64,000 bases of DNA from Escherichia phage EC148, in the sequence record NC_106721.1; one strand, 5' to 3'. This document shows positions 1 to 64,000 of this stretch, piece by piece. Every line of letters begins with the position of its first letter. Positions within the stretch are counted from its first letter, which is position 1. The notes beneath the pieces were generated by a model that was given only the letters and a program-made list of their open reading frames with translations, did not search any database and was not told the origin of the DNA. A program made the position numbers and the translations under genes.

Positions 1-537
1 TAATCAGCTTGCATCCAGAGATTACGAAGAGATCGAACATTGCCCAAATTCCAGAATTTCCACGGAACTACCTCTTCATTGGTTCCAGCATGGAATGTGT
101 TTGCAGAGTAGATAGTCATATCAAACTCTGGGCCATTACCATAATACAAAGCATTTTCGCCTAGAGCCAACTCCATAATATTTTGAGCCATAGAGAAGGC
201 AGCATAGTTTGAGCCAAATTTATTAGTGCAATGATGTTTACCATTTTGGAAGGCAATCAGTTTTGGATTACGTTCCTTCATAGCTTCCATAATGTGAATA
301 GCAGACGGGCTATTTTTAGCTTGATCCATCCAGAATGCTAGAGTAGATGCTGTAACTTTAGCACCAGAATTAAGCTGATCTTGTACATCCAAAGTAACAA
401 ATACTAGATCAGGGTCTTTATCAATTCCATGCATAGCCACAAAAGCGAAAGAAGGCATTGCGATATGAGTAGTACCACAATCTCCTGGAGTTCCCAGAGA
501 TTCAATATCTAGCATACCAAATGGTTTTACTTTCATA
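1..537 (-). CDS. DEDD-family 3'-5' exonuclease (DnaQ-like), C-terminus cut by window edge
   Basis: ORF runs off the left edge; ATG at 537. My hand translation gives MKVKPFGMLDIESLGTPGD with a DxE (DIE) Exo I-like motif and a later YYGNGPEFD segment. Fold assignment is by motif only. Confidence 0.5.
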
Positions 538-564
538 AGTTATCCTTTATTGTGTAGAAAACTA

Positions 565-801
565 TTAAAGAGCTGTCTCTTTAATAGACTCCCACTTCTT
601 GGGGTCTTTAAAACCAGGGAGCATATCCTCACTGACATCCCAGTTCTCTTCCATAGAGAAGTCGGGCCATTCATCCCAACTACCTTCCAACTCTTCATAA
701 CAGGTATCCATTACCTCATGACTAGAAAGTCGTGTATAATCCCTAGCTGACTTATGGGTGGTAGCACGGTTAAAATCATTCTTTGCCACAAAATTACGCA
801 T
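565..801 (-). CDS. hypothetical acidic protein (78 aa)
   Basis: ORF track; GGAG-type RBS upstream; sits in a co-directional early operon. Confidence 0.45.
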   Translation of the reverse strand: MRNFVAKNDFNRATTHKSARDYTRLSSHEVMDTCYEELEGSWDEWPDFSMEENWDVSEDMLPGFKDPKKWESIKETAL

Positions 802-802
802 A

Positions 803-833
803 GTTTCTCCAAATAAGAGGGGCTTTCGCCCCC
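803..833 (-). terminator. intercistronic GAAA-tetraloop hairpin plus U-rich tract (attenuator or processing site)
   Basis: Minus-strand RNA GGGGGC-GAAA-GCCCC then CUUAUUUGG. Confidence 0.4.
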
Positions 834-842
834 TGATTTAAA

Positions 843-1058
843 TCACTTGCCCAGCAGTTTAAGGATATTTTCCATAATAGTTTGGGCAGATTTTTCACTC
901 TTGTTGGTTTCAGCCAACTTTAAAGCGAGTTCTTCCTGCTGTTTCTGAATATCAGCTGCGATTTTTTGATCAGCCTCAATACGAGCTTGAAGCTCATCAG
1001 TGATAGTGGTAAAGGAAGCAACGATTTCAGTAACAGAACGTGGTTTCTTAGAGAACAT
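843..1058 (-). CDS. hypothetical coiled-coil protein (71 aa)
   Basis: ORF track; followed on the minus strand by a GAAA-tetraloop hairpin. Confidence 0.45.
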   Translation of the reverse strand: MFSKKPRSVTEIVASFTTITDELQARIEADQKIAADIQKQQEELALKLAETNKSEKSAQTIMENILKLLGK

Positions 1059-1122
1059 AAAAAATATCCTTGATTAGTTAGAGAATTAGTGGATTGTAGG
1101 GGCTTCTGCCCCTATTTATCTA

Positions 1123-1638
1123 TTACTTCGCTTTACGCTTGCGAGCTGGTTTAGCAGATTTACGAGCAGAATCACCAGTGAACTTAATGCCTACACCGTA
1201 ACACAGAGCGCGAACATTATCTTTACTATACTCTACGCCAAAGATATTTGGCTTAACAGAACCAAACTGTCCACGAGTATCGCGCAATACATCTGCTGTT
1301 GGTTTACGCTTCTGGTTAACTGCCTTCTCGTAGTCTTTCATAGACATACCATTACGAGAGAACAATTCAGCCCCAGCGTTGAAACTCAAAGATACTGGGA
1401 CAGATTTGTGGCCGTAATTTTCTACATACATAACCATTTTGTAGGATTTACGGGTGGCATTTTTAGCTTTAGGCTTCTTACGAATCGGAGCCGGATTATT
1501 CAATGCTTGCGCAGCCTGAGCATCGGTAGGATGCTTACGCAGGTGACGTTCCAGACGAGCTTTGCGATTAGCCTCGGTCTGCGGGAAAGTTTTAACTGCC
1601 GGGGCTGCTTGAGTTTTTGCGTTTTTCTGCTTAGCCAT
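1123..1638 (-). CDS. hypothetical Lys/Arg-rich protein (171 aa), possible nucleic-acid binding
   Basis: ORF track; basic N- and C-terminal tails; T5-type early promoter directly upstream (1677-1705). Confidence 0.55.
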   Translation of the reverse strand: MAKQKNAKTQAAPAVKTFPQTEANRKARLERHLRKHPTDAQAAQALNNPAPIRKKPKAKNATRKSYKMVMYVENYGHKSVPVSLSFNAGAELFSRNGMSMKDYEKAVNQKRKPTADVLRDTRGQFGSVKPNIFGVEYSKDNVRALCYGVGIKFTGDSARKSAKPARKRKAK

Positions 1639-1676
1639 TATTTGTTTTCCTTTTTGTTTATCAATTTATGAAGTAT

Positions 1677-1705
1677 ATTATACGAGAATTTGAAGCGTTT
1701 AGCAA
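1677..1705 (-). promoter_or_regulatory. T5-type early promoter (TTGCTA-17-TATAAT)
   Basis: On the minus strand: -35 TTGCTA, 17-nt spacer, -10 TATAAT, then CATAAATTGATAA initial region. Confidence 0.65.
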
Positions 1706-1713
1706 ATGAATTT

Positions 1714-2163
1714 TTAATTTATTAACTGTAAGCTTCTTTTAATTTCAGACCTTACTTGCATCAAAAGGACTCCTAAAGTATTATCCCCGATGCCTCGGCA
1801 AACACCCCAATATGTATCTCCCCAGGTATTTCCTTCGATCAAAGTTGCATTTTCTGTTGCTAACAGTTTATCTCTTAAATCAGGAATTGCAAACTTTAAT
1901 CGTAAAAGCTCTAGCATTACATCATCTTTTACTTTATCCCAGTCAGAGCGTAGGGTTAATTTACGTCCTCTACGTTTAGCAACTCCTGCATTTAGGGAGC
2001 GGAGTACATGAGCTACATCATCTTTTTGGTCGGATTTCATAGCCTGAAAAGCATGTTCTACAGTATCAGCATGCCATATCTCATTTAGATATTCGAAAGT
2101 AATTGGTGATAAATAAAAGTTAGATAAGAAACTATAAGTACCTTTAAATTCAGTAATCTTCAT
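1714..2163 (-). CDS. NADAR-domain protein (YbiA-like, DUF1768)
   Basis: Motifs FLSNFYLSP, VEHAFQAMKS and GNTWGDTYWGVCRGIGDNTLGVLLMQVR line up with my recollection of E. coli YbiA (FSNF, SEHYFQAQKF, ENDAYWGDGG...LGYLLMELR). Confidence 0.8.
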   Translation of the reverse strand: MKITEFKGTYSFLSNFYLSPITFEYLNEIWHADTVEHAFQAMKSDQKDDVAHVLRSLNAGVAKRRGRKLTLRSDWDKVKDDVMLELLRLKFAIPDLRDKLLATENATLIEGNTWGDTYWGVCRGIGDNTLGVLLMQVRSEIKRSLQLIN

Positions 2164-2444
2164 TTTTTACGCCCCGCATCTTTAGCCTCCTCGGCTGTAT
2201 AGATATACTGATAAGCCCCTTTGGAGTAGGCTGGAGCAGTACACATTTTCTTACGCTCAATCTCTTCTTGAGCTTTTCTTTCGCGTTCCGCTAATTCTTC
2301 GTCCAAATAAACTAAACGTTGTTCTGGAGGAGGTGGAAGACGTGTTTCTGGCTCGCCAATATTAGCCTTTCTTATTTGACGAGGTGATTGTGCACGTTTT
2401 CTCAATGGTTTAAATCCTAATGAATTTGAGTTATAGATCCGCAT
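2160..2444 (-). CDS. hypothetical protein (94 aa)
   Basis: ORF track; ATGA overlap with the downstream gene; T5-type promoter upstream (2472-2500). Confidence 0.5.
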   Translation of the reverse strand: MRIYNSNSLGFKPLRKRAQSPRQIRKANIGEPETRLPPPPEQRLVYLDEELAERERKAQEEIERKKMCTAPAYSKGAYQYIYTAEEAKDAGRKK

Positions 2445-2471
2445 AAAGCCCTCCTCACTTTCAATACGAAT

Positions 2472-2500
2472 ATTATACTAAATTATAGGGCTTTAAGCAA
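2472..2500 (-). promoter_or_regulatory. T5-type early promoter (TTGCTT-17-TATAAT)
   Basis: Minus strand; hexamers and spacing read directly. Confidence 0.6.
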
Positions 2501-2521
2501 GAGAATTTTTTAATTTATTTA

Positions 2522-2998
2522 TCACATCTCAGCCATTTCAGCTTCAGTAATAACTGTATTACATAAGGCGTCTACAGCCTCATTACCACTAATACCAGAA
2601 TGTCCTTTAACCTTAATAAAGGTAGGGTTAGTATTATGAAAGTTGATATACTGCTGTGTTAATTTAAATGCTTCCTGCCAAAGTTCTAGATTAAGAGGAA
2701 CTTCACCATCTGCTTTCTTCCAGCCTTTCCTTTGCCAAGAAAACATCCAACTTTCCATGCCATTTTTGCAATAAGCAGAGTCAGTATAGATAGCAATTGG
2801 TCTATTATCTTTTTTAACAGACCAACGTAGGGCTTCTACGATAGCTGTGAGTTCCATCTCATTATTTGTAGTTTTAGGATTATAACCAGATTTAGAACCT
2901 AAACGATCGTCGTTATCATCATAGACAATAAAACCCCAAGCACCTGGACCTGGATTAGACTTACAAGCACCATCTGTGTAAATGTGGAAAACCGACAT
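2522..2998 (-). CDS. rnhA: ribonuclease H (RNase HI type)
   Basis: Motifs TDGAC, ELTA, YTDS and VKGHSG...NEAVDALC. Start moved to the ATG at 2998..2996 (GGGAGG RBS, TAATG overlap with the upstream gene) instead of the TTG at 3010. Confidence 0.85.
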   Translation of the reverse strand: MSVFHIYTDGACKSNPGPGAWGFIVYDDNDDRLGSKSGYNPKTTNNEMELTAIVEALRWSVKKDNRPIAIYTDSAYCKNGMESWMFSWQRKGWKKADGEVPLNLELWQEAFKLTQQYINFHNTNPTFIKVKGHSGISGNEAVDALCNTVITEAEMAEM

Positions 2999-3279
2999 TA
3001 TACCTCCCAACTAATTTTAAGACCCATGTCTACAAAGGCGGCTTCTCGGTAGTATTGAGAGAGATGATACCCCTTATCCGATAAGGTTTTTAGTACCGAT
3101 TTAGCGGCTCCTGGCATTTCTCTAGGATTATATAGCCACCTAGCGTAAGGATTATCTCGAATAATTACTTCTGTATTTCCAGACTTAGCAGCTTCTACAA
3201 TCTTTTCTTCTATAAACTTTAGAAAAGCGGGTACTTCTGTTAATCCTGCAAGTTCTTGGGCTTCTTTGGCTGAAATCAT
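2998..3279 (-). CDS. hypothetical protein (93 aa)
   Basis: ORF track; translationally coupled to neighbours. Confidence 0.5.
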   Translation of the reverse strand: MISAKEAQELAGLTEVPAFLKFIEEKIVEAAKSGNTEVIIRDNPYARWLYNPREMPGAAKSVLKTLSDKGYHLSQYYREAAFVDMGLKISWEV

Positions 3280-3479
3280 GGCTTTTCACCTTCTGCTACA
3301 CTTCTGGTTTTTGGTGGGATGGGAGGGTTAGGTTTTATAGCCGCTAATTCCCTATCTAAGAATTCCTCTATTGCTCTATCTACAAAGTAGTCATAGGGTA
3401 AATGATAATGTTCTGATAGAGTAAGAAGTTTGTGCTCTTGGCTTTCTGTTAAATAAACTTTCTTTCTAAAGAGTCCCAT
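3276..3479 (-). CDS. hypothetical protein (67 aa)
   Basis: ORF track; a 34-bp perfect palindrome lies immediately upstream. Confidence 0.45.
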   Translation of the reverse strand: MGLFRKKVYLTESQEHKLLTLSEHYHLPYDYFVDRAIEEFLDRELAAIKPNPPIPPKTRSVAEGEKP

Positions 3480-3504
3480 ATGTGTATCTCCAATCTATAA
3501 AATA

Positions 3505-3538
3505 TATTATATTTAAATTTCGAAATTTAAATATAATA
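3505..3538. repeat. 34-bp perfect palindrome
   Basis: TATTATATTTAAATTTCGAAATTTAAATATAATA equals its own reverse complement; centre between 3521 and 3522. Confidence 0.9.
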
Positions 3539-3552
3539 GCCCCGAAGGGCTA
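3525..3552 (-). terminator. intrinsic terminator after thyA
   Basis: Minus-strand hairpin UAGCCC-UUCG-GGGCUA followed by an A/U-rich run. Confidence 0.5.
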
Positions 3553-3558
3553 TTTAAA

Positions 3559-4413
3559 TTACACAGTGAATGGATATGCAATAGCAGGATGGTGTTCGTA
3601 ACCACGAACAGTAAAATCATCCTTATTTACCCAGGTCAATACATCCTCCAGAGTTCGGATATTTGGATTGATTTCTAGAGTAGGAGGTGCAAAGGGTTCA
3701 CGATCAAATTGCTTATGCTCCATCAAAACATTATACTGATCCTCATAGATATGAAGATTGATAATCTTCTGGCGTGCAATCCCTGGTTTAAGGCCTGTAA
3801 TCTGTGCCATTAATGCTAGAAGCGTATAGCACTGAACCATGTTAAATACTTGGCCTAACAGGAAGTCATTAGATCTCTGGAAAGAGTTCAGATATAATGT
3901 ATCTCCCAAAATAGAGAACTGATGAGTATGCATACATGGACGTAAGCAACCCTTTGAGAACTCCCCCGGATTCCAGAAGGTTAGAATTTCCCCACGATCA
4001 TCAATGCCCTTTTTCAGATTATGATAAATCTTGGCTAGTTGGTCAAACATAAGACCATCGGAATTAGTCCACTGACGTCCTTGAACACCATAGACTCGTC
4101 CCATATCATCCTCACCTTTACGGTATGGATTGTCTAGCCAAGCTAAGTTTTCATTTGCATTAGCATTCCATGTGTTAACACCAATAGCGCGGAATTGTGC
4201 TGCTGAATCATACCCACGTAGATACCCAATCATTTCCATTATTGCTTGTTTTGCAAACGCCTTACGAGTAGTAATAAGTGGGAATTCACCTGCACCTACG
4301 TTAAAAGTAAAATCTGCATCAATAATGGTGAGGCAACGAACCCCTGTTCTGGGATTCGTTACCCACTGACCTTCTGATAGAATACGTTTTCCAACTTCTA
4401 TATACTGATCCAT
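3559..4413 (-). CDS. thyA: thymidylate synthase
   Basis: 284 aa; RPCMHTHQF active-site region and [13 protein letters not shown] motif match the ThyA family. Confidence 0.9.
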
Positions 4414-4946
4414 TAATAAGTAACCAATTCCTGTACAAATCGCAGGCTGTTATCACTGTTTGCGCCAGTTGCGTAAACTAAACGAGTAGATTCATAGTTG
4501 TAATCTAGAATCGTATTATCCAGATATACATCTGCCTCTAGTTTTTGATTACTAAAGATTGTGGATACAAAAGCACTTTCAATATGACCATATTGATACA
4601 TTTCTAGAAGAAGGTTAGCACCACCTAGAACTACTGTCTGCTGATCTTTCAGAAATGTAGGTAAAGCATCCCCAATCTTAGAAATTGGGGTGTAAATATC
4701 ATGTGTAATATCATCTGGCAGTGGACGATCAGCACGAATAAATAGGTCAGAAGCTCCAATCATACGTTCTCTAACGGCGTATGGAAGAGCTAAATAAGTA
4801 CCCGCACCAATGATGATGTTATCTGGATTCAACACGTCCAGTTGAGAATAGAAAGCATCTAGTTCTTCTTTGAAGGAACCCCATGGAAGTTTACCGCGGA
4901 GGCCGAACTCCCCATTCGGCCCAACTGCATACATTGCTGTAATCAT
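4413..4946 (-). CDS. dihydrofolate reductase
   Basis: 177 aa; N-terminal GxxGxLPW and internal VVLGGANLL resemble DHFR; sits next to thyA as in T-odd and T-even phages. Confidence 0.75.
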
Positions 4947-6088
4947 AAGAAATCTCCAAATTCATTACCCAGATCTTTCAGAGTATCAGTAGAGGTCTCA
5001 GTTACCTGACCTACACGGTAGGCTGCACCAATCTGGATTTCTTGTGGAGCAGGCTGTAGAGAAGTAGTATCCAACCAGTTCATAATCCACGGAATAGGGT
5101 TTTTGGTGATTACTGGTAAATGACTAGGCCATTCTACACCGATGTGCATAAATGCATTACGTCCCACAAAATACAGATATTCTTCTAGAAGTTCTGCATT
5201 CAAGCCAATCAGACTACGACCTTTGAAAATGAAATGACCCCATTCAATTTCAGTTTTCAGAGTTTTCAGGAGCTGTGCTGGTGCTTTAGCCACTGCTTCA
5301 TCTACCAGATCTTTGTCAAATTGCTGAAACATAATCTGGATGATTGCTTTGGACATCTGAGTGTGCAGAGCTTCATCTTTAGCGATTAATTGCAGATTTT
5401 TAGCAATACCTTGCAGAATATCGTTCTCTGCTAATGCAAAGGTACATGCAAAGGATGCGTAAAACTGCATTGCTTCCAGACCATAGATCGCAAAGTAAGC
5501 GTCTAATAGTTTAGCCTGAGTTTCACGTTTAACTTCAGGGAACTCAGTTTCTGGATATGTATTGTCGCCACGATGATCGCGTACTGCGATGAAATACTGA
5601 CCTAACTGGTACAGTTCATCGAATAGTTCAACAGAATCAGCGATGCGCGCGAATGCTTCTTGGTTTTTGGTTACAGAATCAATAAATTCTGCTGGATCAG
5701 TCAGCACATTACGAATAATATTGCTATAAGCACGACTATGCAGGTCTTCAAAATAGCTCCACTGTTTGAGCATACCTTCCAATTCTGGACGACTTACAAG
5801 CGGCATAATAGCTGCTTCAGGGGCACGACTGATAAAGGAATCAGTTTGAGTTTGCCATGCTAAGTTCAGGAGTGTAATTTCCTGAATTTCTCGTGGGAGA
5901 TTAGGCCATTGTTTCTTATCTGCTTCCAGACTGATTTCAGTTTCAGTCCAAAATTGAGAGCGCTGCAGAAGTGCCAGACGTTCTAGTTCTGGATGTGCTA
6001 CACGTACATAATCTGCGATACCGAGAGAATCTCCCAGGAAAAGGTCGGCGTTAGTATGATCCCAATTCAGGTTTAGTAAAGTAGTCAT
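4943..6088 (-). CDS. nrdB: ribonucleotide reductase class Ia beta subunit
   Basis: 381 aa directly downstream of nrdA; ferritin-like length and position; T5-type promoter and terminator in the nrdA-nrdB spacer. Confidence 0.8.
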   Translation of the reverse strand: MTTLLNLNWDHTNADLFLGDSLGIADYVRVAHPELERLALLQRSQFWTETEISLEADKKQWPNLPREIQEITLLNLAWQTQTDSFISRAPEAAIMPLVSRPELEGMLKQWSYFEDLHSRAYSNIIRNVLTDPAEFIDSVTKNQEAFARIADSVELFDELYQLGQYFIAVRDHRGDNTYPETEFPEVKRETQAKLLDAYFAIYGLEAMQFYASFACTFALAENDILQGIAKNLQLIAKDEALHTQMSKAIIQIMFQQFDKDLVDEAVAKAPAQLLKTLKTEIEWGHFIFKGRSLIGLNAELLEEYLYFVGRNAFMHIGVEWPSHLPVITKNPIPWIMNWLDTTSLQPAPQEIQIGAAYRVGQVTETSTDTLKDLGNEFGDFL

Positions 6089-6119
6089 TGATTTTCCTCT
6101 TTCTCACTATTTCAGGAAT

Positions 6120-6148
6120 ATTATAGCAAATCTGGTAGCGATTAGCAA
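6120..6148 (-). promoter_or_regulatory. T5-type early promoter upstream of nrdB (TTGCTA-17-TATAAT)
   Basis: Minus strand; sits just after the nrdA terminator. Confidence 0.65.
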
Positions 6149-6154
6149 GTAAAA

Positions 6155-6187
6155 TTTCAAAGAAAAAGGAGACCCGAAGATCTCCTT
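6155..6187 (-). terminator. intrinsic terminator after nrdA
   Basis: Minus-strand hairpin AAGGAGAUC-UUCG-GGUCUCCUU followed by UUUUCUUUG. Confidence 0.7.
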
Positions 6188-6194
6188 GTTTTTA

Positions 6195-8525
6195 TTAAAT
6201 AGTACAACCGCCTGATGCACAACCAGCTGCTTCTTCTCCAGCACCACCACCATTTGCGGTGTTGAAGTTAGCATAATACCAAGTTTTCCACCCGTATTTA
6301 ACAGCAGTCATGAAATCACGAACTACTACTGGGCCAGGAATAATTTCATTCTCAAACTTGGTGTAGTCGTAGTACATATTAGTACTAACAGACTGGCTGA
6401 AGAATTTCTGCATAGTTGCTACCCATTTGATCCACTCGATACGATCTACATCATAAGCCAATTTATAGCTCATTAACGTTTCCCAATCGGTTGCACCTGG
6501 AGCAATTGCAATTACTTTATTTACTGCACTACCCTTGATAGATACAATCTTACGAGGTGGTTCGATAGAGTTAGTAACACCTAACAGAACAGAAGAACTT
6601 TCTCCCGGCATCTGAGCAGTCAGAACAGAGTTACGCATACCATATTTCAGAATATCTGCACGCAGAGACTCCCAGTCCATTTCTAGACCTACGGATACCA
6701 GCTCATCAACAGTTTTCTTGTACGTGTCGATTACCAGAATTCCTTTAGATGGTTTAGTACGATCAAACCACTCACATGCACCCTGTTCCTTAGCCAGGCG
6801 TACAGAGGCTTTATGCAGGAAGTAAGACAGTTTTTCAGCCTCACGGTGGATCCAGTTACGAGCTTCAATACCTTCGTAAGCCAGACCTTCTGCTGCCATT
6901 GCACCTGCTGCGTTCATTAGGCCAATACCGACATTACGACGTTTCTTAGCCGTATATTCCATAGTTGGGAACGGATAATCCTGAATTTCAATAATTGTAT
7001 CAACGAATTTCAGAAGGATGTAGCAAGTTTTTTCCCACTCAGCCAGAGATTCCATGCGTCCAAGTACAACACCACCTAAGTTACACAGAGATACTTCACC
7101 AATATCCTCCGGCTTCATTTGATCAAGCTGCTCTTTTGTCTTGTACAGCTCTGTAATGTGATGGAACGGGCGTGTAGGCTGAGTAATTTCAACACAAAGG
7201 TTTGTCATACGGATCGGATCAAGGAAGTTACCGTGACGATTAGATTCCCCAATGTGGTGAGCATACATACGTCCTGTTTCCATTCGGATACGTAGCCAAG
7301 TATCTAGGATTTCTTTTGCAGAGACTTTAGGAGCTGCAGGAACTGTTTTTCCTTCGTGGTCGATCTTTGTAAGAGATGCCACACGTTTCTCCGCTGCCAC
7401 GTAGATTTCTTCAAATTTAGCCTCGTCATCACTATAAAACGCTTCATGAACTTCTGGAGCATAGAAGTATGACATTAGCGTAATATCTTCGTTTTTAAGA
7501 TAACGTTTTAACAAAAGATTGTTAAAGCTCAGAGAATAATCCATCTTATCGATTTTATTCTCATCTGTAGCACGTTGTTGCTTAACCTGCATCAATTGAA
7601 TGATTTCAGGGTCGAAGTATGGATAAGACACTGTAGCAGAACCACCACGAGTTTGCTGAGTATTGGCCTTTACTGAGCGGTCAATGTGTCGATAATACGG
7701 CAGTTTTCCGGAATGCGGGAATGCCCCATTTCGCACCGGATCAGCAATTGATCGGCTTTCAAGATGATACCCGATTCCCGCTCTGGCTGCGACCATTTTG
7801 AAGACGATGTGCTCGGCGGTGTCGATTGAATCCAACGTGTCAGTGGAATCCACGAGACAGCAACTAGCAAATCCACGGTCACTAGAGCGCAGACCAACCA
7901 GTGGCGGCGTAGGAACGTTGATTTTGTGGAGCGACATTGCGTTGTAGAGGTCGATTGCATCTAGAATTGTCCAGTTAGGTTGAGATAACATCGCCATTGC
8001 CATACCCATGTAGGCGAATTGCGGGGTTTCATAAATTTCACCAGTGGCTATATTACGACGGGAATACTTATCAAAGAACTGCTTCAGCCCACCACTAGTA
8101 AAAAGACGGTCACGATCATGGTCGATAACCTGATTCAGAGCTTCAAATTGCTCATCGGTAATCCATGCACTCATGTCTTCCCATGCACCTACGCTAACCA
8201 TGTGGTCATGGAAGAAGCGTAAAGAAGGTGGTTCGAAAGAGTCATAAAGGCGTTTACGCATTTGCGCAAGACGTAATTCCTTTGCTGGCACATCGTATGC
8301 TGGATTATCTTTAATAAGACTTTCAGCAGCTTTAATTAATGCATCCATCAGAGTGTCGGAATCTACAACCCCTTTAGGCAGAGTTTTTTGAGCAGCCATA
8401 GTAATGGCTGACCAGCTTACATCAACTGTTTTGCAACCATACTCTGCCCAACCATTGATTTTTTCAGGAGCAAAGTCTTCTACAGTACCGTCACGTTTAA
8501 TTACTTTTTCAATGCGATGGCTCAT
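6195..8525 (-). CDS. nrdA: ribonucleotide reductase class Ia alpha subunit
   Basis: NLCVEI active-site motif present. Start set at the ATG 8525..8523 (MSHRIEKVIKRDG, AAGGAAA RBS) rather than the ORF-track start at 8630. Confidence 0.9.
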   Translation of the reverse strand: MSHRIEKVIKRDGTVEDFAPEKINGWAEYGCKTVDVSWSAITMAAQKTLPKGVVDSDTLMDALIKAAESLIKDNPAYDVPAKELRLAQMRKRLYDSFEPPSLRFFHDHMVSVGAWEDMSAWITDEQFEALNQVIDHDRDRLFTSGGLKQFFDKYSRRNIATGEIYETPQFAYMGMAMAMLSQPNWTILDAIDLYNAMSLHKINVPTPPLVGLRSSDRGFASCCLVDSTDTLDSIDTAEHIVFKMVAARAGIGYHLESRSIADPVRNGAFPHSGKLPYYRHIDRSVKANTQQTRGGSATVSYPYFDPEIIQLMQVKQQRATDENKIDKMDYSLSFNNLLLKRYLKNEDITLMSYFYAPEVHEAFYSDDEAKFEEIYVAAEKRVASLTKIDHEGKTVPAAPKVSAKEILDTWLRIRMETGRMYAHHIGESNRHGNFLDPIRMTNLCVEITQPTRPFHHITELYKTKEQLDQMKPEDIGEVSLCNLGGVVLGRMESLAEWEKTCYILLKFVDTIIEIQDYPFPTMEYTAKKRRNVGIGLMNAAGAMAAEGLAYEGIEARNWIHREAEKLSYFLHKASVRLAKEQGACEWFDRTKPSKGILVIDTYKKTVDELVSVGLEMDWESLRADILKYGMRNSVLTAQMPGESSSVLLGVTNSIEPPRKIVSIKGSAVNKVIAIAPGATDWETLMSYKLAYDVDRIEWIKWVATMQKFFSQSVSTNMYYDYTKFENEIIPGPVVVRDFMTAVKYGWKTWYYANFNTANGGGAGEEAAGCASGGCTI

Positions 8526-8563
8526 TTGGCTTTCCTTTTTATAGTTATCAGGATTTAAGGAAT

Positions 8564-8592
8564 ATTCTACTTTATTATCGGTCATTAGGCAA
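8564..8592 (-). promoter_or_regulatory. sigma70-like promoter upstream of nrdA (TTGCCT-17-TAGAAT)
   Basis: Minus strand; follows a terminator hairpin. Confidence 0.5.
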
Positions 8593-8607
8593 ATAAAATT
8601 TTCTGAT

Positions 8608-8640
8608 AGAAAAGGCCCGAGTATTTTCATACCCAGGCCC
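8608..8640 (-). terminator. intrinsic terminator upstream of the nrdA promoter
   Basis: Minus-strand 11-bp stem with GAAA loop followed by UUUUCU. Confidence 0.6.
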
Positions 8641-8667
8641 TGTATATTACCAGTCTAGCTTTTTAGC

Positions 8668-8889
8668 TTATTCAATTACTTTAGTTCTAGCTACTTCTTT
8701 TAATAGAATATCTATGGAGGTGCTCAACTCGTTATAATTGAATGGTTTATTTGGATTTGAGGTTACAATTTTCCACGCTAGGGTTGTCTTAGGACTTTCT
8801 TCCCCTTCCTTACGTGTAATCATATTAGCAGCACTCAGTGAAGTACGATGTATTTTAGTTTTACGGCTCAGATGAACGACGTTTCCCAT
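8668..8889 (-). CDS. hypothetical protein (73 aa)
   Basis: Internal ATG at 8889..8887 sits 1 nt after the phoH stop. The longer ORF-track version would overlap phoH by 68 nt. Confidence 0.4.
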   Translation of the reverse strand: MGNVVHLSRKTKIHRTSLSAANMITRKEGEESPKTTLAWKIVTSNPNKPFNYNELSTSIDILLKEVARTKVIE

Positions 8890-8890
8890 A

Positions 8891-9652
8891 TTACACCTTC
8901 CCCATGTCTTTAAAGATGTCATAGAATGCTTTAGACTCAACAGAACGAACGTTATCAATCAATTCGATCATTGAGAATGGGGCATTTTCGTATTTCTCAT
9001 AGACTTCCATAAGGAGTGCTAGACCTGAGTCACCTTTAATGTCTTTCTGAGCTATATCTCCGCAGATAATTAAACGGCAGTCTTGCCCTACACGAGTTAG
9101 AAGACAAATCATTGCCTCAACGGAAATATTCTGAGCTTCATCGACAATTACATAGGAGTTGTTGAAAGTTCTGCCACGAGCATGTTCGACAGCCAAAAAT
9201 TTAATTTTCTGACGTTCGACATATCCCTTATAGGCATGATCGCCGATGGCCCATTTCATACCATCAGCTATTGGCTCCAACCAAGGCTCTAGCTTTTCTG
9301 CTAGATCACCAGGAAGCATACCAAGAGACTTACCTAGAGGTTCATTAGGACGTACGAGGATCACTTGCTCAATATCTGAGTGAATGTCTACGAGTTCCTG
9401 AGCTGCAAGAACGGACGGAATAAAGGTTTTACCAGTACCTGGCTCACCGATGCCCACAGTCACTGTGTTGTTCTTGATCATATTGATATATGATTTTTGC
9501 TCGCGGTTTTTACCTACTAGGGATTTAGCAACTGGGTTAGCGTAATCATTAGAAAAATCAGCCTGAATTACGTTATTCTCATACTTGTTGCCACGCTTTC
9601 TTGAACCATTGCGGTTCTCTCTTTTTTGACGTGCTTTTCCCATAAATAACAC
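8891..9652 (-). CDS. phoH: PhoH-like ATPase
   Basis: 253 aa; Walker A GEPGTGKTF; typical PhoH length. Confidence 0.85.
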   Translation of the reverse strand: MLFMGKARQKRENRNGSRKRGNKYENNVIQADFSNDYANPVAKSLVGKNREQKSYINMIKNNTVTVGIGEPGTGKTFIPSVLAAQELVDIHSDIEQVILVRPNEPLGKSLGMLPGDLAEKLEPWLEPIADGMKWAIGDHAYKGYVERQKIKFLAVEHARGRTFNNSYVIVDEAQNISVEAMICLLTRVGQDCRLIICGDIAQKDIKGDSGLALLMEVYEKYENAPFSMIELIDNVRSVESKAFYDIFKDMGKV

Positions 9653-9716
9653 TCCTATAGTGTACTTCGCTAACAGAGGATCAACAAAAAGATCTTGTTT
9701 ATCAACTTACAAATAT

Positions 9717-9745
9717 ATTATACCAATATATACAGTAAAAAGCAA
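9717..9745 (-). promoter_or_regulatory. T5-type early promoter upstream of phoH (TTGCTT-17-TATAAT)
   Basis: Minus strand; divergent from the nrdD promoter. Confidence 0.65.
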
Positions 9746-9937
9746 CTACAATTTTAAATAAGCCTATGATATTGCATTTAAATAAAAAATTTGCTTGCTT
9801 TTAACGTGAGATGTGTGATACTAGATAATCATTTTATATCGCGTGCACGAGTGCGTGATTATACAATTTTTAATAGAGATTGGCAAATAAAATTTTTTGA
9901 CTCAGATCATGTTACAGAACTTTATAGTAAAATATTG

Positions 9938-9966
9938 TTGACATCCACCCTCGAATGAGTTATAAT
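9938..9966 (+). promoter_or_regulatory. consensus sigma70 promoter upstream of nrdD (TTGACA-17-TATAAT)
   Basis: Perfect -35 and -10 hexamers with a 17-nt spacer. Confidence 0.75.
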
Positions 9967-9995
9967 AGTAGTCTTAGTTAGAGAAGGAGAGTATA

Positions 9996-11870
9996 ATGAA
10001 TCGCAATGAAGAACTAAAGTATAAAGAAATGCAGGCGTTAATTAGAAACTGCAAAGAGATTATCGAAGGGTCAGCAGATGAAGAGCTGCTGTTTAATAAT
10101 GCCAATAAACCCTCAGAACGTTTCCCTACACAGAGGGATATGCTTGCAGGTGAATTGAGTAAGTATCTGATTCTAGAAGAAATGCCAATTCAGATTCGAA
10201 ATGCTCATATGATTGGGGATATTCATTTCCATGATGCTGATTATGCTGCATTAGGCATGACTAATTGTTGTCTGGTAGCTCTGGAAGATATGTTGAAGAA
10301 TGGTATGAAGGTTGGTAATGCTGAAATTAGCACTCCAAACTCTATCACTACTGCGGCAGCTATTACAGCTCAGATTATCACACAGGTTAGCTCCCATCAG
10401 TATGGTGGTACTTCCGTGGATCGCCTTGATGAAGTATTAGCTCCTTATGTTCGTAAATCCTATGACAAAAATCATGCGTTTGCAAAACGTTGGACTAAAG
10501 ATGAGGCCAAAGCATCAGTAATGGCTACGGAGATGACTGAAAAAGAAGTTTATGATGCCTGTCAGGGTCTAGAATATGAAATCAATACCATGTTCAACTC
10601 TAATGGTCAGAGTCCATTTATTACCTTTGGTTTTGGTCTAGGAACTTCTTGGGAAGCACGTCTAGTACAGAAAGCAATACTGAAAGTACGCATGGATGGC
10701 TTAGGTATCAATAAACGTACAGCTATCTTCCCGAAACTGGTATTTGTACTTCGTGATGGCGTTAACATGAAACCAGGAGATGTTAATTATGACATCAAGA
10801 AGTTAGCTATGAAATGTACTGCTGAACGTATGTATCCAGATTATATCAGCTATGATAAGGTTGTGGAAGTTACTGGTGACTATAAAGTTTCTATGGGCTG
10901 CCGTTCATTCCTAGCTGCTACAGAAGATGGTGAAACTGCCGGTCGTAATAACTTAGGTGTTGTTTCTGTAAACTTGCCTAGAATTGCTATCGAAGCTGAA
11001 GGAAATATTGATCTATTCTTTGATTTGCTTGAGCTACGTGTGGATACAGCATTAAAAGCGTTGGAGTGGAGAGTTGATCGCTTAAAATACATTCAAGCTA
11101 AAGCTGCACCCATCCTCTATATGTCAGGAGCCTTTGGACTGCGCTTGGAGCCTGATGAATACGTATTCGATCATTTCTATAACCGTGCTTCTGTATCTCT
11201 AGGATATATTGGTTGTCATGAAATGCTACAGTTCATGTTTGGCAAAGATGTAGACACAATGTCCGAGACCAGCATCAAGTTTGTTCAGCGTGTATTGCAG
11301 TACATGCGAGATAGAGTCGATCAGAAGAAGGAAGAAACTAAGTTAGGTTATAGCCTGTATGCTACACCGTCAGAGTCCCTGTGTGATAGGTTTTGCCGTT
11401 TAGATCGTGAATATTTCCCGGAGCATGAAGATATTCTGTCCAAAGGATACTACACTAACTCTCACCACCTTGATGTGGAACGTAAAGTTGCTCCCAATGT
11501 GAAATTTGATTATGAATCTAACTTTACTCCGATTGCTTCTGGTGGGTGTATTTCCTATGTAGAACTACCGGATATGAAACGATTCCCAGATGCACTAGAA
11601 TGGGTTATTAATTATGCTGCTAGTAAAGTTCATTACTTCGGTATTAATACTCCAGTGGATTCTTGTGGTAAATGTGGATTCTTAGGTGAAACAATAGCAT
11701 CCGAAGATGGATTTAAGTGCCCTATCTGTGGTAATCATGACCCCGAAACTCTTGAAGTAACTCGTCGAGTTTGTGGGTATCTTGGAAATCCAGGTGCTCG
11801 TCCATTTAACCCAGGCAAACAGCATGAGGTTATGGGCAGGGTGAAACATCAGGATATTCGAGCTAAGTAA
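9996..11870 (+). CDS. nrdD: anaerobic ribonucleoside-triphosphate reductase (class III)
   Basis: 624 aa; C-terminal glycyl-radical motif RVCGYLG and Zn ribbon CGKCGF...CPICG; consensus promoter and AAGGAG RBS upstream. Confidence 0.9.
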   Translation: MNRNEELKYKEMQALIRNCKEIIEGSADEELLFNNANKPSERFPTQRDMLAGELSKYLILEEMPIQIRNAHMIGDIHFHDADYAALGMTNCCLVALEDMLKNGMKVGNAEISTPNSITTAAAITAQIITQVSSHQYGGTSVDRLDEVLAPYVRKSYDKNHAFAKRWTKDEAKASVMATEMTEKEVYDACQGLEYEINTMFNSNGQSPFITFGFGLGTSWEARLVQKAILKVRMDGLGINKRTAIFPKLVFVLRDGVNMKPGDVNYDIKKLAMKCTAERMYPDYISYDKVVEVTGDYKVSMGCRSFLAATEDGETAGRNNLGVVSVNLPRIAIEAEGNIDLFFDLLELRVDTALKALEWRVDRLKYIQAKAAPILYMSGAFGLRLEPDEYVFDHFYNRASVSLGYIGCHEMLQFMFGKDVDTMSETSIKFVQRVLQYMRDRVDQKKEETKLGYSLYATPSESLCDRFCRLDREYFPEHEDILSKGYYTNSHHLDVERKVAPNVKFDYESNFTPIASGGCISYVELPDMKRFPDALEWVINYAASKVHYFGINTPVDSCGKCGFLGETIASEDGFKCPICGNHDPETLEVTRRVCGYLGNPGARPFNPGKQHEVMGRVKHQDIRAK

Positions 11871-11878
11871 GCTAATCA

Positions 11879-11910
11879 GCCGGGTTGCTAGTCGACCTGG
11901 CTTTTATTTT
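11879..11910 (+). terminator. intrinsic terminator after nrdD
   Basis: Stem GCCGGGU/ACCUGGC with 9-nt loop, then TTTTATTTT. Confidence 0.65.
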
Positions 11911-11912
11911 AT

Positions 11913-11941
11913 TTGCTTTCAGCCAAAAATTTATATATAAT
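11913..11941 (+). promoter_or_regulatory. T5-type early promoter (TTGCTT-17-TATAAT)
   Basis: Followed by AGATTTATAAATTTGAGAGGAG. Confidence 0.7.
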
Positions 11942-11969
11942 AGATTTATAAATTTGAGAGGAGAAAGAT

Positions 11970-12350
11970 ATGGAATTAAAGCCCTATATAGTTGAATCTA
12001 CATGTGGTAGTTTCCATCTGGGTGTAGATGATATTGCTGAGGCTGTCTTTGCTGCCACAGGTGATTACTCGCATATAGAGGGTGTTGGATACCCTACCAT
12101 TATTGGCGATTGGGTGGGAACAAATCTAGATGTATCGCCTTATAACCCATATTGCTTGTTTGATGAAGACAGAGATGAAGTAAAATGTAATCTTGAATTT
12201 GTGTATAATAGAGTGTTAAAAGTATACCAACGTAGCCCCAATGGGTACGAAGATATTACTTGGAGTATTAAACAGTATCTTAAAGATGTATACTCTAGTT
12301 TTTCTGACGAAGACCTAGAAACAGTTGCAGTGGAGTTTAATAATGACTAA
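11970..12350 (+). CDS. hypothetical acidic protein (126 aa)
   Basis: ORF track; T5-type promoter 11913-11941 and GAGGAG RBS. Confidence 0.5.
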   Translation: MELKPYIVESTCGSFHLGVDDIAEAVFAATGDYSHIEGVGYPTIIGDWVGTNLDVSPYNPYCLFDEDRDEVKCNLEFVYNRVLKVYQRSPNGYEDITWSIKQYLKDVYSSFSDEDLETVAVEFNND

Positions 12351-12549
12351 GAATGTGAAACACCTTAAATATCGCTTAATTTACAACGGACGTATGGAAA
12401 CAGAAGATCTGGCCCAATTAGCTATTAACTCTAATGAGGTTACAGTGCGTGCACTGGCAATTGAAAAGTTGCGTGCCTCTTATGAAAATCGTGTTATGGA
12501 ACTAGAGGAGAAACTTTATGGCATTCTCGAAGCCGATACTACCAGATAA
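12343..12549 (+). CDS. hypothetical protein (68 aa)
   Basis: ATG at 12343 overlaps the upstream stop (TAATG); the ORF-track start at 12325 is less likely. Confidence 0.4.
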   Translation: MTKNVKHLKYRLIYNGRMETEDLAQLAINSNEVTVRALAIEKLRASYENRVMELEEKLYGILEADTTR

Positions 12550-12739
12550 GGGTTTAAACTCCGCTTTGGAAAATGCATTAATGCAGCAGTGGGAAACTGG
12601 CTATAAGGATGGTGTTGAATCCTGCGCTACTATGCTAGAAGTTATTGCTAATACCTTAATGGAGAAAGGCAATAAAGAATTAGCTGAGCTATTAGACAGT
12701 ATTGGGCAAAACTTCAGAGAACAGGTGAAAAATGCGTAG
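12518..12739 (+). CDS. hypothetical protein (73 aa)
   Basis: ORF track; GGAGAAA RBS upstream. Confidence 0.45.
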   Translation: MAFSKPILPDKGLNSALENALMQQWETGYKDGVESCATMLEVIANTLMEKGNKELAELLDSIGQNFREQVKNA

Positions 12740-13568
12740 ATTAATTATTATTAGTGGTGCGGGTTTGAGTGTTGAAAGTGGTGTACGAGCCTTCCGTACT
12801 GATACTGCTAGTGGTAAAGCATTGTGGGATGACTATGATCTAGAAGAAGTATGTAATATTCATGCCTTTCGTGGTAATTTTTATCATAAAACCCATATGT
12901 TTTACAACAAGCGTCGTGAAGAGCTAAAAACTGTTGAACCCAATCTTGCGCATTTGCGTATTGGTGAATGGTATAAACAATATCCAGGTCAAGTAGTAAA
13001 CTTGACTACCAACGTTGATGACCTTATTGAGCGTGCTGGCGTTCCACATAGTGACATTCTGCATATTCACGGATATTTAAAAGAGGTTGTTGTAGCTGAT
13101 AGCTACAATAGTAGCAATAAACGGATTATTGATGTAGGATACAATTCTATTGATCCAGATGATTATAAATGGGTTAAACCTAATGTAATCTTCTTTGGAG
13201 AGCATGCTCCTGCATACGCAGAAATGTATAATGTTTTTGACGGTATTACCAGTCAAGATATGATCATTGTGGTTGGTTGCTCTAACCAAGTAATTAACTT
13301 CTACTGGGAATTATTTCCTGTTCTTAATAGGACTGCTGCGAAATTTATGGTAGTTAACTACTATGATAGTGCCCTCGCGGCGGAACCGGGCTATCAAGGT
13401 ATGACTCGTAGTGAGATGTACCAGCTGGAAGAACGTGGTGTCCCTTACTGGAGTAAAGGTGCGGTAGATGCTTTTAGTGATCCTGATTTTATTGCTCGTG
13501 TAGAAGCTCATTTAGAGGGTAGACCTTATGTGTCGAGAAGCAAGGGAAACAGATATGTCCATAGTTAA
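12732..13568 (+). CDS. Sir2-family protein (NAD+-dependent deacylase or NADase fold) without the zinc ribbon
   Basis: Motifs GAGLSVESGVRAFR, PNLAHLRI, TTNVDDL, HIHG, VIFFGE and IIVVGCS match sirtuin Rossmann-fold signatures; no 2xCxxC Zn module present. Confidence 0.75.
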   Translation: MRRLIIISGAGLSVESGVRAFRTDTASGKALWDDYDLEEVCNIHAFRGNFYHKTHMFYNKRREELKTVEPNLAHLRIGEWYKQYPGQVVNLTTNVDDLIERAGVPHSDILHIHGYLKEVVVADSYNSSNKRIIDVGYNSIDPDDYKWVKPNVIFFGEHAPAYAEMYNVFDGITSQDMIIVVGCSNQVINFYWELFPVLNRTAAKFMVVNYYDSALAAEPGYQGMTRSEMYQLEERGVPYWSKGAVDAFSDPDFIARVEAHLEGRPYVSRSKGNRYVHS

Positions 13569-13737
13569 ATCTGTGTATACACACCCCGATGATATATTTG
13601 TATGGGCGGATGGTAGTTGGTGCTATCGCTGTGAGCTGTGGGAGATGGACTATAAATCCGATGACTATGGTGTTATATATGTTGATACGGTTGAGTATGA
13701 TACGTTCTTAGAAAGGAACAAAAATGGAAATAAGTAA
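13555..13737 (+). CDS. hypothetical small protein (60 aa)
   Basis: ATG at 13555 (MSIVKSVY...); overlaps both neighbours; start uncertain. Confidence 0.35.
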   Translation: MSIVKSVYTHPDDIFVWADGSWCYRCELWEMDYKSDDYGVIYVDTVEYDTFLERNKNGNK

Positions 13738-14230
13738 TACTCCAATTATTTTTCTAGATATTGATGGGGTGCTCAATTCGAGCATCTCCCACCATCATGC
13801 ACCTGATGACGAAAAGATTTTCTTTGGAAGTGATTGGGTTTTCAAACCGCTTCTCAAGGCTTTTCAGGACTTTATTCGTCCTTCTCCGATAATGATTGTT
13901 GGAGTATCCTCATGGTTCTCTGTCAGGAATGAGATGGAGAACGTTCAGATTATGACCGGATTAGGTCTTATCGATCGTTTTCTTGGTACAACGGATTTTA
14001 CTGGGGGTGGATTATCTAGGGGTAATTCTGTTCTTCGCTTCGTTGAAAAGCATAAGCTCAAACATTGGTGTGTTCTGGATGACGCTGGTGCTATGATGTA
14101 CCAGTATCCAACGGTTATAGTCAACGGTAGAACTGGAATAAATCTTCAAGATTTAATGGCTGTTAGCTATATGCTAGAATTTAGTCCAGATCTTGAAATG
14201 TGTAAAGCCCTACAACAATTTAAGGTGTAA
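13724..14230 (+). CDS. HAD-superfamily phosphatase-like protein
   Basis: 168 aa; motif I FLDIDGVLN (DxDG), motif II VGVSSW, motif IV VLDDAG. Confidence 0.6.
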   Translation: MEISNTPIIFLDIDGVLNSSISHHHAPDDEKIFFGSDWVFKPLLKAFQDFIRPSPIMIVGVSSWFSVRNEMENVQIMTGLGLIDRFLGTTDFTGGGLSRGNSVLRFVEKHKLKHWCVLDDAGAMMYQYPTVIVNGRTGINLQDLMAVSYMLEFSPDLEMCKALQQFKV

Positions 14231-14232
14231 AT

Positions 14233-14661
14233 ATGTTCAATAATGTATTCTCTAAAGAAGCTAACCCAATTTTGGTTAACTTTTGGCGTACTCTACCGGC
14301 TAGCCTGTATAATGAGGCTATTAACTCCTTGAAAATATGGTGTGAGAATAACGAAATCTCCTTTGCTTTTAAAGATGATATTGATGAGGCCCCCTGTATT
14401 GGTTTAATTGTGCAGGTAGAGGATGGTCTTGAAGAGATTGTGGGCTGGAAAGAGTTAGACGAAATGGGCTTAGTTTTTGCGTTAAATTATAAGCTGTTTA
14501 TGCCTGCTAAGCATCGCCTTGTTGTTAACTATAAAACTAGTGAATCTCCTGGTTTTCAGGTTAATGAACGTTATGGTTGGTCTTACTCACCGGAAGAAGT
14601 AAATGAGGGGATTCAGAAACTTCGACGTTTCGGGTATATGATCCCAGGTTTAACTGCTTAA
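14233..14661 (+). CDS. hypothetical protein (142 aa), paralog of the next gene
   Basis: Shares ...PC[IV]G...W.EL..MGL[IV].ALN..LF.P...PGL[TN] with 14671..15063. Confidence 0.55.
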   Translation: MFNNVFSKEANPILVNFWRTLPASLYNEAINSLKIWCENNEISFAFKDDIDEAPCIGLIVQVEDGLEEIVGWKELDEMGLVFALNYKLFMPAKHRLVVNYKTSESPGFQVNERYGWSYSPEEVNEGIQKLRRFGYMIPGLTA

Positions 14662-14670
14662 GGAGGCAGA

Positions 14671-15063
14671 ATGGAACAAGTATATTGGCGTCAGATTGAT
14701 CCTAGTTTGGTGAAACGTGCGGAGAAGCTGCTACAACGTTGGTTGGGGGTAAGACAAGCCTCCTTCACTTTTCCGGAGCAGCAAATAGATGATCCCTGTG
14801 TTGGTGTTTTCCTATCCGGCTACGCGGGGGAATGGGAGTTGGATTGGAATGAGTTGTCTGCTATGGGTTTAATTGTTGCCCTAAATTTCTCTTTGTTCCA
14901 CCCACGTGGTTTGGCCATATGTCGTGTGTCGGATGATGGTTGTTCGCCCCATCTTTTACAGGTGGAAGATGATATTTGGGAGTACACTCCAGATATTCTC
15001 AAAGAAGCTAAAGAACAATTAAACCGTGTTGGGATTTATGTTCCAGGCTTAAATGATGAATGA
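14671..15063 (+). CDS. hypothetical protein (130 aa), paralog of the previous gene
   Basis: Tandem duplicate of 14233..14661; AGGAGG RBS; followed by an intrinsic terminator. Confidence 0.55.
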   Translation: MEQVYWRQIDPSLVKRAEKLLQRWLGVRQASFTFPEQQIDDPCVGVFLSGYAGEWELDWNELSAMGLIVALNFSLFHPRGLAICRVSDDGCSPHLLQVEDDIWEYTPDILKEAKEQLNRVGIYVPGLNDE

Positions 15064-15086
15064 TTTTTATTAGCTGAACTCTGATT

Positions 15087-15112
15087 ACCGAGTCATTTTG
15101 GCTCGGTTTTAT
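15087..15112 (+). terminator. intrinsic terminator after the accessory cluster
   Basis: Stem ACCGAG/CTCGGT with 9-nt loop, then TTTTA. Confidence 0.55.
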
Positions 15113-15154
15113 CCGTACTCAAGACCAATGATAGCACCATCCGGAAAATTTTAC

Positions 15155-15183
15155 TTGCAGGATGCCCAAAATCTTGATATAAT
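15155..15183 (+). promoter_or_regulatory. T5-type early promoter (TTGCAG-17-TGaTATAAT) heading a ~500-nt untranslated region
   Basis: Extended -10 TG present; conserved ATTTATATTGAATTGAGAGAC downstream; no ORF for ~500 nt. Confidence 0.6.
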
Positions 15184-15682
15184 ATTTATATTGAATTGAG
15201 AGACATTAGTAAAAATTGATTTTGCTAATTTTTCTTGTTTACAATCCGCGATACGGAACAGTTAGGCTGCCCCATTAAGGGTTGTTTTAACTGTTACGTG
15301 TTAGTTTTTAAACAAATAGTTAATAGAATACTTAGCGATCTGCGTCCCATAGGAACCCTGGTAAGGCCTCGAAGCAACCTAGTATGAGGTGGTTGTGAAG
15401 TGAGATGGGAGGAGTGAAAAACTCCGAGACGTGATTCTGTAAGTTATATTGCATCTAGTATGAGCTAGTATATGAAGCATTAGGTGAGCAAATCTGGCTT
15501 AGCGGCCATCCTCAAGGATTTGTGCGATATAGCAAAGCAGCAGCGCAGCGTGAAAGTGGAAGTTGCCACCCCCCTTCAGTATTTGCGATTAATTTGTTGA
15601 GAAATTGACAGTAACAGTTGTTCTATTCTTTCTGAATAGTCCTAAAGAAAACTTATTTTATTTCCAACACAGGAGTATTGTT

Positions 15683-18472
15683 GTGTTCTCAATCCTACAA
15701 GGTCATGCAGGATTTCATCGCGATTTAGCCACAGGCAATTGGCGAGAAGTTAAAGCAGAAGACTATCTTTTTGCTAAAAGATTTTCCTCAAAGCATCCTG
15801 AAGGTAAACCAGCCTCAATGCCCTTCAAGTTTGATGTAATTGATGAAGTTGATCCTCAAACCCTAGTAGAAATGCTTCCTCTTATGAGACGTTTAACGTC
15901 TGACCCTCATATCGTTGCGGTACGAGGTCGATGTCTTGCACCTAAAAATAATGTGCGACGTAAGAAGGGCAACTTTAATGTATCTAATCCAAGTCATATA
16001 ATTGCAATGGACGTGGATGGTATTGTAGATACAGGTGGTTGTAACAAGTTTGATCTTGTTGGCATGGCTCGACATATTATTAGGATGTTAAATAGTATTA
16101 GTGAGGATATGTTTCCTCTTGATGCAGGGTTTATCGCTCATGCATCGTCTTCGGCTGGGCTAAAACCAGGTATCCGAATGCACTTAATACTAGAATCTAA
16201 TGTTAAAGTAACTCAGGGTCAAATCAAATTCTTATTTACATCTATCAATGAAAGTAGTAGACAAAAGTACGGCTTTGATATTGCCGACTTAGCTTATTAC
16301 TCTTCCGTACAGCTCCATTATTTTGCAGATCCGTTATTTACTGATGGTATAGTAGATCCGTTTAAGGCGGAGGGTGCTTCACGTCTGGTATTTGTTAAAG
16401 GTTCTAAAGTAAATTTACCAAATAATCTGGTTGACTATGAAACAACTAGAGGTGAGTTTAAGGAGGAGTTTTACTCTTTACTCGATCAAATTAAAGGTAA
16501 AAAAGCTGCCTCTGATAAAGTAGAGGAAACTATCAGCGAACTAGAAGAAGCTGAGGATGGGGTGTACTTGCGTATTATCCCCAAACTATACCATAGAGCA
16601 TTAGAGGATGGTGTTGATTTTGCATGGCTAGAAAAAGAAATCCGTCCAGCCTTATCAGAATATATCGCAACTAAAGATAACAGTCGTAATATTCAAGATT
16701 ATTTTAATAACGGTCGTAAGCAGGCTCTGAAAGCGTTTGTTAATAATTCTAAACGCGATATACCCGATATTTTAAAAGGTATTCCACTTAAAAAGCTAGA
16801 AACTAATTCTCTAGAAACTGATAATTTCTTGAAACTAAATACTGTGCCACCAGAAGGTTATATGACTTTTGTAAAAGCGAGTTTAGGCACAGGTAAAACC
16901 ACGGCGGTTGTGCGTTGGTTAGATTCAGGAGTTATTAAAGGTAATTTTTTAGCAATTACCAATACTAGAGCACTGGTATCTTCAAATGCTAAGAAATTTA
17001 GTGCAGGACAATACGATAAGTCTGTAGATATGCTTAATTTTAAGCGTGGTGCTATTGACCGTATGTCCACAACTATTCACTCTTTGCATAAGTTCAAGAG
17101 TTTTATTGGTCAAATTGATGCAATCTTTATCGATGAATGTGATGCAGTAATGAACGACCTATTATTCGCCCCGGTTGTTAAACAACGTCGTGAATGTATT
17201 CAGGTTCTTCGGGATATTCTTGCAACTGCAAAAATCATTATATTATCTGATGGGGATATTAGTGCAGAAACAATTGAAGCATATGGTTCTTTGATTGAGT
17301 TTGATAAACCGGTTGCATTTTATAATCATCACCGTAAAATGCTATCAAAAGCTCATGCTTATGAGTTCCCTGATGAATCCAGTATTTGGGTTGCACTTCA
17401 GACTTCTCTAGAGATGGGTGAGAAATCTATCCTAGTATCTGACTGTGGGCCAGATGAACTGAATGAGAAGGGCATGGCATTGCGTCGTAATACGGGTGCG
17501 TTAGTTAAGGAAATCCACTCAAACTCTACATCTGATGTGGATATTAGACGTATTCTGGATTATACAACTAATGAGCTAATTGACCAACAAATTGATTGCT
17601 TATTATGTAGTCCATCCGTAACGAGTGGAGTTGACTTCAACTATTTTGATAACGTATTTGTTATTACTAGAACTAGTAACCAGGCGCCAAACATGCGTTT
17701 CCAAGCAATCAGGCGCGACCGTGGTGCTCAGAATATTTATTATTTTATTGATAAATCTACGAGTGGATTCTCCGCAGGTTCTGAACAATATAACATTGAT
17801 GAAGGTTGGCTGGAATTAGCACAGCAATTATACGCACGTCGTAGGGAGCTGGAGTCTAGGAACTATACTAGTACTTTACGTTATTACTTGCTTGATCAGG
17901 GTGCAACTATTGATATTTTCAGTGAAAGCTGGGGAAATATCGAAGGTGCAGGAAAAGAGTACACGGAAGAGCGAATCAAAGCCATTTTGTATTCAACTCC
18001 TGATTATTGTGCTCCACGCCATGCAGATGCGTATGAAGCTAAACTACTTCTTGTTCGCTACTATCATCTTGAGTCTATCAAAGATGTAACAGTTGAGCAT
18101 GTTGAACAATATATCAAGGATAAACCGAATGATCGAGCGGCATTCTTCCATAAGATGCACGAGATGTTCTGGGAGGATATTAAGAAGTGTTCAAATGTCA
18201 CTATCAAACCATTCATAGAAGCTCTGAAAGGTAAGAAGAAAGATTTCTTCCTTAAAACAGGTCAAAGTGCTAACCCAAAATATGCCAGAATGTATCTTGG
18301 TATGATGGGTATTGGTAAGGATATGAACACGGAGAATATTGTAGACTGGTACAGAACTTATTGTAAAATCGAGTGTATGCCAATCCCATATAAGTTTATG
18401 ACTGATGAGGAAAAACATATGCATGATGAAGCAATGGCAGAGCTAGGTGCTAGAAATGACAGTGAAGAATAA
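15683..18472 (+). CDS. large replication-initiation NTPase (T5 D2-like, origin-binding-protein/helicase type)
   Basis: Walker A SLGTGKTT and Walker B IFIDECD. Start set at GTG 15683 (AGGAG RBS 7 nt upstream) rather than TTG 15605. D2 equivalence is from position and size only. Confidence 0.6.
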   Translation: MFSILQGHAGFHRDLATGNWREVKAEDYLFAKRFSSKHPEGKPASMPFKFDVIDEVDPQTLVEMLPLMRRLTSDPHIVAVRGRCLAPKNNVRRKKGNFNVSNPSHIIAMDVDGIVDTGGCNKFDLVGMARHIIRMLNSISEDMFPLDAGFIAHASSSAGLKPGIRMHLILESNVKVTQGQIKFLFTSINESSRQKYGFDIADLAYYSSVQLHYFADPLFTDGIVDPFKAEGASRLVFVKGSKVNLPNNLVDYETTRGEFKEEFYSLLDQIKGKKAASDKVEETISELEEAEDGVYLRIIPKLYHRALEDGVDFAWLEKEIRPALSEYIATKDNSRNIQDYFNNGRKQALKAFVNNSKRDIPDILKGIPLKKLETNSLETDNFLKLNTVPPEGYMTFVKASLGTGKTTAVVRWLDSGVIKGNFLAITNTRALVSSNAKKFSAGQYDKSVDMLNFKRGAIDRMSTTIHSLHKFKSFIGQIDAIFIDECDAVMNDLLFAPVVKQRRECIQVLRDILATAKIIILSDGDISAETIEAYGSLIEFDKPVAFYNHHRKMLSKAHAYEFPDESSIWVALQTSLEMGEKSILVSDCGPDELNEKGMALRRNTGALVKEIHSNSTSDVDIRRILDYTTNELIDQQIDCLLCSPSVTSGVDFNYFDNVFVITRTSNQAPNMRFQAIRRDRGAQNIYYFIDKSTSGFSAGSEQYNIDEGWLELAQQLYARRRELESRNYTSTLRYYLLDQGATIDIFSESWGNIEGAGKEYTEERIKAILYSTPDYCAPRHADAYEAKLLLVRYYHLESIKDVTVEHVEQYIKDKPNDRAAFFHKMHEMFWEDIKKCSNVTIKPFIEALKGKKKDFFLKTGQSANPKYARMYLGMMGIGKDMNTENIVDWYRTYCKIECMPIPYKFMTDEEKHMHDEAMAELGARNDSEE

Positions 18473-18689
18473 AAAATGGGAAACAAGGAAGTTCCCAGTA
18501 AAAGAACGTAAAGTTCCTGTTTACGACACTTCGGAAAAGCTATGTAGGGTGGTACCGCATAGATTAGCTGGCATCCCTAATATATCCGAATGGTTACTTA
18601 AACAACGGAAAACAAACGTGTCTCTTCGCATCGGCTTTGAGTTAGATAAAGTCTATGCTGAACTTGCTTCTTTGCTCAAGGAATCGTAA
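18447..18689 (+). CDS. hypothetical protein (80 aa)
   Basis: ORF track; overlaps the 3' end of the D2-like gene; start uncertain (alternative ATG at 18456). Confidence 0.4.
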   Translation: MLEMTVKNKKWETRKFPVKERKVPVYDTSEKLCRVVPHRLAGIPNISEWLLKQRKTNVSLRIGFELDKVYAELASLLKES

Positions 18690-18697
18690 AAATTTAT

Positions 18698-18726
18698 TTG
18701 CATAGTGCAAAAAATTTCTGTATAAT
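18698..18726 (+). promoter_or_regulatory. PN25-like early promoter (TTGCAT-17-TATAAT)
   Basis: The -10 and following 26 nt (TATAATAGATTCATAAATTTGAGAGAGGAGTT) match phage T5 promoter N25 as I remember it. Confidence 0.8.
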
Positions 18727-18757
18727 AGATTCATAAATTTGAGAGAGGAGTTTAAAT

Positions 18758-19462
18758 ATGGCTGGTTCTCGTAGAAAGAAACATATCCATGAAATCCCGG
18801 ATGAAGTCTTTAAAAAGGTTATAGAGCATCTGGAGAACGGTGGTACCAAGAAAGCAGCATGTGAAATGCTCGGCGTATCATCCAATCCAACTATGGAAAG
18901 GATGATTGAAGAATGGCAAGACCGCCAGATTCAAGTGGCTGAAATGAAGAAAAAGAAACGTGGCACACTCATTGAAGGCATTGAGTTAGCTAACGTTATT
19001 GAACAGTATTTGTCTGGTGATTCTTTTGAAGAAATTGCCGATCGTAATTACCGCTCTGTAGCAATGGTTAAATCTGTTCTGGAACGATATGGTGCTCTGC
19101 TTCGTTTGAATGATATTGTAGATCCATTGAATCCTCCAATTATTCCTGATGATGCTGTAGCAGAAGAATTTGCAGTTGGTGAGCTTGTTTGGGTTCCTGG
19201 ATACCAGTGTATCGGTGAAATCAAAAAAGCAATGGATAACCCTGTTGGTTGTTACCGTGTATGGCTTCTATCAGAAGGCAAACAACAGAACGTTCATTAT
19301 ATGAATTACGAGCTGGCTTCTGTTAAACATCTGGAAAAGTTAGGGGTAGACGTAAAATCTCTAGGATATAAGTGGACTCGTGAAGAAATTATTACGTTGA
19401 TTAACGAAGCTGTTAAGGCTGCCCTGAAACTTGATAAAGAAAAAGGAAAACGCCGTGAGTAA
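18758..19462 (+). CDS. helix-turn-helix DNA-binding protein (234 aa)
   Basis: N-terminal HTH-like segment GGTKKAACEMLGVSSNPTMERMIEEW; driven by the PN25-like promoter. Confidence 0.6.
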   Translation: MAGSRRKKHIHEIPDEVFKKVIEHLENGGTKKAACEMLGVSSNPTMERMIEEWQDRQIQVAEMKKKKRGTLIEGIELANVIEQYLSGDSFEEIADRNYRSVAMVKSVLERYGALLRLNDIVDPLNPPIIPDDAVAEEFAVGELVWVPGYQCIGEIKKAMDNPVGCYRVWLLSEGKQQNVHYMNYELASVKHLEKLGVDVKSLGYKWTREEIITLINEAVKAALKLDKEKGKRRE

Positions 19463-19706
19463 GCTAACAGATTTGCTTAAAGATGGGGAAGTAAAAACTC
19501 TATATCGTAGAAGCTGGGATAATGACAATAATGGCTTAGTGTTACTAACTTTAGACGCTGACTCAGATGTAGTTACCCAACATACCTGGGTAGCTGGTAA
19601 TTATCCCTATAGTGAGGTTGTTACGTTAACAGTATGCGAAGCTATTGCTGACGATTGGGAGATTGCCAGCATTGATGATATGCTTGCTGTTGGCCTGGTG
19701 GAGTAA
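19455..19706 (+). CDS. hypothetical protein (about 83 aa)
   Basis: GTG at 19455 with AAGGAAA RBS; the ORF track begins at TTG 19431. Confidence 0.4.
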   Translation: MSKLTDLLKDGEVKTLYRRSWDNDNNGLVLLTLDADSDVVTQHTWVAGNYPYSEVVTLTVCEAIADDWEIASIDDMLAVGLVE

Positions 19707-19723
19707 CTACAGAAAAATTTCAG

Positions 19724-19752
19724 TTGCTTAATCCTATAATTCTTGATATAAT
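19724..19752 (+). promoter_or_regulatory. T5-type early promoter (TTGCTT-17-TATAAT, extended TG)
   Basis: Hexamers and spacing read directly. Confidence 0.65.
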
Positions 19753-19809
19753 ATTCTCATAGTTTGAAAGAACTATTCTGTTTAATTCTTAATTAAGGAA
19801 ATATAAAAT

Positions 19810-20220
19810 ATGACTACTCCAACTCAGTGGACTGATGAACTGTTCGAAAAAATGTCTTCCGAATACGTTGCTCGTATGGAGCAATTCCCAGAGGATGAAC
19901 GTCCGGGTGTTAGCATGGAAATTGTTAGCGAAATTGCTCAGGAAAATGGTGTAACTCCGAACGGTTTTCGTATGAAGTTGACCAAAGCAGGTGTATATAT
20001 CAAGAAAGCTGCTGGCTCTGCTTCTAAATCTAGTGCATCTACTGGAGAAAAAGCTTCTGGTGGTTCTCGCACTTCCAAAGCCCAAGCTCATGCCGATCTT
20101 CGTTCAGCATTCTCTGATGCTGGCCTAGCACCAGATTTTCTGGATGATGCAATTATCGACAAACTGACCGGTAAAGCGGCTGCTCATCTGGCAGAAGCAA
20201 TCCGAGCTATCACTAAGTAA
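19810..20220 (+). CDS. hypothetical protein (136 aa)
   Basis: ORF track; AAGGAAA RBS; T5-type promoter 19724-19752. Confidence 0.5.
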   Translation: MTTPTQWTDELFEKMSSEYVARMEQFPEDERPGVSMEIVSEIAQENGVTPNGFRMKLTKAGVYIKKAAGSASKSSASTGEKASGGSRTSKAQAHADLRSAFSDAGLAPDFLDDAIIDKLTGKAAAHLAEAIRAITK

Positions 20221-20256
20221 TTTTTAGATAAATCCACCAACAAAAGGAACACAGTT

Positions 20257-20553
20257 ATGACCAAAGCTGAAATTATCGCACAATGTGAAAAATTTGGTGA
20301 GTTTTATCTTCATTACGAGAAACTTCGTCAGAAAGGAACCACGTACCTTCAGGGTACGATGGAATTTGATCCAGCCCAAGATAAATATCTGGCTGAGCGT
20401 ATTAAACGTGAACGTATTCGTAAAGCGAAAGATGATGAGATCCTTGTCTTCTCTCGTACTAATGATAGCTTCCGTTTTATTCCTGTCGAGAAAGTCCGTC
20501 GTGTGACTAGCCTCCAATCAGAGTTAGATCGTGCTTCTCCAGTAGGCCGATAA
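20257..20553 (+). CDS. hypothetical protein (98 aa)
   Basis: ORF track; AAGGAA RBS; terminator downstream. Confidence 0.5.
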   Translation: MTKAEIIAQCEKFGEFYLHYEKLRQKGTTYLQGTMEFDPAQDKYLAERIKRERIRKAKDDEILVFSRTNDSFRFIPVEKVRRVTSLQSELDRASPVGR

Positions 20554-20563
20554 GAAACCAATT

Positions 20564-20587
20564 AGCCCCTATATGGGGCTTTTTGTG
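20564..20587 (+). terminator. intrinsic terminator
   Basis: AGCCCC-TATAT-GGGGCT followed by TTTTTGTG. Confidence 0.7.
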
Positions 20588-20603
20588 TATTTGGGATATG
20601 TAA

Positions 20604-20912
20604 ATGAGCGAACAGGTAAATCAAAACTATGAAGGACACGTTGATGACCAGTCCATCATACTTTGGGAGAAGGAGGGGGAACAAGTAAGATTAACAGTAT
20701 CTGAATTTCGTGGGAATCTATACATGGGTATTCGTTACTGGCTTCTTGATATTAATGATGAATGGTTTCCAACGAAATCTGGCTTCTCTTTTCCTTACAC
20801 CCTAGAAACAACATCACAGCTTTTCTATGCGTTTACACAGATTCTTAGCGAATCTGAGGTTTTACATGAAGTACAGAAACGAGCTGAAGAACTCAAAGCC
20901 AAGAATGCCTAG
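20604..20912 (+). CDS. hypothetical protein (102 aa)
   Basis: ORF track; terminator hairpin overlaps the stop codon. Confidence 0.5.
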   Translation: MSEQVNQNYEGHVDDQSIILWEKEGEQVRLTVSEFRGNLYMGIRYWLLDINDEWFPTKSGFSFPYTLETTSQLFYAFTQILSESEVLHEVQKRAEELKAKNA

Positions 20913-20929
20913 TTCTTGGCTTTTTCTTT
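20898..20929 (+). terminator. intrinsic terminator overlapping a stop codon
   Basis: GCCAAGAA-TGCCTAG-TTCTTGGC followed by TTTTTCTTT. Confidence 0.7.
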
Positions 20930-20939
20930 ATAAATGTAT

Positions 20940-20968
20940 TTGCTTTCAACTCAGTTTTGTTATATAAT
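20940..20968 (+). promoter_or_regulatory. T5-type early promoter (TTGCTT-17-TATAAT)
   Basis: Followed by ATTTATATAAATTAATGAGAGGG. Confidence 0.65.
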
Positions 20969-20998
20969 ATTTATATAAATTAATGAGAGGGTTGCAAA

Positions 20999-21271
20999 GT
21001 GAAAAAGATAAGTATAAGTACACTTAAACCTTTCCCGTACATCGGACAGCCTCTTATACTTATGTGGGAGGGGAAGATTAATGGAGAAAAGTATACTAAA
21101 ACTAGAAGTGGGTATAAGCTGATTTCACTTCATTACGAAAAAGAAGTATTAGTAGCTGAAATATACTCTCCGTTGTCAGATAGGCTAGTAAAAACTACAT
21201 ATTTGCATCTTTGCAAAAATTATACATGGCACGGATCCACTAGACAACCCACATACTATGAGGCAGAATAA
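20999..21271 (+). CDS. hypothetical protein (90 aa)
   Basis: GTG start; T5-type promoter 20940-20968. Confidence 0.45.
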   Translation: MKKISISTLKPFPYIGQPLILMWEGKINGEKYTKTRSGYKLISLHYEKEVLVAEIYSPLSDRLVKTTYLHLCKNYTWHGSTRQPTYYEAE

Positions 21272-22243
21272 ATGACCAATGTAAAAGACTTTATTAAACG
21301 TTGCCAAGAAGCATATTATCAAGGTATGTCTTTAATCTCTGATGAAGAGTATGATTGCCTGGTAAAACGCTTTCCGTTAGAAGAAGAGATCGGACCTAAG
21401 GGCGATATTCCACATCTGTATCGTATGTATTCTTTACAGAAAGTTTATTATAATCGTGGAGATAAACCTCCGTTTAACCCGTTAGGTCAAGTAGAAACTG
21501 ATAAGTTAGATGGTTGTGCAATTTCTCTGTTATATATTAATGGCGAATTTGTTCAAGCACTAACTCGTGGTAATGGTATTCTAGGGAATGATGTCACAAG
21601 CAACGTAAGATTGCTGAATATCCCTAAAAAGATTTCCCAAAAAGTACCTACTCAAATCACTGGTGAAGTTCTAATTACAAAAGAAGTAGAAAATAAACGT
21701 AACTTTGCCTCTGGTGCTATTAACCTCAAAGATAGTGATGATTTTGTACAACGTATCGGAGAAGGTGGTTTAATCTTCGTTGCATATGGTATCCAGTGTT
21801 CTGCTGAATCTGTAGGTATTACAGAAGCATATTTAAAAGATATGCTTTGGCTGGAGAATGAGAACTTCTTAACAGTTGTTAATGTGCGTTCCTTCTTTAA
21901 ATGGATTCCGACGGATGGTAAAGTTGTTCGTATTAATGACAACAACAAATTCTTCCGTGAAGGCTGGACTAATAAATTCCCTCGTGGAGCATTCGCTATT
22001 AAAGAGGATGAAGAAGGCGAGGTTACAACTCTTACTAAAGTTGAATGGCAGGTAGGGGCTTCTGGTAAAGTAACTCCAGTTGGTTATTTCGAACCGGTAA
22101 TTATTGATGATGCTACAATTGTTAAAGCGACTCTTAATAACGTTGATTATATTAACTCTCTTGATCTAGAGATCGGTTGCCAGATTCGAGTGATTCGTGC
22201 TGGTGGTGTAATCCCGTGCATAGTAGAGCGAGTATACGAGTAA
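21272..22243 (+). CDS. NAD+-dependent DNA ligase, N-terminal subunit (adenylation and OB domains)
   Basis: 323 aa; KxDG adenylation motif KLDGCA; ends before the Zn-finger region. Confidence 0.8.
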   Translation: MTNVKDFIKRCQEAYYQGMSLISDEEYDCLVKRFPLEEEIGPKGDIPHLYRMYSLQKVYYNRGDKPPFNPLGQVETDKLDGCAISLLYINGEFVQALTRGNGILGNDVTSNVRLLNIPKKISQKVPTQITGEVLITKEVENKRNFASGAINLKDSDDFVQRIGEGGLIFVAYGIQCSAESVGITEAYLKDMLWLENENFLTVVNVRSFFKWIPTDGKVVRINDNNKFFREGWTNKFPRGAFAIKEDEEGEVTTLTKVEWQVGASGKVTPVGYFEPVIIDDATIVKATLNNVDYINSLDLEIGCQIRVIRAGGVIPCIVERVYE

Positions 22244-22293
22244 TACATAACCCTTTGCTACCCATCTACCATATCGGAATTATAAAGTGGTTA

Positions 22294-22322
22294 TTGACAT
22301 TTTCGCCGCTTAGGTATATACT
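22294..22322 (+). promoter_or_regulatory. sigma70 promoter in the ligase spacer (TTGACA-17-TATACT)
   Basis: Consensus -35, 17-nt spacer, near-consensus -10. Confidence 0.6.
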
Positions 22323-22386
22323 AGTATCATTCAGTTGAGGGATAGAAAGTTATGGCGAGGGTAAGCAAAGTTAGTTAAAATTGTAG

Positions 22387-22415
22387 TTGCTAAATGCTTA
22401 AATACTTGCTATAAT
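22387..22415 (+). promoter_or_regulatory. T5-type early promoter in the ligase spacer (TTGCTA-17-TATAAT)
   Basis: Followed by ATTTATATAAATTGATAAGGAAG and the ligase C-subunit start. Confidence 0.7.
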
Positions 22416-22445
22416 ATTTATATAAATTGATAAGGAAGAAATTTG

Positions 22446-23216
22446 ATGAAAATCGAAATTCCAACACAATGTCCCTCTTGTGGTTCTAAGCTAGATCTTG
22501 TCAACGGACAATTATTTTGTCGGAATAAGTCCAACTGTCCAGCGCAATCAAGTAAGTTAATTGAGAACTTCTGTACAAAAATGAAGTTAAAGGGTTTTGG
22601 TCCAAAAACTATTGAGAAGCTGGAGCTGACGAAGATTTCAGAACTATTTTACCTAACCGAAGAAGATTTGGTTAGAGCCGTGGGTAGCAAGGTTGCCGCT
22701 AAGTTAATTAGCGAATTAAATACTAAAGTTCGCGGAGACATTGACTTTGGTTCAGTTCTCGGTTCTTTAGGAATCCCTCTAATTGGAGAGGTTGCAGCAA
22801 AGAAATTATCCCAAAATTGCACTAGCTTCCACGATGTGAAGGCTGACGGCAAGGCTGGAGAAAATTATAAAGCCTGGCTAAATTCCCCACAAGGCAAGGA
22901 TGTTATCGAATTACCGTGGAAATTCTCAACTGGTGCTAAAGCTAAAACCGTCGTTACTGATGATTTAGTTGCCCAGCCAAATGGAATCGCGGTATGTATT
23001 ACCGGATCTTTGCAAGACTTTGCAAATCGAACGGATGCAACAAACTATTTAGAAGGTCTAGGATATACGGTTAAGAAATCTGTTACCAAAGACGTCAAAT
23101 ACCTAATCTGTGAGGATGAATCGAAGCGTTCTTCCTCATCTTATAAGAAAGCCGAAACGAATGGGATAGAAATCCTGTCGATTAAAGAACTATTGGAGAA
23201 AAATAATAATGTCTAA
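22446..23216 (+). CDS. NAD+-dependent DNA ligase, C-terminal subunit (Zn finger, HhH, BRCT-like)
   Basis: Cys4 Zn finger CPSCGSKLDLVNGQLFCRNKSNCPAQ at the N-terminus; ATG at 22446 with AAGGAAG RBS. Confidence 0.8.
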   Translation: MKIEIPTQCPSCGSKLDLVNGQLFCRNKSNCPAQSSKLIENFCTKMKLKGFGPKTIEKLELTKISELFYLTEEDLVRAVGSKVAAKLISELNTKVRGDIDFGSVLGSLGIPLIGEVAAKKLSQNCTSFHDVKADGKAGENYKAWLNSPQGKDVIELPWKFSTGAKAKTVVTDDLVAQPNGIAVCITGSLQDFANRTDATNYLEGLGYTVKKSVTKDVKYLICEDESKRSSSSYKKAETNGIEILSIKELLEKNNNV

Positions 23217-23976
23217 ACTGAACTGGAACGTAGAAGGTGTAACCGAGTCTCTGAAAGCAAAAGCCACTGCTCTGGGTGTTTCTGTAATCTCTCAAGAACA
23301 AGTAGCCGCTATCGCCGCTGAACTGGCTGCTGAAACTGGCAAAGATGTTACCGCCCGCTCTGTTGGCTCTAAACTGCGTAAAGAAGGTTTTGAAGTACAG
23401 AAAGCTAACGAAGTACAGAAATCCCCGTGGACTCCTGAGCAGGAAGCTGAACTGGTTGATTTCCTGAACGCTCATGCTGGTCAGTATACCTATGCTGAAA
23501 TCGCTGCTGCTGTAGCTGGTGGTCAGTTCGGTGCTAAGCAGGTACAGGGTAAGATTCTGAGCCTGGAAATGACCGCTTCTGTTAAACCAACTGAAAAAGC
23601 TGCTGCTGTTCGTTCCTTTACTCCGGATGAAGAAACTGATTTTGTTAATCAGGTTGTTGCTGGTGCTACTATTGAAGCTATCGCTGCTCACTTCGGTCGC
23701 AATATTAAGCAGATCCGTGGTAAAGCTCTGAGTCTGCTTCGTGAAGGTCGTATCGCTGCTATGCCGGTACAGGAAACCTCAAGTGCTAAAACTCGTGAAG
23801 ATCTGTTAGAAGGTCTGGATCTGGTTAACATGACTGTTGCTGAGATCGCTGAGAAAACTGGTAAATCTGAGCGCGGTGTTAAATCTATGCTGTCTCGTCG
23901 TGGTCTGGTTGCTAAGGACTATGATGGTGCCGCTAAGCGTGCTAAACTGGATGCAAAAGCTGCGGCTGCTGAATAA
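23209..23976 (+). CDS. abundant repeat-containing DNA-binding protein (possibly T5 D5-like)
   Basis: 255 aa; host-optimal codons throughout; four internal ~55-aa repeats with an HTH-like core; strong terminator downstream. D5 equivalence is positional inference. Confidence 0.45.
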   Translation: MSKLNWNVEGVTESLKAKATALGVSVISQEQVAAIAAELAAETGKDVTARSVGSKLRKEGFEVQKANEVQKSPWTPEQEAELVDFLNAHAGQYTYAEIAAAVAGGQFGAKQVQGKILSLEMTASVKPTEKAAAVRSFTPDEETDFVNQVVAGATIEAIAAHFGRNIKQIRGKALSLLREGRIAAMPVQETSSAKTREDLLEGLDLVNMTVAEIAEKTGKSERGVKSMLSRRGLVAKDYDGAAKRAKLDAKAAAAE

Positions 23977-23994
23977 TCTGGTAAATTAAACCTA

Positions 23995-24025
23995 AGGGGA
24001 GGGGGCTATGCTCCTTCCCCTTTTT
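23995..24025 (+). terminator. intrinsic terminator after the D5-like gene
   Basis: G-rich stem pairing with CCTTCCCC (one bulge), then TTTTT. Confidence 0.65.
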
Positions 24026-24058
24026 GCATTTAGAAGGCACGAAAGCGTGCAAAGGAGA

Positions 24059-25531
24059 ATGACCTTGTTTAACGTGCAAGCTGTAGTGTTGAAGATGCTT
24101 CTAGCTTCCGAACAGAAGCAAATAGCATTGGAAACATTCTCAAAACTGCATAAAGATCATTTTAATGACGCTTTCTCCTCAATTTACCAAGCCGTCCAGA
24201 ATTATTATAAAAAATATAACACAATGCCGTCCATTGACGCACTTATGCTTGAAGCTAATAGGAACGCCCGCCTTTCTCAAGCCCTAGTCGTCTTAGCTAA
24301 CACTCAAATTCCAGAAGTGAGCATGGAACAGGCACTTGAAGTCCTAGAGGCCGAGTATACACAGGATTTATTCCTGAAGCTTCTAGAAACAGACGTGCTT
24401 CAAGATTTAACAATGCTGGATCAGGGAGAAATTCTCAACCGAGTTGCCTCCCTTCACTTAAAATTAGAAGAGAAAGTAACGAATACTGGAAAAGTATTCA
24501 ACGCAGATAACATGCGTATTTTCCAGAGAGAAGAAGATACCAAACTGAACTTAATCGCTCTTGGTATTTGTAATGAGTTCGATGCTCAAATTGGTTTAGC
24601 TCGCACAGAAACGTTACTGCTTGGTGGTTGGCGTGGTACTGGTAAATCCATTATCTGTTCAAACATACAGGTTCAGCAATATTTGAATGGAGATATTGCT
24701 CCATACTTCTCAATTGAGATGAAAGAACATGAAGTATTTAGACGTAATCTAGCCATGTTAGCCGGGGTATCAGCACTAGCAATGCGTAATAATACTCTAG
24801 AAGGTGCAGCTCTATTGAGATTAGCCAGAACTAGAGCTAGAATGTTCAACGGGGGTGAAGAGCTTTTCGATAACTTCGTTAAACAGTATACAATGGCTAA
24901 GATGAGTGATTTCTACGATATGGAGAGTAAGCTAATAGAGGGGTATGAACTACATACTCCTATGATTATCGTTTATGACCCTGAACTGTCCATTACAACA
25001 GTTGACGTAGAATTAAATAAATTAGTTGCTAGATATGGTGATAAAGTTACAGTAGCTTTACTGGACTATATTAACCAAACCCGACTTCCAGATTCTAAAA
25101 CCATTGATATGTATGACTGGAAGGAACAGATGGTTGTTAGCTCGTCTTTCAAATCCATCTGCCAGAAACATAACGTGGCTGGCGTAGCTCCCTACCAGAT
25201 CGATCAAGATGGTAGAACACGTATGTCAAAGGGGATTCTTGATTCCGCAGACATGGCTGCTAATCTTAATGCTGCTAAAGCTGATAATGGTCAAGGTGCT
25301 ATTATGTTTGACTTTGTTAAGACTCGTTCTTCTGATAGCGTGAAGTTTATGCCTAAAATGAATTGGGAAACTCTGCGAATGGATAATACTACCAACCTAG
25401 CAATGGAAGATATATCTCAAATGGAAGCTGAGTTCGTTATCCCTATTGAGAAGGATAAGCCGGCTCAACCTAAACGTTCTAAGAAAGACAAAACTGAAAA
25501 TTCAACAGGTGAACAGGCCAGCGATATATGA
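24059..25531 (+). CDS. DnaB-like replicative helicase
   Basis: Walker A GGWRGTGKS, FSIEM (DnaB H1a-like) and VALLDY (Walker B-like). Start set at ATG 24059 (AAGGAG RBS), downstream of the terminator the ORF-track start would overlap. Confidence 0.7.
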   Translation: MTLFNVQAVVLKMLLASEQKQIALETFSKLHKDHFNDAFSSIYQAVQNYYKKYNTMPSIDALMLEANRNARLSQALVVLANTQIPEVSMEQALEVLEAEYTQDLFLKLLETDVLQDLTMLDQGEILNRVASLHLKLEEKVTNTGKVFNADNMRIFQREEDTKLNLIALGICNEFDAQIGLARTETLLLGGWRGTGKSIICSNIQVQQYLNGDIAPYFSIEMKEHEVFRRNLAMLAGVSALAMRNNTLEGAALLRLARTRARMFNGGEELFDNFVKQYTMAKMSDFYDMESKLIEGYELHTPMIIVYDPELSITTVDVELNKLVARYGDKVTVALLDYINQTRLPDSKTIDMYDWKEQMVVSSSFKSICQKHNVAGVAPYQIDQDGRTRMSKGILDSADMAANLNAAKADNGQGAIMFDFVKTRSSDSVKFMPKMNWETLRMDNTTNLAMEDISQMEAEFVIPIEKDKPAQPKRSKKDKTENSTGEQASDI

Positions 25532-26418
25532 GTAGAATAACAGAACTACTTGATCTGAAAGGCATTGAATATAAAGACACAGGTGGGGACATCCTCATCT
25601 GTTGTCTCAATCCAGATCATGACGATAAACACCCAAGTTTGCGTATTGATCCTGAAACAGGTATTATGCACTGCTTGAGTTGTGGCTTCGGTAAAGGTAT
25701 ACCGAGCATTTACCATTATTTTAATGAGACTCAGTACCGACAGTCTCCAAGACTATCGCAGGTACGTAAAAAGATTTCAGAGATTAGGAATGGATCTACA
25801 AATCTTGCAATTCCTGAATCTGCTTACCTTTTCGAAGGTGATTTCCGAGGTATAAGTTCTAAGACCTTGAAGAAATACTTTGCTTTCCAACACCAAGCAG
25901 ACTGGGAAGGCAGAATTGTATTCCCAATCACAGATGCTGTTGGACGCAATATCCTATTTTTGGGTCGTTCTATAAACAGTTCTGCCCCTCCTAAATACTT
26001 AGTAAAACCAAAACAAGTTTCACCACCGATTTTCCCTGTACGATATAATACTCCAGTTCTTATTCTAGTTGAAGGTATCTTTGATATGCTGAACCTAGAG
26101 GATAATGGTATAGACTATGCTTCTTGCTGCTTTGGTACACATCAGTTTACTTCAGATAACATTGCAGATAAGTTTAGCCCTTATATTATTGCTGGTGTAA
26201 AAGTTGTTGTTATCTTACTAGATAATGATGCTTCTGGTAATAAAGCTGCACAAGCGTTGGCCAAGCTAATTCGTACAAAAACGCGTTTAACACCTGTAGT
26301 GGCTAACTTTCTTCTACCCGAAGGTAAAGACCCTGGTGACTTAAATAAAGAAGAAATTGATATGTTAGCAAAACGTATTGAAATTTTAGTTGCTGAATCG
26401 CTTAAAGATTTGGTATAA
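25528..26418 (+). CDS. DNA primase (DnaG-like, Zn-binding plus TOPRIM)
   Basis: 296 aa; N-terminal CHC2-type Zn motif (CCLNPDHDDKH...HCLSCG); ATGA overlap with the helicase. Confidence 0.75.
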   Translation: MSRITELLDLKGIEYKDTGGDILICCLNPDHDDKHPSLRIDPETGIMHCLSCGFGKGIPSIYHYFNETQYRQSPRLSQVRKKISEIRNGSTNLAIPESAYLFEGDFRGISSKTLKKYFAFQHQADWEGRIVFPITDAVGRNILFLGRSINSSAPPKYLVKPKQVSPPIFPVRYNTPVLILVEGIFDMLNLEDNGIDYASCCFGTHQFTSDNIADKFSPYIIAGVKVVVILLDNDASGNKAAQALAKLIRTKTRLTPVVANFLLPEGKDPGDLNKEEIDMLAKRIEILVAESLKDLV

Positions 26419-26419
26419 T
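26390..26419 (+). promoter_or_regulatory. sigma70-like promoter inside the primase 3' end, reading into the DNA polymerase gene
   Basis: TTGCTG, 18-nt spacer, TGgTATAAT with extended TG. Confidence 0.5.
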
Positions 26420-26480
26420 ATATTGGTAAGTTAGAGAAGAAACACTGAAGTTATACTTACTTACCAAGAGGAGATTAAAT

Positions 26481-29048
26481 TTGAAAATCGCAGTAGTTGA
26501 TAAAGCTCTAAATAACACTCGTTACGATAAACATTTCCAGCTATACGGCGAGGAAGTTGATGTATTTCATATGTGTAACGAGAAGTTATCTGGTCGTTTG
26601 CTTAAAAAGCACATTACTATTGGAACACCAGAAAATCCATTTGATCCGAATGATTACGATTTTGTTATACTAGTAGGTGCTGAACCTTTCCTGTATTTCG
26701 CAGGTAAGAAAGGCATTGGTGACTATACTGGTAAACGTGTAGAATATAATGGATATGCTAACTGGATTGCAAGTATCAGCCCAGCCCAGTTACACTTTAA
26801 GCCTGAAATGAAACCAGTTTTCGATGCAACAGTAGAGAATATCCACGATATTATCAATGGTCGTGAAAAGATTGCAAAAGCTGGTGATTACCGTCCTATT
26901 ACTGACCCTGATGAGGCGGAAGAATATATCAAGATGGTGTATAATATGGTTATCGGACCTGTCGCATTCGACTCCGAAACCTCAGCACTATACTGTCGAG
27001 ATGGTTATCTGCTTGGTGTTTCTATATCTCACCAAGAGTATCAGGGTGTATATATCGATTCTGATTGTCTCACAGAGGTTGCAGTATATTATCTCCAGAA
27101 AATTCTGGATAGTGAAAACCACACTATTGTTTTTCACAACTTGAAGTTTGATATGCACTTTTATAAGTACCATCTGGGACTTACTTTTGATAAAGCACAT
27201 AAAGAACGCAGGCTCCATGATACAATGTTGCAGCATTATGTTCTAGATGAGCGTCGTGGTACTCATGGCTTGAAATCTCTAGCAATGAAGTATACCGATA
27301 TGGGTGACTATGACTTTGAACTAGATAAGTTCAAAGATGATTACTGCAAAGCACATAAAATCAAGAAAGAAGATTTCACCTATGATTTAATTCCGTTTGA
27401 TATTATGTGGCCTTACGCTGCAAAAGATACCGATGCCACCATACGCTTGCACAACTTCTTCTTACCAAAAATTGAGAAGAATGAAAAACTTTGCAGTCTG
27501 TATTATGATGTTCTAATGCCTGGTTGTGTATTTCTCCAGCGTGTTGAGGATCGTGGTGTACCAATTTCTATTGATCGCTTGAAAGAAGCTCAGTATCAGT
27601 TAACTCATAATCTGAATAAAGCTCGTGAGAAACTATATACTTATCCAGAAGTCGTTCAGCTAGAAAAAGATCAGAATGAAGCGTTTAATCCAAACTCTGT
27701 TAAGCAGCTACGTGTTCTTCTGTTTGATTATGTTGGCTTAACTCCAACAGGTAAATTGACGGATACTGGAGCAGACTCTACAGATGCAGAAGCTCTGAAC
27801 GAACTGGCTACGCAGCATCCAATTGCTAAGACTCTACTAGAGATTCGTAAGCTGACCAAGCTGATCTCTACTTATGTTGAGAAGATTCTTCTGAGTATTG
27901 ATGCAGATGGTTGCATTCGTACTGGTTTCCACGAACATATGACTACTTCTGGTCGTCTGAGTTCTTCTGGTAAACTGAACTTGCAACAGTTACCTCGTGA
28001 TGAATCTATTATCAAGGGTTGTGTAGTAGCTCCTCCTGGGTATCGTGTAATCGCATGGGACTTAACAACTGCGGAAGTTTATTATGCTGCTGTTCTATCT
28101 GGGGATAGAAATATGCAACAGGTATTTATCAATATGAGAAATGAACCTGATAAATACCCGGACTTCCACTCTAACATCGCACACATGGTATTTAAACTCC
28201 AATGCGAGCCTCGTGATGTTAAAAAGTTATTCCCAGCTCTGCGTCAGGCTGCTAAGGCAATTACCTTCGGTATTTTGTATGGTTCTGGCCCAGCTAAAGT
28301 AGCTCATTCTGTTAACGAAGCTCTTCTGGAACAGGCTGCTAAGACAGGAGAACCGTTTGTTGAATGTACTGTTGCGGATGCGAAGGACTATATCGAAACT
28401 TACTTCGGTCAGTTCCCACAGCTTAAGCGTTGGATTGATAAGTGCCACGATCAGATTAAGAATCATGGATTTATCTATAGTCACTTTGGTCGTAAGCGTC
28501 GTCTGCACAATATCCACTCCGAAGACCGTGGTGTTCAGGGTGAAGAAATTCGTTCTGGATTTAACGCAATCATTCAGTCTGCTTCCTCTGATAGCCTCCT
28601 TTTAGGTGCTGTAGATGCAGATAATGAGATCATTTCTCTTGGCCTAGAACAAGAGATGAAGATTGTTATGCTGGTTCATGACTCCGTGGTTGCTATTGTT
28701 CGTGAGGATTTGATCGACCAATACAATGAAATCCTGATTCGTAATATTCAGAAAGACCGTGGTATCAGTATTCCTGGCTGTCCGATTGGTATTGATTCAG
28801 ATTCTGAAGCTGGAGGTTCTCGTGACTATTCTTGTGGTAAGATGAAGAAACAGCACCCATCAATCGCTTGTATTGATGATGATGAATATACTCGTTATGT
28901 CAAGAGTGTATTACTTGATGCAGAGTTCGAGTATAAGAAACTAGCTGCAATGGATAAAGAGCATCCAGATCATAGCAAATACAAGGATGATAAGTTTATT
29001 GCTGTATGTAAAGATTTGGATAACGTAAGAAGGATTCTCGGTGCTTGA
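26481..29048 (+). CDS. DNA polymerase, family A, with 3'-5' exonuclease domain
   Basis: 855 aa; Exo I AFDSETSALY; motif B RQAAKAITFGILYGSG; motif C VHDSVV. TTG start at 26481 with GAGGAG RBS. Confidence 0.9.
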   Translation: MKIAVVDKALNNTRYDKHFQLYGEEVDVFHMCNEKLSGRLLKKHITIGTPENPFDPNDYDFVILVGAEPFLYFAGKKGIGDYTGKRVEYNGYANWIASISPAQLHFKPEMKPVFDATVENIHDIINGREKIAKAGDYRPITDPDEAEEYIKMVYNMVIGPVAFDSETSALYCRDGYLLGVSISHQEYQGVYIDSDCLTEVAVYYLQKILDSENHTIVFHNLKFDMHFYKYHLGLTFDKAHKERRLHDTMLQHYVLDERRGTHGLKSLAMKYTDMGDYDFELDKFKDDYCKAHKIKKEDFTYDLIPFDIMWPYAAKDTDATIRLHNFFLPKIEKNEKLCSLYYDVLMPGCVFLQRVEDRGVPISIDRLKEAQYQLTHNLNKAREKLYTYPEVVQLEKDQNEAFNPNSVKQLRVLLFDYVGLTPTGKLTDTGADSTDAEALNELATQHPIAKTLLEIRKLTKLISTYVEKILLSIDADGCIRTGFHEHMTTSGRLSSSGKLNLQQLPRDESIIKGCVVAPPGYRVIAWDLTTAEVYYAAVLSGDRNMQQVFINMRNEPDKYPDFHSNIAHMVFKLQCEPRDVKKLFPALRQAAKAITFGILYGSGPAKVAHSVNEALLEQAAKTGEPFVECTVADAKDYIETYFGQFPQLKRWIDKCHDQIKNHGFIYSHFGRKRRLHNIHSEDRGVQGEEIRSGFNAIIQSASSDSLLLGAVDADNEIISLGLEQEMKIVMLVHDSVVAIVREDLIDQYNEILIRNIQKDRGISIPGCPIGIDSDSEAGGSRDYSCGKMKKQHPSIACIDDDEYTRYVKSVLLDAEFEYKKLAAMDKEHPDHSKYKDDKFIAVCKDLDNVRRILGA

Positions 29049-29538
29049 TTTCAAATTGCCCGTCTATGCGTTACGGGCGTTTGTATCAATTGAGCAAGAA
29101 GGTGATTATTCCGTAATTACAACAAGATATAATAAATATGTGCTAGATAACAGGAAGTTGCCTGGCACGTTTTCTCAACGTAGGCTCATTCTATTTGAGA
29201 AACGGAAAGAATTACCGTACAAGCTCTATCCTATTAGAGGTAGAATATCAATGTTGTCCCAATTAGTTGGGTCAAAGCGTAGCCAATTTATAGATTCTGA
29301 TGGAAATCTTATTAATTGGAAGAAAACTACGTTCTATGATGTTGTTACCTCTAAAGTTTTGAATTCAGCTAGAATTTATAACGGAAAATACCAATGCTAT
29401 GTAGCTAAAGTTCCATACCCATTTGTATTATCCTATGTTCCAGCTTATATAAGCTATATTCTGGTAAATAATAGCCCTGTTATTTATCAAGTCCATCAAG
29501 AGGAGCCTGAAATTCCTAGACTTAGAATAAAATTATGA
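29041..29538 (+). CDS. hypothetical protein (165 aa)
   Basis: GTG start overlapping the polymerase stop (GTGCTTGA). Confidence 0.45.
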   Translation: MLDFKLPVYALRAFVSIEQEGDYSVITTRYNKYVLDNRKLPGTFSQRRLILFEKRKELPYKLYPIRGRISMLSQLVGSKRSQFIDSDGNLINWKKTTFYDVVTSKVLNSARIYNGKYQCYVAKVPYPFVLSYVPAYISYILVNNSPVIYQVHQEEPEIPRLRIKL

Positions 29539-30887
29539 AGGTTGTTATATCTAATAAAGCCTATTTCAAGCCCGATGATGAACTTTGGGATTATTGTAGT
29601 AAGCAAACCACTTATCACATAGAGACAATGACTAGTAAATACCCTATTATGTATAAGAATAGTGGTGTTGTTGCTAAAGAGATTAAGTGGATTCCTATCA
29701 CGCGTCTGGATTTATTAGATGCTAAAGGAGTAAAATACGAATTAGTAGATAAACGTACATTAGCTCCGGTAGATATACCAAAACCTAAGTTCAAGCTGCG
29801 TGAAGAAGACCAGCTCCCAATATATGAAGAGTGCGATGATACCTGTATTATTAATGGTAAGCCTGGGTTTGGTAAAACTATCCTAGCCCTTGCACTTGCG
29901 TATAAATTTGGCCAGAAAACTTTGGTAATCTGTACGAATACATCCATTCGTGAAATGTGGGCAGCAGAAGTTCGTAAATGGTTTGGGTTTGAACCGGGCA
30001 TTATAGGTTCTGGGAAATACAATATTGATCCACCAATTGTAGTCAGTAATATTCAAACAGTGAATAAACATGCGAATAATCTTTCTAAAGTATTCGGTAC
30101 TGTTATAGTTGATGAAGTTCACCATTGTGTGGCTACAACTTTCACCAACTTCCTAGAAATATCATGTGCTCGCTATAAGATTGGACTATCTGGAACATTA
30201 AAACGGAAAGATGGTCTACAAGTTATGTTCAAAGATTTCTTTGGATATAAGATCTTTAGCCCACCGGTTAATAATACTGTTGCACCTACAATCCATAGGT
30301 ACTCCGTGCCTGTTGAGTTATCAGGAAACCAAAACGTACCATGGGCATTACGTGCTAATGATGTGTATAACCATCCTGAATATCGAGAGACTATTATAAA
30401 CTTAGCACACTTATACGTGAATATGGGGCATAAAGTACTCATTGTAAGTGACAGAACAGAGTTAATCCAAACAGTACTAGAAGCTCTCGCACAGCGTGGT
30501 GTTACAACATATGAAATTATAGGGGCAACCCACTTGGATGACCGATTAAAAATTCAGGAAAATATAGCAAAAGGTGGGCCTTGTGTACTTGCAGCAGCTC
30601 AAAGTATCTTCTCTGAAGGTATTTCCCTTAATGAGCTATCTTGTTTAATAATGGGGAGTCTCATTAATAATGAATCTCTCATTGAACAGCTTGCAGGACG
30701 TGTTCAACGTATTGTCGATGGTAAACTCGACCCTATTGTTGTAGATCTAATTATGAAAGGTGGCACTGGACTAAGACAGGCTTCTGGACGTATGGCAGTA
30801 TATCGTAACAACGGGTGGAAAACTATTACCATGACTCCTGAGAAAGCAGTTCAATTAGCTAAAATTGCATTTGGCAACAGCTCATAA
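29535..30887 (+). CDS. SF2 helicase (T5 D10-like)
   Basis: 450 aa; Walker A GKPGFGKT, Walker B VDEVHH. Confidence 0.75.
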   Translation: MKVVISNKAYFKPDDELWDYCSKQTTYHIETMTSKYPIMYKNSGVVAKEIKWIPITRLDLLDAKGVKYELVDKRTLAPVDIPKPKFKLREEDQLPIYEECDDTCIINGKPGFGKTILALALAYKFGQKTLVICTNTSIREMWAAEVRKWFGFEPGIIGSGKYNIDPPIVVSNIQTVNKHANNLSKVFGTVIVDEVHHCVATTFTNFLEISCARYKIGLSGTLKRKDGLQVMFKDFFGYKIFSPPVNNTVAPTIHRYSVPVELSGNQNVPWALRANDVYNHPEYRETIINLAHLYVNMGHKVLIVSDRTELIQTVLEALAQRGVTTYEIIGATHLDDRLKIQENIAKGGPCVLAAAQSIFSEGISLNELSCLIMGSLINNESLIEQLAGRVQRIVDGKLDPIVVDLIMKGGTGLRQASGRMAVYRNNGWKTITMTPEKAVQLAKIAFGNSS

Positions 30888-30899
30888 ATGATGTATAAT
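30871..30899 (+). promoter_or_regulatory. sigma70-like promoter (TTGGCA-17-TGTATAAT)
   Basis: Overlaps the D10-like stop; followed by ATATACATAAATTTGAGAGAG. Confidence 0.55.
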
Positions 30900-30970
30900 A
30901 TATACATAAATTTGAGAGAGAAAGTTTCGGATTGATAAGAAAGTCCGAAGCAGAAAAATAAAAATTTTAG

Positions 30971-31000
30971 TTGCTAAATTCTCTCGAAATCTAGTATAAT
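30971..31000 (+). promoter_or_regulatory. T5-type early promoter (TTGCTA-18-TATAAT)
   Basis: Second tandem promoter; followed by ATATACATAAATTCGAGGAG with no start codon nearby. Confidence 0.55.
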
Positions 31001-31107
31001 ATATACATAAATTCGAGGAGAAAACAAAAATTAAATTCTTCGATTATGAAAAGCTATACTTACTAGCTAGAGGAAATTCCGACCTAATTATCAAGCTATT
31101 CAAAAGA

Positions 31108-31392
31108 ATGCTTACAGAGCCTGATGCTCATCAATTATTGGTCGGTTCCTCATTCATTTTGAATGAATCAACAATAGTTGATAATCCAAATAAATTGTCT
31201 AATAGACAACTGGCAGAATATCTAGGAATTTTAAGTCTACGAAATTATGCCGAATACAAGTTTACAAACGATCCTAGTTTGGACATACAATATGTTCCAG
31301 TATGGATACCACGTTTAGTAATCGACACTAACCCACTAATCGCAATTAACAAATCGAAATTAATCTTTAAAGAGGAAATAAAATATGGCTAA
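31108..31392 (+). CDS. hypothetical protein (94 aa)
   Basis: ORF track; weak RBS; lies downstream of two tandem promoters. Confidence 0.4.
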   Translation: MLTEPDAHQLLVGSSFILNESTIVDNPNKLSNRQLAEYLGILSLRNYAEYKFTNDPSLDIQYVPVWIPRLVIDTNPLIAINKSKLIFKEEIKYG

Positions 31393-32158
31393 GTCTTGGG
31401 GCGAAACTACTGGCGGTTCTAACGATAAAATCGAATTCCTGAAGTTCAACAACGGTATCACTCGTGTTCGTATCGTTTCTGGTGTTCTTCCACGTTATGT
31501 CTATTGGCTGACTAATAAAGAGGGTAACGTAGCTCCTTTCGAATGTCTCCGTTTTAACCGTGACAAAGAGAGCTTTGTTCGTGGTAAAGCTGATCCGGTT
31601 CATGAGATGGGCTTCTTCGAGAAAGAGCTGGATAAAGATGGTAATCGTGTTCCGCTGAAACCGAAGAAAAACTATATCGCTTTTGTTATCGACCGTTCTG
31701 ATAACAAACTGAAAGTAATGGAAGTCAAGGCTACTATTCTGAAAGGCATCCAGTCTATCATGAAGCAGCTGAGCCTGGCAACTCCGTTTGATATTGATAT
31801 TTCTATCGAGAAAAAAGGTAAAGGTTTCGATACTGAGTATGATGTACAGCAGATTGCTGCTATGCAGTTCCAGATTAAGCTGCAAGATCCTAACAGTGCA
31901 GAATCTAAGCAATATGCTGCAGATGTAGATCTGATCGGTGAAGCTATGTGTGATGAAGATGGCGACATCATTAAGTTCGAAAAAGTTCCTTCTCTGGAAC
32001 AAACCTATCCGGTTCCTACCTATGAAGAGCAGAAAGAAGCAATTCTAGCCTTCATGGAAGGTCGTGAGAATAAAGATGATGATGCCAAATCTGGTAATAG
32101 CAATGCAGGCTCCCAGAAAGGTATTGACACAGAAGCTGCAAGCGATCTGGATGACTAA
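31385..32158 (+). CDS. putative ssDNA-binding protein
   Basis: 257 aa; strongly host-optimised codons; acidic C-terminal tail (EAASDLDD); strong terminator downstream. Function is inferred. Confidence 0.4.
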   Translation: MAKSWGETTGGSNDKIEFLKFNNGITRVRIVSGVLPRYVYWLTNKEGNVAPFECLRFNRDKESFVRGKADPVHEMGFFEKELDKDGNRVPLKPKKNYIAFVIDRSDNKLKVMEVKATILKGIQSIMKQLSLATPFDIDISIEKKGKGFDTEYDVQQIAAMQFQIKLQDPNSAESKQYAADVDLIGEAMCDEDGDIIKFEKVPSLEQTYPVPTYEEQKEAILAFMEGRENKDDDAKSGNSNAGSQKGIDTEAASDLDD

Positions 32159-32164
32159 TAAATA

Positions 32165-32189
32165 GAGGGGCTTCGGCCCCTTTCTTTTT
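32165..32189 (+). terminator. intrinsic terminator after the SSB-like gene
   Basis: AGGGGC-TTCG-GCCCCT followed by TTCTTTTT. Confidence 0.75.
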
Positions 32190-32194
32190 AACCA

Positions 32195-33172
32195 ATGAGA
32201 ATATTATTTAGTGCTGATCATCATATCAAACTAGGACAAGATAAAGTTCCAAAGGAATGGCAGAAGCGTCGCTTCCTGATGCTAGGAGAACGGTTAAATG
32301 ATATATTCCATAATCATAACTGTGATCTTCATATTGCTGGTGGTGATATACTTGATGTTGCCGACCCGTCGTCAGAAGAAATAGAACTGCTTGAACAGTT
32401 CATGTCAAGACTTGACCATCCAGGCAAAATCTTTACTGGAAATCATGAAATGTTAACGAAAACCATTTCATGTCTATATCATTATGCAGGAGTTATTAAT
32501 AAAGTAACGAGTGGTAAGTGGGAAGTAATTACCAAACCATATCGTTCCCCTGAATTTGATATTGTTCCATATGACGAAATCCATAAATCTAAGTGGAAAC
32601 CATCTGAATCAAAACTATGTTTCACGCATGTTCGTGGTGAAATCCCTCCACATGTAAAACCAGAAATTGATCTAACTAAGTACAACTGTTATGATACTGT
32701 AATTGCTGGCGATTTACATTCTTATACTAATAGCCAGACTATCGGATCTACTAGACTCCTCTACCCAGGGTCTCCATTAACTACATCGTTCCATAGAGAA
32801 CGCACAAAAGGTACAAATGGTTGCTTTATCGTTGATACCGACACATTAAAAGTAGAATGGATTGAACTCGGTGATTTACCACAACTGATTCGTAAAACAA
32901 TCGGAGCTGGTGAAGAGATGGAACCTAGTGATTATGATCGTGTAGTCTATGAAGTTACTGGTGACGTTGTTCAATTAAAGTCTATCAAAGACTCTGATTT
33001 ATTAGATAAGAAGATTAACCATCGAGTTACTAAAGACGCTAAGTTAAATCTTGTTGATCTTGATATGTTAGGCGAACTTGAACTTTACTTCCGTGAAGTT
33101 GAGAAGCTATCTCAAGGCGACATTGATAGAATCTTGGCTAGAGCTGCGAAATATGTCAAAGATTACAATTAA
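32195..33172 (+). CDS. Mre11/SbcD-like nuclease (metallophosphatase)
   Basis: 325 aa; motifs FSADHH, GGDILD, GNHE. Confidence 0.8.
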   Translation: MRILFSADHHIKLGQDKVPKEWQKRRFLMLGERLNDIFHNHNCDLHIAGGDILDVADPSSEEIELLEQFMSRLDHPGKIFTGNHEMLTKTISCLYHYAGVINKVTSGKWEVITKPYRSPEFDIVPYDEIHKSKWKPSESKLCFTHVRGEIPPHVKPEIDLTKYNCYDTVIAGDLHSYTNSQTIGSTRLLYPGSPLTTSFHRERTKGTNGCFIVDTDTLKVEWIELGDLPQLIRKTIGAGEEMEPSDYDRVVYEVTGDVVQLKSIKDSDLLDKKINHRVTKDAKLNLVDLDMLGELELYFREVEKLSQGDIDRILARAAKYVKDYN

Positions 33173-34991
33173 GACACTAAAATTTAGTAACGTTATGTCT
33201 TACGGTAAGGACATCGTAATTCATCTCGATAAGAATCCCGTTACTCAACTAATCGGGGGCAATGGGCTAGGGAAATCTACAATTGCTACTGTTATTGAAG
33301 AACTATTCTATAATAAGAACTCACGCGGTATTAAGAAAGATGCTCTGTTCTCTTGGTCTTCTCCGAAAAAAGAATACGATATGCACGCTTATTTCTCGAA
33401 AGATGAGGATGAGTATGAACTGCATAAAGTAGTTAAGTCAACTGCTAAAGTAACTCTTATTAAGAATGGGGAAGATATTAGTGGACACACGGCAACCCAA
33501 ACATACAAGATGATTGAAGAAATTATGGGTGGTGACTTCCAAACATTCACCAAACTGATTTATCAATCGGTGGGCTCCAATCTAGACTTTCTAAAAGCAA
33601 CGGATGCAACACGTAAGGCTTTTCTTGTTAACTTGTTCAATCAAGAACAGTATAAAGAAATGTCAGAAACTATTAAGGCTGACCGTAAAGAAATAGCAAA
33701 TACCTTAAACAATTTGCAAGGCCAAATGGCTGTAATTACGAAAATCCTTAATGGAAAGAATAATCTAGGAACTCTACAGGAACCTGTAGAAGTACCGGAG
33801 TTTGATGAAGAACCATTAGCACAAGAACTTACTGAATCGAAAATTAAGGCGGCATTAGCCAAGTCTCAAGAGGCTAATATTACTAAATTGCGTAATTTGG
33901 ACAAAGCTGTACAAGTTGCCGAACAATCTTTCGAACCTTTCAAAAATTTACCCGCGCCCACCGACCAAAACGAAGAGATCTCAAGTGTTACGCGTGACCT
34001 AACGATTGTGACCTCACGTGCGGGTGAAGTTAAGAAACGTTATCAGAAGTTCAAGCAAGAGGCTTCAAATACTGAATGTCCTACTTGTGGTACTCATCTG
34101 GATACAACTGCCGCTCAAAAAGCAATGGATATGGCTAGAACAGAATATGATCCTCTGTTCAAAGAGAAGCAATCTCTTGAAGCTAAGCTAGAACAGTTGA
34201 GGAAAGAACAACTTGAGTACGTTGCGTATATTAGAGCAAAGGATGCCTTGGATAAAGCAGTGGTAGCTAGGGACGAGTTCAAAAATTCAATGAGTGATGC
34301 TTCTTTTGAAGAACTCAATGTGCAAATCCTACAGGTGCAAATCCGACAATTAGAACAGGAAATCGCTGATGGACGTTCTAAGGTTGCAATTGCCAAAGAG
34401 CATAATGCAAATGTCGAATTAGCCAATGCAAAATATAAAGCGAAACTAGAACAGATTGAGAAAGCTGAAGCAGAAATGTCCGAGATTACTTCCAAATTAA
34501 ATGAAGTATCAGAAGCTGTTGCTGATCTCGATATTCTGATTGCTGCATTGAAGAATTTAGTAGGATATAAACTAGAGCATAGTGTGAAAGTATTTGAAGA
34601 ACTAATTAATAAATACCTTTCTATTATGACTGGCGGTAAATTCGCACTTGGATTTGAACTTGATGAAACAAAATTACAAGTAGTAATCTTCAATGATGGA
34701 AATCGTACCAGTATGGAGAACTGCTCTACTGGTCAACAGAGTCGAATTAACCTAGCAACCCTGTTAGCTATTCGGATGCTGTTAACATCTATTAGTAAAG
34801 TTAATATTAATCTTCTATTCCTTGATGAAGTAATTAGCTTTATTGATACGAAAGGACTTGACACTCTTGTTGAATTATTAAACGAGGAAGAAAGTCTAAA
34901 TTCTATCATTGTTTCTCATGGGCATACGCATCCACTAGCTCATAAGATTACTGTCAAAAAAGATGCAGAAGGATTTTCCTACTTAGAATAA
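33153..34991 (+). CDS. Rad50/SbcC-like ATPase
   Basis: Walker A GGNGLGKST, long coiled coil, signature-like CSTGQQS, Walker B LFLDEV. Start set at ATG 33153 (MSKITIK). Confidence 0.8.
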   Translation: MSKITIKTLKFSNVMSYGKDIVIHLDKNPVTQLIGGNGLGKSTIATVIEELFYNKNSRGIKKDALFSWSSPKKEYDMHAYFSKDEDEYELHKVVKSTAKVTLIKNGEDISGHTATQTYKMIEEIMGGDFQTFTKLIYQSVGSNLDFLKATDATRKAFLVNLFNQEQYKEMSETIKADRKEIANTLNNLQGQMAVITKILNGKNNLGTLQEPVEVPEFDEEPLAQELTESKIKAALAKSQEANITKLRNLDKAVQVAEQSFEPFKNLPAPTDQNEEISSVTRDLTIVTSRAGEVKKRYQKFKQEASNTECPTCGTHLDTTAAQKAMDMARTEYDPLFKEKQSLEAKLEQLRKEQLEYVAYIRAKDALDKAVVARDEFKNSMSDASFEELNVQILQVQIRQLEQEIADGRSKVAIAKEHNANVELANAKYKAKLEQIEKAEAEMSEITSKLNEVSEAVADLDILIAALKNLVGYKLEHSVKVFEELINKYLSIMTGGKFALGFELDETKLQVVIFNDGNRTSMENCSTGQQSRINLATLLAIRMLLTSISKVNINLLFLDEVISFIDTKGLDTLVELLNEEESLNSIIVSHGHTHPLAHKITVKKDAEGFSYLE

Positions 34992-34994
34992 AAC

Positions 34995-35477
34995 ATGGCT
35001 GTAGATAGTAGAGAGAAAGGTAAACGTGGTGAATATCAGGTAAGAGATATTCTACGTGAGCGTACAGGTCTTGAGTGGGAACGTGTTCCTGGCTCTGGTG
35101 CTTTTGGCCAGAGCCACGGACTGAAAGGTGACATCTACCTTCCACCACAAAGCGGACACATTAGTAAATACTGCTTCGAAGTTAAGTGGTATAAAGATGA
35201 TAATATATCAAGTAATTTATTTAATGTTGGTGAATCCACTCTAGAGAAGTGGTGGCAGCAGTGCTCACGTGAAGGTGAGCAGATGAACTCCAAACCTGCA
35301 TTAATATTCAAAAAAGACAGAGGACAGTGGTTAATAGCTTTGGATAGCTCAGACCCAATGGTTGACAACTTAATGAGTCGTACCCATATGGTGTTAAATA
35401 AGAAAGACATGGAAATCGTAATTGGTTTATTTGAACCGTGGCTACATCATGCATCTGTTGAGGACTTAATTAAATAA
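34995..35477 (+). CDS. PD-(D/E)xK nuclease, possible Holliday-junction resolvase
   Basis: 160 aa; GDIY...FEVK pattern fits a PD-(D/E)xK core. Confidence 0.45.
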   Translation: MAVDSREKGKRGEYQVRDILRERTGLEWERVPGSGAFGQSHGLKGDIYLPPQSGHISKYCFEVKWYKDDNISSNLFNVGESTLEKWWQQCSREGEQMNSKPALIFKKDRGQWLIALDSSDPMVDNLMSRTHMVLNKKDMEIVIGLFEPWLHHASVEDLIK

Positions 35478-36352
35478 TGAGTAAATCCTGGGGAAAATTT
35501 ATTGAAGAAGAGGAAGCTGAAATGGCTTCCCGTCGTAACCTAATGATTGTCGATGGAACTAACTTAGGCTTTCGCTTCAAACATAACAACAGTAAAAAAC
35601 CATTTGCCTCAAGTTATGTTTCCACTATTCAGTCTCTAGCAAAATCTTATTCTGCTAGAACTACAATAGTTTTAGGAGATAAGGGGAAGTCTGCATTCCG
35701 CTTAGAGCATTTACCTGAGTATAAGGGTAATCGAGATGAGAAATACTCTCAGCGTACGGAAGAGGAGAAAGCGTTAGATGAGCAGTTCTTCGAGTATTTG
35801 AAAGATGCTTTCGAGTTATGTGAAACTACATTCCCAACTTTCACTATTCGGGGTGTAGAAGCAGATGATATGGCAGCTTATATTGTTAAACTGATCGGGC
35901 ATCTATATGATCACGTTTGGCTGATTTCTACTGATGGTGACTGGGATACTTTATTAACTGATAAAGTATCTCGCTTCTCTTTCACAACACGTCGTGAATA
36001 CCATCTTCGTGATATGTATGAGCATCATAATGTTGACGATGTAGAGCAGTTTATCTCCCTGAAAGCAATTATGGGTGATTTAGGGGATAATATCCGAGGT
36101 GTTGAAGGTATTGGGGCAAAGCGCGGGTATAATATTATTCGTGAATTTGGTAACGTTCTGGATATTATTGATCAGCTTCCACTGCCTGGAAAACAGAAAT
36201 ATATACAGAATTTAAATGCTTCGGAAGAATTGCTTTATCGAAACCTAATTCTGGTTGATTTACCTACCTACTGTGTGGATGCTATTGCTGCTGTAGGTCA
36301 AGATGTATTAGATAAATTTACAAAAGATATTTTGGAGATTGCAGAACAATGA
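35477..36352 (+). CDS. flap endonuclease / 5'-3' exonuclease (T5 D15-like)
   Basis: 291 aa; N-terminal LMIVDGTNLGFR resembles the Pol I 5'-nuclease family; size matches T5 D15 as I recall it. Confidence 0.85.
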   Translation: MSKSWGKFIEEEEAEMASRRNLMIVDGTNLGFRFKHNNSKKPFASSYVSTIQSLAKSYSARTTIVLGDKGKSAFRLEHLPEYKGNRDEKYSQRTEEEKALDEQFFEYLKDAFELCETTFPTFTIRGVEADDMAAYIVKLIGHLYDHVWLISTDGDWDTLLTDKVSRFSFTTRREYHLRDMYEHHNVDDVEQFISLKAIMGDLGDNIRGVEGIGAKRGYNIIREFGNVLDIIDQLPLPGKQKYIQNLNASEELLYRNLILVDLPTYCVDAIAAVGQDVLDKFTKDILEIAEQ

Positions 36353-36795
36353 TTAAAATTAAATTAACTCATCCAGATTGTATGCCTAAGATTGGTTCCG
36401 AAGATGCCGCAGGTATGGATCTGCGAGCATTCTTTGGTACTAATCCTGCCGCAGACTTACGCGCTATTGCACCAGGCAAATCTCTTATGATTGACACCGG
36501 TGTCGCGGTAGAAATTCCGCGAGGTTGGTTCGGTTTGGTAGTTCCTCGTAGTTCTTTAGGTAAACGCCATTTGATGATTGCAAATACCGCAGGAGTGATT
36601 GACTCAGACTATCGTGGAACTATTAAGATGAATCTGTTTAACTACGGTTCTGAAATTCAAACTCTGGAGAATTTTGAAAGACTTTGTCAGCTAGTAGTAG
36701 TACCACACTACTCAACTCATAATTTTGAAATCGTTGACGAACTAGAGGAGACTGATCGTGGGGAAGGCGGATTTGGAAGTTCAGGAAGCAAATAA
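36349..36795 (+). CDS. dut: dUTPase
   Basis: 148 aa; motif GVIDSDYRG. Confidence 0.9.
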   Translation: MIKIKLTHPDCMPKIGSEDAAGMDLRAFFGTNPAADLRAIAPGKSLMIDTGVAVEIPRGWFGLVVPRSSLGKRHLMIANTAGVIDSDYRGTIKMNLFNYGSEIQTLENFERLCQLVVVPHYSTHNFEIVDELEETDRGEGGFGSSGSK

Positions 36796-37021
36796 TTTTA
36801 CTGATCCTAATATGATAGGTATTGATACTAATATGTTAACTTATCAGATTAAAACTGCTGAACCAGAAACGTTTGTGCTAAAAACAGATAAAGAAGGTAA
36901 TGTTACTTTCTGGGACCCTGAAGGTTTTGTAGAGCTTTGTACTAATACGGATAATGAGCATTTAAAACTACTATTAGCTATTTATAATCTTGGTATTATA
37001 GAAGGTTGTAGAAGCAAGTAA
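36758..37021 (+). CDS. hypothetical protein (87 aa)
   Basis: ORF track; last gene before the bidirectional terminator. Confidence 0.4.
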   Translation: MGKADLEVQEANNFTDPNMIGIDTNMLTYQIKTAEPETFVLKTDKEGNVTFWDPEGFVELCTNTDNEHLKLLLAIYNLGIIEGCRSK

Positions 37022-37024
37022 TAG

Positions 37025-37061
37025 AAAAACCCCGGTGGATTTTGTCCACCGGGGTTTCTTT
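37025..37061. terminator. bidirectional intrinsic terminator between the convergent early and late operons
   Basis: AAAAA, 10-bp stem CCCCGGTGGA/TCCACCGGGG with 5-nt loop, then TTTCTTT. Confidence 0.8.
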
Positions 37062-37077
37062 GTACTATGTATATGTA

Positions 37078-39846
37078 CTATGAGTTATCTGGCTTAATAA
37101 GCTCGCTAACAAGTTTCTTCAGTTCGGTTAATTCTTGCTCAAGTTTGTTAACTTTATCAGCTTGATAACGAAATGCGCAAGCTAGATCTGCCATAATGAC
37201 GTTGTTATCAAGTGCTAATGTGTCATCTGCTTTGTCAACAACAATTTGGCGGTCTACATATTCTTCACCGTCATCGTTAACACCTATAACATCTGCAAAA
37301 ATATCTCCACCAGGAATTAATTTTACATATTCCGGGTCTATTTTTAGAAGGTCTTGGGCTATTAAGCCAAATCGCTGTATGTTGCTTCCATTGTATTTAA
37401 ACATTGTCGGAAGCCACTGCATAACGCGATCATAGCTTTCTTTTCCATCTGTATAGATTATATCGTGCTTTAAATCTCTGTCAGAGTTAGCGGCCTTTTG
37501 AAAAATGAAGTTTCCATTTGATGACCATGTGGTTATATCGTTTGAGGCTGGTTGAAACTGGAAGTTACAGAAAAAATTACCATCACCACGAAGTCTTAAC
37601 GAGCAAAAAGGCCAAGCATTATTTCCCTGTGGGATAAGACCCCAAGTTGCACGAATTGGATAACCACCAGTTGATTGTGTACCCCATGAAAGGCCAGGCG
37701 CCCATCCACCATCATTGTTAGGAATAATCTCGCCCCAAACAAGAGCATTACCCCAATAGTTAGGATCATCCCAGCCCATTTGTTGGGTTTTGCCAGTGTA
37801 TTGAGCAGAATGAGTTCTGCCGTCAGGGTAAAACTTGTGCATATAGGACTGTATCCCTGCTTGATACAATTCTATTCCAAAAGATTCAACGTGTGTGTCG
37901 CCTCTTCTGATTAAACCAGCGATAGCGTAATCGTCATACCAGTTGTAACGACTTACACCAGTCCATGTGTTTATTGGTGGATTCATGATTGAGAATAGTT
38001 GTGACGCATTGCGTTCATTCCCGTCTGCATAAATACCAGCCCCAGGAGCTAAGGAAATACTTTTCGCTCCCGAAAAAGTACCATTTTCATTAAACTGATA
38101 ATACTGTGCTAACCCATTATGAAATACGCCTATTGTATGCTTTCCTACGCCTACTTGAGTCTCAAAATACGACTGAGAAGAACCAATATCTTCGCCTTGG
38201 GTATTCTTTAGTTTTGAATGGTATATACCTGCGTTTGCAGTAACTGCATTTTCCGTTTCATTTTCAACATTAAGACTAAGGAACTTTGGCGCATGTTTCT
38301 CACCAAGCCCTATATTATTTCTGATACCATTCGCATCCTTAGCACCTGTACCACCAAATTGAATACCTAGTGGTAGCCATTGATCGGTGGTAGCATCATA
38401 AACGCCCCAATGATCCCCGTCAGCTGGAATGGTTAGATACTTGTTTTTATTTGGAGAATATAAAACTGTTTCTCCAGAATTCTGAAACAGCCTATCAACT
38501 CCTAAATTATATCTAGCACCTTCAGGAGTATCTGCTCCTGTACCCCCAGCCGCAGTTGATAATGGAAGAGTTTCCCATGAAATTCCGTCACCTGTTGCAT
38601 TTCTCTGAAGTACAATAAGACCATCATCTCTAATAACAAATCTATATAATCTATTATGTGAATATAAAAAAGTATGAACCCCATCTTGCACAAGTGAGTC
38701 TATAAGGAGTGTCTGACGAGAAGCATTGATATCCAACAGATCTGAAAGATTATTTTCTTTTAATAACGATTTACTAATGATACCTTCAGCTTTTCCAGCA
38801 GCCACTTCCGCGCGCCCAGCGTCTGTAGATGCGCTTTGTGCGCTACCAGCAGCATTGCTAGCTTGTTGTCCTGCTTCGATAGCGCTATTGCTTGCTTGTG
38901 CAGCGGAAGCAGCAGCAGCATCTTTTAGCGTGGTAGTTTCGGACACAGCAGCGTCCTTAATTCCCTGTGTGTCTATTTTTAGCTGCTCAACGTCTGATTT
39001 TAAAGCTACTGTCTCTGCTACTGCAGTATCCTTAATACCTTGTGTATCTATTTTTAGCTGTTCAACATCTGATTTTAAGCCTTGAATAGTAGTTACTGAT
39101 TGGCTAGCTGAGGCTGCGGAATGGGCTGCATTGGTTTCACTAGTTTTTGCATTGGTTTCACTAGTTTTTGCATTAGTTTCACTAGCTTTTGCATTAGTTT
39201 CCGAGGTTTTTGCAGCGGATGCTGATGCGGCGGCTTGTGCAGAGAATATTTCTGCCCCATCTCTATAGCCTTTAGAATCCGAAGCAGAAGCAGCAGCATT
39301 AGTTTCACTAGCCTTTGCCTTATCTTCACTAGTCTTTGCTGCAATAGCAGAAGCAGCAGCATTAGTTTCACTAGCCTTTGCATTAGTCTCACTAGTTTTT
39401 GCGTTAGTCTCACTAGTTTTTGCGTTAGTCTCACTAGTTTTTGCATTAGTTTCACTAGCCTTTGCCTTATCTTCGCTAGTTTTAGCATTAGTCTCAGATA
39501 TTTTAGCTGCAGCTGCTGATTCCTCCGATTTAGTAGCTGATGCAGCAGATTGAGTAGCAGATGTAGCGGACTGAGTGGCAGAGGCTTCAGAAGCTCCAGC
39601 AGAAATAGCAGCTTCCTGTTCAGAGTTCTTAGCATTAAGCTCCGAAGTTTTAGCCGCTATCTCAGAATCTTTTGCAGCTGCAGCAGACTTAGCTGCAGCC
39701 TCAATAGAAGATACTAACTCACTTGCAGTAATAGAGCTAATAGAATTACCTAGAGTTACTGTATATCTAGGAAACTTACTAGCAGTAGCTTTAGTATCAT
39801 CAATATTTAATATTTGTTGTACAATAATTTTAGTAGTTACTGCCAT
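37078..39846 (-). CDS. ltf: L-shaped tail fibre protein with C-terminal intramolecular chaperone
   Basis: 922 aa; N-terminal K(T/A)SETNA heptad repeats; C-terminal ...NVIMADLACAFRYQ...LEQELTELKK segment resembles self-cleaving chaperone domains. Confidence 0.75.
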   Translation of the reverse strand: MAVTTKIIVQQILNIDDTKATASKFPRYTVTLGNSISSITASELVSSIEAAAKSAAAAKDSEIAAKTSELNAKNSEQEAAISAGASEASATQSATSATQSAASATKSEESAAAAKISETNAKTSEDKAKASETNAKTSETNAKTSETNAKTSETNAKASETNAAASAIAAKTSEDKAKASETNAAASASDSKGYRDGAEIFSAQAAASASAAKTSETNAKASETNAKTSETNAKTSETNAAHSAASASQSVTTIQGLKSDVEQLKIDTQGIKDTAVAETVALKSDVEQLKIDTQGIKDAAVSETTTLKDAAAASAAQASNSAIEAGQQASNAAGSAQSASTDAGRAEVAAGKAEGIISKSLLKENNLSDLLDINASRQTLLIDSLVQDGVHTFLYSHNRLYRFVIRDDGLIVLQRNATGDGISWETLPLSTAAGGTGADTPEGARYNLGVDRLFQNSGETVLYSPNKNKYLTIPADGDHWGVYDATTDQWLPLGIQFGGTGAKDANGIRNNIGLGEKHAPKFLSLNVENETENAVTANAGIYHSKLKNTQGEDIGSSQSYFETQVGVGKHTIGVFHNGLAQYYQFNENGTFSGAKSISLAPGAGIYADGNERNASQLFSIMNPPINTWTGVSRYNWYDDYAIAGLIRRGDTHVESFGIELYQAGIQSYMHKFYPDGRTHSAQYTGKTQQMGWDDPNYWGNALVWGEIIPNNDGGWAPGLSWGTQSTGGYPIRATWGLIPQGNNAWPFCSLRLRGDGNFFCNFQFQPASNDITTWSSNGNFIFQKAANSDRDLKHDIIYTDGKESYDRVMQWLPTMFKYNGSNIQRFGLIAQDLLKIDPEYVKLIPGGDIFADVIGVNDDGEEYVDRQIVVDKADDTLALDNNVIMADLACAFRYQADKVNKLEQELTELKKLVSELIKPDNS
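39128..39505 (-). repeat. two arrays of 21-bp tandem repeats inside ltf, encoding K(T/A)SETNA heptads
   Basis: Units such as GCATTGGTTTCACTAGTTTTT repeat 4 times (39128-39211) and about 9 times with variants (39296-39505). Confidence 0.9.
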
Positions 39847-40268
39847 TATTTAGTTACCCCATCACTGATAAATACTTTACCCTCCATTATACGAAAGGAG
39901 CTAATTGCAGATCCTATAACATCTCTAGTCATAATTATATCATAGTATCCTGCGAATCGCTGACGAGGGTTATATTTATCTCTATCTTTAGATGCTCTAG
40001 CCCCTATATTTTCCACAGATTCTACTGGCAAACTTATAGCTACAGCCCCTTGAGCAGCATCAATAATATTAGTAGTAAAGGATGCTAATATCTCCGCATT
40101 CTCATCTAGGCTATTTTTTATAGTACCCCTTAGAGAATACCCGGTTAAGTTAACGGGGGTATTTGTAGGTGGATAAGTACTATCATCAACATCTAAGAAC
40201 TGCATCATTAAACCATATGGTACTTTCTCATCTATTACTAAATCTATAACTCTATTTTCAGTACTCAT
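39846..40268 (-). CDS. tail collar protein (p132-like)
   Basis: 140 aa; assigned by size and position next to ltf. Confidence 0.45.
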
Positions 40269-40271
40269 TAT

Positions 40272-42344
40272 TTACCTTATATGGATGTACCCGTTTTGCA
40301 GGTCTATCTTCATTCTGTAATAGGCTTCCGGATTATCAGATAATGCAGCGTTTCTATCATAAATAACGTTAACACCGATCTGAGATAAGAAGGCATTATT
40401 TGCTACAATCTTACTGGCGGTTACCGTACCATTAACTATCATATCGCCATGCAGTACCATTGCTGGGTTAACCCAACCGGAACCATTCCATTGACGAGTA
40501 AATGCAGATTGCGGAGCATTACTATTAAACTCTGTCAATACATCATATCTAACTGGAGGACTACCAAAGTTATTCTGGAAGAAGGCATTAGCCTGCCCAT
40601 CATCCCAACCACCAAGACCAGGAATACCTAAGGAATACATTCCAGAACCACGTTGTCCATCATGTCCTATAGTACCTTCAGTACCACTCCACTGAACTAC
40701 ATCAGACCAGCTAGTACCTGCAAGTAGCTTATTAGTAACTGGGTCAAGTGTACCCGTAGTCGCATAGATATTTTGTGTCATATCTGTACGATTAGGTGGA
40801 GTTTTTGACCAACCAGGAGGCGGATAATCTTGTTCTAGTGGCTTTGCTGGAAGTGCAGTTGATATCTTATAAACAAATACTGTTTGCTTGCCCTGTATAC
40901 CTGTTTGGATATCTACATCGCCATTTGGTGTTCCAATTACTACTCCACTAGAAATACGTAGTACATCACCATCATAACGAATCCACTGTGTGGCATTACC
41001 AATGTCTAACTTAGCTTTGGCAGAGGTATTATCCATGCCCATCCAAATACCGGAGTTATTATCCCCCCAAGATTTACCTTGAGTGTAAATTGCTGGATTA
41101 TCCTTACCGGATAAGTTAGTCATGATAAAATTCGCAGCATTAATATCTCTAGTAATTACTTTACCATCAACGTTAACAACACGGTTTATAGGATCAAAAG
41201 AAATAGGTGCTTTTCCCTCTTCATCTAGCAGACCAATGTTAATAGCACCAGTAGCTGCATCGATTAAGAATGTCTGTCTCCAGATTTCTCCATCTTTCAT
41301 GCTGCCCTTAATAAAGGCATAGTTAACATCAATACCAGTCTCATTGACAAAGCTGTTATCTAGAGGAGTATCTTCATTCAATATAAATGTTACAGGAGCT
41401 GATTCTGTTATATCTTGTTTATTTGGTCCCCAGGCAATTGATGATACCTTAAAGGTATGTTCAACTTTCCATGGGAATGATATAATTGTTGCAGCTCTGG
41501 CAGCACCAACGTTTATCTTTTGAGCTTTAGCCCAGCCAGTCTTAGCGTATTCTTCAGAATTTATATATGTAACCAAGAACTCACGAACATTAGCACCACC
41601 ACCGCGTTCCCAATCCCACTCAATTCTAACATCATATCGTTCTTTACCATCAGCAATTCGTGCAGCTTTAAAAACAATATTGATAGGTGCAGTAGGAGGA
41701 ACAAAATTATAAGCTACTGTTAAAATATTAGGGAATTCATAGTACCCAGAAGAATCAACTGTAACACCATCAGGCATAGTTACTTGACCAGATATTCTGA
41801 TCTTATAATCTCCGATAGGAACTCCACCAAATTTAATAGTAGAACCTAAAGCCCCAATGTAATACTTAGTCCAAGGACTGTCTTCAGTAGCTGTACTTTT
41901 TAACTCAATAGTACAGTAGCTTGCTTCACCAGTTGTTTCTACGACAACTATCGGTGCACCTACCCCAACATCCACAGGTTCTGATTCAGATCTTGCTGCA
42001 ACAATTATTGGCTTCTCTTTTGTCCTAAAGTTAGTCTCATTAGAGAGATTGATACCAATCTTAGCCTCTAGCAGTTCAGAATCAATAATAGAGTCGTAGA
42101 AAGCCCCTTGAATCTCGTAAGAGGTTGAAGGGGTCAGGTTATTAATCATTATGAAGAAAGTATCTATACCAGTATAATCACGTCTATCTATACTTTCTCC
42201 TGTCTTTAACCAAAAAGATCTACCAATAACGTCATAGTCAGTATATATAGAGTGCTGGACATATGCCATTGTATATCCAGTCATTATACTATTTAAGACC
42301 ATTTTGGCTGGTGCATTATTCGAAATCATTAAATGGATGCCCAC
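40272..42344 (-). CDS. baseplate/central fibre protein (pb4-like)
   Basis: 690 aa; assigned by size and order; no search run. Confidence 0.55.
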   Translation of the reverse strand: MGIHLMISNNAPAKMVLNSIMTGYTMAYVQHSIYTDYDVIGRSFWLKTGESIDRRDYTGIDTFFIMINNLTPSTSYEIQGAFYDSIIDSELLEAKIGINLSNETNFRTKEKPIIVAARSESEPVDVGVGAPIVVVETTGEASYCTIELKSTATEDSPWTKYYIGALGSTIKFGGVPIGDYKIRISGQVTMPDGVTVDSSGYYEFPNILTVAYNFVPPTAPINIVFKAARIADGKERYDVRIEWDWERGGGANVREFLVTYINSEEYAKTGWAKAQKINVGAARAATIISFPWKVEHTFKVSSIAWGPNKQDITESAPVTFILNEDTPLDNSFVNETGIDVNYAFIKGSMKDGEIWRQTFLIDAATGAINIGLLDEEGKAPISFDPINRVVNVDGKVITRDINAANFIMTNLSGKDNPAIYTQGKSWGDNNSGIWMGMDNTSAKAKLDIGNATQWIRYDGDVLRISSGVVIGTPNGDVDIQTGIQGKQTVFVYKISTALPAKPLEQDYPPPGWSKTPPNRTDMTQNIYATTGTLDPVTNKLLAGTSWSDVVQWSGTEGTIGHDGQRGSGMYSLGIPGLGGWDDGQANAFFQNNFGSPPVRYDVLTEFNSNAPQSAFTRQWNGSGWVNPAMVLHGDMIVNGTVTASKIVANNAFLSQIGVNVIYDRNAALSDNPEAYYRMKIDLQNGYIHIR

Positions 42345-45178
42345 TCCACAGACTGTTCTCCATCATCTCCTTCTGCTCTAATACGAAAATATAGTTTTCT
42401 ATTTATTCCTAGAGCATCACTGTTATGAAGAGCAAAATCTGCCTTATTATACATTAATAAATAGTCATAAGTATACTGATTTTCAATACGTACACTTCTT
42501 AGCATTCTATTCTGGGAGTCATAGATTTCCAGAGTATAGAATATACTTTCTATTATATCTTCTTCTGGTATCCTATCCCAAGCTAGTTTTACATCTGGGC
42601 CTACAAATTCAGTTACATCCCCAGAAGCCGTATTAGTTACCCTAAAATTAGATACTACACTTAGGTTTTTAGCAGAGTTAAGTTCTATAGATAAGGTTAC
42701 TGGAGAACTTCTTCTACCATTTATATCCACAGCCCTTATTTCAAATATCGCTAAGCCTGCAGGCTCTCCAATTATCTCTTGGATCATGCGTTCATTGGGA
42801 TTTGTTTCTAGTTGCTGCACAATATAAGGCTCAGCATGCCCGGAATGCACGATAGAGTAATAAACTACGTTATTAGTTAAGCTTGGAAGCCAAGATAACT
42901 CACCATTTTTTCCTATAGAACCAACTAAACCACCGGGTGTAGGAGTATATTTAAAATCTCTAGGAGGAAGAACGTTGTTACTAATATCTGGTATATCATT
43001 ACCACTATTATCTACTTGATCAGAGTTGATAAATACATCTTCCCCATACTCCTGTAGAGTAACATTTATCTTTCCTTCTCTAGAGTTTTCGACTTCATCT
43101 ACTAAAAAGTACTTCTTATCCCATCCGTAACGGTCGTATGTAAATGCAATAGCATCGTTAGGCTCAATACCAATGAATTGATATGGTAAAGAAAATGAGA
43201 GGGTTCTAGAATACCTAGATTTCTTAAGTTCTCTGTCTGCAAAACTTCTAGCAGTATAGTAGTTAGTTATATTTGCAAAAGATAATTGTAATTTTTTATC
43301 TAAATTTTTATCCTGCTCTTTATATTTAGAGTTATAAAAGGTAATAGAGTTAGTTTTCCAGCTAAGAGCTGGGTCTACTATGGATGCTTGAACTGAGTTG
43401 AATTTATTTCTACCAGTAGTATCTGATAGCTCTAAATCACCATAAGTATCCAGAAAATTAATCTCTAATGGAGTATTAGAATATTTTTCTACAGTAATCC
43501 TATATTGACCAGATAAGTTGTTAATAGCCCCACCGTAGGATTCTAGTAAACCTTGCACATTTTTAAATACTGATTCAGATGTATCTAGAATAGTATTCAT
43601 TTGTACTATTTGTCTATTTTCTGCTAATGGATCAGTCCACCCAACATATCTCCAGTATGGCTGCCAGGATACTTGGTAAGATTCATCTATAATATCTAAG
43701 ATAGCAGCTTCTTGTACCAATTGTTGTAGGGGGAACTGATCAATAGCAATGTTTGCACCATACCTATCTGAAGTTAAGTAGTCAAGTGTTTGCCAAATAC
43801 CATTTAAACTAGTACTATTAGCAGTTACTCTACCATCAGGATGATAGATTTTTATCTTCTTACCCTGAATCTCAGCACTAACTTCTGGAATCTCAGTTCT
43901 ATTTTCATTAATAGTAAAGCGTACTACCGCGTATGCAGTATCTAATAGTTTATATCTAGCATCCCAGTACTCAGGCCCATTACCGTTCATATTTTGGAGA
44001 TAGAACCCACGTTCCTTCGCTATATTTACTAATACTTCAGAAGCCGTTTGATCAGCTTTTCCATGATAAGTCCAAATCCTTATATCACCATTACCATCAT
44101 TATATTTATATTCCTGACCGTGCACAGAAGGACTACTAGAAGATATTCCTGATGCTATTCTTTGCATGGTGTCTCCTGCTACTTTTTTAACACCGAAACA
44201 GGTTCTAGCAGAGCTATCATTAGAGTCCATACAAATCATAGGGTTATCCCCAAAGGAAAAGTCAAGAAAACCGTCTATCTCTCCTTCAGCAAAAGCGTAT
44301 ACTACGTAAACTATATTAGGATTGTGTAATTCCGTATCCGCAAAAATAGGTATTCCCGGTATTTTCTGTACACCATAAACTACTGGTATATACTTAGCAG
44401 CAAGGTTAAAATCTATATCTACTTCTTTAGTAACAGTCTCATAATACTTTTTAAGACTATAACTTCTAGATAGTCCAAATAGCTTTTTCTTAGACTTTAG
44501 CTTGTATCTTTCTTCCTGTACCTGATACTTTGCTAGAATAGAGATACTTTTATTGGCATGAAAGAACCCATAATCTTCCTGGTATTCAAGTCTTTTAGCC
44601 CCGTTAGATGGAACTAATTGTCCTGCTACAACCTCAAGCCCTCTATGAGAAGCATCATCAGTAAACCTACCGTTAACCCTATCAAAATCATAGAATTGGT
44701 TAGAACAATTCCAAGTAATTGTAGAGGTTCCAACCCCAGAAGTACTAATGTTGTCCTTAATACCTCCACCAGTAATTCTCCCTCTAAAGTATAATAAAGG
44801 GCCATTTGTGTCTGGGTCTACAGGTAAAATAGAACCATCCTCTGTAATAATTGCTTGGTGGATTGATACTAGTCTATCTAAAAAGGATACACCATTCTGC
44901 ACTAATTTCAGTACTTCATCCTGTGCTGTACCTGTAATAGTAAAAGATAGGCTGCCAATAGATAAATCTCTATTTTGTTTATGTGTGCTAATAGACTTAA
45001 CTTTACCGGCCTGGTACAAAATACCATTATATAGTACATCTCTAAAATAGTCAGTTAAGTAAATAAAAGCAGTACTAGTACCTGTAGAGCCGGGTAATTC
45101 TAGAGAAATTAGACTAGCAGTTTTTATTCTGCTATTATTTTTTAAGTAGTTTCTAGCACTATCTAATATTTTTTTCAT
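42329..45178 (-). CDS. baseplate hub protein (pb3-like)
   Basis: 949 aa; size and position between the Dit-like and pb4-like genes. Confidence 0.65.
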   Translation of the reverse strand: MKKILDSARNYLKNNSRIKTASLISLELPGSTGTSTAFIYLTDYFRDVLYNGILYQAGKVKSISTHKQNRDLSIGSLSFTITGTAQDEVLKLVQNGVSFLDRLVSIHQAIITEDGSILPVDPDTNGPLLYFRGRITGGGIKDNISTSGVGTSTITWNCSNQFYDFDRVNGRFTDDASHRGLEVVAGQLVPSNGAKRLEYQEDYGFFHANKSISILAKYQVQEERYKLKSKKKLFGLSRSYSLKKYYETVTKEVDIDFNLAAKYIPVVYGVQKIPGIPIFADTELHNPNIVYVVYAFAEGEIDGFLDFSFGDNPMICMDSNDSSARTCFGVKKVAGDTMQRIASGISSSSPSVHGQEYKYNDGNGDIRIWTYHGKADQTASEVLVNIAKERGFYLQNMNGNGPEYWDARYKLLDTAYAVVRFTINENRTEIPEVSAEIQGKKIKIYHPDGRVTANSTSLNGIWQTLDYLTSDRYGANIAIDQFPLQQLVQEAAILDIIDESYQVSWQPYWRYVGWTDPLAENRQIVQMNTILDTSESVFKNVQGLLESYGGAINNLSGQYRITVEKYSNTPLEINFLDTYGDLELSDTTGRNKFNSVQASIVDPALSWKTNSITFYNSKYKEQDKNLDKKLQLSFANITNYYTARSFADRELKKSRYSRTLSFSLPYQFIGIEPNDAIAFTYDRYGWDKKYFLVDEVENSREGKINVTLQEYGEDVFINSDQVDNSGNDIPDISNNVLPPRDFKYTPTPGGLVGSIGKNGELSWLPSLTNNVVYYSIVHSGHAEPYIVQQLETNPNERMIQEIIGEPAGLAIFEIRAVDINGRRSSPVTLSIELNSAKNLSVVSNFRVTNTASGDVTEFVGPDVKLAWDRIPEEDIIESIFYTLEIYDSQNRMLRSVRIENQYTYDYLLMYNKADFALHNSDALGINRKLYFRIRAEGDDGEQSVEWASI

Positions 45179-45789
45179 AGACTTTCCCGTAAATTTAGTG
45201 AGATGTTGGAGTATGTTCCGTTATTATTTAGTGTAGATCCAAAAGCATCACCATTCATGAGTTTTGTTCTAAATAGGATTCCATTAAATACTGGCTTCTC
45301 CGCTCCAGTAGTAGTTATAAATAAATCAGGGTATAAGTTTATAGACCATGTATTACCTGATTTGTTAAATGATGTTATTTTATATACTTTTGGGTGGTTA
45401 GACAGCTTAAATAGATCCCCCGGTTTTGGGGTACCTGTAAGAAACCCTTTTGTATCCATAGTTATATTAGAACCCTTCTGTCCAGCAGGTATATTTACTA
45501 GACTAGTATTACCTCTAACTCTAAAAGCTTCGTATTGGGGTAATATAACATCTATATAACCACCAGTCCTTTTGTATTCTAGAATAAAAGCATCTAGAAC
45601 ACTATATTCATCTGGAAATAATTCTGGATAAGAAATATTTATACCCCAGTATTGAGCAGATACCTTAACTTCGTTAACTTTACCATTTGGTAACTCATCA
45701 CGAATTACTGGGTCATTATCAATCAGGTTAACACTTTCGAATCCTAAGCCTGAAAGTTCTGGATTCGTGTATGGGTCTGGTAATCTCAT
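45175..45789 (-). CDS. distal tail protein (pb9/Dit-like)
   Basis: 204 aa; immediately downstream of the tape-measure gene; own sigma70-like promoter and AAAGAGGAGAAA RBS. Confidence 0.6.
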   Translation of the reverse strand: MRLPDPYTNPELSGLGFESVNLIDNDPVIRDELPNGKVNEVKVSAQYWGINISYPELFPDEYSVLDAFILEYKRTGGYIDVILPQYEAFRVRGNTSLVNIPAGQKGSNITMDTKGFLTGTPKPGDLFKLSNHPKVYKITSFNKSGNTWSINLYPDLFITTTGAEKPVFNGILFRTKLMNGDAFGSTLNNNGTYSNISLNLRESL

Positions 45790-45816
45790 AGTTAATTTCT
45801 CCTCTTTAATAACAAT

Positions 45817-45845
45817 ATTATAATAGTATTAGAAAATTTTATCAA
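45817..45845 (-). promoter_or_regulatory. sigma70-like promoter upstream of the Dit-like gene (TTGATA-17-TATAAT)
   Basis: Minus strand; located just after the tape-measure terminator. Confidence 0.55.
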
Positions 45846-45862
45846 GAAATTTTTATTTTTCC

Positions 45863-45891
45863 ATAAAGAAAAGGAGGACTCAAAGTCCTCC
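45863..45891 (-). terminator. intrinsic terminator after the tape-measure gene
   Basis: Minus-strand GGAGGACU-UUG-AGUCCUCC followed by UUUUCUUUAUGG. Confidence 0.65.
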
Positions 45892-45898
45892 TCCAGTT

Positions 45899-48800
45899 TT
45901 AAGAATTTCCTAATGTTTTCAGACTAGCACCGTTCTCATTCAGAGCTAATTCTACTGCGTCTCTTAGAGCACTACTATTACTAGAAGCAAACTCTCTAAA
46001 ACTTGCAGCATCCATAGCACTAATATTCAAGATGATAGGTCTTCCTGAAGTTGAGTTAGATGAAGTTTTTAGCTCATCATTAGGTGTAGCTTTCATAGGA
46101 ATCATAGGGGTAACTACTTCTGTACCATGCTCACCCATTTGATAGCTAACCCCAGGGTACATATTACCACCCTCAGCACGAGGAACGAAAGAGTTAGCGC
46201 TACCTATACCTTGATCGCCACGAATATAAGACAGTTCACCTGCATTAGCAGACATGGACACATCTATATTCTTCTGACGTTCTCCTAAGGTTAGGTAACT
46301 AGTTGTATCCGCTCCAGAATCTGCAATACTTGACATACCAGATGCAGAAGATGCTTGAGCAAGAGCTAAGGCACCTGCCAAACCTGCCGCCACCATCAAA
46401 GGAATAGAGAACGGGTACGGTACAGCTGTCGCCGCTTGCATTACAGCTACTGCAGTTTGGATGATGATCTGCTTCTTAGCTGCGTCTTGTTGAATCTTCA
46501 ACTTTTCAGCTTCTAGTTTCTTCAACTTAGCTTTAGATGCTTCTGATTTACCATCACGTTTCTGCTCTGCTGCAATAGCCTGATCAATTGCACTAACCTG
46601 TTGACTAGTACTATATTGAATCATAGAGGCCACAGTCTGCATACCTGCTGCGATCGTGGAAGTAGTGTCTAAAGACCCCATAGAGAACTGAATCATAGCA
46701 TTGGTTAAATTACCCATGCTTTGAGCTACAGCAGTTGCTTCGGAATTTAACTCAGATAGTTTAGAAATTGCCTGATCATAAGAAGCCATTCTATTTCCCA
46801 TATCAGCAAAATCTTTATCTTCTCCAGATAGTCCAGTTGTAGGAGTGTACACAGCACCTAAAGAAGATCCAACAGAAGCTTGCATCTCCGCATTTCTCTG
46901 TGCCCTTAAACCTGCTAGTTGTGCCCTAGTTTCAGCTATCTTTTTATTATATTCCGCTTGTGCCGCAGCATTACCTAATGTTTTCTGCTTTAAGTCTTCA
47001 TATAATTTTAGCTGTTCCTGTAAGCGCTCCGCATTTCCCATTAATGGTTTAGCAGTAAATTGTCTTTGCTGTTCTTCCTCTCTACCAGCAGCCATTGAAG
47101 CAATCTGATCTTGGCGGAATTTCCAGATTTCACGTTCAATTTGGGCTTGAGCACGTCTAGACTGTTCCGCCTCTTTCTGTTTATCAGCTTGTTTTGTATA
47201 CCATTCGTACTTCTCTTTTTCAATGGTCAATTCAAGATTTAACTGTGCTAAACGATACTGAGTATCTGTCATAGTACGGTTATTTAAGAGAGCTATCTCA
47301 CGGTCTACACCCAGAATTTTATCTGTATAATCCTTAACTTTCTTCTGAGCTTCCATACCCTGATTGGTAAGCTTAAGTTTCTCCAGCTGAATTTTTTCAA
47401 TCTCTTTCTCAACAGCTTTATTTCCCTGATTAGTTTGAAGTACACGGCGTAAAGCAGCCTCTTGCTCTTCTAACTGTTGGAGTTCTAAACGCCTACCGGC
47501 TTCCTGTGCTTTTTCTTTATCTTTAGTTTGGTTGTATACGTCAGCTATCTTCTGTTGAACTGCTAACTGGTTCTTAGTCTCATTACCGGTTAGTTTAACG
47601 TACTCAGATAAGGCCTGAGACGCAGTTTTCATTTCAGACAGAGTATTATAGCCTAGGTTAAGGTTTTTAACATACTCGTCTGCACTTTTACCAGTACCTT
47701 GAGATAGTGATTCTATATTTTTTATAGCATCTGCTAAAGTAGCACTAGTCTTAGCAGCAGTATCTGTATTCTGAGCAACGTTCTGTATATCATTAGCTAA
47801 GTCACTAGCAGTTTTCTTAGTCTGATTATATGCCTTTTGTTGTTCAGTTAGTCCTTTTAATACAGTAGAGTTAAAATCGTATACAGCATCAGGATCAGTA
47901 GTATCTCTCTGTAGATTAATCTGTTTCTGAAACTCTGGATTAGCTTTTGCAGCAGCAGCTCCAGCAGCCTGATAAGCTGATTTCCAAGCATTGAGGTTCT
48001 CTGTAGAATCCTCTACTTCCTTACCGAGTCTAGTTACTTGTAGACCCATAGCTGCGGTTTCTTCTACAAACTTTTTATTAGCTTCGGAAGCACCCGCGGC
48101 TGCAATACCAACAGGAATACCTTCACCAACTTGACGTATAGCTAGTTTTGTATAGAAATCTGCTTGTTCCATTCGTTTATCGAACTCAGATTTTAGCTTA
48201 TTACGCTTATCAAGAGATTCCTTATACATATCTAGAGCTTTATTATAGCCTTCTTCAGAAGCAGCTAAACTTAAAGCAACAGCACCAACGTTGGTAGGGT
48301 CTATCTGTCTATTAGTTTTTTCTTGAGCTCTAGCTGCCTCAGCAGATATAGAAGCCTGAGATGTATAAAATACTGTGTTGATAGCATCAATTACTGGCCC
48401 TAAATACTTAGCAGCAGCTTGTTGTATTTTTCTTAGTGCAGCATCTGCATTAGCAGCAAATTGCTCCCATGGAGTTGCACGTAGTACTTCATCTAGATAG
48501 CCAAACCGTTTAGTAGATTCAGCAATTACTGCATTAGCATATGCTTGTTGCTTCTGGAAAGTGGTAAGACTATTAACATTATATGTTATACCTGTGTTTG
48601 CAGCATTTAACTGTTTAACATAATCAGCGTATGCGTCATTAAGACGGATAGTGACACCAAGTTCATCCAGAAGTTCGATTTCTTGTTTAGATACGCCCTT
48701 AATTACACGGTTAAGTGCATCAGTCATATCAACGCCAAGAACAGCAGCCGCACGACGAGCTACTAAACCAAATTTATTAAGTTGTTCAGCATCAAATCCA

Positions 48801-49579
48801 TAAGCAGATGCTGAAGATGCCTGTCTCATTGCTTCCTCAAAAGAAATAGCATATCCAGCAGCTTCTTGTAGTGATCTAGCAAGGGTCTGAACAGGAGTAC
48901 CTGTCTGAGTACCTACTATAACACCAAATTTTTCTAGACGATTTAGCTGATCACCTAGTTTAAGTTGTTCAAATGCTGATTGCAAAACGAAGATGTTGGA
49001 AGCAAGAGCTGCGTACATAATAGGTAGACTACCACCGATCTTAGCCATTGCCGCAAAATCACGAGTTGCACCACGTGCTGAACCAGAGGTATTACCAATA
49101 GCTCTAGAAGCTCTACCAGCGGCACCAGCAGTGTCGTTAAAACCTCTAGCTGTACCACCTAATGCTCTATTAGTATCGTATAATCTATCCTGGACTTTTT
49201 CTGTTGCAGCTGCAACATCATTACCCATTGTTTTAACAGATCTAGAAACTCCATCAAATCCAATTTCTAGTTTATCTGTTACTTCAATAAGTTGGATAGC
49301 CAGGTAATCTAGCTTATCACCAATACCATCAATGGATTTAGTAATACCAGCCATACCCCTACTAGCTTGCATTTTAGTAAGACTTTTCGCTGCTCTGTCT
49401 GCTGCCCTCTCAATGGAATAAAGAGTTCTGGGCATTTTACCTAACTGCTCATTTGTCAGTTCGGAAGCAGCAGCAGCATTTTCCAACGCATCAGATACGT
49501 TTTCAATAGACTTTGCAGTACGAGTTGCCCCCTTCTGTTTAACGTCTATTAGTAATTCTCGTATTAGCTTATCAGTCAT
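45899..49579 (-). CDS. tail tape measure protein (pb2-like)
   Basis: 1226 aa; largest tail-module ORF; Ala/Gln-rich, charged, helix-prone composition. Confidence 0.85.
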   Translation of the reverse strand: MTDKLIRELLIDVKQKGATRTAKSIENVSDALENAAAASELTNEQLGKMPRTLYSIERAADRAAKSLTKMQASRGMAGITKSIDGIGDKLDYLAIQLIEVTDKLEIGFDGVSRSVKTMGNDVAAATEKVQDRLYDTNRALGGTARGFNDTAGAAGRASRAIGNTSGSARGATRDFAAMAKIGGSLPIMYAALASNIFVLQSAFEQLKLGDQLNRLEKFGVIVGTQTGTPVQTLARSLQEAAGYAISFEEAMRQASSASAYGFDAEQLNKFGLVARRAAAVLGVDMTDALNRVIKGVSKQEIELLDELGVTIRLNDAYADYVKQLNAANTGITYNVNSLTTFQKQQAYANAVIAESTKRFGYLDEVLRATPWEQFAANADAALRKIQQAAAKYLGPVIDAINTVFYTSQASISAEAARAQEKTNRQIDPTNVGAVALSLAASEEGYNKALDMYKESLDKRNKLKSEFDKRMEQADFYTKLAIRQVGEGIPVGIAAAGASEANKKFVEETAAMGLQVTRLGKEVEDSTENLNAWKSAYQAAGAAAAKANPEFQKQINLQRDTTDPDAVYDFNSTVLKGLTEQQKAYNQTKKTASDLANDIQNVAQNTDTAAKTSATLADAIKNIESLSQGTGKSADEYVKNLNLGYNTLSEMKTASQALSEYVKLTGNETKNQLAVQQKIADVYNQTKDKEKAQEAGRRLELQQLEEQEAALRRVLQTNQGNKAVEKEIEKIQLEKLKLTNQGMEAQKKVKDYTDKILGVDREIALLNNRTMTDTQYRLAQLNLELTIEKEKYEWYTKQADKQKEAEQSRRAQAQIEREIWKFRQDQIASMAAGREEEQQRQFTAKPLMGNAERLQEQLKLYEDLKQKTLGNAAAQAEYNKKIAETRAQLAGLRAQRNAEMQASVGSSLGAVYTPTTGLSGEDKDFADMGNRMASYDQAISKLSELNSEATAVAQSMGNLTNAMIQFSMGSLDTTSTIAAGMQTVASMIQYSTSQQVSAIDQAIAAEQKRDGKSEASKAKLKKLEAEKLKIQQDAAKKQIIIQTAVAVMQAATAVPYPFSIPLMVAAGLAGALALAQASSASGMSSIADSGADTTSYLTLGERQKNIDVSMSANAGELSYIRGDQGIGSANSFVPRAEGGNMYPGVSYQMGEHGTEVVTPMIPMKATPNDELKTSSNSTSGRPIILNISAMDAASFREFASSNSSALRDAVELALNENGASLKTLGNS

Positions 49580-49594
49580 GTTTTATTTTTCCCA

Positions 49595-49628
49595 ATAAAA
49601 AAGGCTCTGGGCAAATCACCCAGAGCCA
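49595..49628 (-). terminator. intrinsic terminator between the chaperone genes and the tape-measure gene
   Basis: Minus-strand GGCUCUGGG-UGAUUUG-CCCAGAGCC followed by UUUUUUAUUGGG. Confidence 0.65.
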
Positions 49629-49662
49629 AGCCTCATCGTGGAACGCCCATTGGAGGAAACTT

Positions 49663-50031
49663 TTACCGTGCACGAGATCTAGCATGTGGCTTAACGTTAG
49701 GAATCCTTCCGTTTTGCGGTTTATGCTGCTCAGCACGCTTACGTGCAGCATCTACAGCTTTAGCATCAAATATATTGATAATGTGTAGAACGAATTCTTT
49801 TTCTATAGGATCAGTAATCCCATAAATATCAAATAAAACACCTAATGCAGCCTTATCCTTACCTATAAAAATAGGGAAGTCACCCGGTATGAAACAGTCA
49901 ATTAGACTGTTATAAATATTCATACTAATAGATACAATAGGTGGAAAATCTTCGAGTTCAACGGGCATAGCCTTAGGATCAGGCTCTATACCCATTGACT
50001 CGCAAAGTATTAAATATTGTTGTTTAGTCAT
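49663..50031 (-). CDS. putative tail assembly chaperone (122 aa)
   Basis: Position immediately upstream of the tape-measure gene. Confidence 0.4.
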   Translation of the reverse strand: MTKQQYLILCESMGIEPDPKAMPVELEDFPPIVSISMNIYNSLIDCFIPGDFPIFIGKDKAALGVLFDIYGITDPIEKEFVLHIINIFDAKAVDAARKRAEQHKPQNGRIPNVKPHARSRAR

Positions 50032-50092
50032 TTTAGATGCTGAGCTTTTAATACATTTGTCTGCAAAATCAGCAACAGCATCTAGGAGTTCT

Positions 50093-50497
50093 TTACGCTT
50101 TTGGGCTACGAAAAGTGTCTAAGTGGAACACTGTTTGGTTGATCCAAGAATCAAACGCAGCAGAGTTCTGCATAAGCATTACAGCATTATCGCGGCTAAA
50201 AGGAACTTCAGTAGCGGGATCAGCATCTGTTTCAATCAGCATCAGTTTTTCAACGTCACCTACAGTCAAACCAGTCCAACCTTTAATAGCTGCGTCAACA
50301 AATGCTTCAATGAACTTATCATCATCCTGCACTTGTATCAGTGTACCATTAACCCATTCGTCACGTTTAGCAGAAGAAATAACACGTTTAGAGGTAGCGC
50401 GAGACATATAGTTAAGTTCTAGTTTAAAGTTTGGCATACCTGGGTAGGAAAGAGTAATAGTACGAGTATCAAGAGTAATATCTTTTAAATTAATCAT
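50093..50497 (-). CDS. putative tail assembly chaperone (134 aa)
   Basis: Position between the tail tube and tape-measure genes. Confidence 0.4.
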   Translation of the reverse strand: MINLKDITLDTRTITLSYPGMPNFKLELNYMSRATSKRVISSAKRDEWVNGTLIQVQDDDKFIEAFVDAAIKGWTGLTVGDVEKLMLIETDADPATEVPFSRDNAVMLMQNSAAFDSWINQTVFHLDTFRSPKA

Positions 50498-51393
50498 TTT
50501 TTAATTTCTCCAAAGAAATCTATTCTCACTGGGTCTGAAGAAGCAGTAGGTATAATATCCCACTCAACTCTATACACATCTGAGAAATCTAGGCGTTTTG
50601 TAATACGTGCTGAAGGAAAATCTATAGAAATATTATTATTTCTTATATTTAAAGGTACATCTACCTCTGGTTCGACATTGTAAACCATATCTCCTGCAAA
50701 ACGTTTTAAGTAATATAGAGAAATAGTTGCCGAAGCATTCATTTCATTTACATAAGCTCTTTTATTATTATAGATTTTATTTATATCAAAAACACTCTTA
50801 TCTTCTCTCCAAGAGCACTGCTGCTGGAAAGATAAAGAGGCAGAGATAAGACCTGGTAAGACGCTACCATTAGTAGAAGCTATTACTGGGCTATAAGACA
50901 TTACTTCACCCTGTATAATAGAACCTGCTTCTCTATATGTAGATACTTCGGAAAATTTCCCCGATTCAATACCAACATTAAGAATTGGTATGTTCTTATC
51001 TAAAGAAAAATCTACCGTAGATACATAACAGTTTTCAAAATATACACAGTTATTATCTTTATTTACTATATAGATATTGAACATAATAGGTTCAATATTA
51101 TTACTATATAGTGGGAGTAAGAAAGTATTACCTTTTCTATCAAAACCTAACCATTCAAAGAAGTTAGCCTCAGTAAGAGTATTACTGAAATTTACTGCTA
51201 GAGAGATAGAAGAGGGGGTTTGAGCATTTATAATAGAGTCTGCATAGTTAGTTCTACGATGAACAGTCCTACGAAGAGTCTTGAATTCCTCGTAGGAAGT
51301 CTGTATATCATAGTTTGATAGGGCATCAAAATGAAATGCCCTACCATCATACTCAACTATAACTTTTGACTCTCTCATTAGAGAGTAGTACAT
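50494..51393 (-). CDS. minor tail protein (p140-like)
   Basis: 299 aa; ATGA overlap with the downstream gene. Confidence 0.45.
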   Translation of the reverse strand: MYYSLMRESKVIVEYDGRAFHFDALSNYDIQTSYEEFKTLRRTVHRRTNYADSIINAQTPSSISLAVNFSNTLTEANFFEWLGFDRKGNTFLLPLYSNNIEPIMFNIYIVNKDNNCVYFENCYVSTVDFSLDKNIPILNVGIESGKFSEVSTYREAGSIIQGEVMSYSPVIASTNGSVLPGLISASLSFQQQCSWREDKSVFDINKIYNNKRAYVNEMNASATISLYYLKRFAGDMVYNVEPEVDVPLNIRNNNISIDFPSARITKRLDFSDVYRVEWDIIPTASSDPVRIDFFGEIKK

Positions 51394-51397
51394 TTAA

Positions 51398-52804
51398 TTA
51401 GCCACCAGCAGTAACTGTAATGCTCTTAGTACCTTCTACACCAGAACCGTCTTTAGCTACAGCTTTGACAGTAACAGAACCTGTCTTAGTAGTGTCCGCA
51501 GTTAATAAACCAGATTCTGGATCAATTGTAGCTGCATCACCACTAGAAATAGACCAAGTTACAGCACTATTAGTAGCATCTGGCGGAGTTACTTCAACAG
51601 ACATCTGTAGAGTATTACTGTTCTGTACTGAAGTAGCATTACCAGCAGATTTAACTGTGATTGATTCAACTAGTTTTGGTGGAGTTTTAGCTCCATCTCC
51701 TGTAGCAATCAGATTAGCCACAGTGGTTTTAGTATACTTGTTAGAGAAACCAAGATAACCTTCATCACCAGTATCCAAATCTGTAGGGATAGCTTTAAAC
51801 TCTACTGAAGTACCAAGTACATCATCAGTCTCAATAGTAGGAATGTTAACGTGAGCCTGTTTAGCAACCAGCACAGCTGCCGGACGTTCATCATCGTATT
51901 CACCACCAAGGATAAGTGCGATTTCAAACTTGTTAACTACCTTCAAGGTTTTGATAAGATCTTTGTACAGTTCCATAGAACCAAGAGATTTATCATTTAG
52001 ATAGGCAGTTAGTGAACCAGTTAATTCAAATGCACCAGTAAATGAACCGATCGGAATATTTACACGGGACATAATATTCGGGGTTAGGTACGTGATGTTG
52101 TTATTAATGGTGAAAGTACCACCAGTAATAGGGATATCATATGCCTTATCAGAATCCATATCCTTAATTTTCAGGATAGTCAGTTTGTTCTTAATATAAG
52201 AACTCTGAATAGTCATATAAGTTTCATCATCAATACCTACAGTATCAGGATCAAATGGTTGCTCATCCAAAGGAATAAGCTGGTTACCATTACCTGACCA
52301 AGTTACACGACCAATATCCTCAATATCAACGTTAACTTCTGCCTGGTTGATCTGGCAAGAGTCGATGTAACTCCATGCTTTGTCAGTCAGGATGTAGATA
52401 TGCAGCATTGCCAGTTCGTGGTACGCGTTATCTTTAAAGTTAACCATAAAATTGGTTTCGTTATTATGTGCTCCTGTGTCACCTTCTAGGTTAAGAGCTT
52501 TACCACTAGAAAGAGCGTGCCATAACATATAGTCAGGAACAATCTGTTTGTTAGTAGTTTTATCTTTATACGGAAGGATATAAGTAGAGAAACTCCACTC
52601 AGCCGCGTTTAAAGAGTCATTAAAACGTTTAGAACCACGAGTTGGACGCGGACCAGCTTCATTAACAGTAATATCTGTTGAGTTACTGTCCTGACCCCAA
52701 GAAATATCATCCTGAACTAGAATCTCTTGCGTGTTGGTCTTATTATGACCAGTCTTAACCGTAGACACGAAGATTCGAGTATTACGTAATAGTTGTAAAG
52801 ACAT
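51398..52804 (-). CDS. tail tube protein with C-terminal Ig-like domain (pb6-like)
   Basis: 468 aa; C-terminal Ig-like segment ...SVTVKAVAKDGSGVEGTKSITVTA; host-optimised codons. Confidence 0.7.
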   Translation of the reverse strand: MSLQLLRNTRIFVSTVKTGHNKTNTQEILVQDDISWGQDSNSTDITVNEAGPRPTRGSKRFNDSLNAAEWSFSTYILPYKDKTTNKQIVPDYMLWHALSSGKALNLEGDTGAHNNETNFMVNFKDNAYHELAMLHIYILTDKAWSYIDSCQINQAEVNVDIEDIGRVTWSGNGNQLIPLDEQPFDPDTVGIDDETYMTIQSSYIKNKLTILKIKDMDSDKAYDIPITGGTFTINNNITYLTPNIMSRVNIPIGSFTGAFELTGSLTAYLNDKSLGSMELYKDLIKTLKVVNKFEIALILGGEYDDERPAAVLVAKQAHVNIPTIETDDVLGTSVEFKAIPTDLDTGDEGYLGFSNKYTKTTVANLIATGDGAKTPPKLVESITVKSAGNATSVQNSNTLQMSVEVTPPDATNSAVTWSISSGDAATIDPESGLLTADTTKTGSVTVKAVAKDGSGVEGTKSITVTAGG

Positions 52805-52830
52805 TTAATTATTTTCTCCTAATCTGTAAC

Positions 52831-53316
52831 TTATCTGCGAAGTGACCTACGTGGAGGCTGATACCTCACTGTTACATTTATTTCTGCTAAACCATATGGG
52901 GCCAGTAGACCCTCATCTGTACTAACTGATGTAATGATCATATCAGTTGCCTCACATGGGAAGATCGATCCATTAGGTTTACTAACAGTATATTCTAAAT
53001 TTCCACCTGTGTCAATAACGGTTTTTATATCCGCTACGAGTTTTTCAAGTTGCTCTTGAATGTCTGTTTTCTCTTTATCGTACACCAGGATTGGAAGTTC
53101 TAAAAACATCCACTGTTGGCCTGAAGGAAGATACTGCCCAGTTTCAGTTCCGATATGAACTGCCACATAAGGAAACTCTCGTATTTCCTCAAATTTATAA
53201 GTTTGACGAGAAACGTTTCCATATAGGTTATTAAAATATTCGTCAGGTTGAGAACCGTCCAACTGTTTAGATATACGGTCAACCAGAGCTTGTGCAATAC
53301 TTGTTCTATGATCCAT
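52831..53316 (-). CDS. tail terminator protein (p142-like)
   Basis: 161 aa; position between the head-completion and tail-tube genes. Confidence 0.45.
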   Translation of the reverse strand: MDHRTSIAQALVDRISKQLDGSQPDEYFNNLYGNVSRQTYKFEEIREFPYVAVHIGTETGQYLPSGQQWMFLELPILVYDKEKTDIQEQLEKLVADIKTVIDTGGNLEYTVSKPNGSIFPCEATDMIITSVSTDEGLLAPYGLAEINVTVRYQPPRRSLRR

Positions 53317-53319
53317 TTA

Positions 53320-54087
53320 TTAGGTTCCTTGATTAACCTTGATTTTATATCTAGAGTGAATCAGGTCTCTTGCAGCTTTTGCTATAGCCTCACCAATAAG
53401 TTTTTGTGGGTTTCTAGCACCTGGGTAGGGTCGTAAAGATAATCTTCTATATGTAGATACTGCTGGATTAAATACAGAATATGGACGTACCATATAATTA
53501 TACGTCACGTTTAGTTCGGGGGCACCTTTACTAGTCTCTGCATCCCTAAGCATAACATCTTTAATTTTTAGAGAATTTGCAAATCTACCAGTTCTAAACT
53601 TTAATGGCGCTCCTGCCTTTTTCATATCTTTTATCAAATATTCCTTAGCAACTATTTCAAGAATAGTACGCATATTACTATTTGATACAAAACGACCGGA
53701 AGCACCTGTTACTGCACCAGAATAACCATCTTCCACATCTCTAGGATCACCGAAGTTTACCTGTACTCTACCTGTAGAACGTTTTTTACCTACAGCAGAT
53801 TTTTTACCAGCGGTTGCTTGTATTAAGTTCTCTAGAGCACCTAAATCTCCCGAAAGATCTAAACTAGAGGATACCGCTTTTAGTATAGAGGCTGTTCTAA
53901 CATCAAGAAGATCTTGTGATACGGGTTTTGAAAACTTAAAAGATACTTGAGCAACAGTACCATCTCTGGTAGGATCTTTTAACCCTGTCTCAACAGAGTA
54001 CACAACAGTATTCTTATTATTTTCAGATCGTCCTGCAGTATCTAGCTGCTCTTTAATAATTTGTTTAGCTAGATCGGAAAGAGACAT
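53320..54087 (-). CDS. tail completion / connector protein (p143-like)
   Basis: 255 aa; assigned by position. Confidence 0.4.
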   Translation of the reverse strand: MSLSDLAKQIIKEQLDTAGRSENNKNTVVYSVETGLKDPTRDGTVAQVSFKFSKPVSQDLLDVRTASILKAVSSSLDLSGDLGALENLIQATAGKKSAVGKKRSTGRVQVNFGDPRDVEDGYSGAVTGASGRFVSNSNMRTILEIVAKEYLIKDMKKAGAPLKFRTGRFANSLKIKDVMLRDAETSKGAPELNVTYNYMVRPYSVFNPAVSTYRRLSLRPYPGARNPQKLIGEAIAKAARDLIHSRYKIKVNQGT

Positions 54088-54599
54088 TATACTCTCCTGT
54101 ATACTTCAATAATAGTACGAATATGCTCTGGAATACCAGACTTAGTGCTATTGAAGGTTACTGTTTCACCACCAATTGTTTTAGCTTGGCGATAATCTTG
54201 TTTATGCCAATGATCTACTAGCATACACGCTGCTAACTTAAGATCTTCAGGCACTGGGTTAAATCCACCTTGTGTATACGCTACGTCCATATAACCTTCT
54301 GGAGGATTAAATTTGAGAAGGATAATACCGTCAGAGTATAGTTTATACTGCTCTGGGTCAATCTCATTATCATTAATCGTCACTTTAGTTACGGAGGTAG
54401 CAGATGGTGAACTCAGAAAATATTTCCTACGTGTAGGTTTTGTATTGATTAACTGGTCTACCGCATCAGCATCATCCATGCCTAGAAGGCTCGTAATCAG
54501 CGCATTGGCAGCAGTAATCATCATTTCTACACCGGATTCTAGTTCAGGTCGCTTTAAGCTACCATATAATCTATAATCTTCGGCTGTAATGATTTGCAT
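54087..54599 (-). CDS. head completion protein (p144-like)
   Basis: 170 aa; immediately downstream of the capsid terminator. Confidence 0.45.
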   Translation of the reverse strand: MQIITAEDYRLYGSLKRPELESGVEMMITAANALITSLLGMDDADAVDQLINTKPTRRKYFLSSPSATSVTKVTINDNEIDPEQYKLYSDGIILLKFNPPEGYMDVAYTQGGFNPVPEDLKLAACMLVDHWHKQDYRQAKTIGGETVTFNSTKSGIPEHIRTIIEVYRRV

Positions 54600-54611
54600 T
54601 TATTTTTCCCC

Positions 54612-54640
54612 AATAAAAAAGGAGAGCCGAAGCTCTCCTT
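54612..54640 (-). terminator. intrinsic terminator after the major capsid gene
   Basis: Minus-strand GGAGAGC-UUCG-GCUCUCC followed by UUUUUUAUUGGGG. Confidence 0.75.
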
Positions 54641-54659
54641 ATCGGCTGAAAAGCCTGTA

Positions 54660-56036
54660 TTAAGATGCAGCGTAAGCACCAGATACAACGCCGTTATTAA
54701 AGTAACGTTGCAGGTTAACACGCTGAGTAACGTAGTACGCATCACGCTGTTTACCAGCTTGGCGCTCACGTTCAACAGTAACAGCACGCTGACGCGGCAT
54801 TACGAAGTTATCTTTATAAACAATAACTGCGAACTCTGCAGAGTTAGCTTTAGCCGGGAAGAACTCAGAAACTACAACCGGCAGACCGTAAATACGACCA
54901 ACCTGACCTTGCAGTTTAACAGCATCATTACCAACTTGGGCAACATCCTGCCATTCTTCATCTTCCAGCAGATCGTAATAAGCATCCATAGATACAATCA
55001 GTACCAGTTTGCTCAGTTTCAGACCATGACGGCCCAGTTTACGGCGCAGTTTAGAGATAGTTTTAGCAGTTACCAGAACAGAACCATCAGCTTTAGCTTC
55101 AGTAATAACTTTAGCACTATCGCCTTCAGCCAGTTTCAGCAGACCCTTAGGCTTACCAGTACCGTCACCAGTCATGAAAGCTTCTTCGATAGAAACAGCG
55201 TGTGCTTCAATCAGACGCTTACGCAGCAGCGGTAGCAGGGAGAAGATTGCATCTTCTTCAGTTTCATCAGTAATGAAGGACTTAGCAGCCAGTTTATAGG
55301 TTTTGAACTGAATTTCAGTCAGAGCACCTTTAACTTCGTCACCAGTAGTAGCATCAGTACCATATGCGCTAGCATCTACCCAAGTAGCTTTACCAGCATC
55401 TGGTTCAACCAGCATAGTAAGAATTTTGCTGGACATTGGCAGTTCTTCAAACAGAGCACCAACTACTAGTTCTTTCTGCAGGTCACGAATAATACGCTGG
55501 GAGAAAATAGTTTCGTAGCTTTCACTAGAAACTTCTACTGAAGAGGACTGGTTTACAGTTTTCAGGTGTCTCTGGCCATGTTCGGTATCAAATACACCTT
55601 TTTCCATCACGTAAGACAGAAGAACCAGTTTTTCAACTTCATCTTCAAAGTTTTCCTGAGTACCGTACAGTGCTTTAGCTACGCTATCACCAACGAAGGA
55701 ACGACCTTCACGAGCTGCTAGCAGAGATTTGATTTCGTCCTGAAGACCAACAATAGTTTCCTGCTGTTTTTCTACAGTCTGTGCAAACAGTTCTGCGCTC
55801 TTCTTAGATTTCTCATCCAGGGATTTAACCAGTTCCAGAGCTTCTTCTAGCTTCTGACGATCTTCGCCAACTGCTTTAGAAACCAGGTCATTCATACGAG
55901 CCAGTTCTTTTTCTTCCTGCTCTTTACGCATACGTTCAGCTTCAGCAGCTTTCTGAGCAGCGGTCAGACCTTCCAGAGATTTAGCCAGATCACCCAGACC
56001 AAGTTCTTCTTTCAGCTTATTAATATCAATAGTCAT
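54660..56036 (-). CDS. major capsid protein with N-terminal scaffolding domain (pb8-like, HK97 fold)
   Basis: 458 aa; coiled-coil N-terminal ~150 aa then capsid-like body; host-optimised codons; strong terminator downstream. Confidence 0.85.
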   Translation of the reverse strand: MTIDINKLKEELGLGDLAKSLEGLTAAQKAAEAERMRKEQEEKELARMNDLVSKAVGEDRQKLEEALELVKSLDEKSKKSAELFAQTVEKQQETIVGLQDEIKSLLAAREGRSFVGDSVAKALYGTQENFEDEVEKLVLLSYVMEKGVFDTEHGQRHLKTVNQSSSVEVSSESYETIFSQRIIRDLQKELVVGALFEELPMSSKILTMLVEPDAGKATWVDASAYGTDATTGDEVKGALTEIQFKTYKLAAKSFITDETEEDAIFSLLPLLRKRLIEAHAVSIEEAFMTGDGTGKPKGLLKLAEGDSAKVITEAKADGSVLVTAKTISKLRRKLGRHGLKLSKLVLIVSMDAYYDLLEDEEWQDVAQVGNDAVKLQGQVGRIYGLPVVVSEFFPAKANSAEFAVIVYKDNFVMPRQRAVTVERERQAGKQRDAYYVTQRVNLQRYFNNGVVSGAYAAS

Positions 56037-56053
56037 TTTTAAATAATTCTCCG

Positions 56054-56686
56054 TTATTCTTTAACGTAGCCTAAAGCTATCGCAAGTTTTTCTAGTTCAG
56101 AAAGATTACGTTCTTGAGCTGGGACAGCTTTAGAACTTATTGCAGTAAAAGATTTACGCCATTCAGTATAATCATGACCATTCATACTCTTAGCGAGATT
56201 GAATGTTGAGTCCTGATTACAAGGTACAGAAACTACCGAAACTTCGTATAGTTCTAAATCTTTAATAATAAATATATCAGTAGCTTCATCCCACTCTGCA
56301 TCTAGGCAGCGGAATCCGATACTAAAAGTTTTCAGTACACCGTTTTTAATTAGCGAAAAGATAGCCGGGTCAGAACTTTCATAGATCTCACATTCGATTT
56401 CGAGACCCATTTCAGTAGGATTAAGATCAATACACTTGCCGATTGGACGACGATGGTCGTGTCCGAAAAGAATAATCGGGTTTTTCATGTAGTTAGCAAG
56501 TGCATTAGATGTTTTCCATGCAGAGGCAGGAATTACATCACCAGCGCGATCTTTACTAATTGTATTAGCGAATCCACGGATTTTTACAACACCCTCTTTG
56601 GATTCGCTATCAATAGATTTAATATAAGCATCTAAATGAACCGGTGCTGATTTTAACTTGTTATAGTCAATAGCAGCTTGTGTCAT
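56054..56686 (-). CDS. prohead maturation protease (HK97-family)
   Basis: 210 aa; FGHDH motif; located between the portal/decoration and capsid genes. Confidence 0.7.
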   Translation of the reverse strand: MTQAAIDYNKLKSAPVHLDAYIKSIDSESKEGVVKIRGFANTISKDRAGDVIPASAWKTSNALANYMKNPIILFGHDHRRPIGKCIDLNPTEMGLEIECEIYESSDPAIFSLIKNGVLKTFSIGFRCLDAEWDEATDIFIIKDLELYEVSVVSVPCNQDSTFNLAKSMNGHDYTEWRKSFTAISSKAVPAQERNLSELEKLAIALGYVKE

Positions 56687-56689
56687 TTA

Positions 56690-57172
56690 TTAGCCTCCAA
56701 CACCGGGATTAACCGTTACTGTGCATGCAGTAGAAGGTTTACTAACTTTCTTGCTATCTGTAACCGTTACTTTATAGACTCCCGAATCATCAGTAGCTGC
56801 TGCAGGCTTAGTATAGGTAGCTCCTGAAGCATCTGGAATAGGAGAACCATCTTTAGTCCATGCATAAGTATAAGGACCAGTTCCGCCGGTTGCAGTAACA
56901 GAAAGTGTTAATGCTGTACCTTCTGTAATAGACATACTAGCAGTTAAATCTTTAGAAAGAGTTAATGGTGGAGCAGGAGGAACTGCTTTACCATAAGCCT
57001 CTACAAATTTCTTCCATACTTTACGGTTAGTATGCGCAGATGAAAGTCCTAGTTCTCTACGCAGAAAAGCATAGCTAGGAACATATTTATGCGCAGCAAC
57101 CGTAGCAAAGAAGATATGAGATTCTGGTAGTTTTTCACCAAAAATGGTCTTTAGACCATTATAATCAATCAT
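56690..57172 (-). CDS. capsid decoration protein with Ig-like domain (pb10-like)
   Basis: 160 aa; C-terminal Ig-like segment ...TYAWTKDGSPIPDASGATYTKPAAATDDSGVYKVTVTD. Confidence 0.6.
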   Translation of the reverse strand: MIDYNGLKTIFGEKLPESHIFFATVAAHKYVPSYAFLRRELGLSSAHTNRKVWKKFVEAYGKAVPPAPPLTLSKDLTASMSITEGTALTLSVTATGGTGPYTYAWTKDGSPIPDASGATYTKPAAATDDSGVYKVTVTDSKKVSKPSTACTVTVNPGVGG

Positions 57173-58386
57173 TCTTTATCTCCCTCGGTGGAACCTTGAG
57201 GTCTGCCACCTTCTTGACCAGATACACCTGTTGCAGAACCAGCAACGTTAGCAGGAATACGAATCTTATCCATCTGCTCATCATCTAAAGGTTCAAGGTT
57301 CAGCTCTAAACGAGCTTCGTTACCAGTCATAATACCATTATTAACCAATGAGGTTAAATGTTTAGCCTCAGCTTCTTTATCTGGTGTTAATGCAGCTACT
57401 TCCTTAGTATTAGGAGTAATCTTATAACCAAAAAAGAAAGTAAGAGAACTAGTCAGTTTGTTCAGCATAGGAATGATAGTCATATAATAGAACAGTTCGA
57501 TATTTGGTCGAATGTTCGCATTATTACCACCATCAAGCAGTACTTGCGGAACACCAAAGGCTAGACAGATAGATTTATTAAATCCTTCAATGTCTTCCTT
57601 GAAGTCTAGGTCTTTAAAAGAGGATATTTGGGAGTACGGTTTAGCTTTCATACCACCATCTAGAATCAGGACAGAGGACTGACCAGTACTAGGATTATAA
57701 TCTAGTTGTAATTCTTCTTGTTTACGCTCACGCAATTTCTTGTTCAGGATTTCATCCGTCTCAAGAATAAGACCAATCACAGTTCCATTATCGAGGAATT
57801 TCTCTTTAAAGTTAAGCATCTTAGAACGCTTCTCAAGAGAGTCAATAACAGTAGCAACACGAGATTGTCCAGAAATTTGAGAATTTGTGCCACACACGTA
57901 ACTGTTATCCTTTATAAAGATAATCTCATCTACGCGATAGTCTATCTGGTTATTAAATATAAATTTTTTGATAAACTTATTGGCATCTGCCTCTACTTGC
58001 ATTAATGCAGCAGGGACATGGTAAAGTGCTGTGCCATCCCAATAGATGTATGCACAACCTTCAAAAAGTAGGTCAGTGACTACAAGTCTACGGAATGTGC
58101 TTATATCCATGAATGGATTAGGTCGTACATTTAAGAGAGTGTCTAGAGTCTTTGCCTTGATGCCATTGGCATACGTGACAATATTATATTTATCTCCGAC
58201 AGTATAAGAACACTCCGCCGCACTATCTATAACCATATTAGCAGTTCTATTGAGAATCTCAATTTTACTGTAGGCTTGTCCAGTGGTAAAAGGCTTACGG
58301 TTAGTGCGATGACTAACTGGTTCCATGTCTCTTATAATACGTTGACCCGGATTTAGCTTTTCAGTAATCCAGCTTTTAAAACCCAT
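57169..58386 (-). CDS. portal protein
   Basis: 405 aa; position between terminase/HNH and the head genes. Confidence 0.7.
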   Translation of the reverse strand: MGFKSWITEKLNPGQRIIRDMEPVSHRTNRKPFTTGQAYSKIEILNRTANMVIDSAAECSYTVGDKYNIVTYANGIKAKTLDTLLNVRPNPFMDISTFRRLVVTDLLFEGCAYIYWDGTALYHVPAALMQVEADANKFIKKFIFNNQIDYRVDEIIFIKDNSYVCGTNSQISGQSRVATVIDSLEKRSKMLNFKEKFLDNGTVIGLILETDEILNKKLRERKQEELQLDYNPSTGQSSVLILDGGMKAKPYSQISSFKDLDFKEDIEGFNKSICLAFGVPQVLLDGGNNANIRPNIELFYYMTIIPMLNKLTSSLTFFFGYKITPNTKEVAALTPDKEAEAKHLTSLVNNGIMTGNEARLELNLEPLDDEQMDKIRIPANVAGSATGVSGQEGGRPQGSTEGDKE

Positions 58387-58823
58387 TATAAGAACCTTGC
58401 GAATCCTGATTTTGTTTCAGTCTTGACTTGTGTCTTTTCTTGAGGATTCTGTAATTTGTCTTTCTGCTTTTGAACCCACACTTTTTGCTTATTAGCAGAA
58501 AATAAAGGAGGTTCTTTTGTGTAAACCTTATGTAATAATTGGTGATGGTGTACACAAAGGGTAACAGTGTCTTCTACTAGCTCATGCCTATATCGATCAT
58601 AGAATGCCGTCCTATTTGAAAGGACTATTTCTTCGTCAGTGAAATCCAATTGGAGTTCTTTAGCAAATTTTTTAACTAGTAGAGACACCGTATGGTAATG
58701 ATGAAGCTCTAATTCTTCAGCACAACCGCAGATAGCACATTGAGAGTCTTTTTTATATTGACTTTTTATTCCGTCTCTCATAAGGGATATAGCATCGCGT
58801 TTATATTTTATATTGCTTGCCAT
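58386..58823 (-). CDS. HNH endonuclease
   Basis: CAICGCAEELELHHYH ... CVHHHQLLHK (HNH/Zn motif). Start set at ATG 58823..58821 (GAGGAG RBS) instead of the ORF-track start at 58910. Confidence 0.7.
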   Translation of the reverse strand: MASNIKYKRDAISLMRDGIKSQYKKDSQCAICGCAEELELHHYHTVSLLVKKFAKELQLDFTDEEIVLSNRTAFYDRYRHELVEDTVTLCVHHHQLLHKVYTKEPPLFSANKQKVWVQKQKDKLQNPQEKTQVKTETKSGFARFL

Positions 58824-58937
58824 AGTGTTCTCCTCAACTGTATGAATATAGTATACATAATCGTATCGAATTTGTAAAGGGGATTTTAAAATGCAGGAAT
58901 GGGATACCAACTGAGTAGTATCCCTTCCTATACTTAT

Positions 58938-60254
58938 TTATTTACCACGGGAAATAGAGTAAATTCCATAGCGCAGAGCATCACAGAGGTGAGAGTTAGC
59001 ATCATGACGTGGTTTTTCACGTGATAATTTTTCTTCACCTTCTTGGAAATCCCACTTGTAATTCTGCAATGCGTGAATTAATGAGGAACATGAAGCATCC
59101 ACAATAATCTTGCCTTGTTGGAATAGTGCTTGTAAACATGCTAATCCATCTAGGACAGATTTTTTAGCTGGAGCCGATGCAATTTCATGTTCATAAGCTA
59201 AGTCCTGACGGAACTGAGCTGCGGCAGAGTCAACAAAAACACGATCAACTTTATAACGATCTATACAGTGCTGAATGTAAGCCGCATGCTGAGCTGTGGT
59301 TTTCTCCGCCTGCTGGTACTCTTCTAATACATAGTAGGTATCTGTATCATAGTGGTACTTAATAGTAAGAACTGCTGTAGGATCACGATAACCAACGTCA
59401 ATACCAAGCAACGTTTCGAATGCTTCATCATCTTTAAAGAAGTGACGCATACCTTTAAGGTCTTTAACATGGTCTATAGCATTAAAGGTATCAAAGATCT
59501 GACCTTCGAATACAGAGAAGTCAGCCTCATATTCCTGACGAAAGTAGTTTTTACTAACTGTACGACGTGCTTCTTCGATATCATTCAGATCAGCACGTGG
59601 GTTATCACGATACGTACCATGAATAGATACCCAGTTAGGTAATGTATCATCAAATCCATAGGCATAAAACTCTTTAAACCAGTTACCACCACGAGGAGTA
59701 GAGATAAATAGAGCCTTAGAGTTTGGTTTATCTAGGGTAGGACGCAACTGAACTCTAAAGGCATCACCACCCACATCGGAAATTGCCGCCTCATCAAAGA
59801 TGATAAAGTCATATGAACGCCCAACTGCGGAGTCAGCCTGCGCCGCAGAAGCTAGTTTAAACAGAGAACCATTAGCTAACTCAATCTCTTTATCTTTAGC
59901 ATTCTCACGTTCGGTTTGTAGGCCATATTTTTTAATAAGACCACGAATCTGAGACCATCCGATGTTGGCCAGTGAGTAGTTAGGAGCAACTACTAGCACC
60001 TTTACGTTAGGCTCCAGCAACTTTAGAAACCCAAGTGTGTATGCGATGAAGGATTTACCTACACGGCGTGATACACACGCCGTTACAAAACGATGTCTAG
60101 GGTCTTCTAGCGCATTGATAATCGCTATTTGAGGACCATTAGGTGTAATACCCTCTTGAGCTAGTATTCCTGAAACAGGTAGACGAAAGAAACGTTTGTC
60201 TATTCCGAAATCAATAACATCAACTGTGTTAACGTAGGGTCTTGATACTTCCAT
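58938..60254 (-). CDS. terminase large subunit
   Basis: 438 aa; P-loop VSRRVGKSF; C-terminal nuclease-like half. Confidence 0.85.
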   Translation of the reverse strand: MEVSRPYVNTVDVIDFGIDKRFFRLPVSGILAQEGITPNGPQIAIINALEDPRHRFVTACVSRRVGKSFIAYTLGFLKLLEPNVKVLVVAPNYSLANIGWSQIRGLIKKYGLQTERENAKDKEIELANGSLFKLASAAQADSAVGRSYDFIIFDEAAISDVGGDAFRVQLRPTLDKPNSKALFISTPRGGNWFKEFYAYGFDDTLPNWVSIHGTYRDNPRADLNDIEEARRTVSKNYFRQEYEADFSVFEGQIFDTFNAIDHVKDLKGMRHFFKDDEAFETLLGIDVGYRDPTAVLTIKYHYDTDTYYVLEEYQQAEKTTAQHAAYIQHCIDRYKVDRVFVDSAAAQFRQDLAYEHEIASAPAKKSVLDGLACLQALFQQGKIIVDASCSSLIHALQNYKWDFQEGEEKLSREKPRHDANSHLCDALRYGIYSISRGK

Positions 60255-60736
60255 TACTTCTTACCTCCAGTAGCTAGGGAAGTAATTAAGTCCATGTAGT
60301 TTTGATCCCCAGCTCCAGCAATAATATTATTCTGGATATTGGTCTGATTAGCAGGAGCACGGACGGCAGCTTTAGCTTTTTCTAGCTCCACCATCATTTT
60401 CATCTCTTCCATCTTCATTTTATGTGCCTTCCAGAGAATATCCATAATATCCTGGTCAGAACCCATGCCAGTTTCTTCCAGTTCCTCCAGCTTACGTTTA
60501 ATAACTTCATCTAGAACACCGAACAAACGATCTCTGTTACGGAATCCACTCTCCATAAAAATATCGTTCAAGTAATTCTTAACTTCACTACGATTCATAA
60601 TATCTCGGAAAGCAATTTCAGACATTCCAAGACTACGTGCGGCAGAAGGCACATCGCTACCGCACTGTAAATAAGCTTCAATCACATCCATCCCTTCAGG
60701 GGACATAAGATCTGGTACTAATACATCATTTGCCAT
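60254..60736 (-). CDS. terminase small subunit (putative)
   Basis: 160 aa; N-terminal HTH-like segment; immediately upstream of the large subunit with ATGA overlap. Confidence 0.55.
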
Positions 60737-60746
60737 ATTTCCTCCT

Positions 60747-62504
60747 TTAGGTAAGGCGTTGAACTGTTACTCTTAATCTAGGTAGAAAAACTGCACTACC
60801 TAAACTTACGTGCATAACTACCCCTAACTCTACATTTCCATTCCCCAGATTTTTAGCAGTATATATAAAACTATTTCTACTTAGGGCATTGTTAGGTGTG
60901 TATCTAAAAGCAGATGTAGTATGAAAAGGTACTAAATACCCTACTGGTAATGTTAAAATCTGGTGGAATATCGCGTCACCATTACTATAACTATATGCTC
61001 TTCTTCCTTGCACCTGAAACACACCGTTATTCCATGTATTAGCAGGGACACCTGCACAGTTAAGATTACCTGATATAACTTCAGTGGTAAGAATTACTGT
61101 AGCATTGCCACCCGGTATACCTAGCCCAATAGTTGATAAACCAACGTATCTATCTCCTGTTCCTGGGTAGCTGGGGGTAATATCATCTCCCATATAAGAA
61201 CTACCTACATTTCCACCAAAAAGTCGTAATGGAACTGCTGATGGTCCCCAAACAACCCCGTGTTCATTACCGATAGTATTATCATTAGAGTTTACGTACC
61301 ATTGCTTACCAGCTCCGAATTTGTAAATACTAATTTGAGACTTAGCCCCTCCATAGTCCACAGGAGACCATAAACTCCCGTTACTAGAACCTACAAGTTC
61401 ACACCTTGCGGTGGTATCCCCAAAGGCCCCAGTATATGCTGCATTATTTCCAATATATTCCATATCTGGTCTATAACCTAAGTTACCGAAAGCGTTCTGG
61501 TTAATAAACTTGTATCCAGTATTGGGAAGACTAACCCCTTTAATTATGAAATTAGAAGGAGATATAAGAATATCTGAACCAGTAAAAGGATTACCAGAGA
61601 TACTCATACCACCATTTGAGTATCTTAAATTCAAAACGTACCAAATAACTTTAGTAGGAGTTATGTTATACCAATCTTGTAGTATTGTAGAATCACCAGA
61701 TTGATTAGCTAAATTAGTTGTAGAACCCCTACAAACAAACCTATTACCCCCATCATGATACATAGTATTTACATTACCAGGAAGACCTTGTCTTACCCCA
61801 CCATACCCACGTATGTTAGAGTTACAAACATAGAACCAATCGTGCCCTCTGTGTGCTGATCCTAAAGGAGACATCCATCCTGGGTCCCAGTAATTTTGGT
61901 TATTCCCATCTATAGGTACTGTACTACTATTAGTAGGGAATCCTAACTGTGCAAAAGCTTCTGCAACAGTAACCCCTACTGGAGCTCCTGCACCTGGCCT
62001 AACTATACCATGATACGTACTATGTAGGGTAGTTCCACCAGTACCATTCCTAGAAATAGATTCTTCATGCCCTATAGATGGATTATAGTTATATGTACCA
62101 GATGCCAGGCTATTACCAAATGCAAATCCACTAGTCTGGGAAACACTAGCAAAAGATCTAAAAGGATCTGCTTGAGTGGCAACTATAGTTTGACCCACCT
62201 TACTCTGAGTACCATTAAGAAAAGCTCTGTGAGTACCATTAATCTCAATAGCAGTTAATATAACTCTACCAGGATCGTTAGATTTAATATTTATTATGTC
62301 AGAGGGCATCTGACATACAAAAAACCCATTTCCGGCATTTCCTAACCCAGCCTCATAAGTACCATCAACTAGGACAAATGGCATATCACTATGAAAAATA
62401 CTATTGGCATTTGGACTATAGTGACGATTAATGTCACCACCAGATTCAGTATTTAAAGATAGTACGGTCTTACCATCGCTATATTTTCCAGCGAAAAAAC
62501 CCAT
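60747..62504 (-). CDS. receptor-binding tail protein (pb5/Oad functional analog)
   Basis: 585 aa; Gly/Asn/Ser/Tyr-rich; divergent from an llp-like lipoprotein gene as in the T5 oad-llp arrangement. Confidence 0.6.
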
Positions 62505-62529
62505 ATAATCTCCTATTATAAAAATGTAT

Positions 62530-62558
62530 TTGCTTTCATCCCTCTATTTTGCTATAAT
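62530..62558 (+). promoter_or_regulatory. T5-type early promoter driving llp (TTGCTT-17-TATAAT)
   Basis: Followed by AGATTCATAAATTAGAAATGGAGAG and the llp ATG. Confidence 0.7.
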
Positions 62559-62589
62559 AGATTCATAAATTAGAAATGGAGAGATAAAT

Positions 62590-62856
62590 ATGAAAAAGTT
62601 TGTGATTGCACTAGTTGCCGCAGTTATGTTATCTGGTTGTGCACCTGCTCCCAAACCATTTTGTACTGGATTTGTAAAATCTTTTGGTGGTGCGGGAGAA
62701 GAACATTACGGCCTCAAGGTTCAAAAAGTTCGTATTAAGGGAGATCGCTTCCCAGTAGTACAGCTCCGTACTAAGTTTGGATGGTGGGATCTCAGTCAGT
62801 TTGACCTTAAATATGGTGATTGTAAATTTAAACTAGAGCAATCTAACTACCTGTAA
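62590..62856 (+). CDS. llp: receptor-blocking lipoprotein (Llp-like)
   Basis: 88 aa; signal peptide with lipobox LSGC; T5-type early promoter 62530-62558. Confidence 0.7.
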   Translation: MKKFVIALVAAVMLSGCAPAPKPFCTGFVKSFGGAGEEHYGLKVQKVRIKGDRFPVVQLRTKFGWWDLSQFDLKYGDCKFKLEQSNYL

Positions 62857-63034
62857 TTAGTATAAAGCAAAAAGACATCTAAGTAAACTAAATTTTTTAT
62901 TTTTTGGATGGTATATTGGCAGAAACCACTATGTAAGAAAATGAGAAGTCCTTCTAGGAAGTCACAAGCATGGTTGGTTATATACAAATTATAAAATATT
63001 TTTAAAATACCATACTCATAGGAGCAAGAAAGAT

Positions 63035-63163
63035 ATGTCAAATAAAAGAAAGAACAGACGCGGAGAAGTGTACGAAGCGTGGATTAATATTTACGGATTT
63101 GGTTTTGTATTATTCCTAATCTTCGTAGGTTTTTGGTTAGCAGCTATGGCGGGGTGGATTTAA
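63035..63163 (+). CDS. small membrane protein (42 aa)
   Basis: Found by hand (below the ORF-track cutoff); AGGAG RBS; basic N-terminus then one hydrophobic helix. Confidence 0.4.
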   Translation: MSNKRKNRRGEVYEAWINIYGFGFVLFLIFVGFWLAAMAGWI

Positions 63164-63318
63164 TGGAATGGGTAATTATTGGCATATTCGTCTTATTGAT
63201 ACTTCTCTTTGTAGGCTTACGTGTAATAGATACCTCTGTAACCCAAACAGAAATTAAATTAATGCAGTTGAGTAATAGATTATCTAGAATTGAAACTTTA
63301 TTAGAGGAGCGTAAATAA
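63163..63318 (+). CDS. small membrane protein (51 aa), MEWVII family
   Basis: ATG at 63163 overlaps the upstream stop; N-terminal TM helix and C-terminal SRIETLLEERK. Confidence 0.45.
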   Translation: MEWVIIGIFVLLILLFVGLRVIDTSVTQTEIKLMQLSNRLSRIETLLEERK

Positions 63319-63425
63319 TGGAATGGGTAATTATTGCACTACTGGGGATTGTGATTATTGGGCAATGTATTTTAGATAATCATTTAGCTAGAATTGAAAC
63401 CTTACTATCGGAGAAACGTAAATGA
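63318..63425 (+). CDS. small membrane protein (35 aa), MEWVII family
   Basis: Found by hand; MEWVIIALLGIVIIG...ARIETLLSEKRK; paralog of the previous gene; TAATG overlap. Confidence 0.4.
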   Translation: MEWVIIALLGIVIIGQCILDNHLARIETLLSEKRK

Positions 63426-63616
63426 TGGAAGTGGGAATTACACTAATAGTAATATTAGTCTGGGTAATCCTCATTGTCTCTCGTATCGTGTATCTCCGCC
63501 TAAAAACTCTAGAAGCTCAGGTGAAACAACAACAAGTTATTCTAGAAAAGTTAGTACTACTGCAACGTTGTGATAGCACCCGTATTCTGCAAATTGAGAG
63601 GGAATTAGATGTTTAG
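63422..63616 (+). CDS. small membrane protein (64 aa)
   Basis: ORF track; N-terminal TM helix then predicted coiled coil; ATGA overlap. Confidence 0.45.
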   Translation: MMEVGITLIVILVWVILIVSRIVYLRLKTLEAQVKQQQVILEKLVLLQRCDSTRILQIERELDV

Positions 63617-63854
63617 TATTGTAATTGCTTTTATTATCGGGATACTTGCGGGAGTTTTCGGGACAACTGCGGCAATCAACAAGCATCGTAAATATATTGC
63701 GGAAGTATCGCGGGAGATTGCGGAAAGGGAGCGGAAGTTTGACGAGAAACGTGCGGAGTTTGAGCGGGAGTGGTCGGACGGATCTCGGGCGTCGCGGAAG
63801 AGATTCCGTGAGTTCAGACCAGAACACAGGTTTGATGACCATTCTATGCGCTAA
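63609..63854 (+). CDS. small membrane protein (81 aa) with charged GC-rich C-terminal half
   Basis: ORF track; N-terminal TM helix; C-terminal Arg/Glu-rich region encoded by unusually GC-rich DNA. Confidence 0.45.
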   Translation: MFSIVIAFIIGILAGVFGTTAAINKHRKYIAEVSREIAERERKFDEKRAEFEREWSDGSRASRKRFREFRPEHRFDDHSMR

Positions 63855-63967
63855 TTTGACTTTTGCCAAATTTCATAAGATTACACATGGAGGTGTGTCC
63901 AGTGGGTCGGGGGAGAATACTTAGTCTGCTAACCGCCACCCCCCGTTACTATTATCATGGTAATTGT

Positions 63968-64000
63968 TTCACCCTGCAACCATTTTAATTGCAGGGTGAA
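63968..64000. other. 12-bp perfect inverted repeat (hairpin) at the window edge
   Basis: TTCACCCTGCAA (63968-63979), 9-nt loop, TTGCAGGGTGAA (63989-64000). Confidence 0.7.

Follow-up and report, generated by a model that had tools for sequence, protein, structure and literature searches.

The gene examined here lies at positions 1714–2163 on the minus strand of the window, by which we mean the whole stretch of 64,000 nucleotides from Escherichia phage EC148 (NC_106721.1) that was analysed. It is an ATG-started frame of 149 aa from the ORF list, and its product is predicted from the sequence to be a stand-alone NADAR domain protein, by class an orphan ADP-ribosyl-guanine DNA glycohydrolase. 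In a profile search, the protein matched the Pfam NADAR family PF08719 (DUF1768) with 78.8 bits (E = 7.2e-22; gathering cutoff 35.1) over residues 9–142, corresponding to model positions 9–163 of 163, and it matched the phage family phrog_1017 at 1.2e-44. A sequence search of the PDB gave E. coli YbiA (2b3w, 3e-15) and the Phytophthora nicotianae NADAR (8bau, 7e-7). When a collection of 5.8 billion proteins was searched, 1038 homologues were obtained at E ≤ 1e-5, and PF08719 was present in all 120 of the best-listed ones. The NADAR identity of the protein is confirmed and far beyond chance. The original prediction had proposed a NADAR/YbiA-like protein at this place; this is borne out by the profile score and by the fold and catalytic residues described below, and the minus strand is now added to it.

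The window belongs to the genus Tequintavirus (Demerecviridae, Markadamsvirinae), as does phage T5_ev212. A megablast search with window positions 1000–4500 returned 444 phage records, nearly all of them T5-like phages of Salmonella and Escherichia, with SUT_E1520, SUT_E420 and SUT_E520 (99.6%) and T5_ev212 (99.5%) as the best matches; within window positions 1300–2600, T5_ev212 was 100% identical. The genes around the NADAR gene form the T5 early-region set, namely those for a DUF7022 protein (the T5.089 homologue), the T5.090 homologue, RNase H, thymidylate synthase, dihydrofolate reductase and nrdB/nrdA. A tRNA scan found no tRNA genes in the window. Immediately beside the NADAR gene lie T5 core genes, the homologues of T5.089, T5.090 and rnh, and neither the ORF list nor a Pfam scan of the neighbours showed an ADP-ribosyltransferase or DarT gene there. 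As a phage-encoded NADAR with no neighbouring DarT, the gene therefore has the orphan character of the AdfN (anti-DarT factor NADAR; PMC11825919) class.

The T5.090 homologue (2160–2444, minus strand; 94 aa, phrog_4593), defined by the ORF list and protein alignment, matches T5.090 residue for residue over its first ~80 positions, and its last ~14 codons are divergent and lie within a swapped segment. Its TGA stop overlaps the ATG of the NADAR gene in the tetranucleotide ATGA at 2160–2163, so that the two genes are probably carried on one transcript, with the T5.090 homologue as its first cistron and with translational coupling between the two. Ahead of this pair, at 2472–2500 on the minus strand, is a sigma-70-type promoter sequence, TTGCTT-17-TATAAT with an A/T-rich upstream tract, which is nearly identical to an annotated T5 promoter (NC_005859, 46337–46411); a simple promoter scan did not list this site, and its function is suggested by the conservation. 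Directly downstream of the NADAR stop, at the left edge of the insertion, the promoter scan and the T5 annotation (45985–46059) placed a homologue of the T5 early promoter P-H207 (1677–1705, minus strand; TTGCTA-17-TATAAT), which is predicted to drive the next gene, that of the DUF7022 protein (1123–1638). The NADAR unit thereby sits between two conserved T5 early promoters. Because of the ATGA overlap and the T5-conserved promoter at 2500–2472, we infer that the NADAR is expressed early and in a coupled manner. With T5 early-region neighbours (rnh, thy, frd, nrdAB) in addition, the assignment of the gene to an early operon in the original prediction seems reasonable.

Comparison with T5 by local blastn showed that window positions 1098–1715 correspond to T5 45433–46050 and positions 2206–3001 to T5 46097–46891. 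Between these flanks, an accessory segment of ~490 bp (1716–2205), consisting of the NADAR gene together with the 3'-terminal ~14 codons of the T5.090 homologue, replaces 46 bp of T5 (46051–46096); its left junction coincides with the NADAR stop codon and directly precedes the P-H207 homologue. T5 has no gene between T5.089 and T5.090. With a query spanning the junctions, the full arrangement was found in 93 of 432 T5-like records (about 22%), and in many other listed records both flanks matched in two pieces (~62–63% of the query) and the NADAR gene was missing. Since about 78% of T5-like phages are without it, the NADAR gene is dispensable on ordinary hosts. By tblastn, 94 phage records encode a protein at least 95% identical to the window NADAR, among them those of the BASEL phages HildyBeyeler and IrisVonRoten (99.3%) and of Salmonella phage SP1a (100%). 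The orthologues are mostly labelled 'hypothetical', 'swarming motility protein' or 'GTP cyclohydrolase II' in GenBank; the record of Salmonella phage WP85 (2025) annotates its orthologue as an 'antitoxin-like enzyme'.

A 60%-identical NADAR was found in the Epseptimavirus Salmonella phage vB_SenS_UTK0009 (1788–2237 of the segment examined), in an adjoining slot with the order rnh, NADAR, T5.090 homologue, and in phage S113 the slot between rnh and T5.090 is filled by an HNH endonuclease gene (1809–2321 of the segment examined). Because the slot of the UTK0009 NADAR differs and that of S113 holds an HNH gene, these data suggest that the rnh/T5.090 region is a variable hotspot of gene swapping, and the Tequintavirus and Epseptimavirus NADARs are likely to be two independent insertions. 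Other differences from T5 were noticed in the window. Two small overlapping ORFs on the minus strand, 2998–3279 (93 aa, phrog_5321) and 3276–3479 (67 aa, phrog_17630), occupy the interval between the RNase H and thymidylate synthase genes, where T5 has a 133-bp gap; both ORFs are present in T5_ev212, and one is annotated in Bas33. No Pfam match was obtained for either product, even at E ≤ 10, and the N-terminus of the 67-aa protein looks, by eye, ribbon-helix-helix-like. The pair (2998–3479) forms a second accessory cassette, ~0.8 kb from the NADAR gene. A comparison of the ORF list with the T5 table also indicated that three T5 HNH homing-endonuclease genes are apparently absent from the window, the genes that flank them in T5 abutting or nearly so: hegH (between nrdB and nrdA, 6088–6195), hegI (after the origin-binding protein gene, 18472–18758) and hegJ (between D6 and primase, 25528–25531).

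An AlphaFold2 model of the window NADAR, computed from a 37-sequence alignment, had a pLDDT of 97.8 and a pTM of 0.91. In a Foldseek search of the PDB, the model matched YbiA (2b3w; TM 0.82, E 1.7e-9) and the ADP-ribose-bound NADAR of P. nicotianae (8bau; TM 0.75, E 2.1e-6), and it matched the DarG1-type NADAR of G. lovleyi (8bat) weakly (TM 0.50, E 0.86); no structure other than NADARs was found in this search at E ≤ 0.001. As judged from the model, the protein would adopt the YbiA-like alpha+beta fold that characterises the NADAR superfamily. The alignment comprised 37 homologues with 48–60% identity to the window protein, and in it E36, Q40, K43, E110, W114, D116 and W119 were invariant and K63, G66 and W75 were at least 90% conserved. 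Using pairwise and multiple alignments, we matched these positions to those that Schuller et al. (PMC11543638) had defined. E36 corresponds to E88 of E. coli C7 DarG1 and E43 of the P. nicotianae NADAR (PnNADAR), K43 to K95 and K50, and K63 to K115 and K75, respectively; R67 and W75 correspond to R79 and W89, D116 and W119 to D130 and W133, and E110 to E125 of PnNADAR, the Glu of the YbiA subfamily. Both E88 and K95 of C7 DarG1, and both E43 and K50 of PnNADAR, are required for hydrolysis of ADP-ribosylated guanine (G-ADPr) (PMC11543638). The catalytic Glu36 and Lys43 are intact in the window protein and are seven residues apart, as in C7 DarG1 and PnNADAR, and E110, D116 and W119 supply the acidic residue and the D..W motif that lie near the distal ribose.

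A nearly identical protein has already been studied. The window NADAR shares 148 of 149 residues (99.3%) with each of bas32_0066 of IrisVonRoten/Bas32 and bas33_0070 of HildyBeyeler/Bas33, the single substitutions being Thr9 in place of Ala in Bas32 and Glu104 in place of Lys in Bas33; positions 9 and 104 are non-conserved columns of the 37-sequence alignment. We noticed that Johannesman et al. call the Bas32 and Bas33 NADARs identical, whereas their GenBank sequences disagree at two sites (residue 9, A/T; residue 104, E/K), the window protein being T9/E104. The Bas32/Bas33 NADAR was detected with DELTA-BLAST by Johannesman, Awasthi, Carlson and LeRoux, who named it AdfN-Bas32 (PMC11257639, bioRxiv 2024; PMC11825919, Nat Commun 2025). 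It comes from the same genus as the window gene, lies in the same locus order (T5.090 homologue, NADAR, DUF7022 gene) and has all catalytic residues alike. DarT1 ADP-ribosylates guanine in ssDNA and NADARs reverse the mark (Schuller et al. 2023, PMC11543638); four NADAR subtypes hydrolyse G-ADPr in vitro (Cihlova et al. 2024, PMC11125620), and every NADAR subfamily assayed so far clears it in vitro (PMC11125620; PMC12945103). Ectopically expressed AdfN-Bas32 protects uninfected E. coli by neutralising DarT1 and brings RB69, T5 and Bas25 back to full titre on DarTG1 hosts; it is of no help to T5 on DarTG2, a thymidine modifier (PMC11825919). By HIDEN-SEQ, the adfN gene of T4 was found to be conditionally essential on DarTG1 hosts. 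The published functional evidence for AdfN-Bas32, as given in the main text of the article, comes from ectopic expression (PMC11825919). In the literature searched, which included that main text, we found neither an assay of purified AdfN-Bas32 nor a catalytic mutant of it, no NADAR deletion in Bas32/33 or any T5-like phage and no report on whether Bas32/33 resist DarTG1.

The original prediction had read the gene as a plausible counter-measure to DarT-type toxins, and had proposed co-expression with a guanine-specific DarT and plating on DarTG-carrying hosts as experiments. The reading is supported by the rescue of phages from DarTG1 but not DarTG2 by the near-identical AdfN-Bas32, and the experiments have largely been published for that protein by way of ectopic expression (PMC11825919). 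Given the near-identity to AdfN-Bas32 and its published function, the anti-DarT reading is correct but not new. As an alternative, repair of modified phage DNA had been suggested; we rejected this role, as, according to Johannesman et al., neither T5 nor the phages that carry this NADAR gene have any known DNA modifications.

We then placed the window NADAR among the characterised members of the family. Among characterised proteins, YbiA of E. coli is nearest to it in both pairwise sequence (40% identity, E = 6e-21) and fold; YbiA is also the closest solved structure and has, like the window protein, the Glu of the YbiA type as its third acidic residue. It differs from the window protein in a 15-residue N-terminal extension and in an Ala in place of Lys63. 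E. coli ybiA is a LexA-regulated chromosomal gene, and YbiA removes G-ADPr in vitro yet fails to rescue DarT1 toxicity in vivo (PMC11125620). With the DarG1 antitoxins (E. coli C7; Geobacter lovleyi, 8BAT; BC4488 subfamily), the window protein has in common the catalytic pair of Glu and Lys and the Lys at the place of K115, and it would also share the reaction and the toxin countered. However, DarG1 has an adjoining darT1 gene, an N-terminal extension of basic character ahead of its YbiA-like core and an Asp (the D171 equivalent) at the catalytic position where the window protein has Glu110. The window protein is without the first two features, its Pfam match starting at residue 9 and the first strand of the model at residues 2–3, and by neighbour, extension and acidic residue it falls outside the DarG1 antitoxins. 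A role of the window protein as a defence (superinfection-exclusion) NADAR was also considered and was rejected because the PADLOC defence models gave a weak match only (PDC-M42C at 28 bits) and the score for NCBIfam NF053876 (DS32_2 NADAR anti-phage protein), 44.8 bits, was far under the cutoff of 240.

The T4 protein AdfN-T4 (gp30.3) belongs to the functional class in which the window protein is placed, the orphan phage NADARs; it counters DarTG1 by removal of G-ADPr, is guanine-specific and is inactive against DarTG2. In sequence it is a different protein. It belongs to Pfam family PF08010 (Phage_30_3), for which a Pfam scan found no match in the window protein, as compared with PF08719 for the latter, and BLASTP between the two gave E = 1.3, that is, no detectable pairwise similarity. 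In the gp30.3 group a His replaces the conserved acidic residue, which the window protein retains as Glu110, and gp30.3 has Gln at the column of Lys63. In addition, gp30.3 requires the T-even infection context and fails on DarT1 in uninfected cells, where AdfN-Bas32 succeeds (PMC11825919). Since the window NADAR shows no detectable pairwise similarity to gp30.3 and belongs to another Pfam family, it appears to be an AdfN by function that was acquired independently of AdfN-T4. Johannesman et al. likewise conclude that acquisition was independent, and place AdfN-Bas32 near archaeal NADARs.

The residue Lys63 may be relevant to the differences among these proteins in vivo. Its equivalent in C7 DarG1, K115, is dispensable for catalysis and essential for rescue from DarT1 (PMC11543638). 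In an alignment of the tested proteins, this column holds Lys in the window protein, bas61_0107, PnNADAR and the UTK0009 allele, as compared with Ala in YbiA and Gln in T4 gp30.3, the alignment of gp30.3 being weak. The protein bas61_0107 is the NADAR of Bas61, grouped by Johannesman et al. with those of Bas60 and Bas62 as AdfN-Bas60. In uninfected cells, DarG1, AdfN-Bas32 and AdfN-Bas60 rescue from DarT1, and YbiA and gp30.3 do not (PMC11825919; PMC11125620). Lysine at this column thus seems to track with rescue from DarT1 in vivo, in a small sample and with the weak gp30.3 alignment included. As for Bas61 (EmilieFrey), it encodes, besides bas61_0107, a putative macrodomain protein ~20 kb away, beside a phosphoribosyltransferase and a HAD-like protein (the two regions are 6875–9090 and 27084–27635 in segment coordinates), which could be a second ADP-ribose-removing activity in that phage.

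Taken together, these results make it very probable that the window gene encodes an orphan antitoxin-like AdfN, made early in infection, that strips from phage DNA the G-ADPr put there by DarT1. According to this model, a T5-type early promoter would drive early production of the NADAR, whose gene would follow that of the T5.090 homologue as second cistron. Host DarT1, of the DarTG1 toxin-antitoxin defence, would ADP-ribosylate the phage DNA at the N2 amino group of guanine, and the NADAR would hydrolyse the N-glycosidic bond between ADP-ribose and that amino group. Removal of the ADP-ribose would let replication go on in DarTG1-carrying hosts, the enzyme targeting the lesion and not the toxin; because of its guanine specificity, it would give no protection against the thymidine-modifying DarTG2. 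What the present analysis brings to this model is the gene, its fold, its active-site residues, the near-identity to AdfN-Bas32 and the accessory distribution. The neutralisation of DarT1 and the rescue of phages in vivo are the work of others, for a protein one residue different. What we infer is the chemistry of the window protein, the purified assays being those of other NADARs, together with the early expression and the necessity of the gene in the native phage. T5, which is without the gene, is reported to be DarTG1-sensitive and to be rescued by AdfN-Bas32 in trans (PMC11825919), a natural contrast that is consistent with the anti-DarT1 function. Some observations point the other way, namely that the closest relative of the window protein, YbiA, does not rescue DarT1 toxicity in vivo, that the gene is missing from about 78% of T5-like phages, and that relatives in other phages adjoin SLOG/YAcAr or RNA-repair-type genes, which hints at other substrates there.

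These contexts were seen in the nearest relatives outside the T5-like phages, which are 55–61% identical and lie on phage-like contigs. On one of two such contigs (6001–6826 and 6001–8995 of the segments examined), the relative is beside a YAcAr gene of the SLOG family and the genes of a 7-deazaguanine pathway (QueC, PTPS, GTP cyclohydrolase I and radical SAM); on another, it is near genes for a KTI12-like kinase, Thg1 and a metallophosphatase. This hints at RNA repair or DNA with modified guanine, and at additional or different substrates there. Such contexts could also be read to mean that the main substrates of the window NADAR are soluble ADP-ribose derivatives, such as immune signals or by-products of RNA repair, and not ADP-ribosylated DNA, as was proposed on contextual grounds for most phage NADARs (Iyer et al. 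2022). A gene for a Sir2 protein and one for an RNA-repair-type HAD protein, ~11 kb off in the window, would fit with such substrates. However, that proposal is older than the biochemistry of NADARs, no RNA-repair or NAD-salvage gene adjoins the window NADAR, and AdfN-Bas32 rescues from DarT1, the toxic product of which is ADP-ribosylated DNA (PMC11825919); we regard soluble main substrates as improbable. The cluster of the Sir2 and HAD genes, at 12732–15063 on the plus strand, is conserved in T5 and linked to NAD/ADP-ribose metabolism; it comprises a Sir2-family protein (PF02146, 8e-25), the HAD protein (HAD_SAK_2, 4e-20) and two DUF7415 paralogues. In NC_005859, the T5 homologue of the HAD protein, T5.105, carries the label 'Sir2', apparently a mis-annotation.

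The resemblance to YbiA raises the question of a housekeeping function, in which the protein would be a YbiA-type N-glycosidase acting on reactive intermediates of the riboflavin pathway, that is, the product of an auxiliary metabolic gene. No solved structure is closer to the protein than that of YbiA, which is also its best match in pairwise comparison, and the labels 'GTP cyclohydrolase II' and 'swarming motility protein' of several GenBank orthologues appear to agree; these labels are, however, transferred names. The protein also matched TIGR02464, the equivalog model for the N-glycosidase of riboflavin intermediates, although with 66.6 bits it remained under the curated cutoff of 73.7. 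No riboflavin gene was found in the annotated part of the 64-kb window, the window protein has Lys63 where YbiA has Ala, and AdfN-Bas32 can rescue from DarT1 toxicity and YbiA cannot. On the sub-threshold score and the lack of rescue by YbiA, we rejected the riboflavin role, which we consider highly improbable.

A wider range of substrates is a different matter, as it would add to the anti-DarT1 function rather than compete with it. The enzyme may be a broader eraser, removing cytidine-linked ADP-ribose (C-ADPr), ADP-ribosylation of RNA, or both, and so countering ADP-ribosyltransferase toxins besides DarT1; we hold this to be possible but rather unlikely. C-ADPr is removed by NADAR-type and YbiA-type enzymes, and not by DarG1 or T4 gp30.3 (PMC12945103). 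The window protein is of the former kind, with its 40% identity to YbiA, Glu110 at the YbiA-defining position and TM scores of 0.82 and 0.75, and pairwise comparison detects no similarity to gp30.3. According to a speculation of Johannesman et al., further defences that act by ADP-ribosylation may be detoxified by some AdfNs. On the other hand, no phage-defence system is known to make C-ADPr, and it is family resemblance that points to this broader activity. Activities on C-ADPr, RNA or soluble ADP-ribose derivatives do not displace the anti-DarT1 role. As a tentative hypothesis, the T5-like AdfN could be a YbiA-type scaffold that was made into a DNA antitoxin competent in vivo through Lys63, and that, since the YbiA/NADAR-type active site is kept, may also erase cytidine-ADPr and ADP-ribosylation of RNA. 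If so, the range of the T5-like AdfN as a counter-defence would exceed that of the T4 or DarG1 types.

The family, its biochemistry and the anti-DarTG1 role in T5-like phages have already been published (2023–2025). The additions made here are minor, consisting of the ~490-bp accessory cassette, the coupling and promoters, the neighbouring-slot allele of Epseptimavirus and the Lys63 correlation. The identification of the gene is of value for annotation, the orthologues in GenBank being mostly mislabelled or 'hypothetical', and for the choice of phages. The T5-like phages that bear the cassette, about one in five, should infect E. coli and Salmonella carrying DarTG1, and those that are free of it, like T5, are expected to be blocked. 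The presence/absence polymorphism, together with the Lys63 correlation, bears on the question of why NADARs that are alike in vitro differ in vivo.

Follow-up and report, generated by a model that had tools for sequence, protein, structure and literature searches.

The 64-kb window (the whole stretch of DNA that we analyzed) comes from a T5-like phage (Tequintavirus, Demerecviridae), as the region examined here matches hundreds of such phages. All genes between thyA and the RNase H gene lie on the minus strand, and the features that frame the site are as follows.

3559..4413, minus strand: thyA, thymidylate synthase, an open reading frame annotated so in all relatives and the last gene of the upstream nrdB-frd-thyA unit
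3535..3554, minus strand: thyA terminator hairpin identified by RNA folding, with the core GCCC-UUCG-GGGC at 3539-3550 (GCCCCGAAGGGC in DNA)
3276..3479, minus strand: 67-aa ORF, the first gene downstream, with a Shine-Dalgarno GGAG at 3488-3491 on the minus strand
2998-3279, minus strand: 93-aa ORF, from the list of open reading frames
2522-3010, minus strand: RNase H (rnh), with a Pfam RNase_H match (2.9e-32)
6120..6148, minus strand: closest T5-type promoter still present upstream, from which read-through into the 67-aa, 93-aa and rnh genes presumably comes

The 67-aa ORF belongs to PHROG 17630, which is annotated without function. Because its start and stop codons, those of the 93-aa ORF and those of the RNase H gene overlap, we consider the three genes to be one unit, which would have been served by the promoter described below. 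The thyA hairpin can be extended to 8 bp and then takes in the final 4 nt of the palindrome. Phage EASG3 has it annotated as a terminator, and in every relative compared it invariably adjoins the 49-51-bp element. A consensus terminator scan did not call this hairpin, its T-tail being interrupted, and the tail (UAUUAUAUUUAAAUUU) makes a poor U-tract, which fits a leaky terminator.

Between this hairpin and the 67-aa gene, positions 3505-3538 read TATTATATTTAAATTTCGAAATTTAAATATAATA. The reverse complement is identical, giving an exact 34-bp palindrome whose symmetry breaks immediately outside, where 3504 (A) stands opposite 3539 (G). In a scan of the whole window for spacer-free palindromes it was the longest, followed by others of 16, 14 and 14 bp, and even when loops were allowed, the arms of perfect inverted repeats elsewhere in the 64 kb did not exceed 13 bp. 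By our own arithmetic (per-position match 0.26 at 39% GC), a 64-kb sequence should hold about 1e-5 palindromes of 34 bp by chance, so base composition does not explain the one seen; in DNA of 90% AT the chance is still about 1e-7 per site. Two TATAAT hexamers, at 3532-3537 on the plus strand and 3506-3511 on the minus strand, face outward in very AT-rich surroundings. An earlier note on this DNA had described an exact 34-bp palindrome, far longer than expected by chance, placed between the thyA terminator hairpin and the 67-aa gene and carrying TATAAT-like hexamers on both strands. All of these observations hold, and the hexamers are exact matches.

The ancestral promoter and the 15-bp deletion

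We retrieved the corresponding element of relatives with a 181-bp blastn query. At the same place in ~400 related phages, T5 and AKFV33 included, stands an element of 49-51 bp rather than 34 bp, and it is covered by 58 of 60 evenly sampled rows of the 421 matching phage records. This ancestral element consists of two inverted arms of 17-22 bp around a loop that contains the -35 box TTGCTT, and its downstream arm holds the -10 sequence TATAATA. An identical 49-bp form, with the same hairpin and ribosome-binding site on either side, occurs in SUT_E1520, AKFV33, BB1, phC11, SP15, SpoonbillGilly and T5_ev212, and was present at 17 of the 47 loci sampled. Its plus strand reads TATTATATTTAAATTTCA-CTAAATAAGCAAA-TGAAATTTAAATATAATA. 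On the gene (minus) strand, the arm TATTATATTTAAATTTCA is followed by the loop TTTGCTTATTTAG with TTGCTT and the arm TGAAATTTAAATATAATA with TATAATA, and then by TATTTTATA..TTGGAG. The earlier note had proposed conservation in close relatives as a check on the palindrome. The perfect form, a rare deletion allele, is not conserved in this way, whereas the interrupted 49-51-bp form is strongly conserved.

The element is annotated as a promoter in AKFV33 (TTGCTT N17-18 TATAATA) and, in the 2005 genome record of T5, at AY543070 46937-47011 between thy and rnh. The consensus of T5 early promoters is TTGCTw-N17-18-TATAATA with AT-rich -43 and +1 regions (PMC3326045), and an ATATT discriminator is typical of this promoter class (PMC7472727). 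The ancestral element is made up of AAATTTCAT upstream, TTGCTT, a 17-bp spacer, TATAATA, ATATT, and ATAnATTGGAG downstream, and it fits the consensus of T5 early sigma-70 promoters (P_N25 / P_H207 class) in every block. A search of the window for TTGCT-N17-19-TATAAT returned 11 matches (0.42 expected), none of them at the palindrome. When these 11 promoters were aligned, their upstream and downstream blocks were common with those of the ancestral element.

We compared the site base by base with the closest record, T5_ev212 (LR597659), which carries the 49-bp form. This genome is 99.6% identical to window positions 1-24000 in one aligned piece, with 68 substitutions, of which 65 cluster in a single patch at 11-13 kb, and one 1-bp indel at 1058. 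Against this background the window has a 15-bp gap at 3521/3522, where T5_ev212 carries ACTAAATAAGCAAAT, and the same gap separates the window from SUT_E1520, AKFV33, BB1, phC11 and SP15. The deletion is recent. It removed the 13-nt loop together with the innermost A-T pair and joined two 17-bp arms without a spacer. Its ends are blunt and exactly centred on the dyad, and direct reading of the sequence found neither microhomology nor a 15-bp-period direct repeat at them. The palindrome can accordingly be described in three parts.

3505..3538, no strand: the palindrome, in which the two arms of the ancestral inverted repeat have been joined at 3521/3522 by the deletion, creating a central TTCGAA
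3505..3521, minus strand: promoter-proximal arm with the retained -10 TATAAT (3511..3506), followed by the discriminator ATATT (3505..3501); the ancestral start is predicted near 3499
3522..3538, minus strand: upstream arm, which in the promoter was the AT-rich -43/UP-like region and which doubles as the U-rich tail of the thyA hairpin (UAUUAUAUUUAAAUUUC in RNA); its mirror-image TATAAT lies on the plus strand at 3532-3537

That the palindrome originated by deletion from the 49-bp promoter element we regard as very well supported. Our overall reading, to which we give a probability of roughly 0.8, is that the palindrome is the remnant of a conserved T5-type early promoter, produced by a centre-symmetric 15-bp deletion, and hence a derived and probably crippled allele. 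The perfect palindrome is a rare mutant allele and not a purpose-built operator or nicking site.

Exact scans of IMG/VR, the metagenome collection and GTDB genomes found no copy of the 34-mer. Among 50,697 phage records, it was present besides the window only in Salmonella phage oldekolle (MT074448; RefSeq copy NC_048865), and every other full-length match to window 3470-3575 in these records shows the 15-bp gap, that is, the longer form. In oldekolle, the 67-aa gene is missing and thyA is of the other type. On both sides of the palindrome, this phage differs from the window and is identical to several phages that carry the 49-bp form (L009, L010, L014-L016); the window flanks are identical to T5_ev212 and SUT_E1520. 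The segment common to the two 34-bp phages is only ~85 bp long at 94% identity. Given the different flanks and the short shared segment, independent recurrence is more parsimonious than transfer, and the comparison suggests that the deletion probably arose independently in the window phage and in oldekolle. A single origin, with the 34-bp allele moved by a conversion tract of under about 60 bp, is a less parsimonious alternative.

Since no microhomology is present at the deletion ends, simple slippage is excluded, and the blunt, dyad-centred geometry argues for processing directed by a hairpin or cruciform of the arms. Such a structure could have directed the deletion through loop excision or strand switching, which would explain its bluntness, its centre symmetry and its two occurrences. 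Quasipalindrome mutagenesis (Ripley model; Lovett laboratory assays; Monttinen and Loytynoja 2022) likewise converts an imperfect repeat into a perfect one in one step (PMC8794818; PMC7202029), and, as with template-switch mutations, the arms here look homogenised over time, with multi-base compensatory differences between lineages. Classical template-switch events, however, replace mismatches or invert or extend into the spacer, whereas here a 13-nt spacer and one base pair were removed. By our own reasoning, the standard four-point switch model does not predict a zero spacer without microhomology unless the priming step lacks homology. Intra-strand and cross-fork template-switch models were also considered; the product could not be derived from them, as they need either a primer terminus without complementarity or a zero-nucleotide loop.

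Promoter function after the deletion

The -35 hexamer TTGCTw is absent from the palindrome on both strands, whereas TTGCTT is found in T5_ev212 and the ~400 relatives. TATAATA is kept at 3505-3511 on the minus strand, with no -35 box left from which to measure the 17-18-bp spacing, and the ATATT discriminator of the early class is retained at 3505..3501 on the same strand, followed by TTATAGATTGGAG. Compared with T5 early promoters, the window site thus keeps the -10 sequence, the discriminator and the downstream part, but has no -35 hexamer and has lost the spacing to the upstream AT-rich block. We found no TTGnnn-like hexamer 16-18 bp upstream of either TATAAT, and no TG extension.

To put these features on one scale, we scored the site with a promoter weight matrix, which was derived from a small set, the nine promoters of the window that have a 17-bp spacer. 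The T5_ev212 site scored +29.2 bits and would be the 13th best of ~128,000 positions. In contrast, the window site scored -25.5 bits on the minus strand, a background value (rank 341 of ~128,000 positions), and -11.1 bits on the plus strand. With the same matrix, no T5-type promoter above 0 bits was found on the minus strand from 6148 to 2472. A generic sigma-70 scan missed the T5-type promoter; TTGCTT fits only 3/6 positions of TTGACA, so that scan is uninformative here.

The fall from +29.2 to -25.5 bits suggests that the internal promoter of the 67-aa, 93-aa and RNase H genes has probably been lost, which would leave these genes dependent on read-through. This loss is a prediction, and we hold it less firmly than the origin of the palindrome by deletion. 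AT-rich upstream DNA together with a perfect -10 sequence can sometimes sustain initiation without a -35 box, and the crippled state of the allele is for this reason a predicted one. In the mechanism that we propose, RNA polymerase would no longer start efficiently at the palindrome, and the 67-aa, 93-aa and RNase H genes would owe most of their transcription to the promoter at 6120-6148, with polymerase reading through the leaky thyA terminator. In the read-through RNA, the palindrome would fold into a 12-15-bp A-U hairpin right after the terminator hairpin, with little effect expected. By descent, the element is a T5 early promoter and part of a terminator-promoter cassette. As the defining -35 box is missing, we class its present form as a damaged derivative and not a working member.

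The covarying repeat and alternative readings

We next compared 20 distinct variants of the T5-like element, collected from phage records, IMG/VR and metagenomes. Their arms fall into three types.

Type A: 18-bp arms, for example in T5_ev212
Type B: 20-22-bp arms, in T5, DT57C, SSP1 and HMD-P3
Type C: 17-bp arms, in one IMG/VR phage, behind a divergent thyA and hairpin

The outer 8 bp, comprising the -10 sequence and its mirror image, are invariant in all variants. At nine variable positions, the arms are complementary at 9/9 within each type but at only 3-6/9 between the three types, and a paired 1-bp indel preserves the arm symmetry. In a covariation count, 97.2% of cells were paired and five pairs had changed on both sides, a result reached by 0 of 500 shuffles and set against 36-49% pairing in slid controls, although sequence relatedness and template-switch homogenisation can mimic selection in such a count. 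For the type C row the count is conservative, as MAFFT placed this row one column off. The ancestral site was alone among the 12 T5-type promoters examined in having its -35 box in the loop of a 17-22-bp covarying inverted repeat; at the other 11 promoters in the window, any repeat around the -35 box was at most at chance level. We found no description of a covarying repeat around this T5 promoter in the literature searched.

Pairing is not perfect everywhere. One or two single-arm mismatches occur in ~40% of the sampled genomes and are common in terminal lineages. Single mismatches that yield G.U arose in ~5 events on the sense strand and ~4 on the antisense strand, with no strand bias between G.U and A.C mismatches, and because G.U is about equally frequent on both strands these counts do not separate an RNA-level from a DNA-level constraint. 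As RNA, the 49-mer folds at -16.4 kcal/mol and the tandem hairpins of T5 at -30.9 kcal/mol (z of -7 to -8 against shuffles), while as DNA the 49-mer folds at -11.7 and the 34-mer at -8.6. No Rfam family matched the 49-bp or the 34-bp allele at a permissive threshold. Selection for a structure could keep the repeat, as could a protein; without any selection, template switching could also homogenise the other arm to the constrained -10 arm.

The alternative that survives best is that the repeat acts as a nucleic-acid structure, of which the 34-bp form would be a tighter version. This structure would be either an RNA hairpin of read-through transcripts, serving just after the thyA terminator as a back-up terminator, insulator or processing site, or a DNA cruciform that makes the promoter supercoiling-sensitive by burying the -35 box in its loop and the -10 sequence in its stem. 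The covariation across the three arm types, the high complementarity within types compared with between them, the exact mirroring of the fixed -10 arm by the upstream arm in all variants and the uniqueness of the repeat among T5-type promoters all speak for it, as do RNA folds far better than those of shuffled sequences and a G.U intermediate on the sense strand of T5 itself. There is also a precedent in a cruciform-controlled promoter (Horwitz and Loeb 1988, cited in PMC6060812), which likewise has promoter elements inside an AT-rich inverted repeat that could extrude under negative supercoiling; that promoter was, however, an engineered, synthetic one in E. coli. On the other hand, according to PMC8794818 and PMC8604942, template switching can homogenise the arms of an inverted repeat without selection. 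The near-equal G.U counts (~4 on the plus versus ~5 on the minus strand) give no RNA-strand signature, the arm mismatches in ~40% of sampled genomes indicate that some mispairing is tolerated, stems made of A-U pairs only terminate transcription poorly, and no Rfam family matched. We therefore regard a structural role as possible but doubtful.

A second alternative, the operator of a dimeric regulator, was raised for the palindrome by the earlier note and can be extended to the ancestral repeat. The candidate regulator would be the 67-aa protein, repressing its own promoter in the manner of CopG. CopG binds a dyad over its own -35 box. As in CopG/Arc-type ribbon-helix-helix (RHH) repressors, the symmetry here is centred on the -35 box, and a small RHH-like protein is the product of the operon's first gene. 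The dyad overlaps promoter elements, being perfect in the window and centred on the -35 box in the ancestor, and the covarying arms indicate that symmetry has been maintained. An AlphaFold model of the 67-aa protein has an N-terminal strand and two helices, and its best Foldseek matches are, with few exceptions, repressors or antitoxins of the RHH class (ORF56/CopG, AmrZ, Arc, NikR, ParD). None of these matches is significant (E >=0.23, that is, at least 0.23 in every case), the protein has no Pfam match, and a PDB sequence search gave a chance match only, so that the model is compatible with a fold that is possibly ribbon-helix-helix.

Unlike in CopG/Arc systems, gene and repeat co-occur inconsistently across phages, and the fold match falls short of significance. 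Homologues of the 67-aa protein are found in 137 phage records, compared with ~400 that have the repeat. The gene is missing from T5, DT57C, BB1, SSP1 and oldekolle, all of which carry the repeat; the reverse holds for phage smaug; and phages with an identical type A repeat may or may not have the gene. No second use of the half-site was found in the 64 kb except at one ordinary promoter -10 region. Moreover, half-site sequences are normally conserved in operators, not covarying. With gene and repeat each occurring without the other and the half-site not reused, the operator proposal is not supported, and we consider it unlikely.

The earlier note had also suggested a bidirectional promoter; such a promoter would use the TATAAT of each strand. 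The promoter part of this suggestion goes in the right direction, but the bidirectional part is not supported, as the only -35 box has been deleted and the minus and plus strands score -25.5 and -11.1 bits, both at background level. Although the exact, outward-facing hexamers at 3506-3511 on the minus strand and 3532-3537 on the plus strand lie in a very AT-rich setting, neither strand has a -35-like hexamer at 16-18 bp or a TG extension, and transcription of the plus strand would begin within the GC hairpin and continue in antisense into thyA, with no plus-strand gene for ~6 kb. Bidirectional activity is thus very unlikely.

We also weighed whether sequencing or library preparation produced the 15-bp deletion artificially at a site able to form a hairpin, in which case the phage would really have the 49-bp promoter. 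The site does form a stable hairpin, and besides the window the allele is known from one other assembly, oldekolle. However, the junction TTTCGAAA must exist in the reads to be assembled, which makes an assembly artefact unlikely. We further reason that polymerase jumping normally takes out a whole hairpin and not the loop alone, and that the arms, at 18 bp, fall short of the k-mer lengths commonly used in assembly. That two independent genomes, with different flanks, show the same product also speaks against an artefact, which we judge very improbable.

T5 nick sites are GC-containing motifs, unlike this AT-rich palindrome. The proposal of a nicking, recombination or homing site, such as a T5 virion nick site or a nuclease target, which the earlier note had listed as well, is very improbable: the thyA-rnh interval is a mosaic hotspot with at least four different genes downstream and a homing endonuclease gene in SelmaRatti, and the loop deletion implies a structure processed in vivo, but T5-family nicks fall in one (minus) strand at a few specific sites (PMC10644984), and the mosaicism is equally explained by homologous recombination at a conserved terminator/promoter cassette, as at the T4 PeSL (PMC4122927).

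Cassette likeness and significance

PeSL cassettes of T4-like phages are small composite terminator/early-promoter motifs that mediate modular shuffling (PMC4122927). The element described here resembles them in that a compact stem-loop terminator (3539-3550) is followed directly by an early promoter, the promoter half being damaged in the window, and in that the cassette is highly conserved while the flanking genes vary between relatives. It stands at the boundaries of insertions, deletions or replacements between close relatives: four or more different genes occur downstream of a near-identical cassette, and its upstream context is of three or more kinds. Downstream lies the 67-aa gene, the 93-aa gene, rnh or an SSP1-type gene, and upstream are two thyA types or an extra membrane-protein ORF; between thyA and rnh, 0 to 3 small ORFs are found, and in SelmaRatti a homing endonuclease gene.

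In contrast to PeSL, the element belongs to another phage family, differs in sequence and is confined to a single locus. The arm sequence occurs once in the 64 kb, and the other promoters have different upstream hairpins, rather than dispersed copies of one cassette. Furthermore, a long repeat around the -35 box is not described for PeSL. Judging from the mosaicism, the cassette may take part in recombination, and PeSL-like mosaicism would need no special nuclease.

The promoter element itself was known; what is new is the rare perfect-palindrome variant and, relative to the literature searched, the covarying repeat around the promoter. For annotation, this means that a striking perfect palindrome is a deletion scar in a known promoter, and listing it as a novel operator or nick site would be mistaken. 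Loss of the loop by a blunt, symmetric deletion that lacks microhomology has been seen twice here, and for a quasipalindrome such a mutational signature is unusual. The allele would also mean that a natural T5-like phage has lost an internal early promoter and stayed viable, which would imply that the thyA terminator is leaky enough for RNase H and the two small genes to be expressed by read-through.

The ancestral covarying repeat is more interesting than the 34-bp palindrome. A T5 early promoter inside a long covarying repeat offers a compact system in which selection, acting through a cruciform, an RNA hairpin or a protein, can be set against template-switch homogenisation. A more speculative and rather unlikely proposal is that the repeat is a selected structure peculiar to this early promoter across Markadamsvirinae, a hairpin or cruciform with the -35 box in its loop and the -10 sequence in its stem, of which the loop deletions would be the in vivo footprint. 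If this were true, the site would be a supercoiling- or replication-gated promoter, or an RNA-level insulator coupled to the terminator, and the loop deletions in the window phage and oldekolle would be footprints of a structure formed and cut in vivo, and thus natural promoter knock-outs.

Known and candidate promoters and inverted repeats elsewhere in the window

Several sites besides the palindrome (3505-3538) carry features of T5-type promoters or form inverted repeats, and the promoter-like ones were picked up by the strict pattern TTGCT-N17-19-TATAAT or by a weight matrix built from nine promoters of the window.

1677-1705, (-) strand: T5-type promoter TTGCTAAACGCTTCAAATTCTCGTATAATATACTTCATAAATTGATAAACAAAAA, found with the strict pattern
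9735-9755 and 9785-9805, in the spacer separating the divergent genes phoH (-) and anaerobic reductase (+): inverted repeat with 21-nt arms, 76% complementary
15155-15183, 18698-18726 and 30871-30899, (+) strand: further promoter candidates, scoring 40-43 bits with the matrix
37027-37057: GC-containing hairpin AAACCCCGGTGGA, with perfect 13-bp arms and a 5-nt loop

The first of these presumably matches the classical T5 promoter P_H207. Each arm of the inverted repeat at 9735-9805 contains a TTGCTT-like -35 box, which suggests two T5-type promoters that mirror each other and point in opposite directions. The three (+) strand candidates, at which the strict pattern had no match, are likely additional early promoters. 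The hairpin at 37027-37057 ranks second in length among the perfect inverted repeats of the window and is probably an intrinsic terminator.

Surroundings of the palindrome

On the other side of the GC hairpin that forms the thyA terminator, we observed a third copy of the palindrome's arm motif, TATTTAAATT (3551-3560), which overlaps the thyA stop codon. A repeat search indicated that this copy is able to pair with AATTTAAATA of the neighbouring arm (3528-3561; 15-nt arms, 80% complementary), which puts the palindrome in competition with the terminator hairpin for shared bases.

On its downstream side, the palindrome is followed immediately by a small gene.

3276-3479, (-) strand: 67-aa ORF

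Its protein had no match in a Pfam search and belongs to PHROG 17630, a family annotated as of unknown function. Across the 137 phage records with the gene, conservation is limited to the N-terminal ~45 residues. The AlphaFold model has two helices after an extended N-terminus, and nearly all of its top PDB fold matches are ribbon-helix-helix DNA-binding proteins, including CopG/ORF56, AmrZ, Arc, NikR, ParD and VapB, every one with an E value of at least 0.23.

Divergence from T5_ev212 and the thyA-rnh interval

Compared with its closest relative, T5_ev212, the window has 68 substitutions over positions 1-24000, 65 of which fall within ~11000-13999, leaving only three in the remaining ~21 kb. 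This stretch, situated around the point where the anaerobic ribonucleotide reductase gene ends and a group of small ORFs follows, looks like a recent recombination patch. Apart from the 15-bp deletion in the palindrome, the sole indel in these 24 kb is a 1-bp deletion in the window, located exactly at the start-codon end of a further small ORF.

843-1058, (-) strand: 71-aa ORF, with the 1-bp deletion at 1058

The thyA-rnh interval (2500-4413), which we compared with seven sampled loci of T5-like phages (L002, L003, L005, L018, L019, L021 and L035), is a mosaic hotspot in this group. Zero to three small ORFs are present per phage (67-aa, 93-aa and a 117-aa membrane protein), phage SelmaRatti carries a homing endonuclease gene inside the interval, and thyA itself occurs in two length types (840 versus 855 nt). 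Despite this varying gene content, the cassette of hairpin and promoter element is near-constant.

Follow-up and report, generated by a model that had tools for sequence, protein, structure and literature searches.

The 64,000 nt of Escherichia phage EC148 analyzed here (the window) are, by sequence, those of a T5-like coliphage (Tequintavirus). Positions 17-50000 share 99.8% identity with Escherichia phage T5_ev212 and the right end shares 99.9% identity with vB_EcoS_MM-1; the EC148 genome is a mosaic relative rather than T5 st0 itself. Intergenic gaps and gene 3' ends carry a family of promoters oriented like the early genes. Twelve lie on the + strand between 9938 and 62558 (-10 hexamers starting at 9961, 11936, 15178, 18721, 19747, 20963, 22317, 22410, 26414, 30894, 30995 and 62553) and five more on the - strand outside this range (within 1657-9886; -10 at 9863, 9722, 6125, 2477 and 1682), and these 12 and five together form the 17-site set used below. 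Two weaker sites, 45822 and 58855, are present on the - strand of the late region. An initial annotation had proposed at least 14 such promoters; the family stands, but there are 12 members in the range, and 14 are reached only with the - strand sites 45822 and 58855. Its coordinates are all right and mark the -35 hexamer (9938 TTGACA, 15155 TTGCAG, 18698 TTGCAT, 30971 TTGCTA); the PN25-like site has its TATAAT at 18721-18726, and 62558 is the last position of a TATAAT.

9938..9986, + strand: nrdD promoter; TTGACA, 17-nt spacer, TATAAT, then CTTAGTTAGAGAAG; ATG at +24; annotated 'putative promoter' in T5 st0
11913..11961, + strand: promoter; TTGCTT, 17-nt spacer, TATAAT, agattt, ATAAATTTGAGAGG; ATG at +23; directly 3' of a terminator hairpin (11878-11902); putative promoter in T5 st0
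15155..15203, + strand: orphan promoter; TTGCAG, 17-nt spacer, TATAAT, atttat, ATTGAATTGAGAGA; ORF-less leader of ~490 nt, upstream of a helicase / origin-binding-protein gene; putative promoter in T5 st0
18698..18746, + strand: P-N25 ortholog; TTGCAT, 17-nt spacer, TATAAT, agattc, ATAAATTTGAGAGA; ATG at +26; +1 position taken from Klimuk 2020 (PMC7472727)
19724..19772, + strand: P-N26 ortholog; TTGCTT, 17-nt spacer, TGa TATAAT, attctc, ATAGTTTGAAAGAA; gene start at +52
20940..20988, + strand: promoter; TTGCTT, 17-nt spacer, TATAAT, atttat, ATAAATTAATGAGA; GTG start at +25; preceded by a terminator at 20895-20923
22294..22342, + strand: P-K28b ortholog; TTGACA, 17-nt spacer, TATACT, agtatc, ATTCAGTTGAGGGA; downstream only an 8-codon mini-ORF, at +24
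22387..22435, + strand: P-K28a ortholog; TTGCTA, 17-nt spacer, TGc TATAAT, atttat, ATAAATTGATAAGG; ligB ATG at +25
26390..26439, + strand: DNA polymerase promoter, overlapping the primase gene 3' end; TTGCTG, 18-nt spacer, TGg TATAAT, atattg, GTAAGTTAGAGAAG; pol ATG at +56
30871..30919, + strand: upstream member of a tandem pair; TTGGCA, 17-nt spacer, TATAAT, atatac, ATAAATTTGAGAGA; no ORF follows
30971..31020, + strand: downstream member of the tandem pair; TTGCTA, 18-nt spacer, TATAAT, atatac, ATAAATTCGAGGAG
62530..62578, + strand: promoter of an llp-like receptor-blocking lipoprotein gene; TTGCTT, 17-nt spacer, TGc TATAAT, agattc, ATAAATTAGAAATG; ATG at 62590 (+26)
9838..9886, - strand: family core with deviant start; A-tract, TTGCCA, 17-nt spacer, TATAAT, then GC-rich cacgcaCTCGTGCACGCGAT
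9697..9745, - strand: phoH-side promoter; TTGCTT, 17-nt spacer, TGg TATAAT, atattt, GTAAGTTGATAAAC
6100..6148, - strand: nrdB-side promoter; TTGCTA, 17-nt spacer, TGc TATAAT, attcct, GAAATAGTGAGAAA; ATG at +26
2452..2500, - strand: promoter; TTGCTT, 17-nt spacer, TATAAT, attcgt, ATTGAAAGTGAGGA; ATG at +22
1657..1705, - strand: P-H207 ortholog; TTGCTA, 17-nt spacer, TATAAT, atactt, CATAAATTGATAAA
45797..45845, - strand: late promoter P-G25 ortholog; TTGATA, 17-nt spacer, TATAAT, attgtt, ATTAAAGAGGAGAA; weak family match
58830..58878, - strand: late-region promoter-like site; TTTACA, 17-nt spacer, TATACT, atattc, ATACAGTTGAGGAG; weak core, family-like start region

The promoter and its leader often stand directly behind a terminator.

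Judged by these features, the repeated motif is a T5-type early promoter family with a conserved initially transcribed region. Its members combine a TTGC(T/A)N -35 element and TATAAT, set 17-18 nt apart, with an A-rich stretch near -43, a discriminator rich in A/T and, from +1, a block reading ATAAATT..GAGAG. Across the 17 sites the -35 hexamer is TTG-type in all, the -10 hexamer is TATAAT in 16 and TATACT in one, and TGn precedes the -10 in seven. The TTGCT(A/T) -35 of the initial annotation holds as a consensus but not as a fixed hexamer (exact in 9/17), and its 17-nt A/T-rich spacer describes 15 sites, the other two having 18 nt, with only a slight A+T excess (0.66 vs 0.61 for the genome). 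A generic sigma-70 consensus scan of the window gave no enrichment (59 sites found vs 58 expected), and it is the extended features, not the two hexamers, that distinguish the family. To quantify them, 5000 random sets of 17 drawn from the other 90 TATAAT sites served as controls. Summed information over +1..+14 was 9.63 bits vs 2.04 +/- 0.44 in controls (control maximum 3.8), that of the -45..-37 columns was 9.0 bits vs 1.4 +/- 0.36, and that of the discriminator was 3.6 bits vs 0.85 +/- 0.28. A+T makes up 83% of the 14 nt preceding the -35, and -6 is A in 16/17 sites. If counting begins at the final AT of the -10, about 8/17 sites read ATATT exactly, the remainder having AGATT, ATATAC or AGTA. 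The downstream block, which had been described as conserved, is a degenerate consensus whose exact 13-mer, ATAAATTTGAGAG, is present only three times. Of the 12 + strand sites, seven have ATAAATT starting at +1 and five a close variant of it; the - strand members match weakly or only with a 1-nt shift, 9863 not at all. Since this last site combines a perfect core with a wholly different GC-rich start region, the block is not obligatory. In leave-one-out scoring with the downstream block alone, every one of the 12 + strand sites ranked among the best 0.3% of positions in the window, and mean purine content over +1..+20 was 0.71 vs 0.53 in sense-strand 20-mers.

Gentz and Bujard reportedly obtained T5 early promoters by in vitro selection in 1985. 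The window sites 18721, 19747, 22317, 22410, 1682 (- strand) and 45822 (- strand) correspond to P-N25, P-N26, P-K28b, P-K28a, P-H207 and P-G25, respectively, of the T5 st0 record (AY692264), in which several other orthologous sites are marked 'putative promoter'. The site at 30894 is identical in T5 st0 and carries no annotation there, and no counterpart of the T5 st0 putative promoter upstream of its Sir2-like gene was found in the EC148 window. T5 P-N25, P-N26, P-K28a, P-K28b and P-H207 are built in the same way, with the A-tract at -43, TTGCTw and TATAAT separated by 17-18 nt, a discriminator rich in A/T, and ATAAATT from +1. The P-N25 copy had been called a near-exact match to T5, which is correct from about -18 to +32, where the two are identical, but not upstream, where eight aligned columns differ: one in the -35 (TTGCTT in T5 st0, TTGCAT here), two in the -43 tract (including one single-base gap) and five in the spacer. 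The initial transcribed sequence of N25, known too as its downstream sequence region (Hsu laboratory; Kammerer et al. 1986), is unchanged in the window, as is the +3..+20 segment replaced in antiDSR, a change of the initial transcribed sequence that lowers productive transcription ~10-fold, full-length RNA falling to about one tenth (PMC12464699).

T5 promoters have been confirmed in infected cells by primer extension, N25 reading TATAATAGATTCAT from -12 to +2, and an early-specific discriminator of the ATATT type has been noted for T5 (Klimuk 2020, PMC7472727). The promoter at 26390..26439 is probably equivalent to Ppol of the same study, which was mapped as early in vivo. For the T5-like phage AKFV33, 32 promoters were reported with a consensus of TTGCTw, TATAATA, a 17-18 bp spacer, AAAAATT at -43 and TAAATT at +1 (Niu 2012, PMC3326045), the same pattern as that of the initial annotation; that paper leaves the GAGAG tract and its overlap with the Shine-Dalgarno sequence undiscussed and makes no mention of the conserved spacer C at -25. 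The early-promoter identification agrees with both the T5 reference annotation and the published consensus descriptions.

When 39 promoters at loci of Sugarlandvirus, Novosibvirus and Priunavirus served as the sole training set, the resulting matrix gave the same consensus as the window (TTGCCA .. TATAAT ATtT.T ATAAAtTGAaGAGA). Applied to the window, it scored 18 sites higher than the best of 40 shuffles. Five Demerecviridae genera retain the extended consensus, start region and spacer C at -25 included. Discrete subtypes of discriminator plus start region can be distinguished (agattcATAAATT, atttatATAAATT or atttatATTGAAT, atatacATAAATT, atattgGTAAGTT), and these reappear at non-orthologous sites and in other genera. 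When orthologs of the 15178 orphan promoter are aligned, conservation extends throughout, so that constraint on the start region does not stand out from constraint on the remaining leader.

The downstream block had been read as a promoter element rather than a ribosome-binding site on the grounds that 15155 and 30971 have no start codon nearby. The premise is correct, as no convincing ORF was found in 15063-15683 and the first gene after the 30995 promoter starts at 31108 (about +102), but the conclusion applies to only part of the block. Among 74 core-selected promoters from five genomes, an ORF begins at +17..+32 in 49 (mode +26), and the +8..+17 stretch of these 49 is about 90% purine, G recurring at the alternate positions +11, +13 and +15; in the window, start codons lie at +22..+27 in 9/17 members. 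Because start codons cluster near +26, GAGAG(G) occupies the Shine-Dalgarno position in about two-thirds of members. In the 25 promoters without a nearby start, +9..+18 is still 72-88% purine, although the tract is weaker and G falls to about 20% at +12..+15, and a PSTCR5 promoter upstream of a tRNA gene also keeps the tract. Since the purine tract is at the Shine-Dalgarno position in 49/74 and yet kept, G-poorer, in the other 25, the block is composite. Judged by these positions, transcription would start in ATAAATT, and GAGAG(G) serves for the most part as Shine-Dalgarno sequence in a ~25-nt leader, in addition to being part of a purine-rich initial transcribed sequence.

Taken together, these features very likely identify the sites as strong early promoters of the classical T5-like kind, dependent on sigma-70; such promoters would be tightly bound and limited by escape, with a purine-rich start that favors escape and is often combined with a Shine-Dalgarno sequence. 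Host RNA polymerase holoenzyme would bind very tightly through an A-rich UP-like tract near -43, TTGCTw, a perfect TATAAT and an A/T-rich discriminator, and would start at the A of ATAAATT, 7 nt past the -10 hexamer. Because binding would be so tight, promoter escape would be the limiting step, and the initial transcribed sequence, A/T-rich at first and purine-rich further on (ATAAATT..GAGAG), may favor productive escape over abortive cycling, purine-rich initial sequences being known to favor escape (PMC12464699; PMC5961368). In most members the same tract would double as the Shine-Dalgarno sequence, the leader being very short (about 25 nt), and promoter, leader and ribosome-binding site would form one compact cassette. 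The N25 escape effect, the +1 position and promoter activity itself are taken from the literature, whereas family membership, statistics, orthology and cross-genus conservation come from the present sequence comparison; the escape experiments concern a single promoter, and we infer a family-wide escape function from N25, the one promoter measured.

Alternatively, the block could act at the mRNA level, as an A/U-rich unstructured 5' leader with a Shine-Dalgarno sequence for fast ribosome loading that persists as a relic at the orphans. The G-A-G-A-G periodicity (+11..+17) is strongest in the 49/74 promoters followed by an ORF start, start codons lie at +22..+27 in 9/17 window members, and G is reduced to about 20% in the other 25; since GAGAG is confounded with the Shine-Dalgarno sequence and G falls where no gene follows, part of the conservation does reflect mRNA-level selection. 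As an account of the whole block this explanation is possible but doubtful, as ATAAATT and the purine tract are kept without translation at 15178, 30894, 30995 and 26414 and just upstream of the tRNA-Tyr gene in PSTCR5, and the antiDSR effect on N25 was seen in purified, ribosome-free in vitro transcription (PMC12464699). The sites might instead resemble one another because they descend from one promoter cassette, mobile or duplicated, that recombination spread among T5-like genomes, the downstream block itself being unselected. The recurrence of the discrete subtypes at non-orthologous sites and in other genera fits such descent, as do the identity of the tandem pair 30894 / 30995 over -12 to +7 and the best N25-like match of KPN4, which is non-orthologous and precedes a gene adjoining RNase H. 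Arbiol et al. reportedly described PeSL (promoter-early stem-loop) cassettes in T4-like phages in 2010. These are likewise short repeated early-promoter modules between genes, sometimes adjoining a hairpin or terminator, and might serve as recombination substrates, but their consensus and phage family both differ from those of the T5-type promoters and the likeness is an analogy only. Neutral copies, however, would have decayed, whereas the same consensus is found in four further genera, DNA similarity to the window at the sampled promoters is limited to the promoter, and single positions such as T at +2 (45/49) are far more conserved than their neighbors; we therefore regard unselected descent as improbable.

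A regulatory role of the discriminator and +1..+7 in early timing appears less probable still. The target would be read by a phage RNA-polymerase-binding protein (gpT5.026) or an early shut-off factor, or would be a -10-like sigma-70 pause element (TAAATT, +2..+7, which fits TAnnnT). Consistent with this, gpT5.026 lowers RNA polymerase affinity for the N25 -5/+2 segment, the discriminator is the main difference between early and late promoters (Klimuk 2020, PMC7472727), and the late-region sites match the family less well. However, lambda PR'-type pause elements, with a pause near +16/+17, are -10-like hexamers best conserved at A(-11) and T(-7), whereas ATAAATT is most conserved at T+2 (45/49) and not at the equivalents of A-11 and T-7 (37/49 and 36/49). 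Lowest of all, we rate the chance that the subtypes and the spacer C at -25 go beyond a tuning of escape or of the Shine-Dalgarno sequence and form a code sorting early promoters into kinetic subclasses, which would be read through sigma-70, as a proximal pause, or by a phage-modified RNA polymerase (gpT5.026 or an early shut-off factor).

Promoters of this family are textbook knowledge: under the name 'T5 promoter', P-N25 drives widely used expression vectors, and it is a standard model in work on abortive initiation and promoter escape. The T5-type early promoter family in the window is real and was already described, including a consensus with TAAATT at +1, and meeting these promoters again in a T5-like genome confirms the identity of the window and contributes little new biology. 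The small additions are that the downstream block combines the start region with a Shine-Dalgarno sequence placed at a constant spacing, leaders being about 25 nt long; that the whole extended consensus, start region and spacer C at -25 included, is kept in five Demerecviridae genera; and that a few members drive long untranslated leaders instead of genes.

A search for TTG-type -35 hexamers located 16-18 nt from TATAAT-like hexamers identified 12 clear plus-strand sites within 9938-62578 and five minus-strand sites beyond the range covered by the initial annotation. Aligned on the -10 element, the 17 sites give the consensus AAAATTtTA-t-TTGCta-(17)-TATAAT-ATatt-ATAAATT.GAgAa. This early promoter family, with its conserved initially transcribed region, is real and was rightly placed and named, in agreement with the annotation of T5 st0 (AY692264) and the published consensus; every coordinate initially reported marks a -35 hexamer and is correct. 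The count of 14 promoters, however, is reached only if two weak minus-strand sites in the late region (45822 and 58855) are added to the 12 clear ones. Similarly, the proposed TTGCT(A/T) -35 element is exact in only nine of the 17 sites, the spacer described as A/T-rich is only marginally above the genome in A/T content (0.66 versus 0.61), and the downstream block, although truly conserved, occurs as the literal 13-mer ATAAATTTGAGAG just three times in the window.

Promoter sites in the window, designated by the first base of the -10 hexamer, with annotation of the orthologous position in T5 st0 (AY692264)
9961, plus strand: clear site; putative promoter
11936, plus strand: clear site; putative promoter
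15178, plus strand: clear site; putative promoter
18721, plus strand: clear site; P-N25
19747, plus strand: clear site; P-N26
20963, plus strand: clear site; putative promoter
22317, plus strand: clear site; P-K28b
22410, plus strand: clear site; P-K28a
26414, plus strand: clear site; putative promoter
30894, plus strand: clear site
30995, plus strand: clear site; putative promoter
62553, plus strand: clear site; putative promoter
9863, minus strand: beyond the initial range
9722, minus strand: beyond the initial range; putative promoter
6125, minus strand: beyond the initial range; putative promoter
2477, minus strand: beyond the initial range; putative promoter
1682, minus strand: beyond the initial range; P-H207
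45822, minus strand: weak late-region site; P-G25
58855, minus strand: weak late-region site; putative promoter

The P-N25 copy, initially described as an almost exact match to T5, is identical to it from about -18 to +32, but eight aligned columns differ upstream of about -18; one of these is a single-base gap, and the -35 element is TTGCTT in T5 st0 and TTGCAT in the window. T5 promoters have been verified in infected cells by primer extension, and alignment of early and late promoters revealed an early-specific discriminator (Klimuk et al. 2020, PMC7472727). In the numbering of that study N25 positions -12 to +2 are TATAATAGATTCAT, so +1 is the A of ATAAATT and the conserved block starts right at the transcription start. 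In the T5-like phage AKFV33, 32 promoters have a consensus of TTGCTw, TATAATA, a 17-18 bp spacer and A/T-rich elements at -43 (AAAAATT) and +1 (TAAATT) (Niu et al. 2012, PMC3326045). Since the pattern is already present in AY692264 and in both of these studies, the promoter family is already known, and little here is new.

Megablast of positions 18000-22000 matched 476 T5-like records, with T5_ev212 (LR597659.1, Tequintavirus) at 100% identity, and direct comparison of positions 17-50000 with T5_ev212 gave 99.8% identity. Because the right end at 58.8-63.2 kb (also delimited as 58824-63316; terminase, receptor-binding-protein and llp region) is ~95% identical to T5_ev212 but 99.9% identical to vB_EcoS_MM-1, these identities indicate that the window is a mosaic T5-like genome. 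About 720 nt of T5_ev212 are missing from the right end. Position-for-position equality with LR597659 was ruled out by the right-end divergence and a 16-nt indel in the first ~10 kb; from ~10 kb to 50 kb the ORF coordinates agree with the LR597659 annotation, from which the gene layout was taken. Early genes occupy the minus strand up to ~9640, and further early genes the plus strand at 9996-36795 (nrdD, helicase, D2, D3, ligase, D5, DnaB, primase, polymerase, D10-D15 and dUTPase). Late structural genes follow on the minus strand from 37078 on, and the plus strand carries an llp-like lipoprotein gene with its start at 62590. Records MG065692.1 and MG065642.1 (Campylobacter phages C13 and A148) and several 'Listeria phage' records have 93-98% identity to the P-N25 region and genomes of T5-like size; these are probably T5-like phages whose names mislead as to the host.

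Compared with 5000 random draws of 17 from the other 90 TATAAT sites of the window, positions +1 to +14 carry 9.63 bits of information (control 2.04 +/- 0.44, maximum 3.8), the -43 tract 9.0 bits (control 1.4), the spacer 8.6 bits (control 2.5) and the discriminator 3.6 bits (control 0.85). When the +1 to +14 block alone was scored by leave-one-out, 12 of 12 plus-strand sites ranked within the highest-scoring 0.3% of positions in the window; minus-strand members scored more weakly or with a 1-nt shift, and 9863 showed no match whatever to the block. To avoid circularity, an independent matrix was built solely from 39 promoters of KPN4 (Sugarlandvirus, Klebsiella), RP7 (Novosibvirus, Proteus) and PSTCR5 (Priunavirus, Providencia), picked by core criteria only. 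This three-genus matrix reproduced the consensus, with ATAAAtTGAaGAGA at +1, and gave 18 window sites a higher score than any reached in 40 shuffles. Scanning the window with a generic sigma-70 consensus showed no enrichment (59 sites versus 58 expected); it is the extended features, not the generic consensus, that define the family. An exact or gapped search of the window for TATAAT-N(0-3)-ATAAATTNGAGAG found no match, the actual gap being 6 nt, and the 13-mer with up to two mismatches was not enriched (6 versus 4.4 expected from shuffles), so a positional matrix is needed. A C at -25 (fifth spacer base past the -35 element, 13 nt before the -10 element, e.g., 18708) is present in all but one of the 17 promoters of the window (binomial P ~6e-11) and enriched in T5 st0 (10/12), EPS7 (9/14), PSTCR5 (11/16), KPN4 (5/11) and RP7 (5/12); no mention of it was found in the literature examined.

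The initial annotation regarded the downstream block as a promoter element rather than a ribosome-binding site. Among 74 promoters chosen on core criteria only from the window, EPS7, KPN4, RP7 and PSTCR5, 49 have an ORF start (ORFs of 35 codons or more) at +17 to +32 (mode +26). These 49 are ~90% purine over +8 to +17, with G at ~50% at +11, +13, +15 and +16, and this tract occupies the place required of a Shine-Dalgarno sequence. In the 25 promoters lacking a nearby start, A at +4/+5 and T at +7 are kept (the ATAAATT register, sometimes with a 1-nt shift) and purine remains at 72-88% over +9 to +18, while G falls to ~20% at +12 to +15. In our reading the block is composite, consisting of an ATAAATT start region and a GAGAG(G) element that forms purine-rich initial transcribed sequence and, at roughly two-thirds of the promoters, doubles as the Shine-Dalgarno sequence of a ~25-nt leader. 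The either/or conclusion is thus only partly supported.

The window's orphan promoters, those without a nearby start codon (15178, 30894 and 30995), are real, since there is no credible ORF at 15063-15683 and downstream of 30995 no gene begins before 31108; a 20-codon TTG ORF at 15216 showed no conservation in KPN4. Promoter 15178 feeds ~490 untranslated nt (15190-15683) ahead of the helicase/origin-binding-protein gene. Over +1 to +75 its leader hardly varies among all close relatives (27 IMG/VR orthologs), so that constraint on the start region is inseparable there from that acting on the remainder of the leader. The same gap is headed by a family promoter in T5 st0, EPS7, KPN4 and RP7, and the leader contains islands kept across genera (e.g., GCTTAGCGG) and, at its 5' terminus, a hairpin in which the start region is paired, with compensatory changes in KPN4 and RP7; its RNA fold z-score is -3.1. 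The leader had no Rfam match, nor did Rfam and ARAGORN find any match in the window. Possible identities of this region are a structured leader, a non-coding RNA and a transcription-primed origin. Promoter 30894 fires into a short spacer with a TTCGGA-N12-TCCGAA hairpin and no ORF. It forms a tandem pair with 30995 (30871-31020, plus strand), 101 nt apart and identical from -12 to +7 (TATAATATATACATAAATT); T5 st0 carries both and annotates only the second. PSTCR5 has a family promoter with ATTGAATTGAGAGA directly upstream of a tRNA-Tyr gene.

Several other sites have unusual arrangements. The site at 9838-9886 (minus strand; -10 element at 9863) has a perfect core (A-tract, TTGCCA, 17-nt spacer, TATAAT) and a GC-rich, partly palindromic discriminator and start region (cacgcaCTCGTGCACGCGAT), whose GC-richness is retained in T5 st0 and EPS7. 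It lies 141 nt upstream of family promoter 9722, is followed by no ORF, and may serve as an operator or be regulated differently from the other members. P-K28b is followed (22329-22380, plus strand) only by an 8-codon mini-ORF (ATGGCGAGGGTAAGCAAAGTTAGTTAA) at +24 and then by the ligB promoter P-K28a. At 11878-11961 and 20895-20988 (plus strand), intrinsic-terminator hairpins abut the next family promoter, forming compact terminator-promoter-RBS modules; the terminator T-run at 11878-11902 is also the upstream A/T tract of 11936. A family-like site at 8544-8592 (minus strand; TTGCCT, 17-nt spacer, TAGAAT, ATG at ~+33) lies within the annotated 5' end of nrdA (6195-8630 in a related record), and is either an internal promoter or a sign that the true NrdA start lies ~33 codons downstream of the annotated one.

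N25 is a model promoter limited by escape, and replacing its +3 to +20 region with antiDSR, which changes the non-template strand from purine-rich to pyrimidine-rich, lowers full-length RNA to about one tenth, increases abortive products and biases polymerase toward the pre-translocated state and backtracking (PMC12464699). These ribosome-free in vitro data, like the orphan promoters, contradict a purely mRNA-level role for the downstream block. Pure cassette ancestry as the source of the likeness has some support, from discrete discriminator/start subtypes that reappear at non-orthologous sites and from the tandem pair 30894/30995; nevertheless, it fails to account for the persistence of the family in other genera, whose DNA around the sampled promoters resembles the window within the promoter and nowhere beyond it. 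There is little support for a regulatory role, either as a target of gpT5.026, which had no strong effect in vitro (Klimuk et al. 2020, PMC7472727), or as a sigma-dependent pause. For the latter, the TAAATT conservation profile in the 49 promoters with an ORF start is unlike that of a -10 element. The published consensus for NAD-type capping preference is HRRASWW, and such a preference was set aside, T5 early promoters having Y at -1 and T at +2.

Over +1 to +20, family members average 71% purine, as compared to 53% in sense-strand 20-mers. A purine-rich +1 to +20 region may have been selected because it helps polymerase to escape efficiently where the promoter binds it very tightly, and the 71% purine of the family agrees with such selection, the effect itself having been measured on N25 only.

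Follow-up and report, generated by a model that had tools for sequence, protein, structure and literature searches.

What might a T5-like phage gain from a sirtuin that lacks zinc ligands, encoded next to a HAD-like phosphatase, and could the two enzymes serve a common purpose? The question arises from Escherichia phage EC148, of which a stretch of 64,000 nucleotides (NC_106721.1; hereafter the window) was analysed. The source genome is a Tequintavirus, 99% identical to T5_ev212, and the segment 11970–15063 of the window is the early operon T5.100–T5.107 of the T5 reference, which was already annotated.

Organization of the operon

The segment holds eight tightly packed ORFs, with a promoter and a terminator at its ends; the ORFs of a preliminary description of the locus are present at the positions given there, and neighbouring ORFs overlap or are separated by gaps of at most 9 nt throughout. 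The features are as follows.

11878–11902, + strand: intrinsic terminator of the upstream nrdD (10-bp stem with 6 GC pairs, then a T-run); a terminator at the same place in the T5 reference annotation
11913–11941, + strand: promoter-like site TTGCTT-17 nt-TATAAT, read directly from the sequence; a promoter here in the T5 reference annotation
11970–12350, + strand: acidic ORF of 126 aa (T5.100), phrog_11748; function not assigned by profile
12343–12549, + strand: ORF of 68 aa (T5.101), phrog_5236; start codon from the annotation of relatives
12518–12739, + strand: ORF of 73 aa, phrog_5827, variable among T5-likes; ORF call
12732–13568, + strand: sirtuin T5.102, 278 aa, class III-like SIR2 without zinc ligands (PF02146, PDB sequence search, AF2 model, Foldseek)
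13555–13737, + strand: ORF of 60 aa (T5.104), phrog_5116; located after Sir2 in every examined member of the Demerecviridae
13724–14230, + strand: capless HAD phosphatase T5.105, HAD_SAK_2 family (PF18143)
14233–14661, + strand: DUF7415 protein a (T5.106), 142 aa, acidic; PF24187, E = 3e-35, two repeats
14671–15063, + strand: DUF7415 protein b (T5.107), 130 aa, acidic; paralogue of T5.106
15087–15112, + strand: intrinsic terminator of the operon end, hairpin ACCGAGUCA/UGGCUCGGU followed by UUUUAU; a terminator in the T5 reference annotation

The proposal that these genes form a transcription unit of their own, bounded by the sites at 11913–11941 and 15087–15112, is upheld. The −10 hexamer of the promoter-like site is perfect, while its −35 hexamer matches at three of six positions, which placed the site below the threshold of the scanner and explains why it was not listed. 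The closing hairpin has a folding energy of −13.2 kcal/mol (z = −4.2), and the T5 reference annotation gives the same terminator, promoter and terminator arrangement around the operon. Apparently this is an early and accessory operon. Indeed, one natural T5-like genome carries a 1.32-kb deletion that takes away the sirtuin gene, the next ORF and the catalytic N-terminus of the phosphatase, and the operon is therefore dispensable.

The wider genome provides an NAD-related context, as had been pointed out: a NADAR gene lies at 1714–2163 on the − strand (PF08719, E = 7e-22), and in a 97% identical relative the annotation places an NAD-dependent DNA ligase some 6 kb downstream. The picture of a virulent phage carrying a Sir2–HAD accessory operon in an NAD/ADP-ribose-related setting is thus sound, and the operon may plausibly take part in conflict with the host. 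The finding itself is not new. T5.102 has carried a Sir2 annotation since the T5 genome record, phage sirtuins that have lost their zinc ligands were described in 2016 (PMC5107563), and the pairing of Sir2 with a 'Swiss-army-knife' HAD protein in SP15-type (T5-like) phages has been described, together with a prediction of Tpt1/KptA-like NAD-dependent RNA repair (Iyer et al., 2022; PMC9503650). The type 3 neighbourhood of that study, with Escherichia phage SP15 as its prototype, is the same locus (Iyer, Burroughs, Anantharaman and Aravind, 2022, Viruses 14:1977): the SP15 cluster aligns with that of the window over 98% of its length at 94.7% identity, with no material difference, and Sir2 adjoins HAD_SAK_2 in both.

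Fold and class of the sirtuin T5.102

The product of 12732–13568 matches the SIR2 profile PF02146 over positions 1–178 of 180 (E = 8e-25; 88.2 bits against a cut-off of 24) and contains the signatures on which its first assignment had rested (GAGLSVESGVRAFR, TTNVDDL, HIHG, FFGE and VVGCS). Among 31 sequences, G9, A10, G11 and S13 of the G-A-G-x-S motif and F21 and R22 of the cofactor loop are invariant, as are N94, D96, H113 and G114, which align with TQNID and HMHG of CobB and include the catalytic Asp as well as the catalytic Asn and His that had been expected to be kept. Y58, R61, T93 and N209 are likewise invariant, and the Y58-x-x-R61 pair, aligned with F-Y-N-A-R of CobB, occurs in 120 of 120 close homologues. 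As judged from these residues, the sirtuin retains all that is needed to bind NAD+, to expel nicotinamide and to use the catalytic histidine, as well as the Tyr/Arg pair by which class III sirtuins hold an anionic group.

The protein has two cysteines, C41 and C183, neither of which falls within the 40-residue segment from HG to FFGE, so that the small domain contains no Cys4 zinc site; in the alignment with CobB the first zinc cysteine is replaced by Val or Ala and the C-H-C-C knuckle is deleted. The earlier designation as zinc-ribbon-less is correct as regards the four missing cysteines, but not as regards the ribbon itself. The AF2 model (pLDDT 88, pTM 0.86) retains the small β-module (strands 114–122, 131–134 and 147–152) at the length seen in four-cysteine relatives, and for this reason the modelled sirtuin is zinc-ligand-less rather than ribbon-less.

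Its closest matches in both sequence and fold are E. coli CobB, Sir2Af1/2, SIRT5 and Sir2Tm. A PDB sequence search retrieved CobB (E = 2e-17), Foldseek aligned the model with CobB (1s5p) with E = 1.5e-17 and a target-normalised TM score of 0.85, and the top 50 structural neighbours are all CobB, Sir2Af, SIRT5 or Sir2Tm deacylases. The fold and the GAGxS, FR, N-x-D, HG, FGE and Y-x-x-R motifs are common to T5.102, CobB and SIRT5. On the other hand, at 24% identity to CobB, T5.102 differs in the missing zinc ligands and knuckle, in V-I-N in place of the V-Y-P substrate-tunnel motif and in TTNVD in place of TQNID, the Gln being replaced by Thr93 in 120 of 120 close homologues. This Gln is present in 88 and absent from 57 of the 145 representatives taken at 50% identity, and its exchange for Thr tracks the loss of zinc ligands. 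By sequence, T5.102 is a phage-specific zinc-ligand-free offshoot of the class III (CobB/SIRT5-like) sirtuins. A literature search found no biochemical report on any member of this phage sirtuin clade.

The preliminary description had likened the protein to bacterial immune NADases with a reduced Sir2 fold, a likeness for which closer comparison gave no support. An NAD+ glycohydrolase resembling the ThsA, DSR or SIR2-HerA effectors, depleting or reshaping host NAD+ during takeover, would fit the confirmed loss of zinc ligands and the apparently early, accessory nature of the operon, and sirtuins are capable of slow NAD+ hydrolysis. The defence enzymes (ThsA, DSR1/2, SIR2-HerA and SPARSA) are likewise SIR2 superfamily members that use NAD+ and lack the Cys4 site; T5.102, however, is of another family with other structural neighbours. 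PF02146 was its only Pfam match at E ≤ 1, with none to SIR2_2 (PF13289), no PADLOC defence model matched any of the eight operon ORFs at E ≤ 0.1, and the top structural neighbours include no defence Sir2. T5.102 keeps the acyl/anion-binding residues, including Y58-x-x-R61, and its small domain, and it is a single-domain protein, with the HAD phosphatase, DUF7415 proteins and small ORFs as neighbours and no sensor or partner (SLOG, HerA, pAgo or a long C-terminal sensor). Moreover, the phage's own DNA ligase needs NAD+, and related carriers of the Sir2 clade belong to a phage group that invests in rebuilding NAD+. We regard this function as very improbable.

The same comparisons bear on a second explanation, in which T5.102 is, in line with its annotation, an NAD-dependent protein lysine deacylase (given Y-x-x-R, a deacetylase, desuccinylase or demalonylase). 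At an early stage of infection it would replace or outcompete host CobB and so reset the acylation state of phage or host proteins, while the HAD phosphatase and the other ORFs would be functionally unrelated neighbours in a hyper-variable accessory slot. The best matches in sequence and fold, the conserved catalytic residues, FGE and class III Y-x-x-R all agree with it, as do the NCBIfam hits, which are to CobB-type models only, and deacylation has been proposed for Vibrio phage homologues (PMC5107563). The scores against these models are nevertheless well under both equivalog/subfamily cut-offs (100.7 against 243 bits for NF001753 and 90.4 against 320 bits for NF040867), the almost universal Gln of TQNID has given way to Thr in the whole clade, the substrate-tunnel motif is altered and no Macro domain or esterase for O-acyl-ADP-ribose is found near the phage sirtuin. 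Deacylation is a possible function, but a somewhat doubtful one.

The phosphatase and gene neighbourhoods in other phages

The reading of 13724–14230 as a HAD-like phosphatase was borne out, since T5.105 matches HAD_SAK_2 (PF18143) over profile positions 1–138 of 139 (E = 4e-20; 73 bits against 27.5). The nucleophile/acid pair of the motif I DxD (D12 and D14 of FLDIDGVLN), the Ser/Thr of motif II (S62/S63) and the acidic pair of motif IV (D119/D120) do not vary across 13 sequences, the most distant of them with 37% identity. R99 in GGGxxRG is likewise invariant and, from the alignment, a candidate for the motif III Lys/Arg. In many records T5.105 is wrongly labelled 'Sir2' via phrog_18062.

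Genes for RNA-end or ADP-ribose-phosphate processing adjoin the same Sir2 clade in three independent phage lineages. The gene order is Metallophos, P-loop kinase, Rnl1-type RNA ligase, cREC and Sir2 in rV5; phosphoesterase, RNA ligase, cREC, kinase, Sir2, DNA ligase and MazG in a Klebsiella Mydovirus-like phage; and Sir2, Nudt16-like Nudix and cREC in the jumbo Salmonella phage SD-15_S21. All three phages possess both cREC and Sir2, and both are missing from the ChuuTotoro genome and from the RNA-ligase cluster of L021, which is otherwise similar. This repeated linkage of the clade to cREC, Nudix, RNA ligase and HAD genes across unrelated lineages is left unexplained if the sirtuin is a protein deacylase. 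Within the Demerecviridae, Sir2 precedes HAD in T5 and Epseptimavirus and follows it in L010, L014 and L015, their adjacency being kept across the change of order. Sir2 and HAD are non-obligate partners, because Sugarlandvirus (like Vibrio phage nt-1) carries Sir2 without HAD, which favours deacylation, and ChuuTotoro carries HAD without Sir2.

The nearest HAD relatives outside the Demerecviridae, with 37–43% identity and invariant catalytic residues, are co-directional and overlapping with the Adps–Namat genes of NARP1 operons at every one of the four loci inspected (ChuuTotoro, a JGI 152-kb contig, a 62-kb contig and a 151-kb contig); Adps and Namat adjoin HAD relatives in L009, L011, L013 and L021. 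Other HAD relatives lie beside RNA ligase/kinase/Metallophos clusters or cREC, with no NARP1 genes there. In the published NARP1-AP system (Adps-Adpp-Namat; Osterman et al., 2024, 2026) a phosphatase forms part of an NAD+ reconstitution operon, and relatives of T5.105 hold that place in ChuuTotoro-like phages; the published phosphatase, however, is a Macro-domain protein and not a HAD enzyme.

These loci raise the possibility that Sir2 and HAD form a small-molecule NAD+/ADP-ribose counter-defence module. The phosphatase would be a non-homologous analogue of Adpp, dephosphorylating ADP-ribose-1''-phosphate produced by RES-type defence, or 2'-phospho-ADP-ribose/NADP+, and metabolites derived from NAD+ would be the substrates of the sirtuin, which might, for example by reversible nicotinamide exchange, guard or rebuild NAD+ for the phage DNA ligase. 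The occurrence of the ChuuTotoro enzyme without any Sir2, the NADAR and NAD-dependent ligase of the T5-like genome and the experimental defeat of aRES by the phosphatase of a NARP1 operon (bioRxiv 10.64898/2026.01.28.702374) are in line with such a role. Against it, an identity of 39% does not guarantee the same substrate, the HAD relatives beside RNA-repair genes have no NARP1 partners and the linkage of Sir2 to cREC and RNA ligase remains unaccounted for. Furthermore, we know of no sirtuin with net NAD+ synthesis. Neither Adps nor Namat, nor an rV5-type RNA ligase, cREC or kinase, gave a tblastn match at E ≤ 1 for the T5-like genome (in the window and the first 50 kb of the 97% identical relative), and none of the five is annotated in T5-likes. 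As a consequence, ADP-ribose released by the phosphatase would have no known route back to NAD+, and we consider counter-defence at the small-molecule level unlikely.

NAD-dependent RNA repair as a possible role

We tentatively favour, with a probability of roughly 0.4, the interpretation that the operon is an accessory early RNA-repair module in which the sirtuin acts as a functional analogue of Tpt1/KptA and the HAD enzyme removes a phosphate. Instead of acyl-lysine, the sirtuin would use a phosphate as acceptor: transfer of ADP-ribose to an RNA 2'-phosphate, followed by release of ADP-ribose (cyclic) phosphate, would serve to heal RNA that host nucleases have cleaved. The chemistry of sirtuins and Tpt1 may run in parallel, with a nucleophile attacking C1'' of NAD+ and the adduct then being resolved by the ribose 2''-OH. 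HAD_SAK_2 may take the phosphate off the RNA end or, more likely, off ADP-ribose-phosphate to give ADP-ribose. Elsewhere, dephosphorylation of ADP-ribose-phosphate is the task of Poa1p or of the phage Macro protein Adpp. The proposed likeness to Tpt1/KptA, whose two-step mechanism is known (PMC11417386), and to Poa1p/Adpp would thus lie in the NAD+-consuming removal of the 2'-phosphate as ADP-ribose cyclic phosphate, followed by opening and dephosphorylation; the folds are unrelated, ART as opposed to sirtuin and Macro as opposed to HAD. Membership of T5.102 in the Tpt1/KptA family itself is excluded by its sirtuin fold, and it can be an analogue at most.

RNA repair is favoured by the intact sirtuin chemistry on a CobB-like fold and by the invariant Tyr/Arg pair, as well as by the company that the Sir2 clade keeps in three lineages and its joint presence or absence with cREC. 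The Sir2–HAD adjacency that outlasts a change of order, the joint loss of both genes in the natural deletion and the placement of HAD relatives by RNA ligase/kinase/Metallophos genes, by cREC and inside ADP-ribose-consuming NARP1 operons point in the same direction, as do the experimental usefulness of an ADP-ribose-1''-phosphate phosphatase in such an operon (bioRxiv 10.64898/2026.01.28.702374) and the same prediction made independently by Iyer et al. (2022; PMC9503650). On the other hand, the Tpt1/KptA-like linkage to RNA ligase, kinase and cyclic-phosphate enzymes is seen in relatives of T5.102 and not in T5-likes, which lack the ligase, cREC and kinase of the type 1 and type 2 neighbourhoods of Iyer et al., so that sealing and cyclic-phosphate opening would need host enzymes or other ORFs of the operon. 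The function of cREC is itself predicted, the nearest characterised relatives of the sirtuin are all protein deacylases, the median pI of the Sir2 clade (5.2) is unusually acidic for an RNA-handling enzyme and the partnership with HAD is not obligate.

New in the present analysis are the joint presence or absence of Sir2 and cREC in other phages, the tracking of zinc-ligand loss by the Gln-to-Thr exchange, the membership of the nearest non-T5 relatives of the HAD enzyme in NARP1 (NAD+ reconstitution) operons, the want of a recognisable RNA ligase in T5-likes and the recurrence of the two DUF7415 paralogues, the orf126 family and small ORFs as neighbours. A tblastn comparison of the 73-aa ORF at 12518–12739 with the T5 reference locus found nothing, and T5.100 matched nothing in Pfam, PADLOC or NCBIfam. 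T5.100 has homologues in L015 (E = 1e-9) and L010 (E = 1.6e-4), each placed between the HAD and SIR2 genes, making it a recurrent partner in divergent relatives, an ORF of 57–61 aa follows SIR2 in L010, L014 and L015, and the paralogues T5.106 and T5.107 share 31% identity.

Organization and surroundings of the operon

Eight plus-strand ORFs occupy 11970-15063, overlapping or separated by gaps of at most 9 nt, with Shine-Dalgarno-like sequences at most of them, nrdD upstream and the gene for an origin-binding helicase downstream. Over 11900-15150 the sequence shares 99.0% identity with Escherichia phage T5_ev212 and 93-97% with dozens of Tequintavirus genomes, and its counterpart in the T5 reference comprises T5.100-T5.107, with a terminator and a promoter annotated upstream and a terminator downstream. 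The transcription unit proposed in the preliminary description was recovered with both its promoter and its terminator, in the same layout as in T5, and the operon is a single accessory unit whose timing appears to be early. The promoter was missed by the scanner because its -35 hexamer is weak.

Features of the operon and its borders
11878-11902 (+), nrdD terminator, detected by the scanner
11913-11941 (+), putative promoter, TTGCTT-17-TATAAT, read from the sequence
11970-12350 (+), acidic 126-residue protein, T5.100 (phrog_11748), with homologues at 2894-3247 of contig L015 and 5712-6065 of contig L010
12732-13568 (+), sirtuin, T5.102
13724-14230 (+), HAD phosphatase, T5.105
15087-15112 (+), terminator hairpin, -13.2 kcal/mol, z = -4.2, followed by UUUUAU

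These features are real, yet they had already been annotated (T5.102 carries the Sir2 label in the T5 reference), and the association of Sir2 with HAD had been published: SP15, the published prototype, is a database match to the window cluster (H24, 94.7% identity). Literature searches found no experimental study on T5.100-107, HAD_SAK_2, DUF7415 or phage sirtuins.

For the four small ORFs of the operon, PHROG families of unknown function were the sole matches. In L015 and L010, two divergent contigs of Demerecviridae type, the T5.100 homologue occupies precisely the position separating HAD from Sir2, and this protein may represent a third conserved part of the module. The operon ends with two paralogous ORFs containing two DUF7415 repeats each, a type of small, acidic protein confined to phages. 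DUF7415 has no sequence relative in the PDB; its model (pLDDT 87.5) matched no solved fold, and in BFVD only other DUF7415 proteins, one of them from the Sir2-carrying Vibrio phage nt-1. Since DUF7415 is missing from the contigs with the order HAD then Sir2, it is not core to the pair. The labels 'tail protein' and 'tail tube protein' given to DUF7415 in some records are unsupported.

Beyond the operon terminator, approximately 490 nt (15113-15604) contain no convincing ORF and no structured RNA detectable by Rfam, and the window contains no tRNA. The T5 reference places a promoter in the matching region, and the helicase ORF as listed has a TTG start codon at 15605, far upstream of the start annotated for T5.108.

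Two further NAD-related genes mentioned in the preliminary description were also located. The NADAR-domain protein (PF08719, E = 7e-22) is encoded at 1714-2163 (-), with the gene for a DUF7022 protein (1123-1638, -) beside it, some 10 kb away from the operon and opposite to it in strand; 29041-29538 was rejected as the NADAR gene. In a relative sharing 97% identity, the NAD-dependent DNA ligase is annotated approximately 6 kb farther downstream.

Family, fold and zinc site of the sirtuin

The 278-residue ORF at 12732-13568 belongs to the canonical SIR2 family (PF02146, E = 8e-25). Its only cysteines are Cys41 and Cys183, neither of them within the small domain, and alignment with E. coli CobB shows V/A in place of the first zinc cysteine and a deletion of the C-H-C-C knuckle. 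Modelled with AlphaFold from 31 homologues (pLDDT 88, pTM 0.86), the protein nevertheless retains a three-stranded β-module (114-122, 131-134 and 147-152) at the position of the ribbon of zinc sirtuins, and the small-domain segment, at 40 residues, equals that of four-cysteine relatives in length. The protein is therefore zinc-ligand-less but keeps the ribbon module in the model, and the wording 'ribbon-less' was dropped. Absence of the zinc ligand was previously noted in Sir2/CobB proteins of a Vibrio phage and KVP40, in a study that names T5 among the carriers (Skliros et al., 2016; PMC5107563).

In the preliminary description the sirtuin had been likened, as a reduced Sir2 fold, to the SIR2 NADases of bacterial immune systems. 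The closest structure found in the PDB by Foldseek was E. coli CobB (E about 1e-17, TM 0.85), followed by Sir2Af1/2, SIRT5 and Sir2Tm, and no defence-system SIR2 was present among the top 50 neighbours; none of the eight operon ORFs matched a PADLOC model, and the NCBIfam CobB models match the sirtuin with scores far under their cut-offs. By these three lines of evidence the sirtuin groups with canonical sirtuins and not with defence NADases, and an immune-type NADase, discarded on family, fold and PADLOC evidence, is very improbable. The immune analogy was thus mostly wrong, while the broader suggestion of a conflict module centred on NAD or ADP-ribose was reasonable.

The NAD+ site is intact. 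Gly9-Ala-Gly-x-Ser13, Phe21-Arg22, Asn94, Asp96, His113-Gly114, Phe154-Phe155-x-Glu157 and Asn209 are invariant in the clade, as is the anion-binding class III pair Tyr58/Arg61, which aligns with the F-Y-N-A-R motif of CobB. The near-universal Gln of the TQNID motif, on the other hand, is Thr in this sirtuin, and all 120 close homologues (120/120) combine Thr with Y-x-x-R and a segment containing 0-2 Cys. A search covering 1.84 billion proteins provided 145 representatives at 50% identity, of which 80 have Gln and at least three Cys, eight Gln and 0-2 Cys, 15 a non-Gln residue and at least three Cys, and 42 a non-Gln residue and 0-2 Cys (Fisher p = 6e-16, kinship between sequences ignored). 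Across the representatives (columns of residues 93 and 114-154) Gln is replaced by Thr, Ser or Ala, and this replacement is strongly associated with loss of the zinc cysteines, with exceptions both ways. Loss of the zinc ligands and replacement of Gln by Thr therefore go together in a distinct lineage branching from the Y-x-x-R sirtuins.

The HAD phosphatase and the association of its relatives with NARP1

The assignment of 13724-14230 to a HAD-like phosphatase was borne out by a profile search with HAD models, in which the 168-residue ORF matched HAD_SAK_2 (PF18143, E = 4e-20). The catalytic residues Asp12, Asp14, Ser62/Ser63 and Asp119/Asp120, together with the candidate catalytic Arg99, are invariant down to 37% identity, and the protein is predicted from these residues to be an intact capless HAD phosphatase; it has no sequence relative in the PDB. 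In many GenBank/RefSeq records T5.105 is named 'Sir2 (NAD-dependent deacetylase)', although it contains no SIR2 domain; the mislabel stems from a match to phrog_18062, which bears that name, and as a consequence such records contain two 'Sir2' genes. A T5-like genome (PP407513) begins, beyond the stretch covered by the window, with a gene labelled 'polynucleotide kinase' (110-844, -; phrog_415). This gene probably corresponds to dmp of T5, which encodes a deoxynucleotidase of the HAD phosphatase type, in which case the genome would contain another HAD gene with a doubtful label.

The nearest HAD relatives outside Demerecviridae (37-43% identity) were examined at four loci, in Serratia phage ChuuTotoro and three contigs of 62-152 kb. 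At all four, a Prs-like gene and a NAPRTase-family gene directly follow the HAD gene, in the same direction or overlapping it, so that HAD takes the first or second position in Adps-Namat (NARP1) operons of Vequintavirinae-like phages.

HAD-Adps-Namat loci
ChuuTotoro, ON287369, 35888-39104
Contig L009, 6001-9217
Contig L011, 6001-9569
Contigs L013/L021, 10001-13519 in L021

NARP1 rebuilds NAD+ from ADP-ribose (ADPR) and nicotinamide through Adps and Namat (bioRxiv 10.1101/2024.02.11.579819). A 2026 preprint shows that some NARP1 operons contain a Macro-domain phosphatase, Adpp, which turns ADPR-1''-phosphate, the product of RES-type defence, into ADPR; its passages on this subject make no mention of a HAD phosphatase (bioRxiv 10.64898/2026.01.28.702374). 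HAD may be a HAD-fold counterpart of Adpp. No Sir2 is present anywhere in the ChuuTotoro genome. Among distant IMG/VR relatives of HAD, a kinase/RNA ligase/Metallophos cluster adjoins at four loci and cREC at one, and a Namat homologue lies within 4 kb at two; the majority have no recognizable neighbour. The T4-like Aeromonas and Proteus contexts, a dda-dexA-topoisomerase variable region with hypothetical neighbours only, were uninformative.

Gene neighbourhoods and the chemistry they suggest

In unrelated lineages the Sir2 clade is also accompanied by RNA end-healing and sealing enzymes.

Loci compared
rV5 (L003, 4642-5762, cREC and Sir2): Metallophos and P-loop kinase diverging from an operon of Rnl1-type RNA ligase, cREC, Sir2 and, later, ATP-dependent DNA ligase
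Klebsiella Mydovirus-like phage (L004, 4013-5777, cREC and Sir2): phosphoesterase, RNA ligase, cREC, kinase, Sir2, DNA ligase, MazG
Jumbo Salmonella phage SD-15_S21 (L008, 3965-5595, cREC and Sir2): Sir2, Nudt16-like Nudix (4-nt overlap), cREC
151-kb contig L021 (2211-5993, neither): Metallophos, RNA ligase, kinase, DNA ligase, MazG

In the cases examined, Sir2 and cREC are thus either both there or both missing. Within Demerecviridae, Epseptimavirus has the arrangement of the window, Sugarlandvirus combines Sir2 with a pair of DUF7415 genes but has no HAD, and three divergent contigs encode, in this order, HAD, an 81-117-residue ORF (homologous to the 126-residue protein in two of the three), Sir2 and an ORF of about 60 residues. 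Pfam searches gave nothing above noise for the ORFs that separate HAD from Sir2, or from Adps, in relatives.

Gene context, together with the formally parallel mechanisms of sirtuins and Tpt1 (reaction steps as in PMC11417386), leads us to favour, with a probability of roughly 0.4, phosphate-directed ADP-ribosyl transfer of the Tpt1 type by the sirtuin, probably on damaged RNA, with HAD taking the phosphate off the ADPR by-product or the RNA end. The cREC, Nudix and HAD enzymes beside the clade would process phosphorylated or cyclic-phosphorylated ADP-ribose. KptA-like removal of RNA 2'-phosphates has been proposed previously (Iyer et al., 2022; PMC9503650). RNA-phosphate removal or ADP-ribosylation by the sirtuin would be new sirtuin chemistry and would add a phage repair route for nuclease-cut tRNA, tying RNA repair to the NAD+ economy, whose central role in phage-host conflict is now recognized.

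Several observations count against Tpt1-type transfer. Neither tblastn of the window and the first 50 kb of the 97% identical relative nor annotation revealed an rV5-type RNA ligase, cREC, kinase, Adps or Namat in the T5-like genome; T5-like phages lack a ligase and a cyclic phosphodiesterase by these searches; the proteins are acidic (clade median pI 5.2); and all characterized relatives are deacylases. A plain deacylase, which would make the finding ordinary, is a lesser but real possibility; O-acyl-ADPR hydrolases were not found beside the clade in the lineages examined. A counter-defence module acting on small-molecule NAD or ADPR, to which the HAD-NARP1 association and the NADAR gene could be related, is unlikely.

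A wider reading, less probable than not, holds that the clade is the first in which a phosphate, not acyl-lysine, is the physiological acceptor of a sirtuin, coupled to HAD-fold clean-up of ADPR-phosphate. RNA 2'-phosphates or other terminal phosphates could serve as the acceptor, the sirtuin would be a non-homologous replacement of Tpt1/KptA, and zinc-ligand loss, the Gln-to-Thr change in TQNID and the retained Y-x-x-R would mark the acceptor switch. HAD_SAK_2 would be a second answer to the clean-up performed by Macro-domain Poa1p/Adpp, which would explain its places both beside Sir2 in T5-like phages and inside NARP1 operons of ChuuTotoro-like phages; in the latter, as a second type of accessory enzyme, it would open NAD+ reconstitution to phosphorylated ADPR as well. 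The HAD-NARP1 link is among the reasons why the locus stays moderately interesting, and all readings are directly testable with T5 genetics and purified proteins.

The T5-like IMG/VR genome L042 (108,050 bp) carries a clean 1.32-kb deletion at 6001-6003, corresponding to window 12593-13912, which takes the end of the 73-residue ORF, the whole of Sir2, the 60-residue ORF and residues 1-63 of HAD; the same truncation of HAD occurs in Salmonella phage Shivani (match H129). The module is therefore dispensable, both enzymes being lost together. A search of 50,697 phage records found the sirtuin clade in about 1,000, among them the model phage T5 and T5-like and rV5-like phages of therapeutic use.
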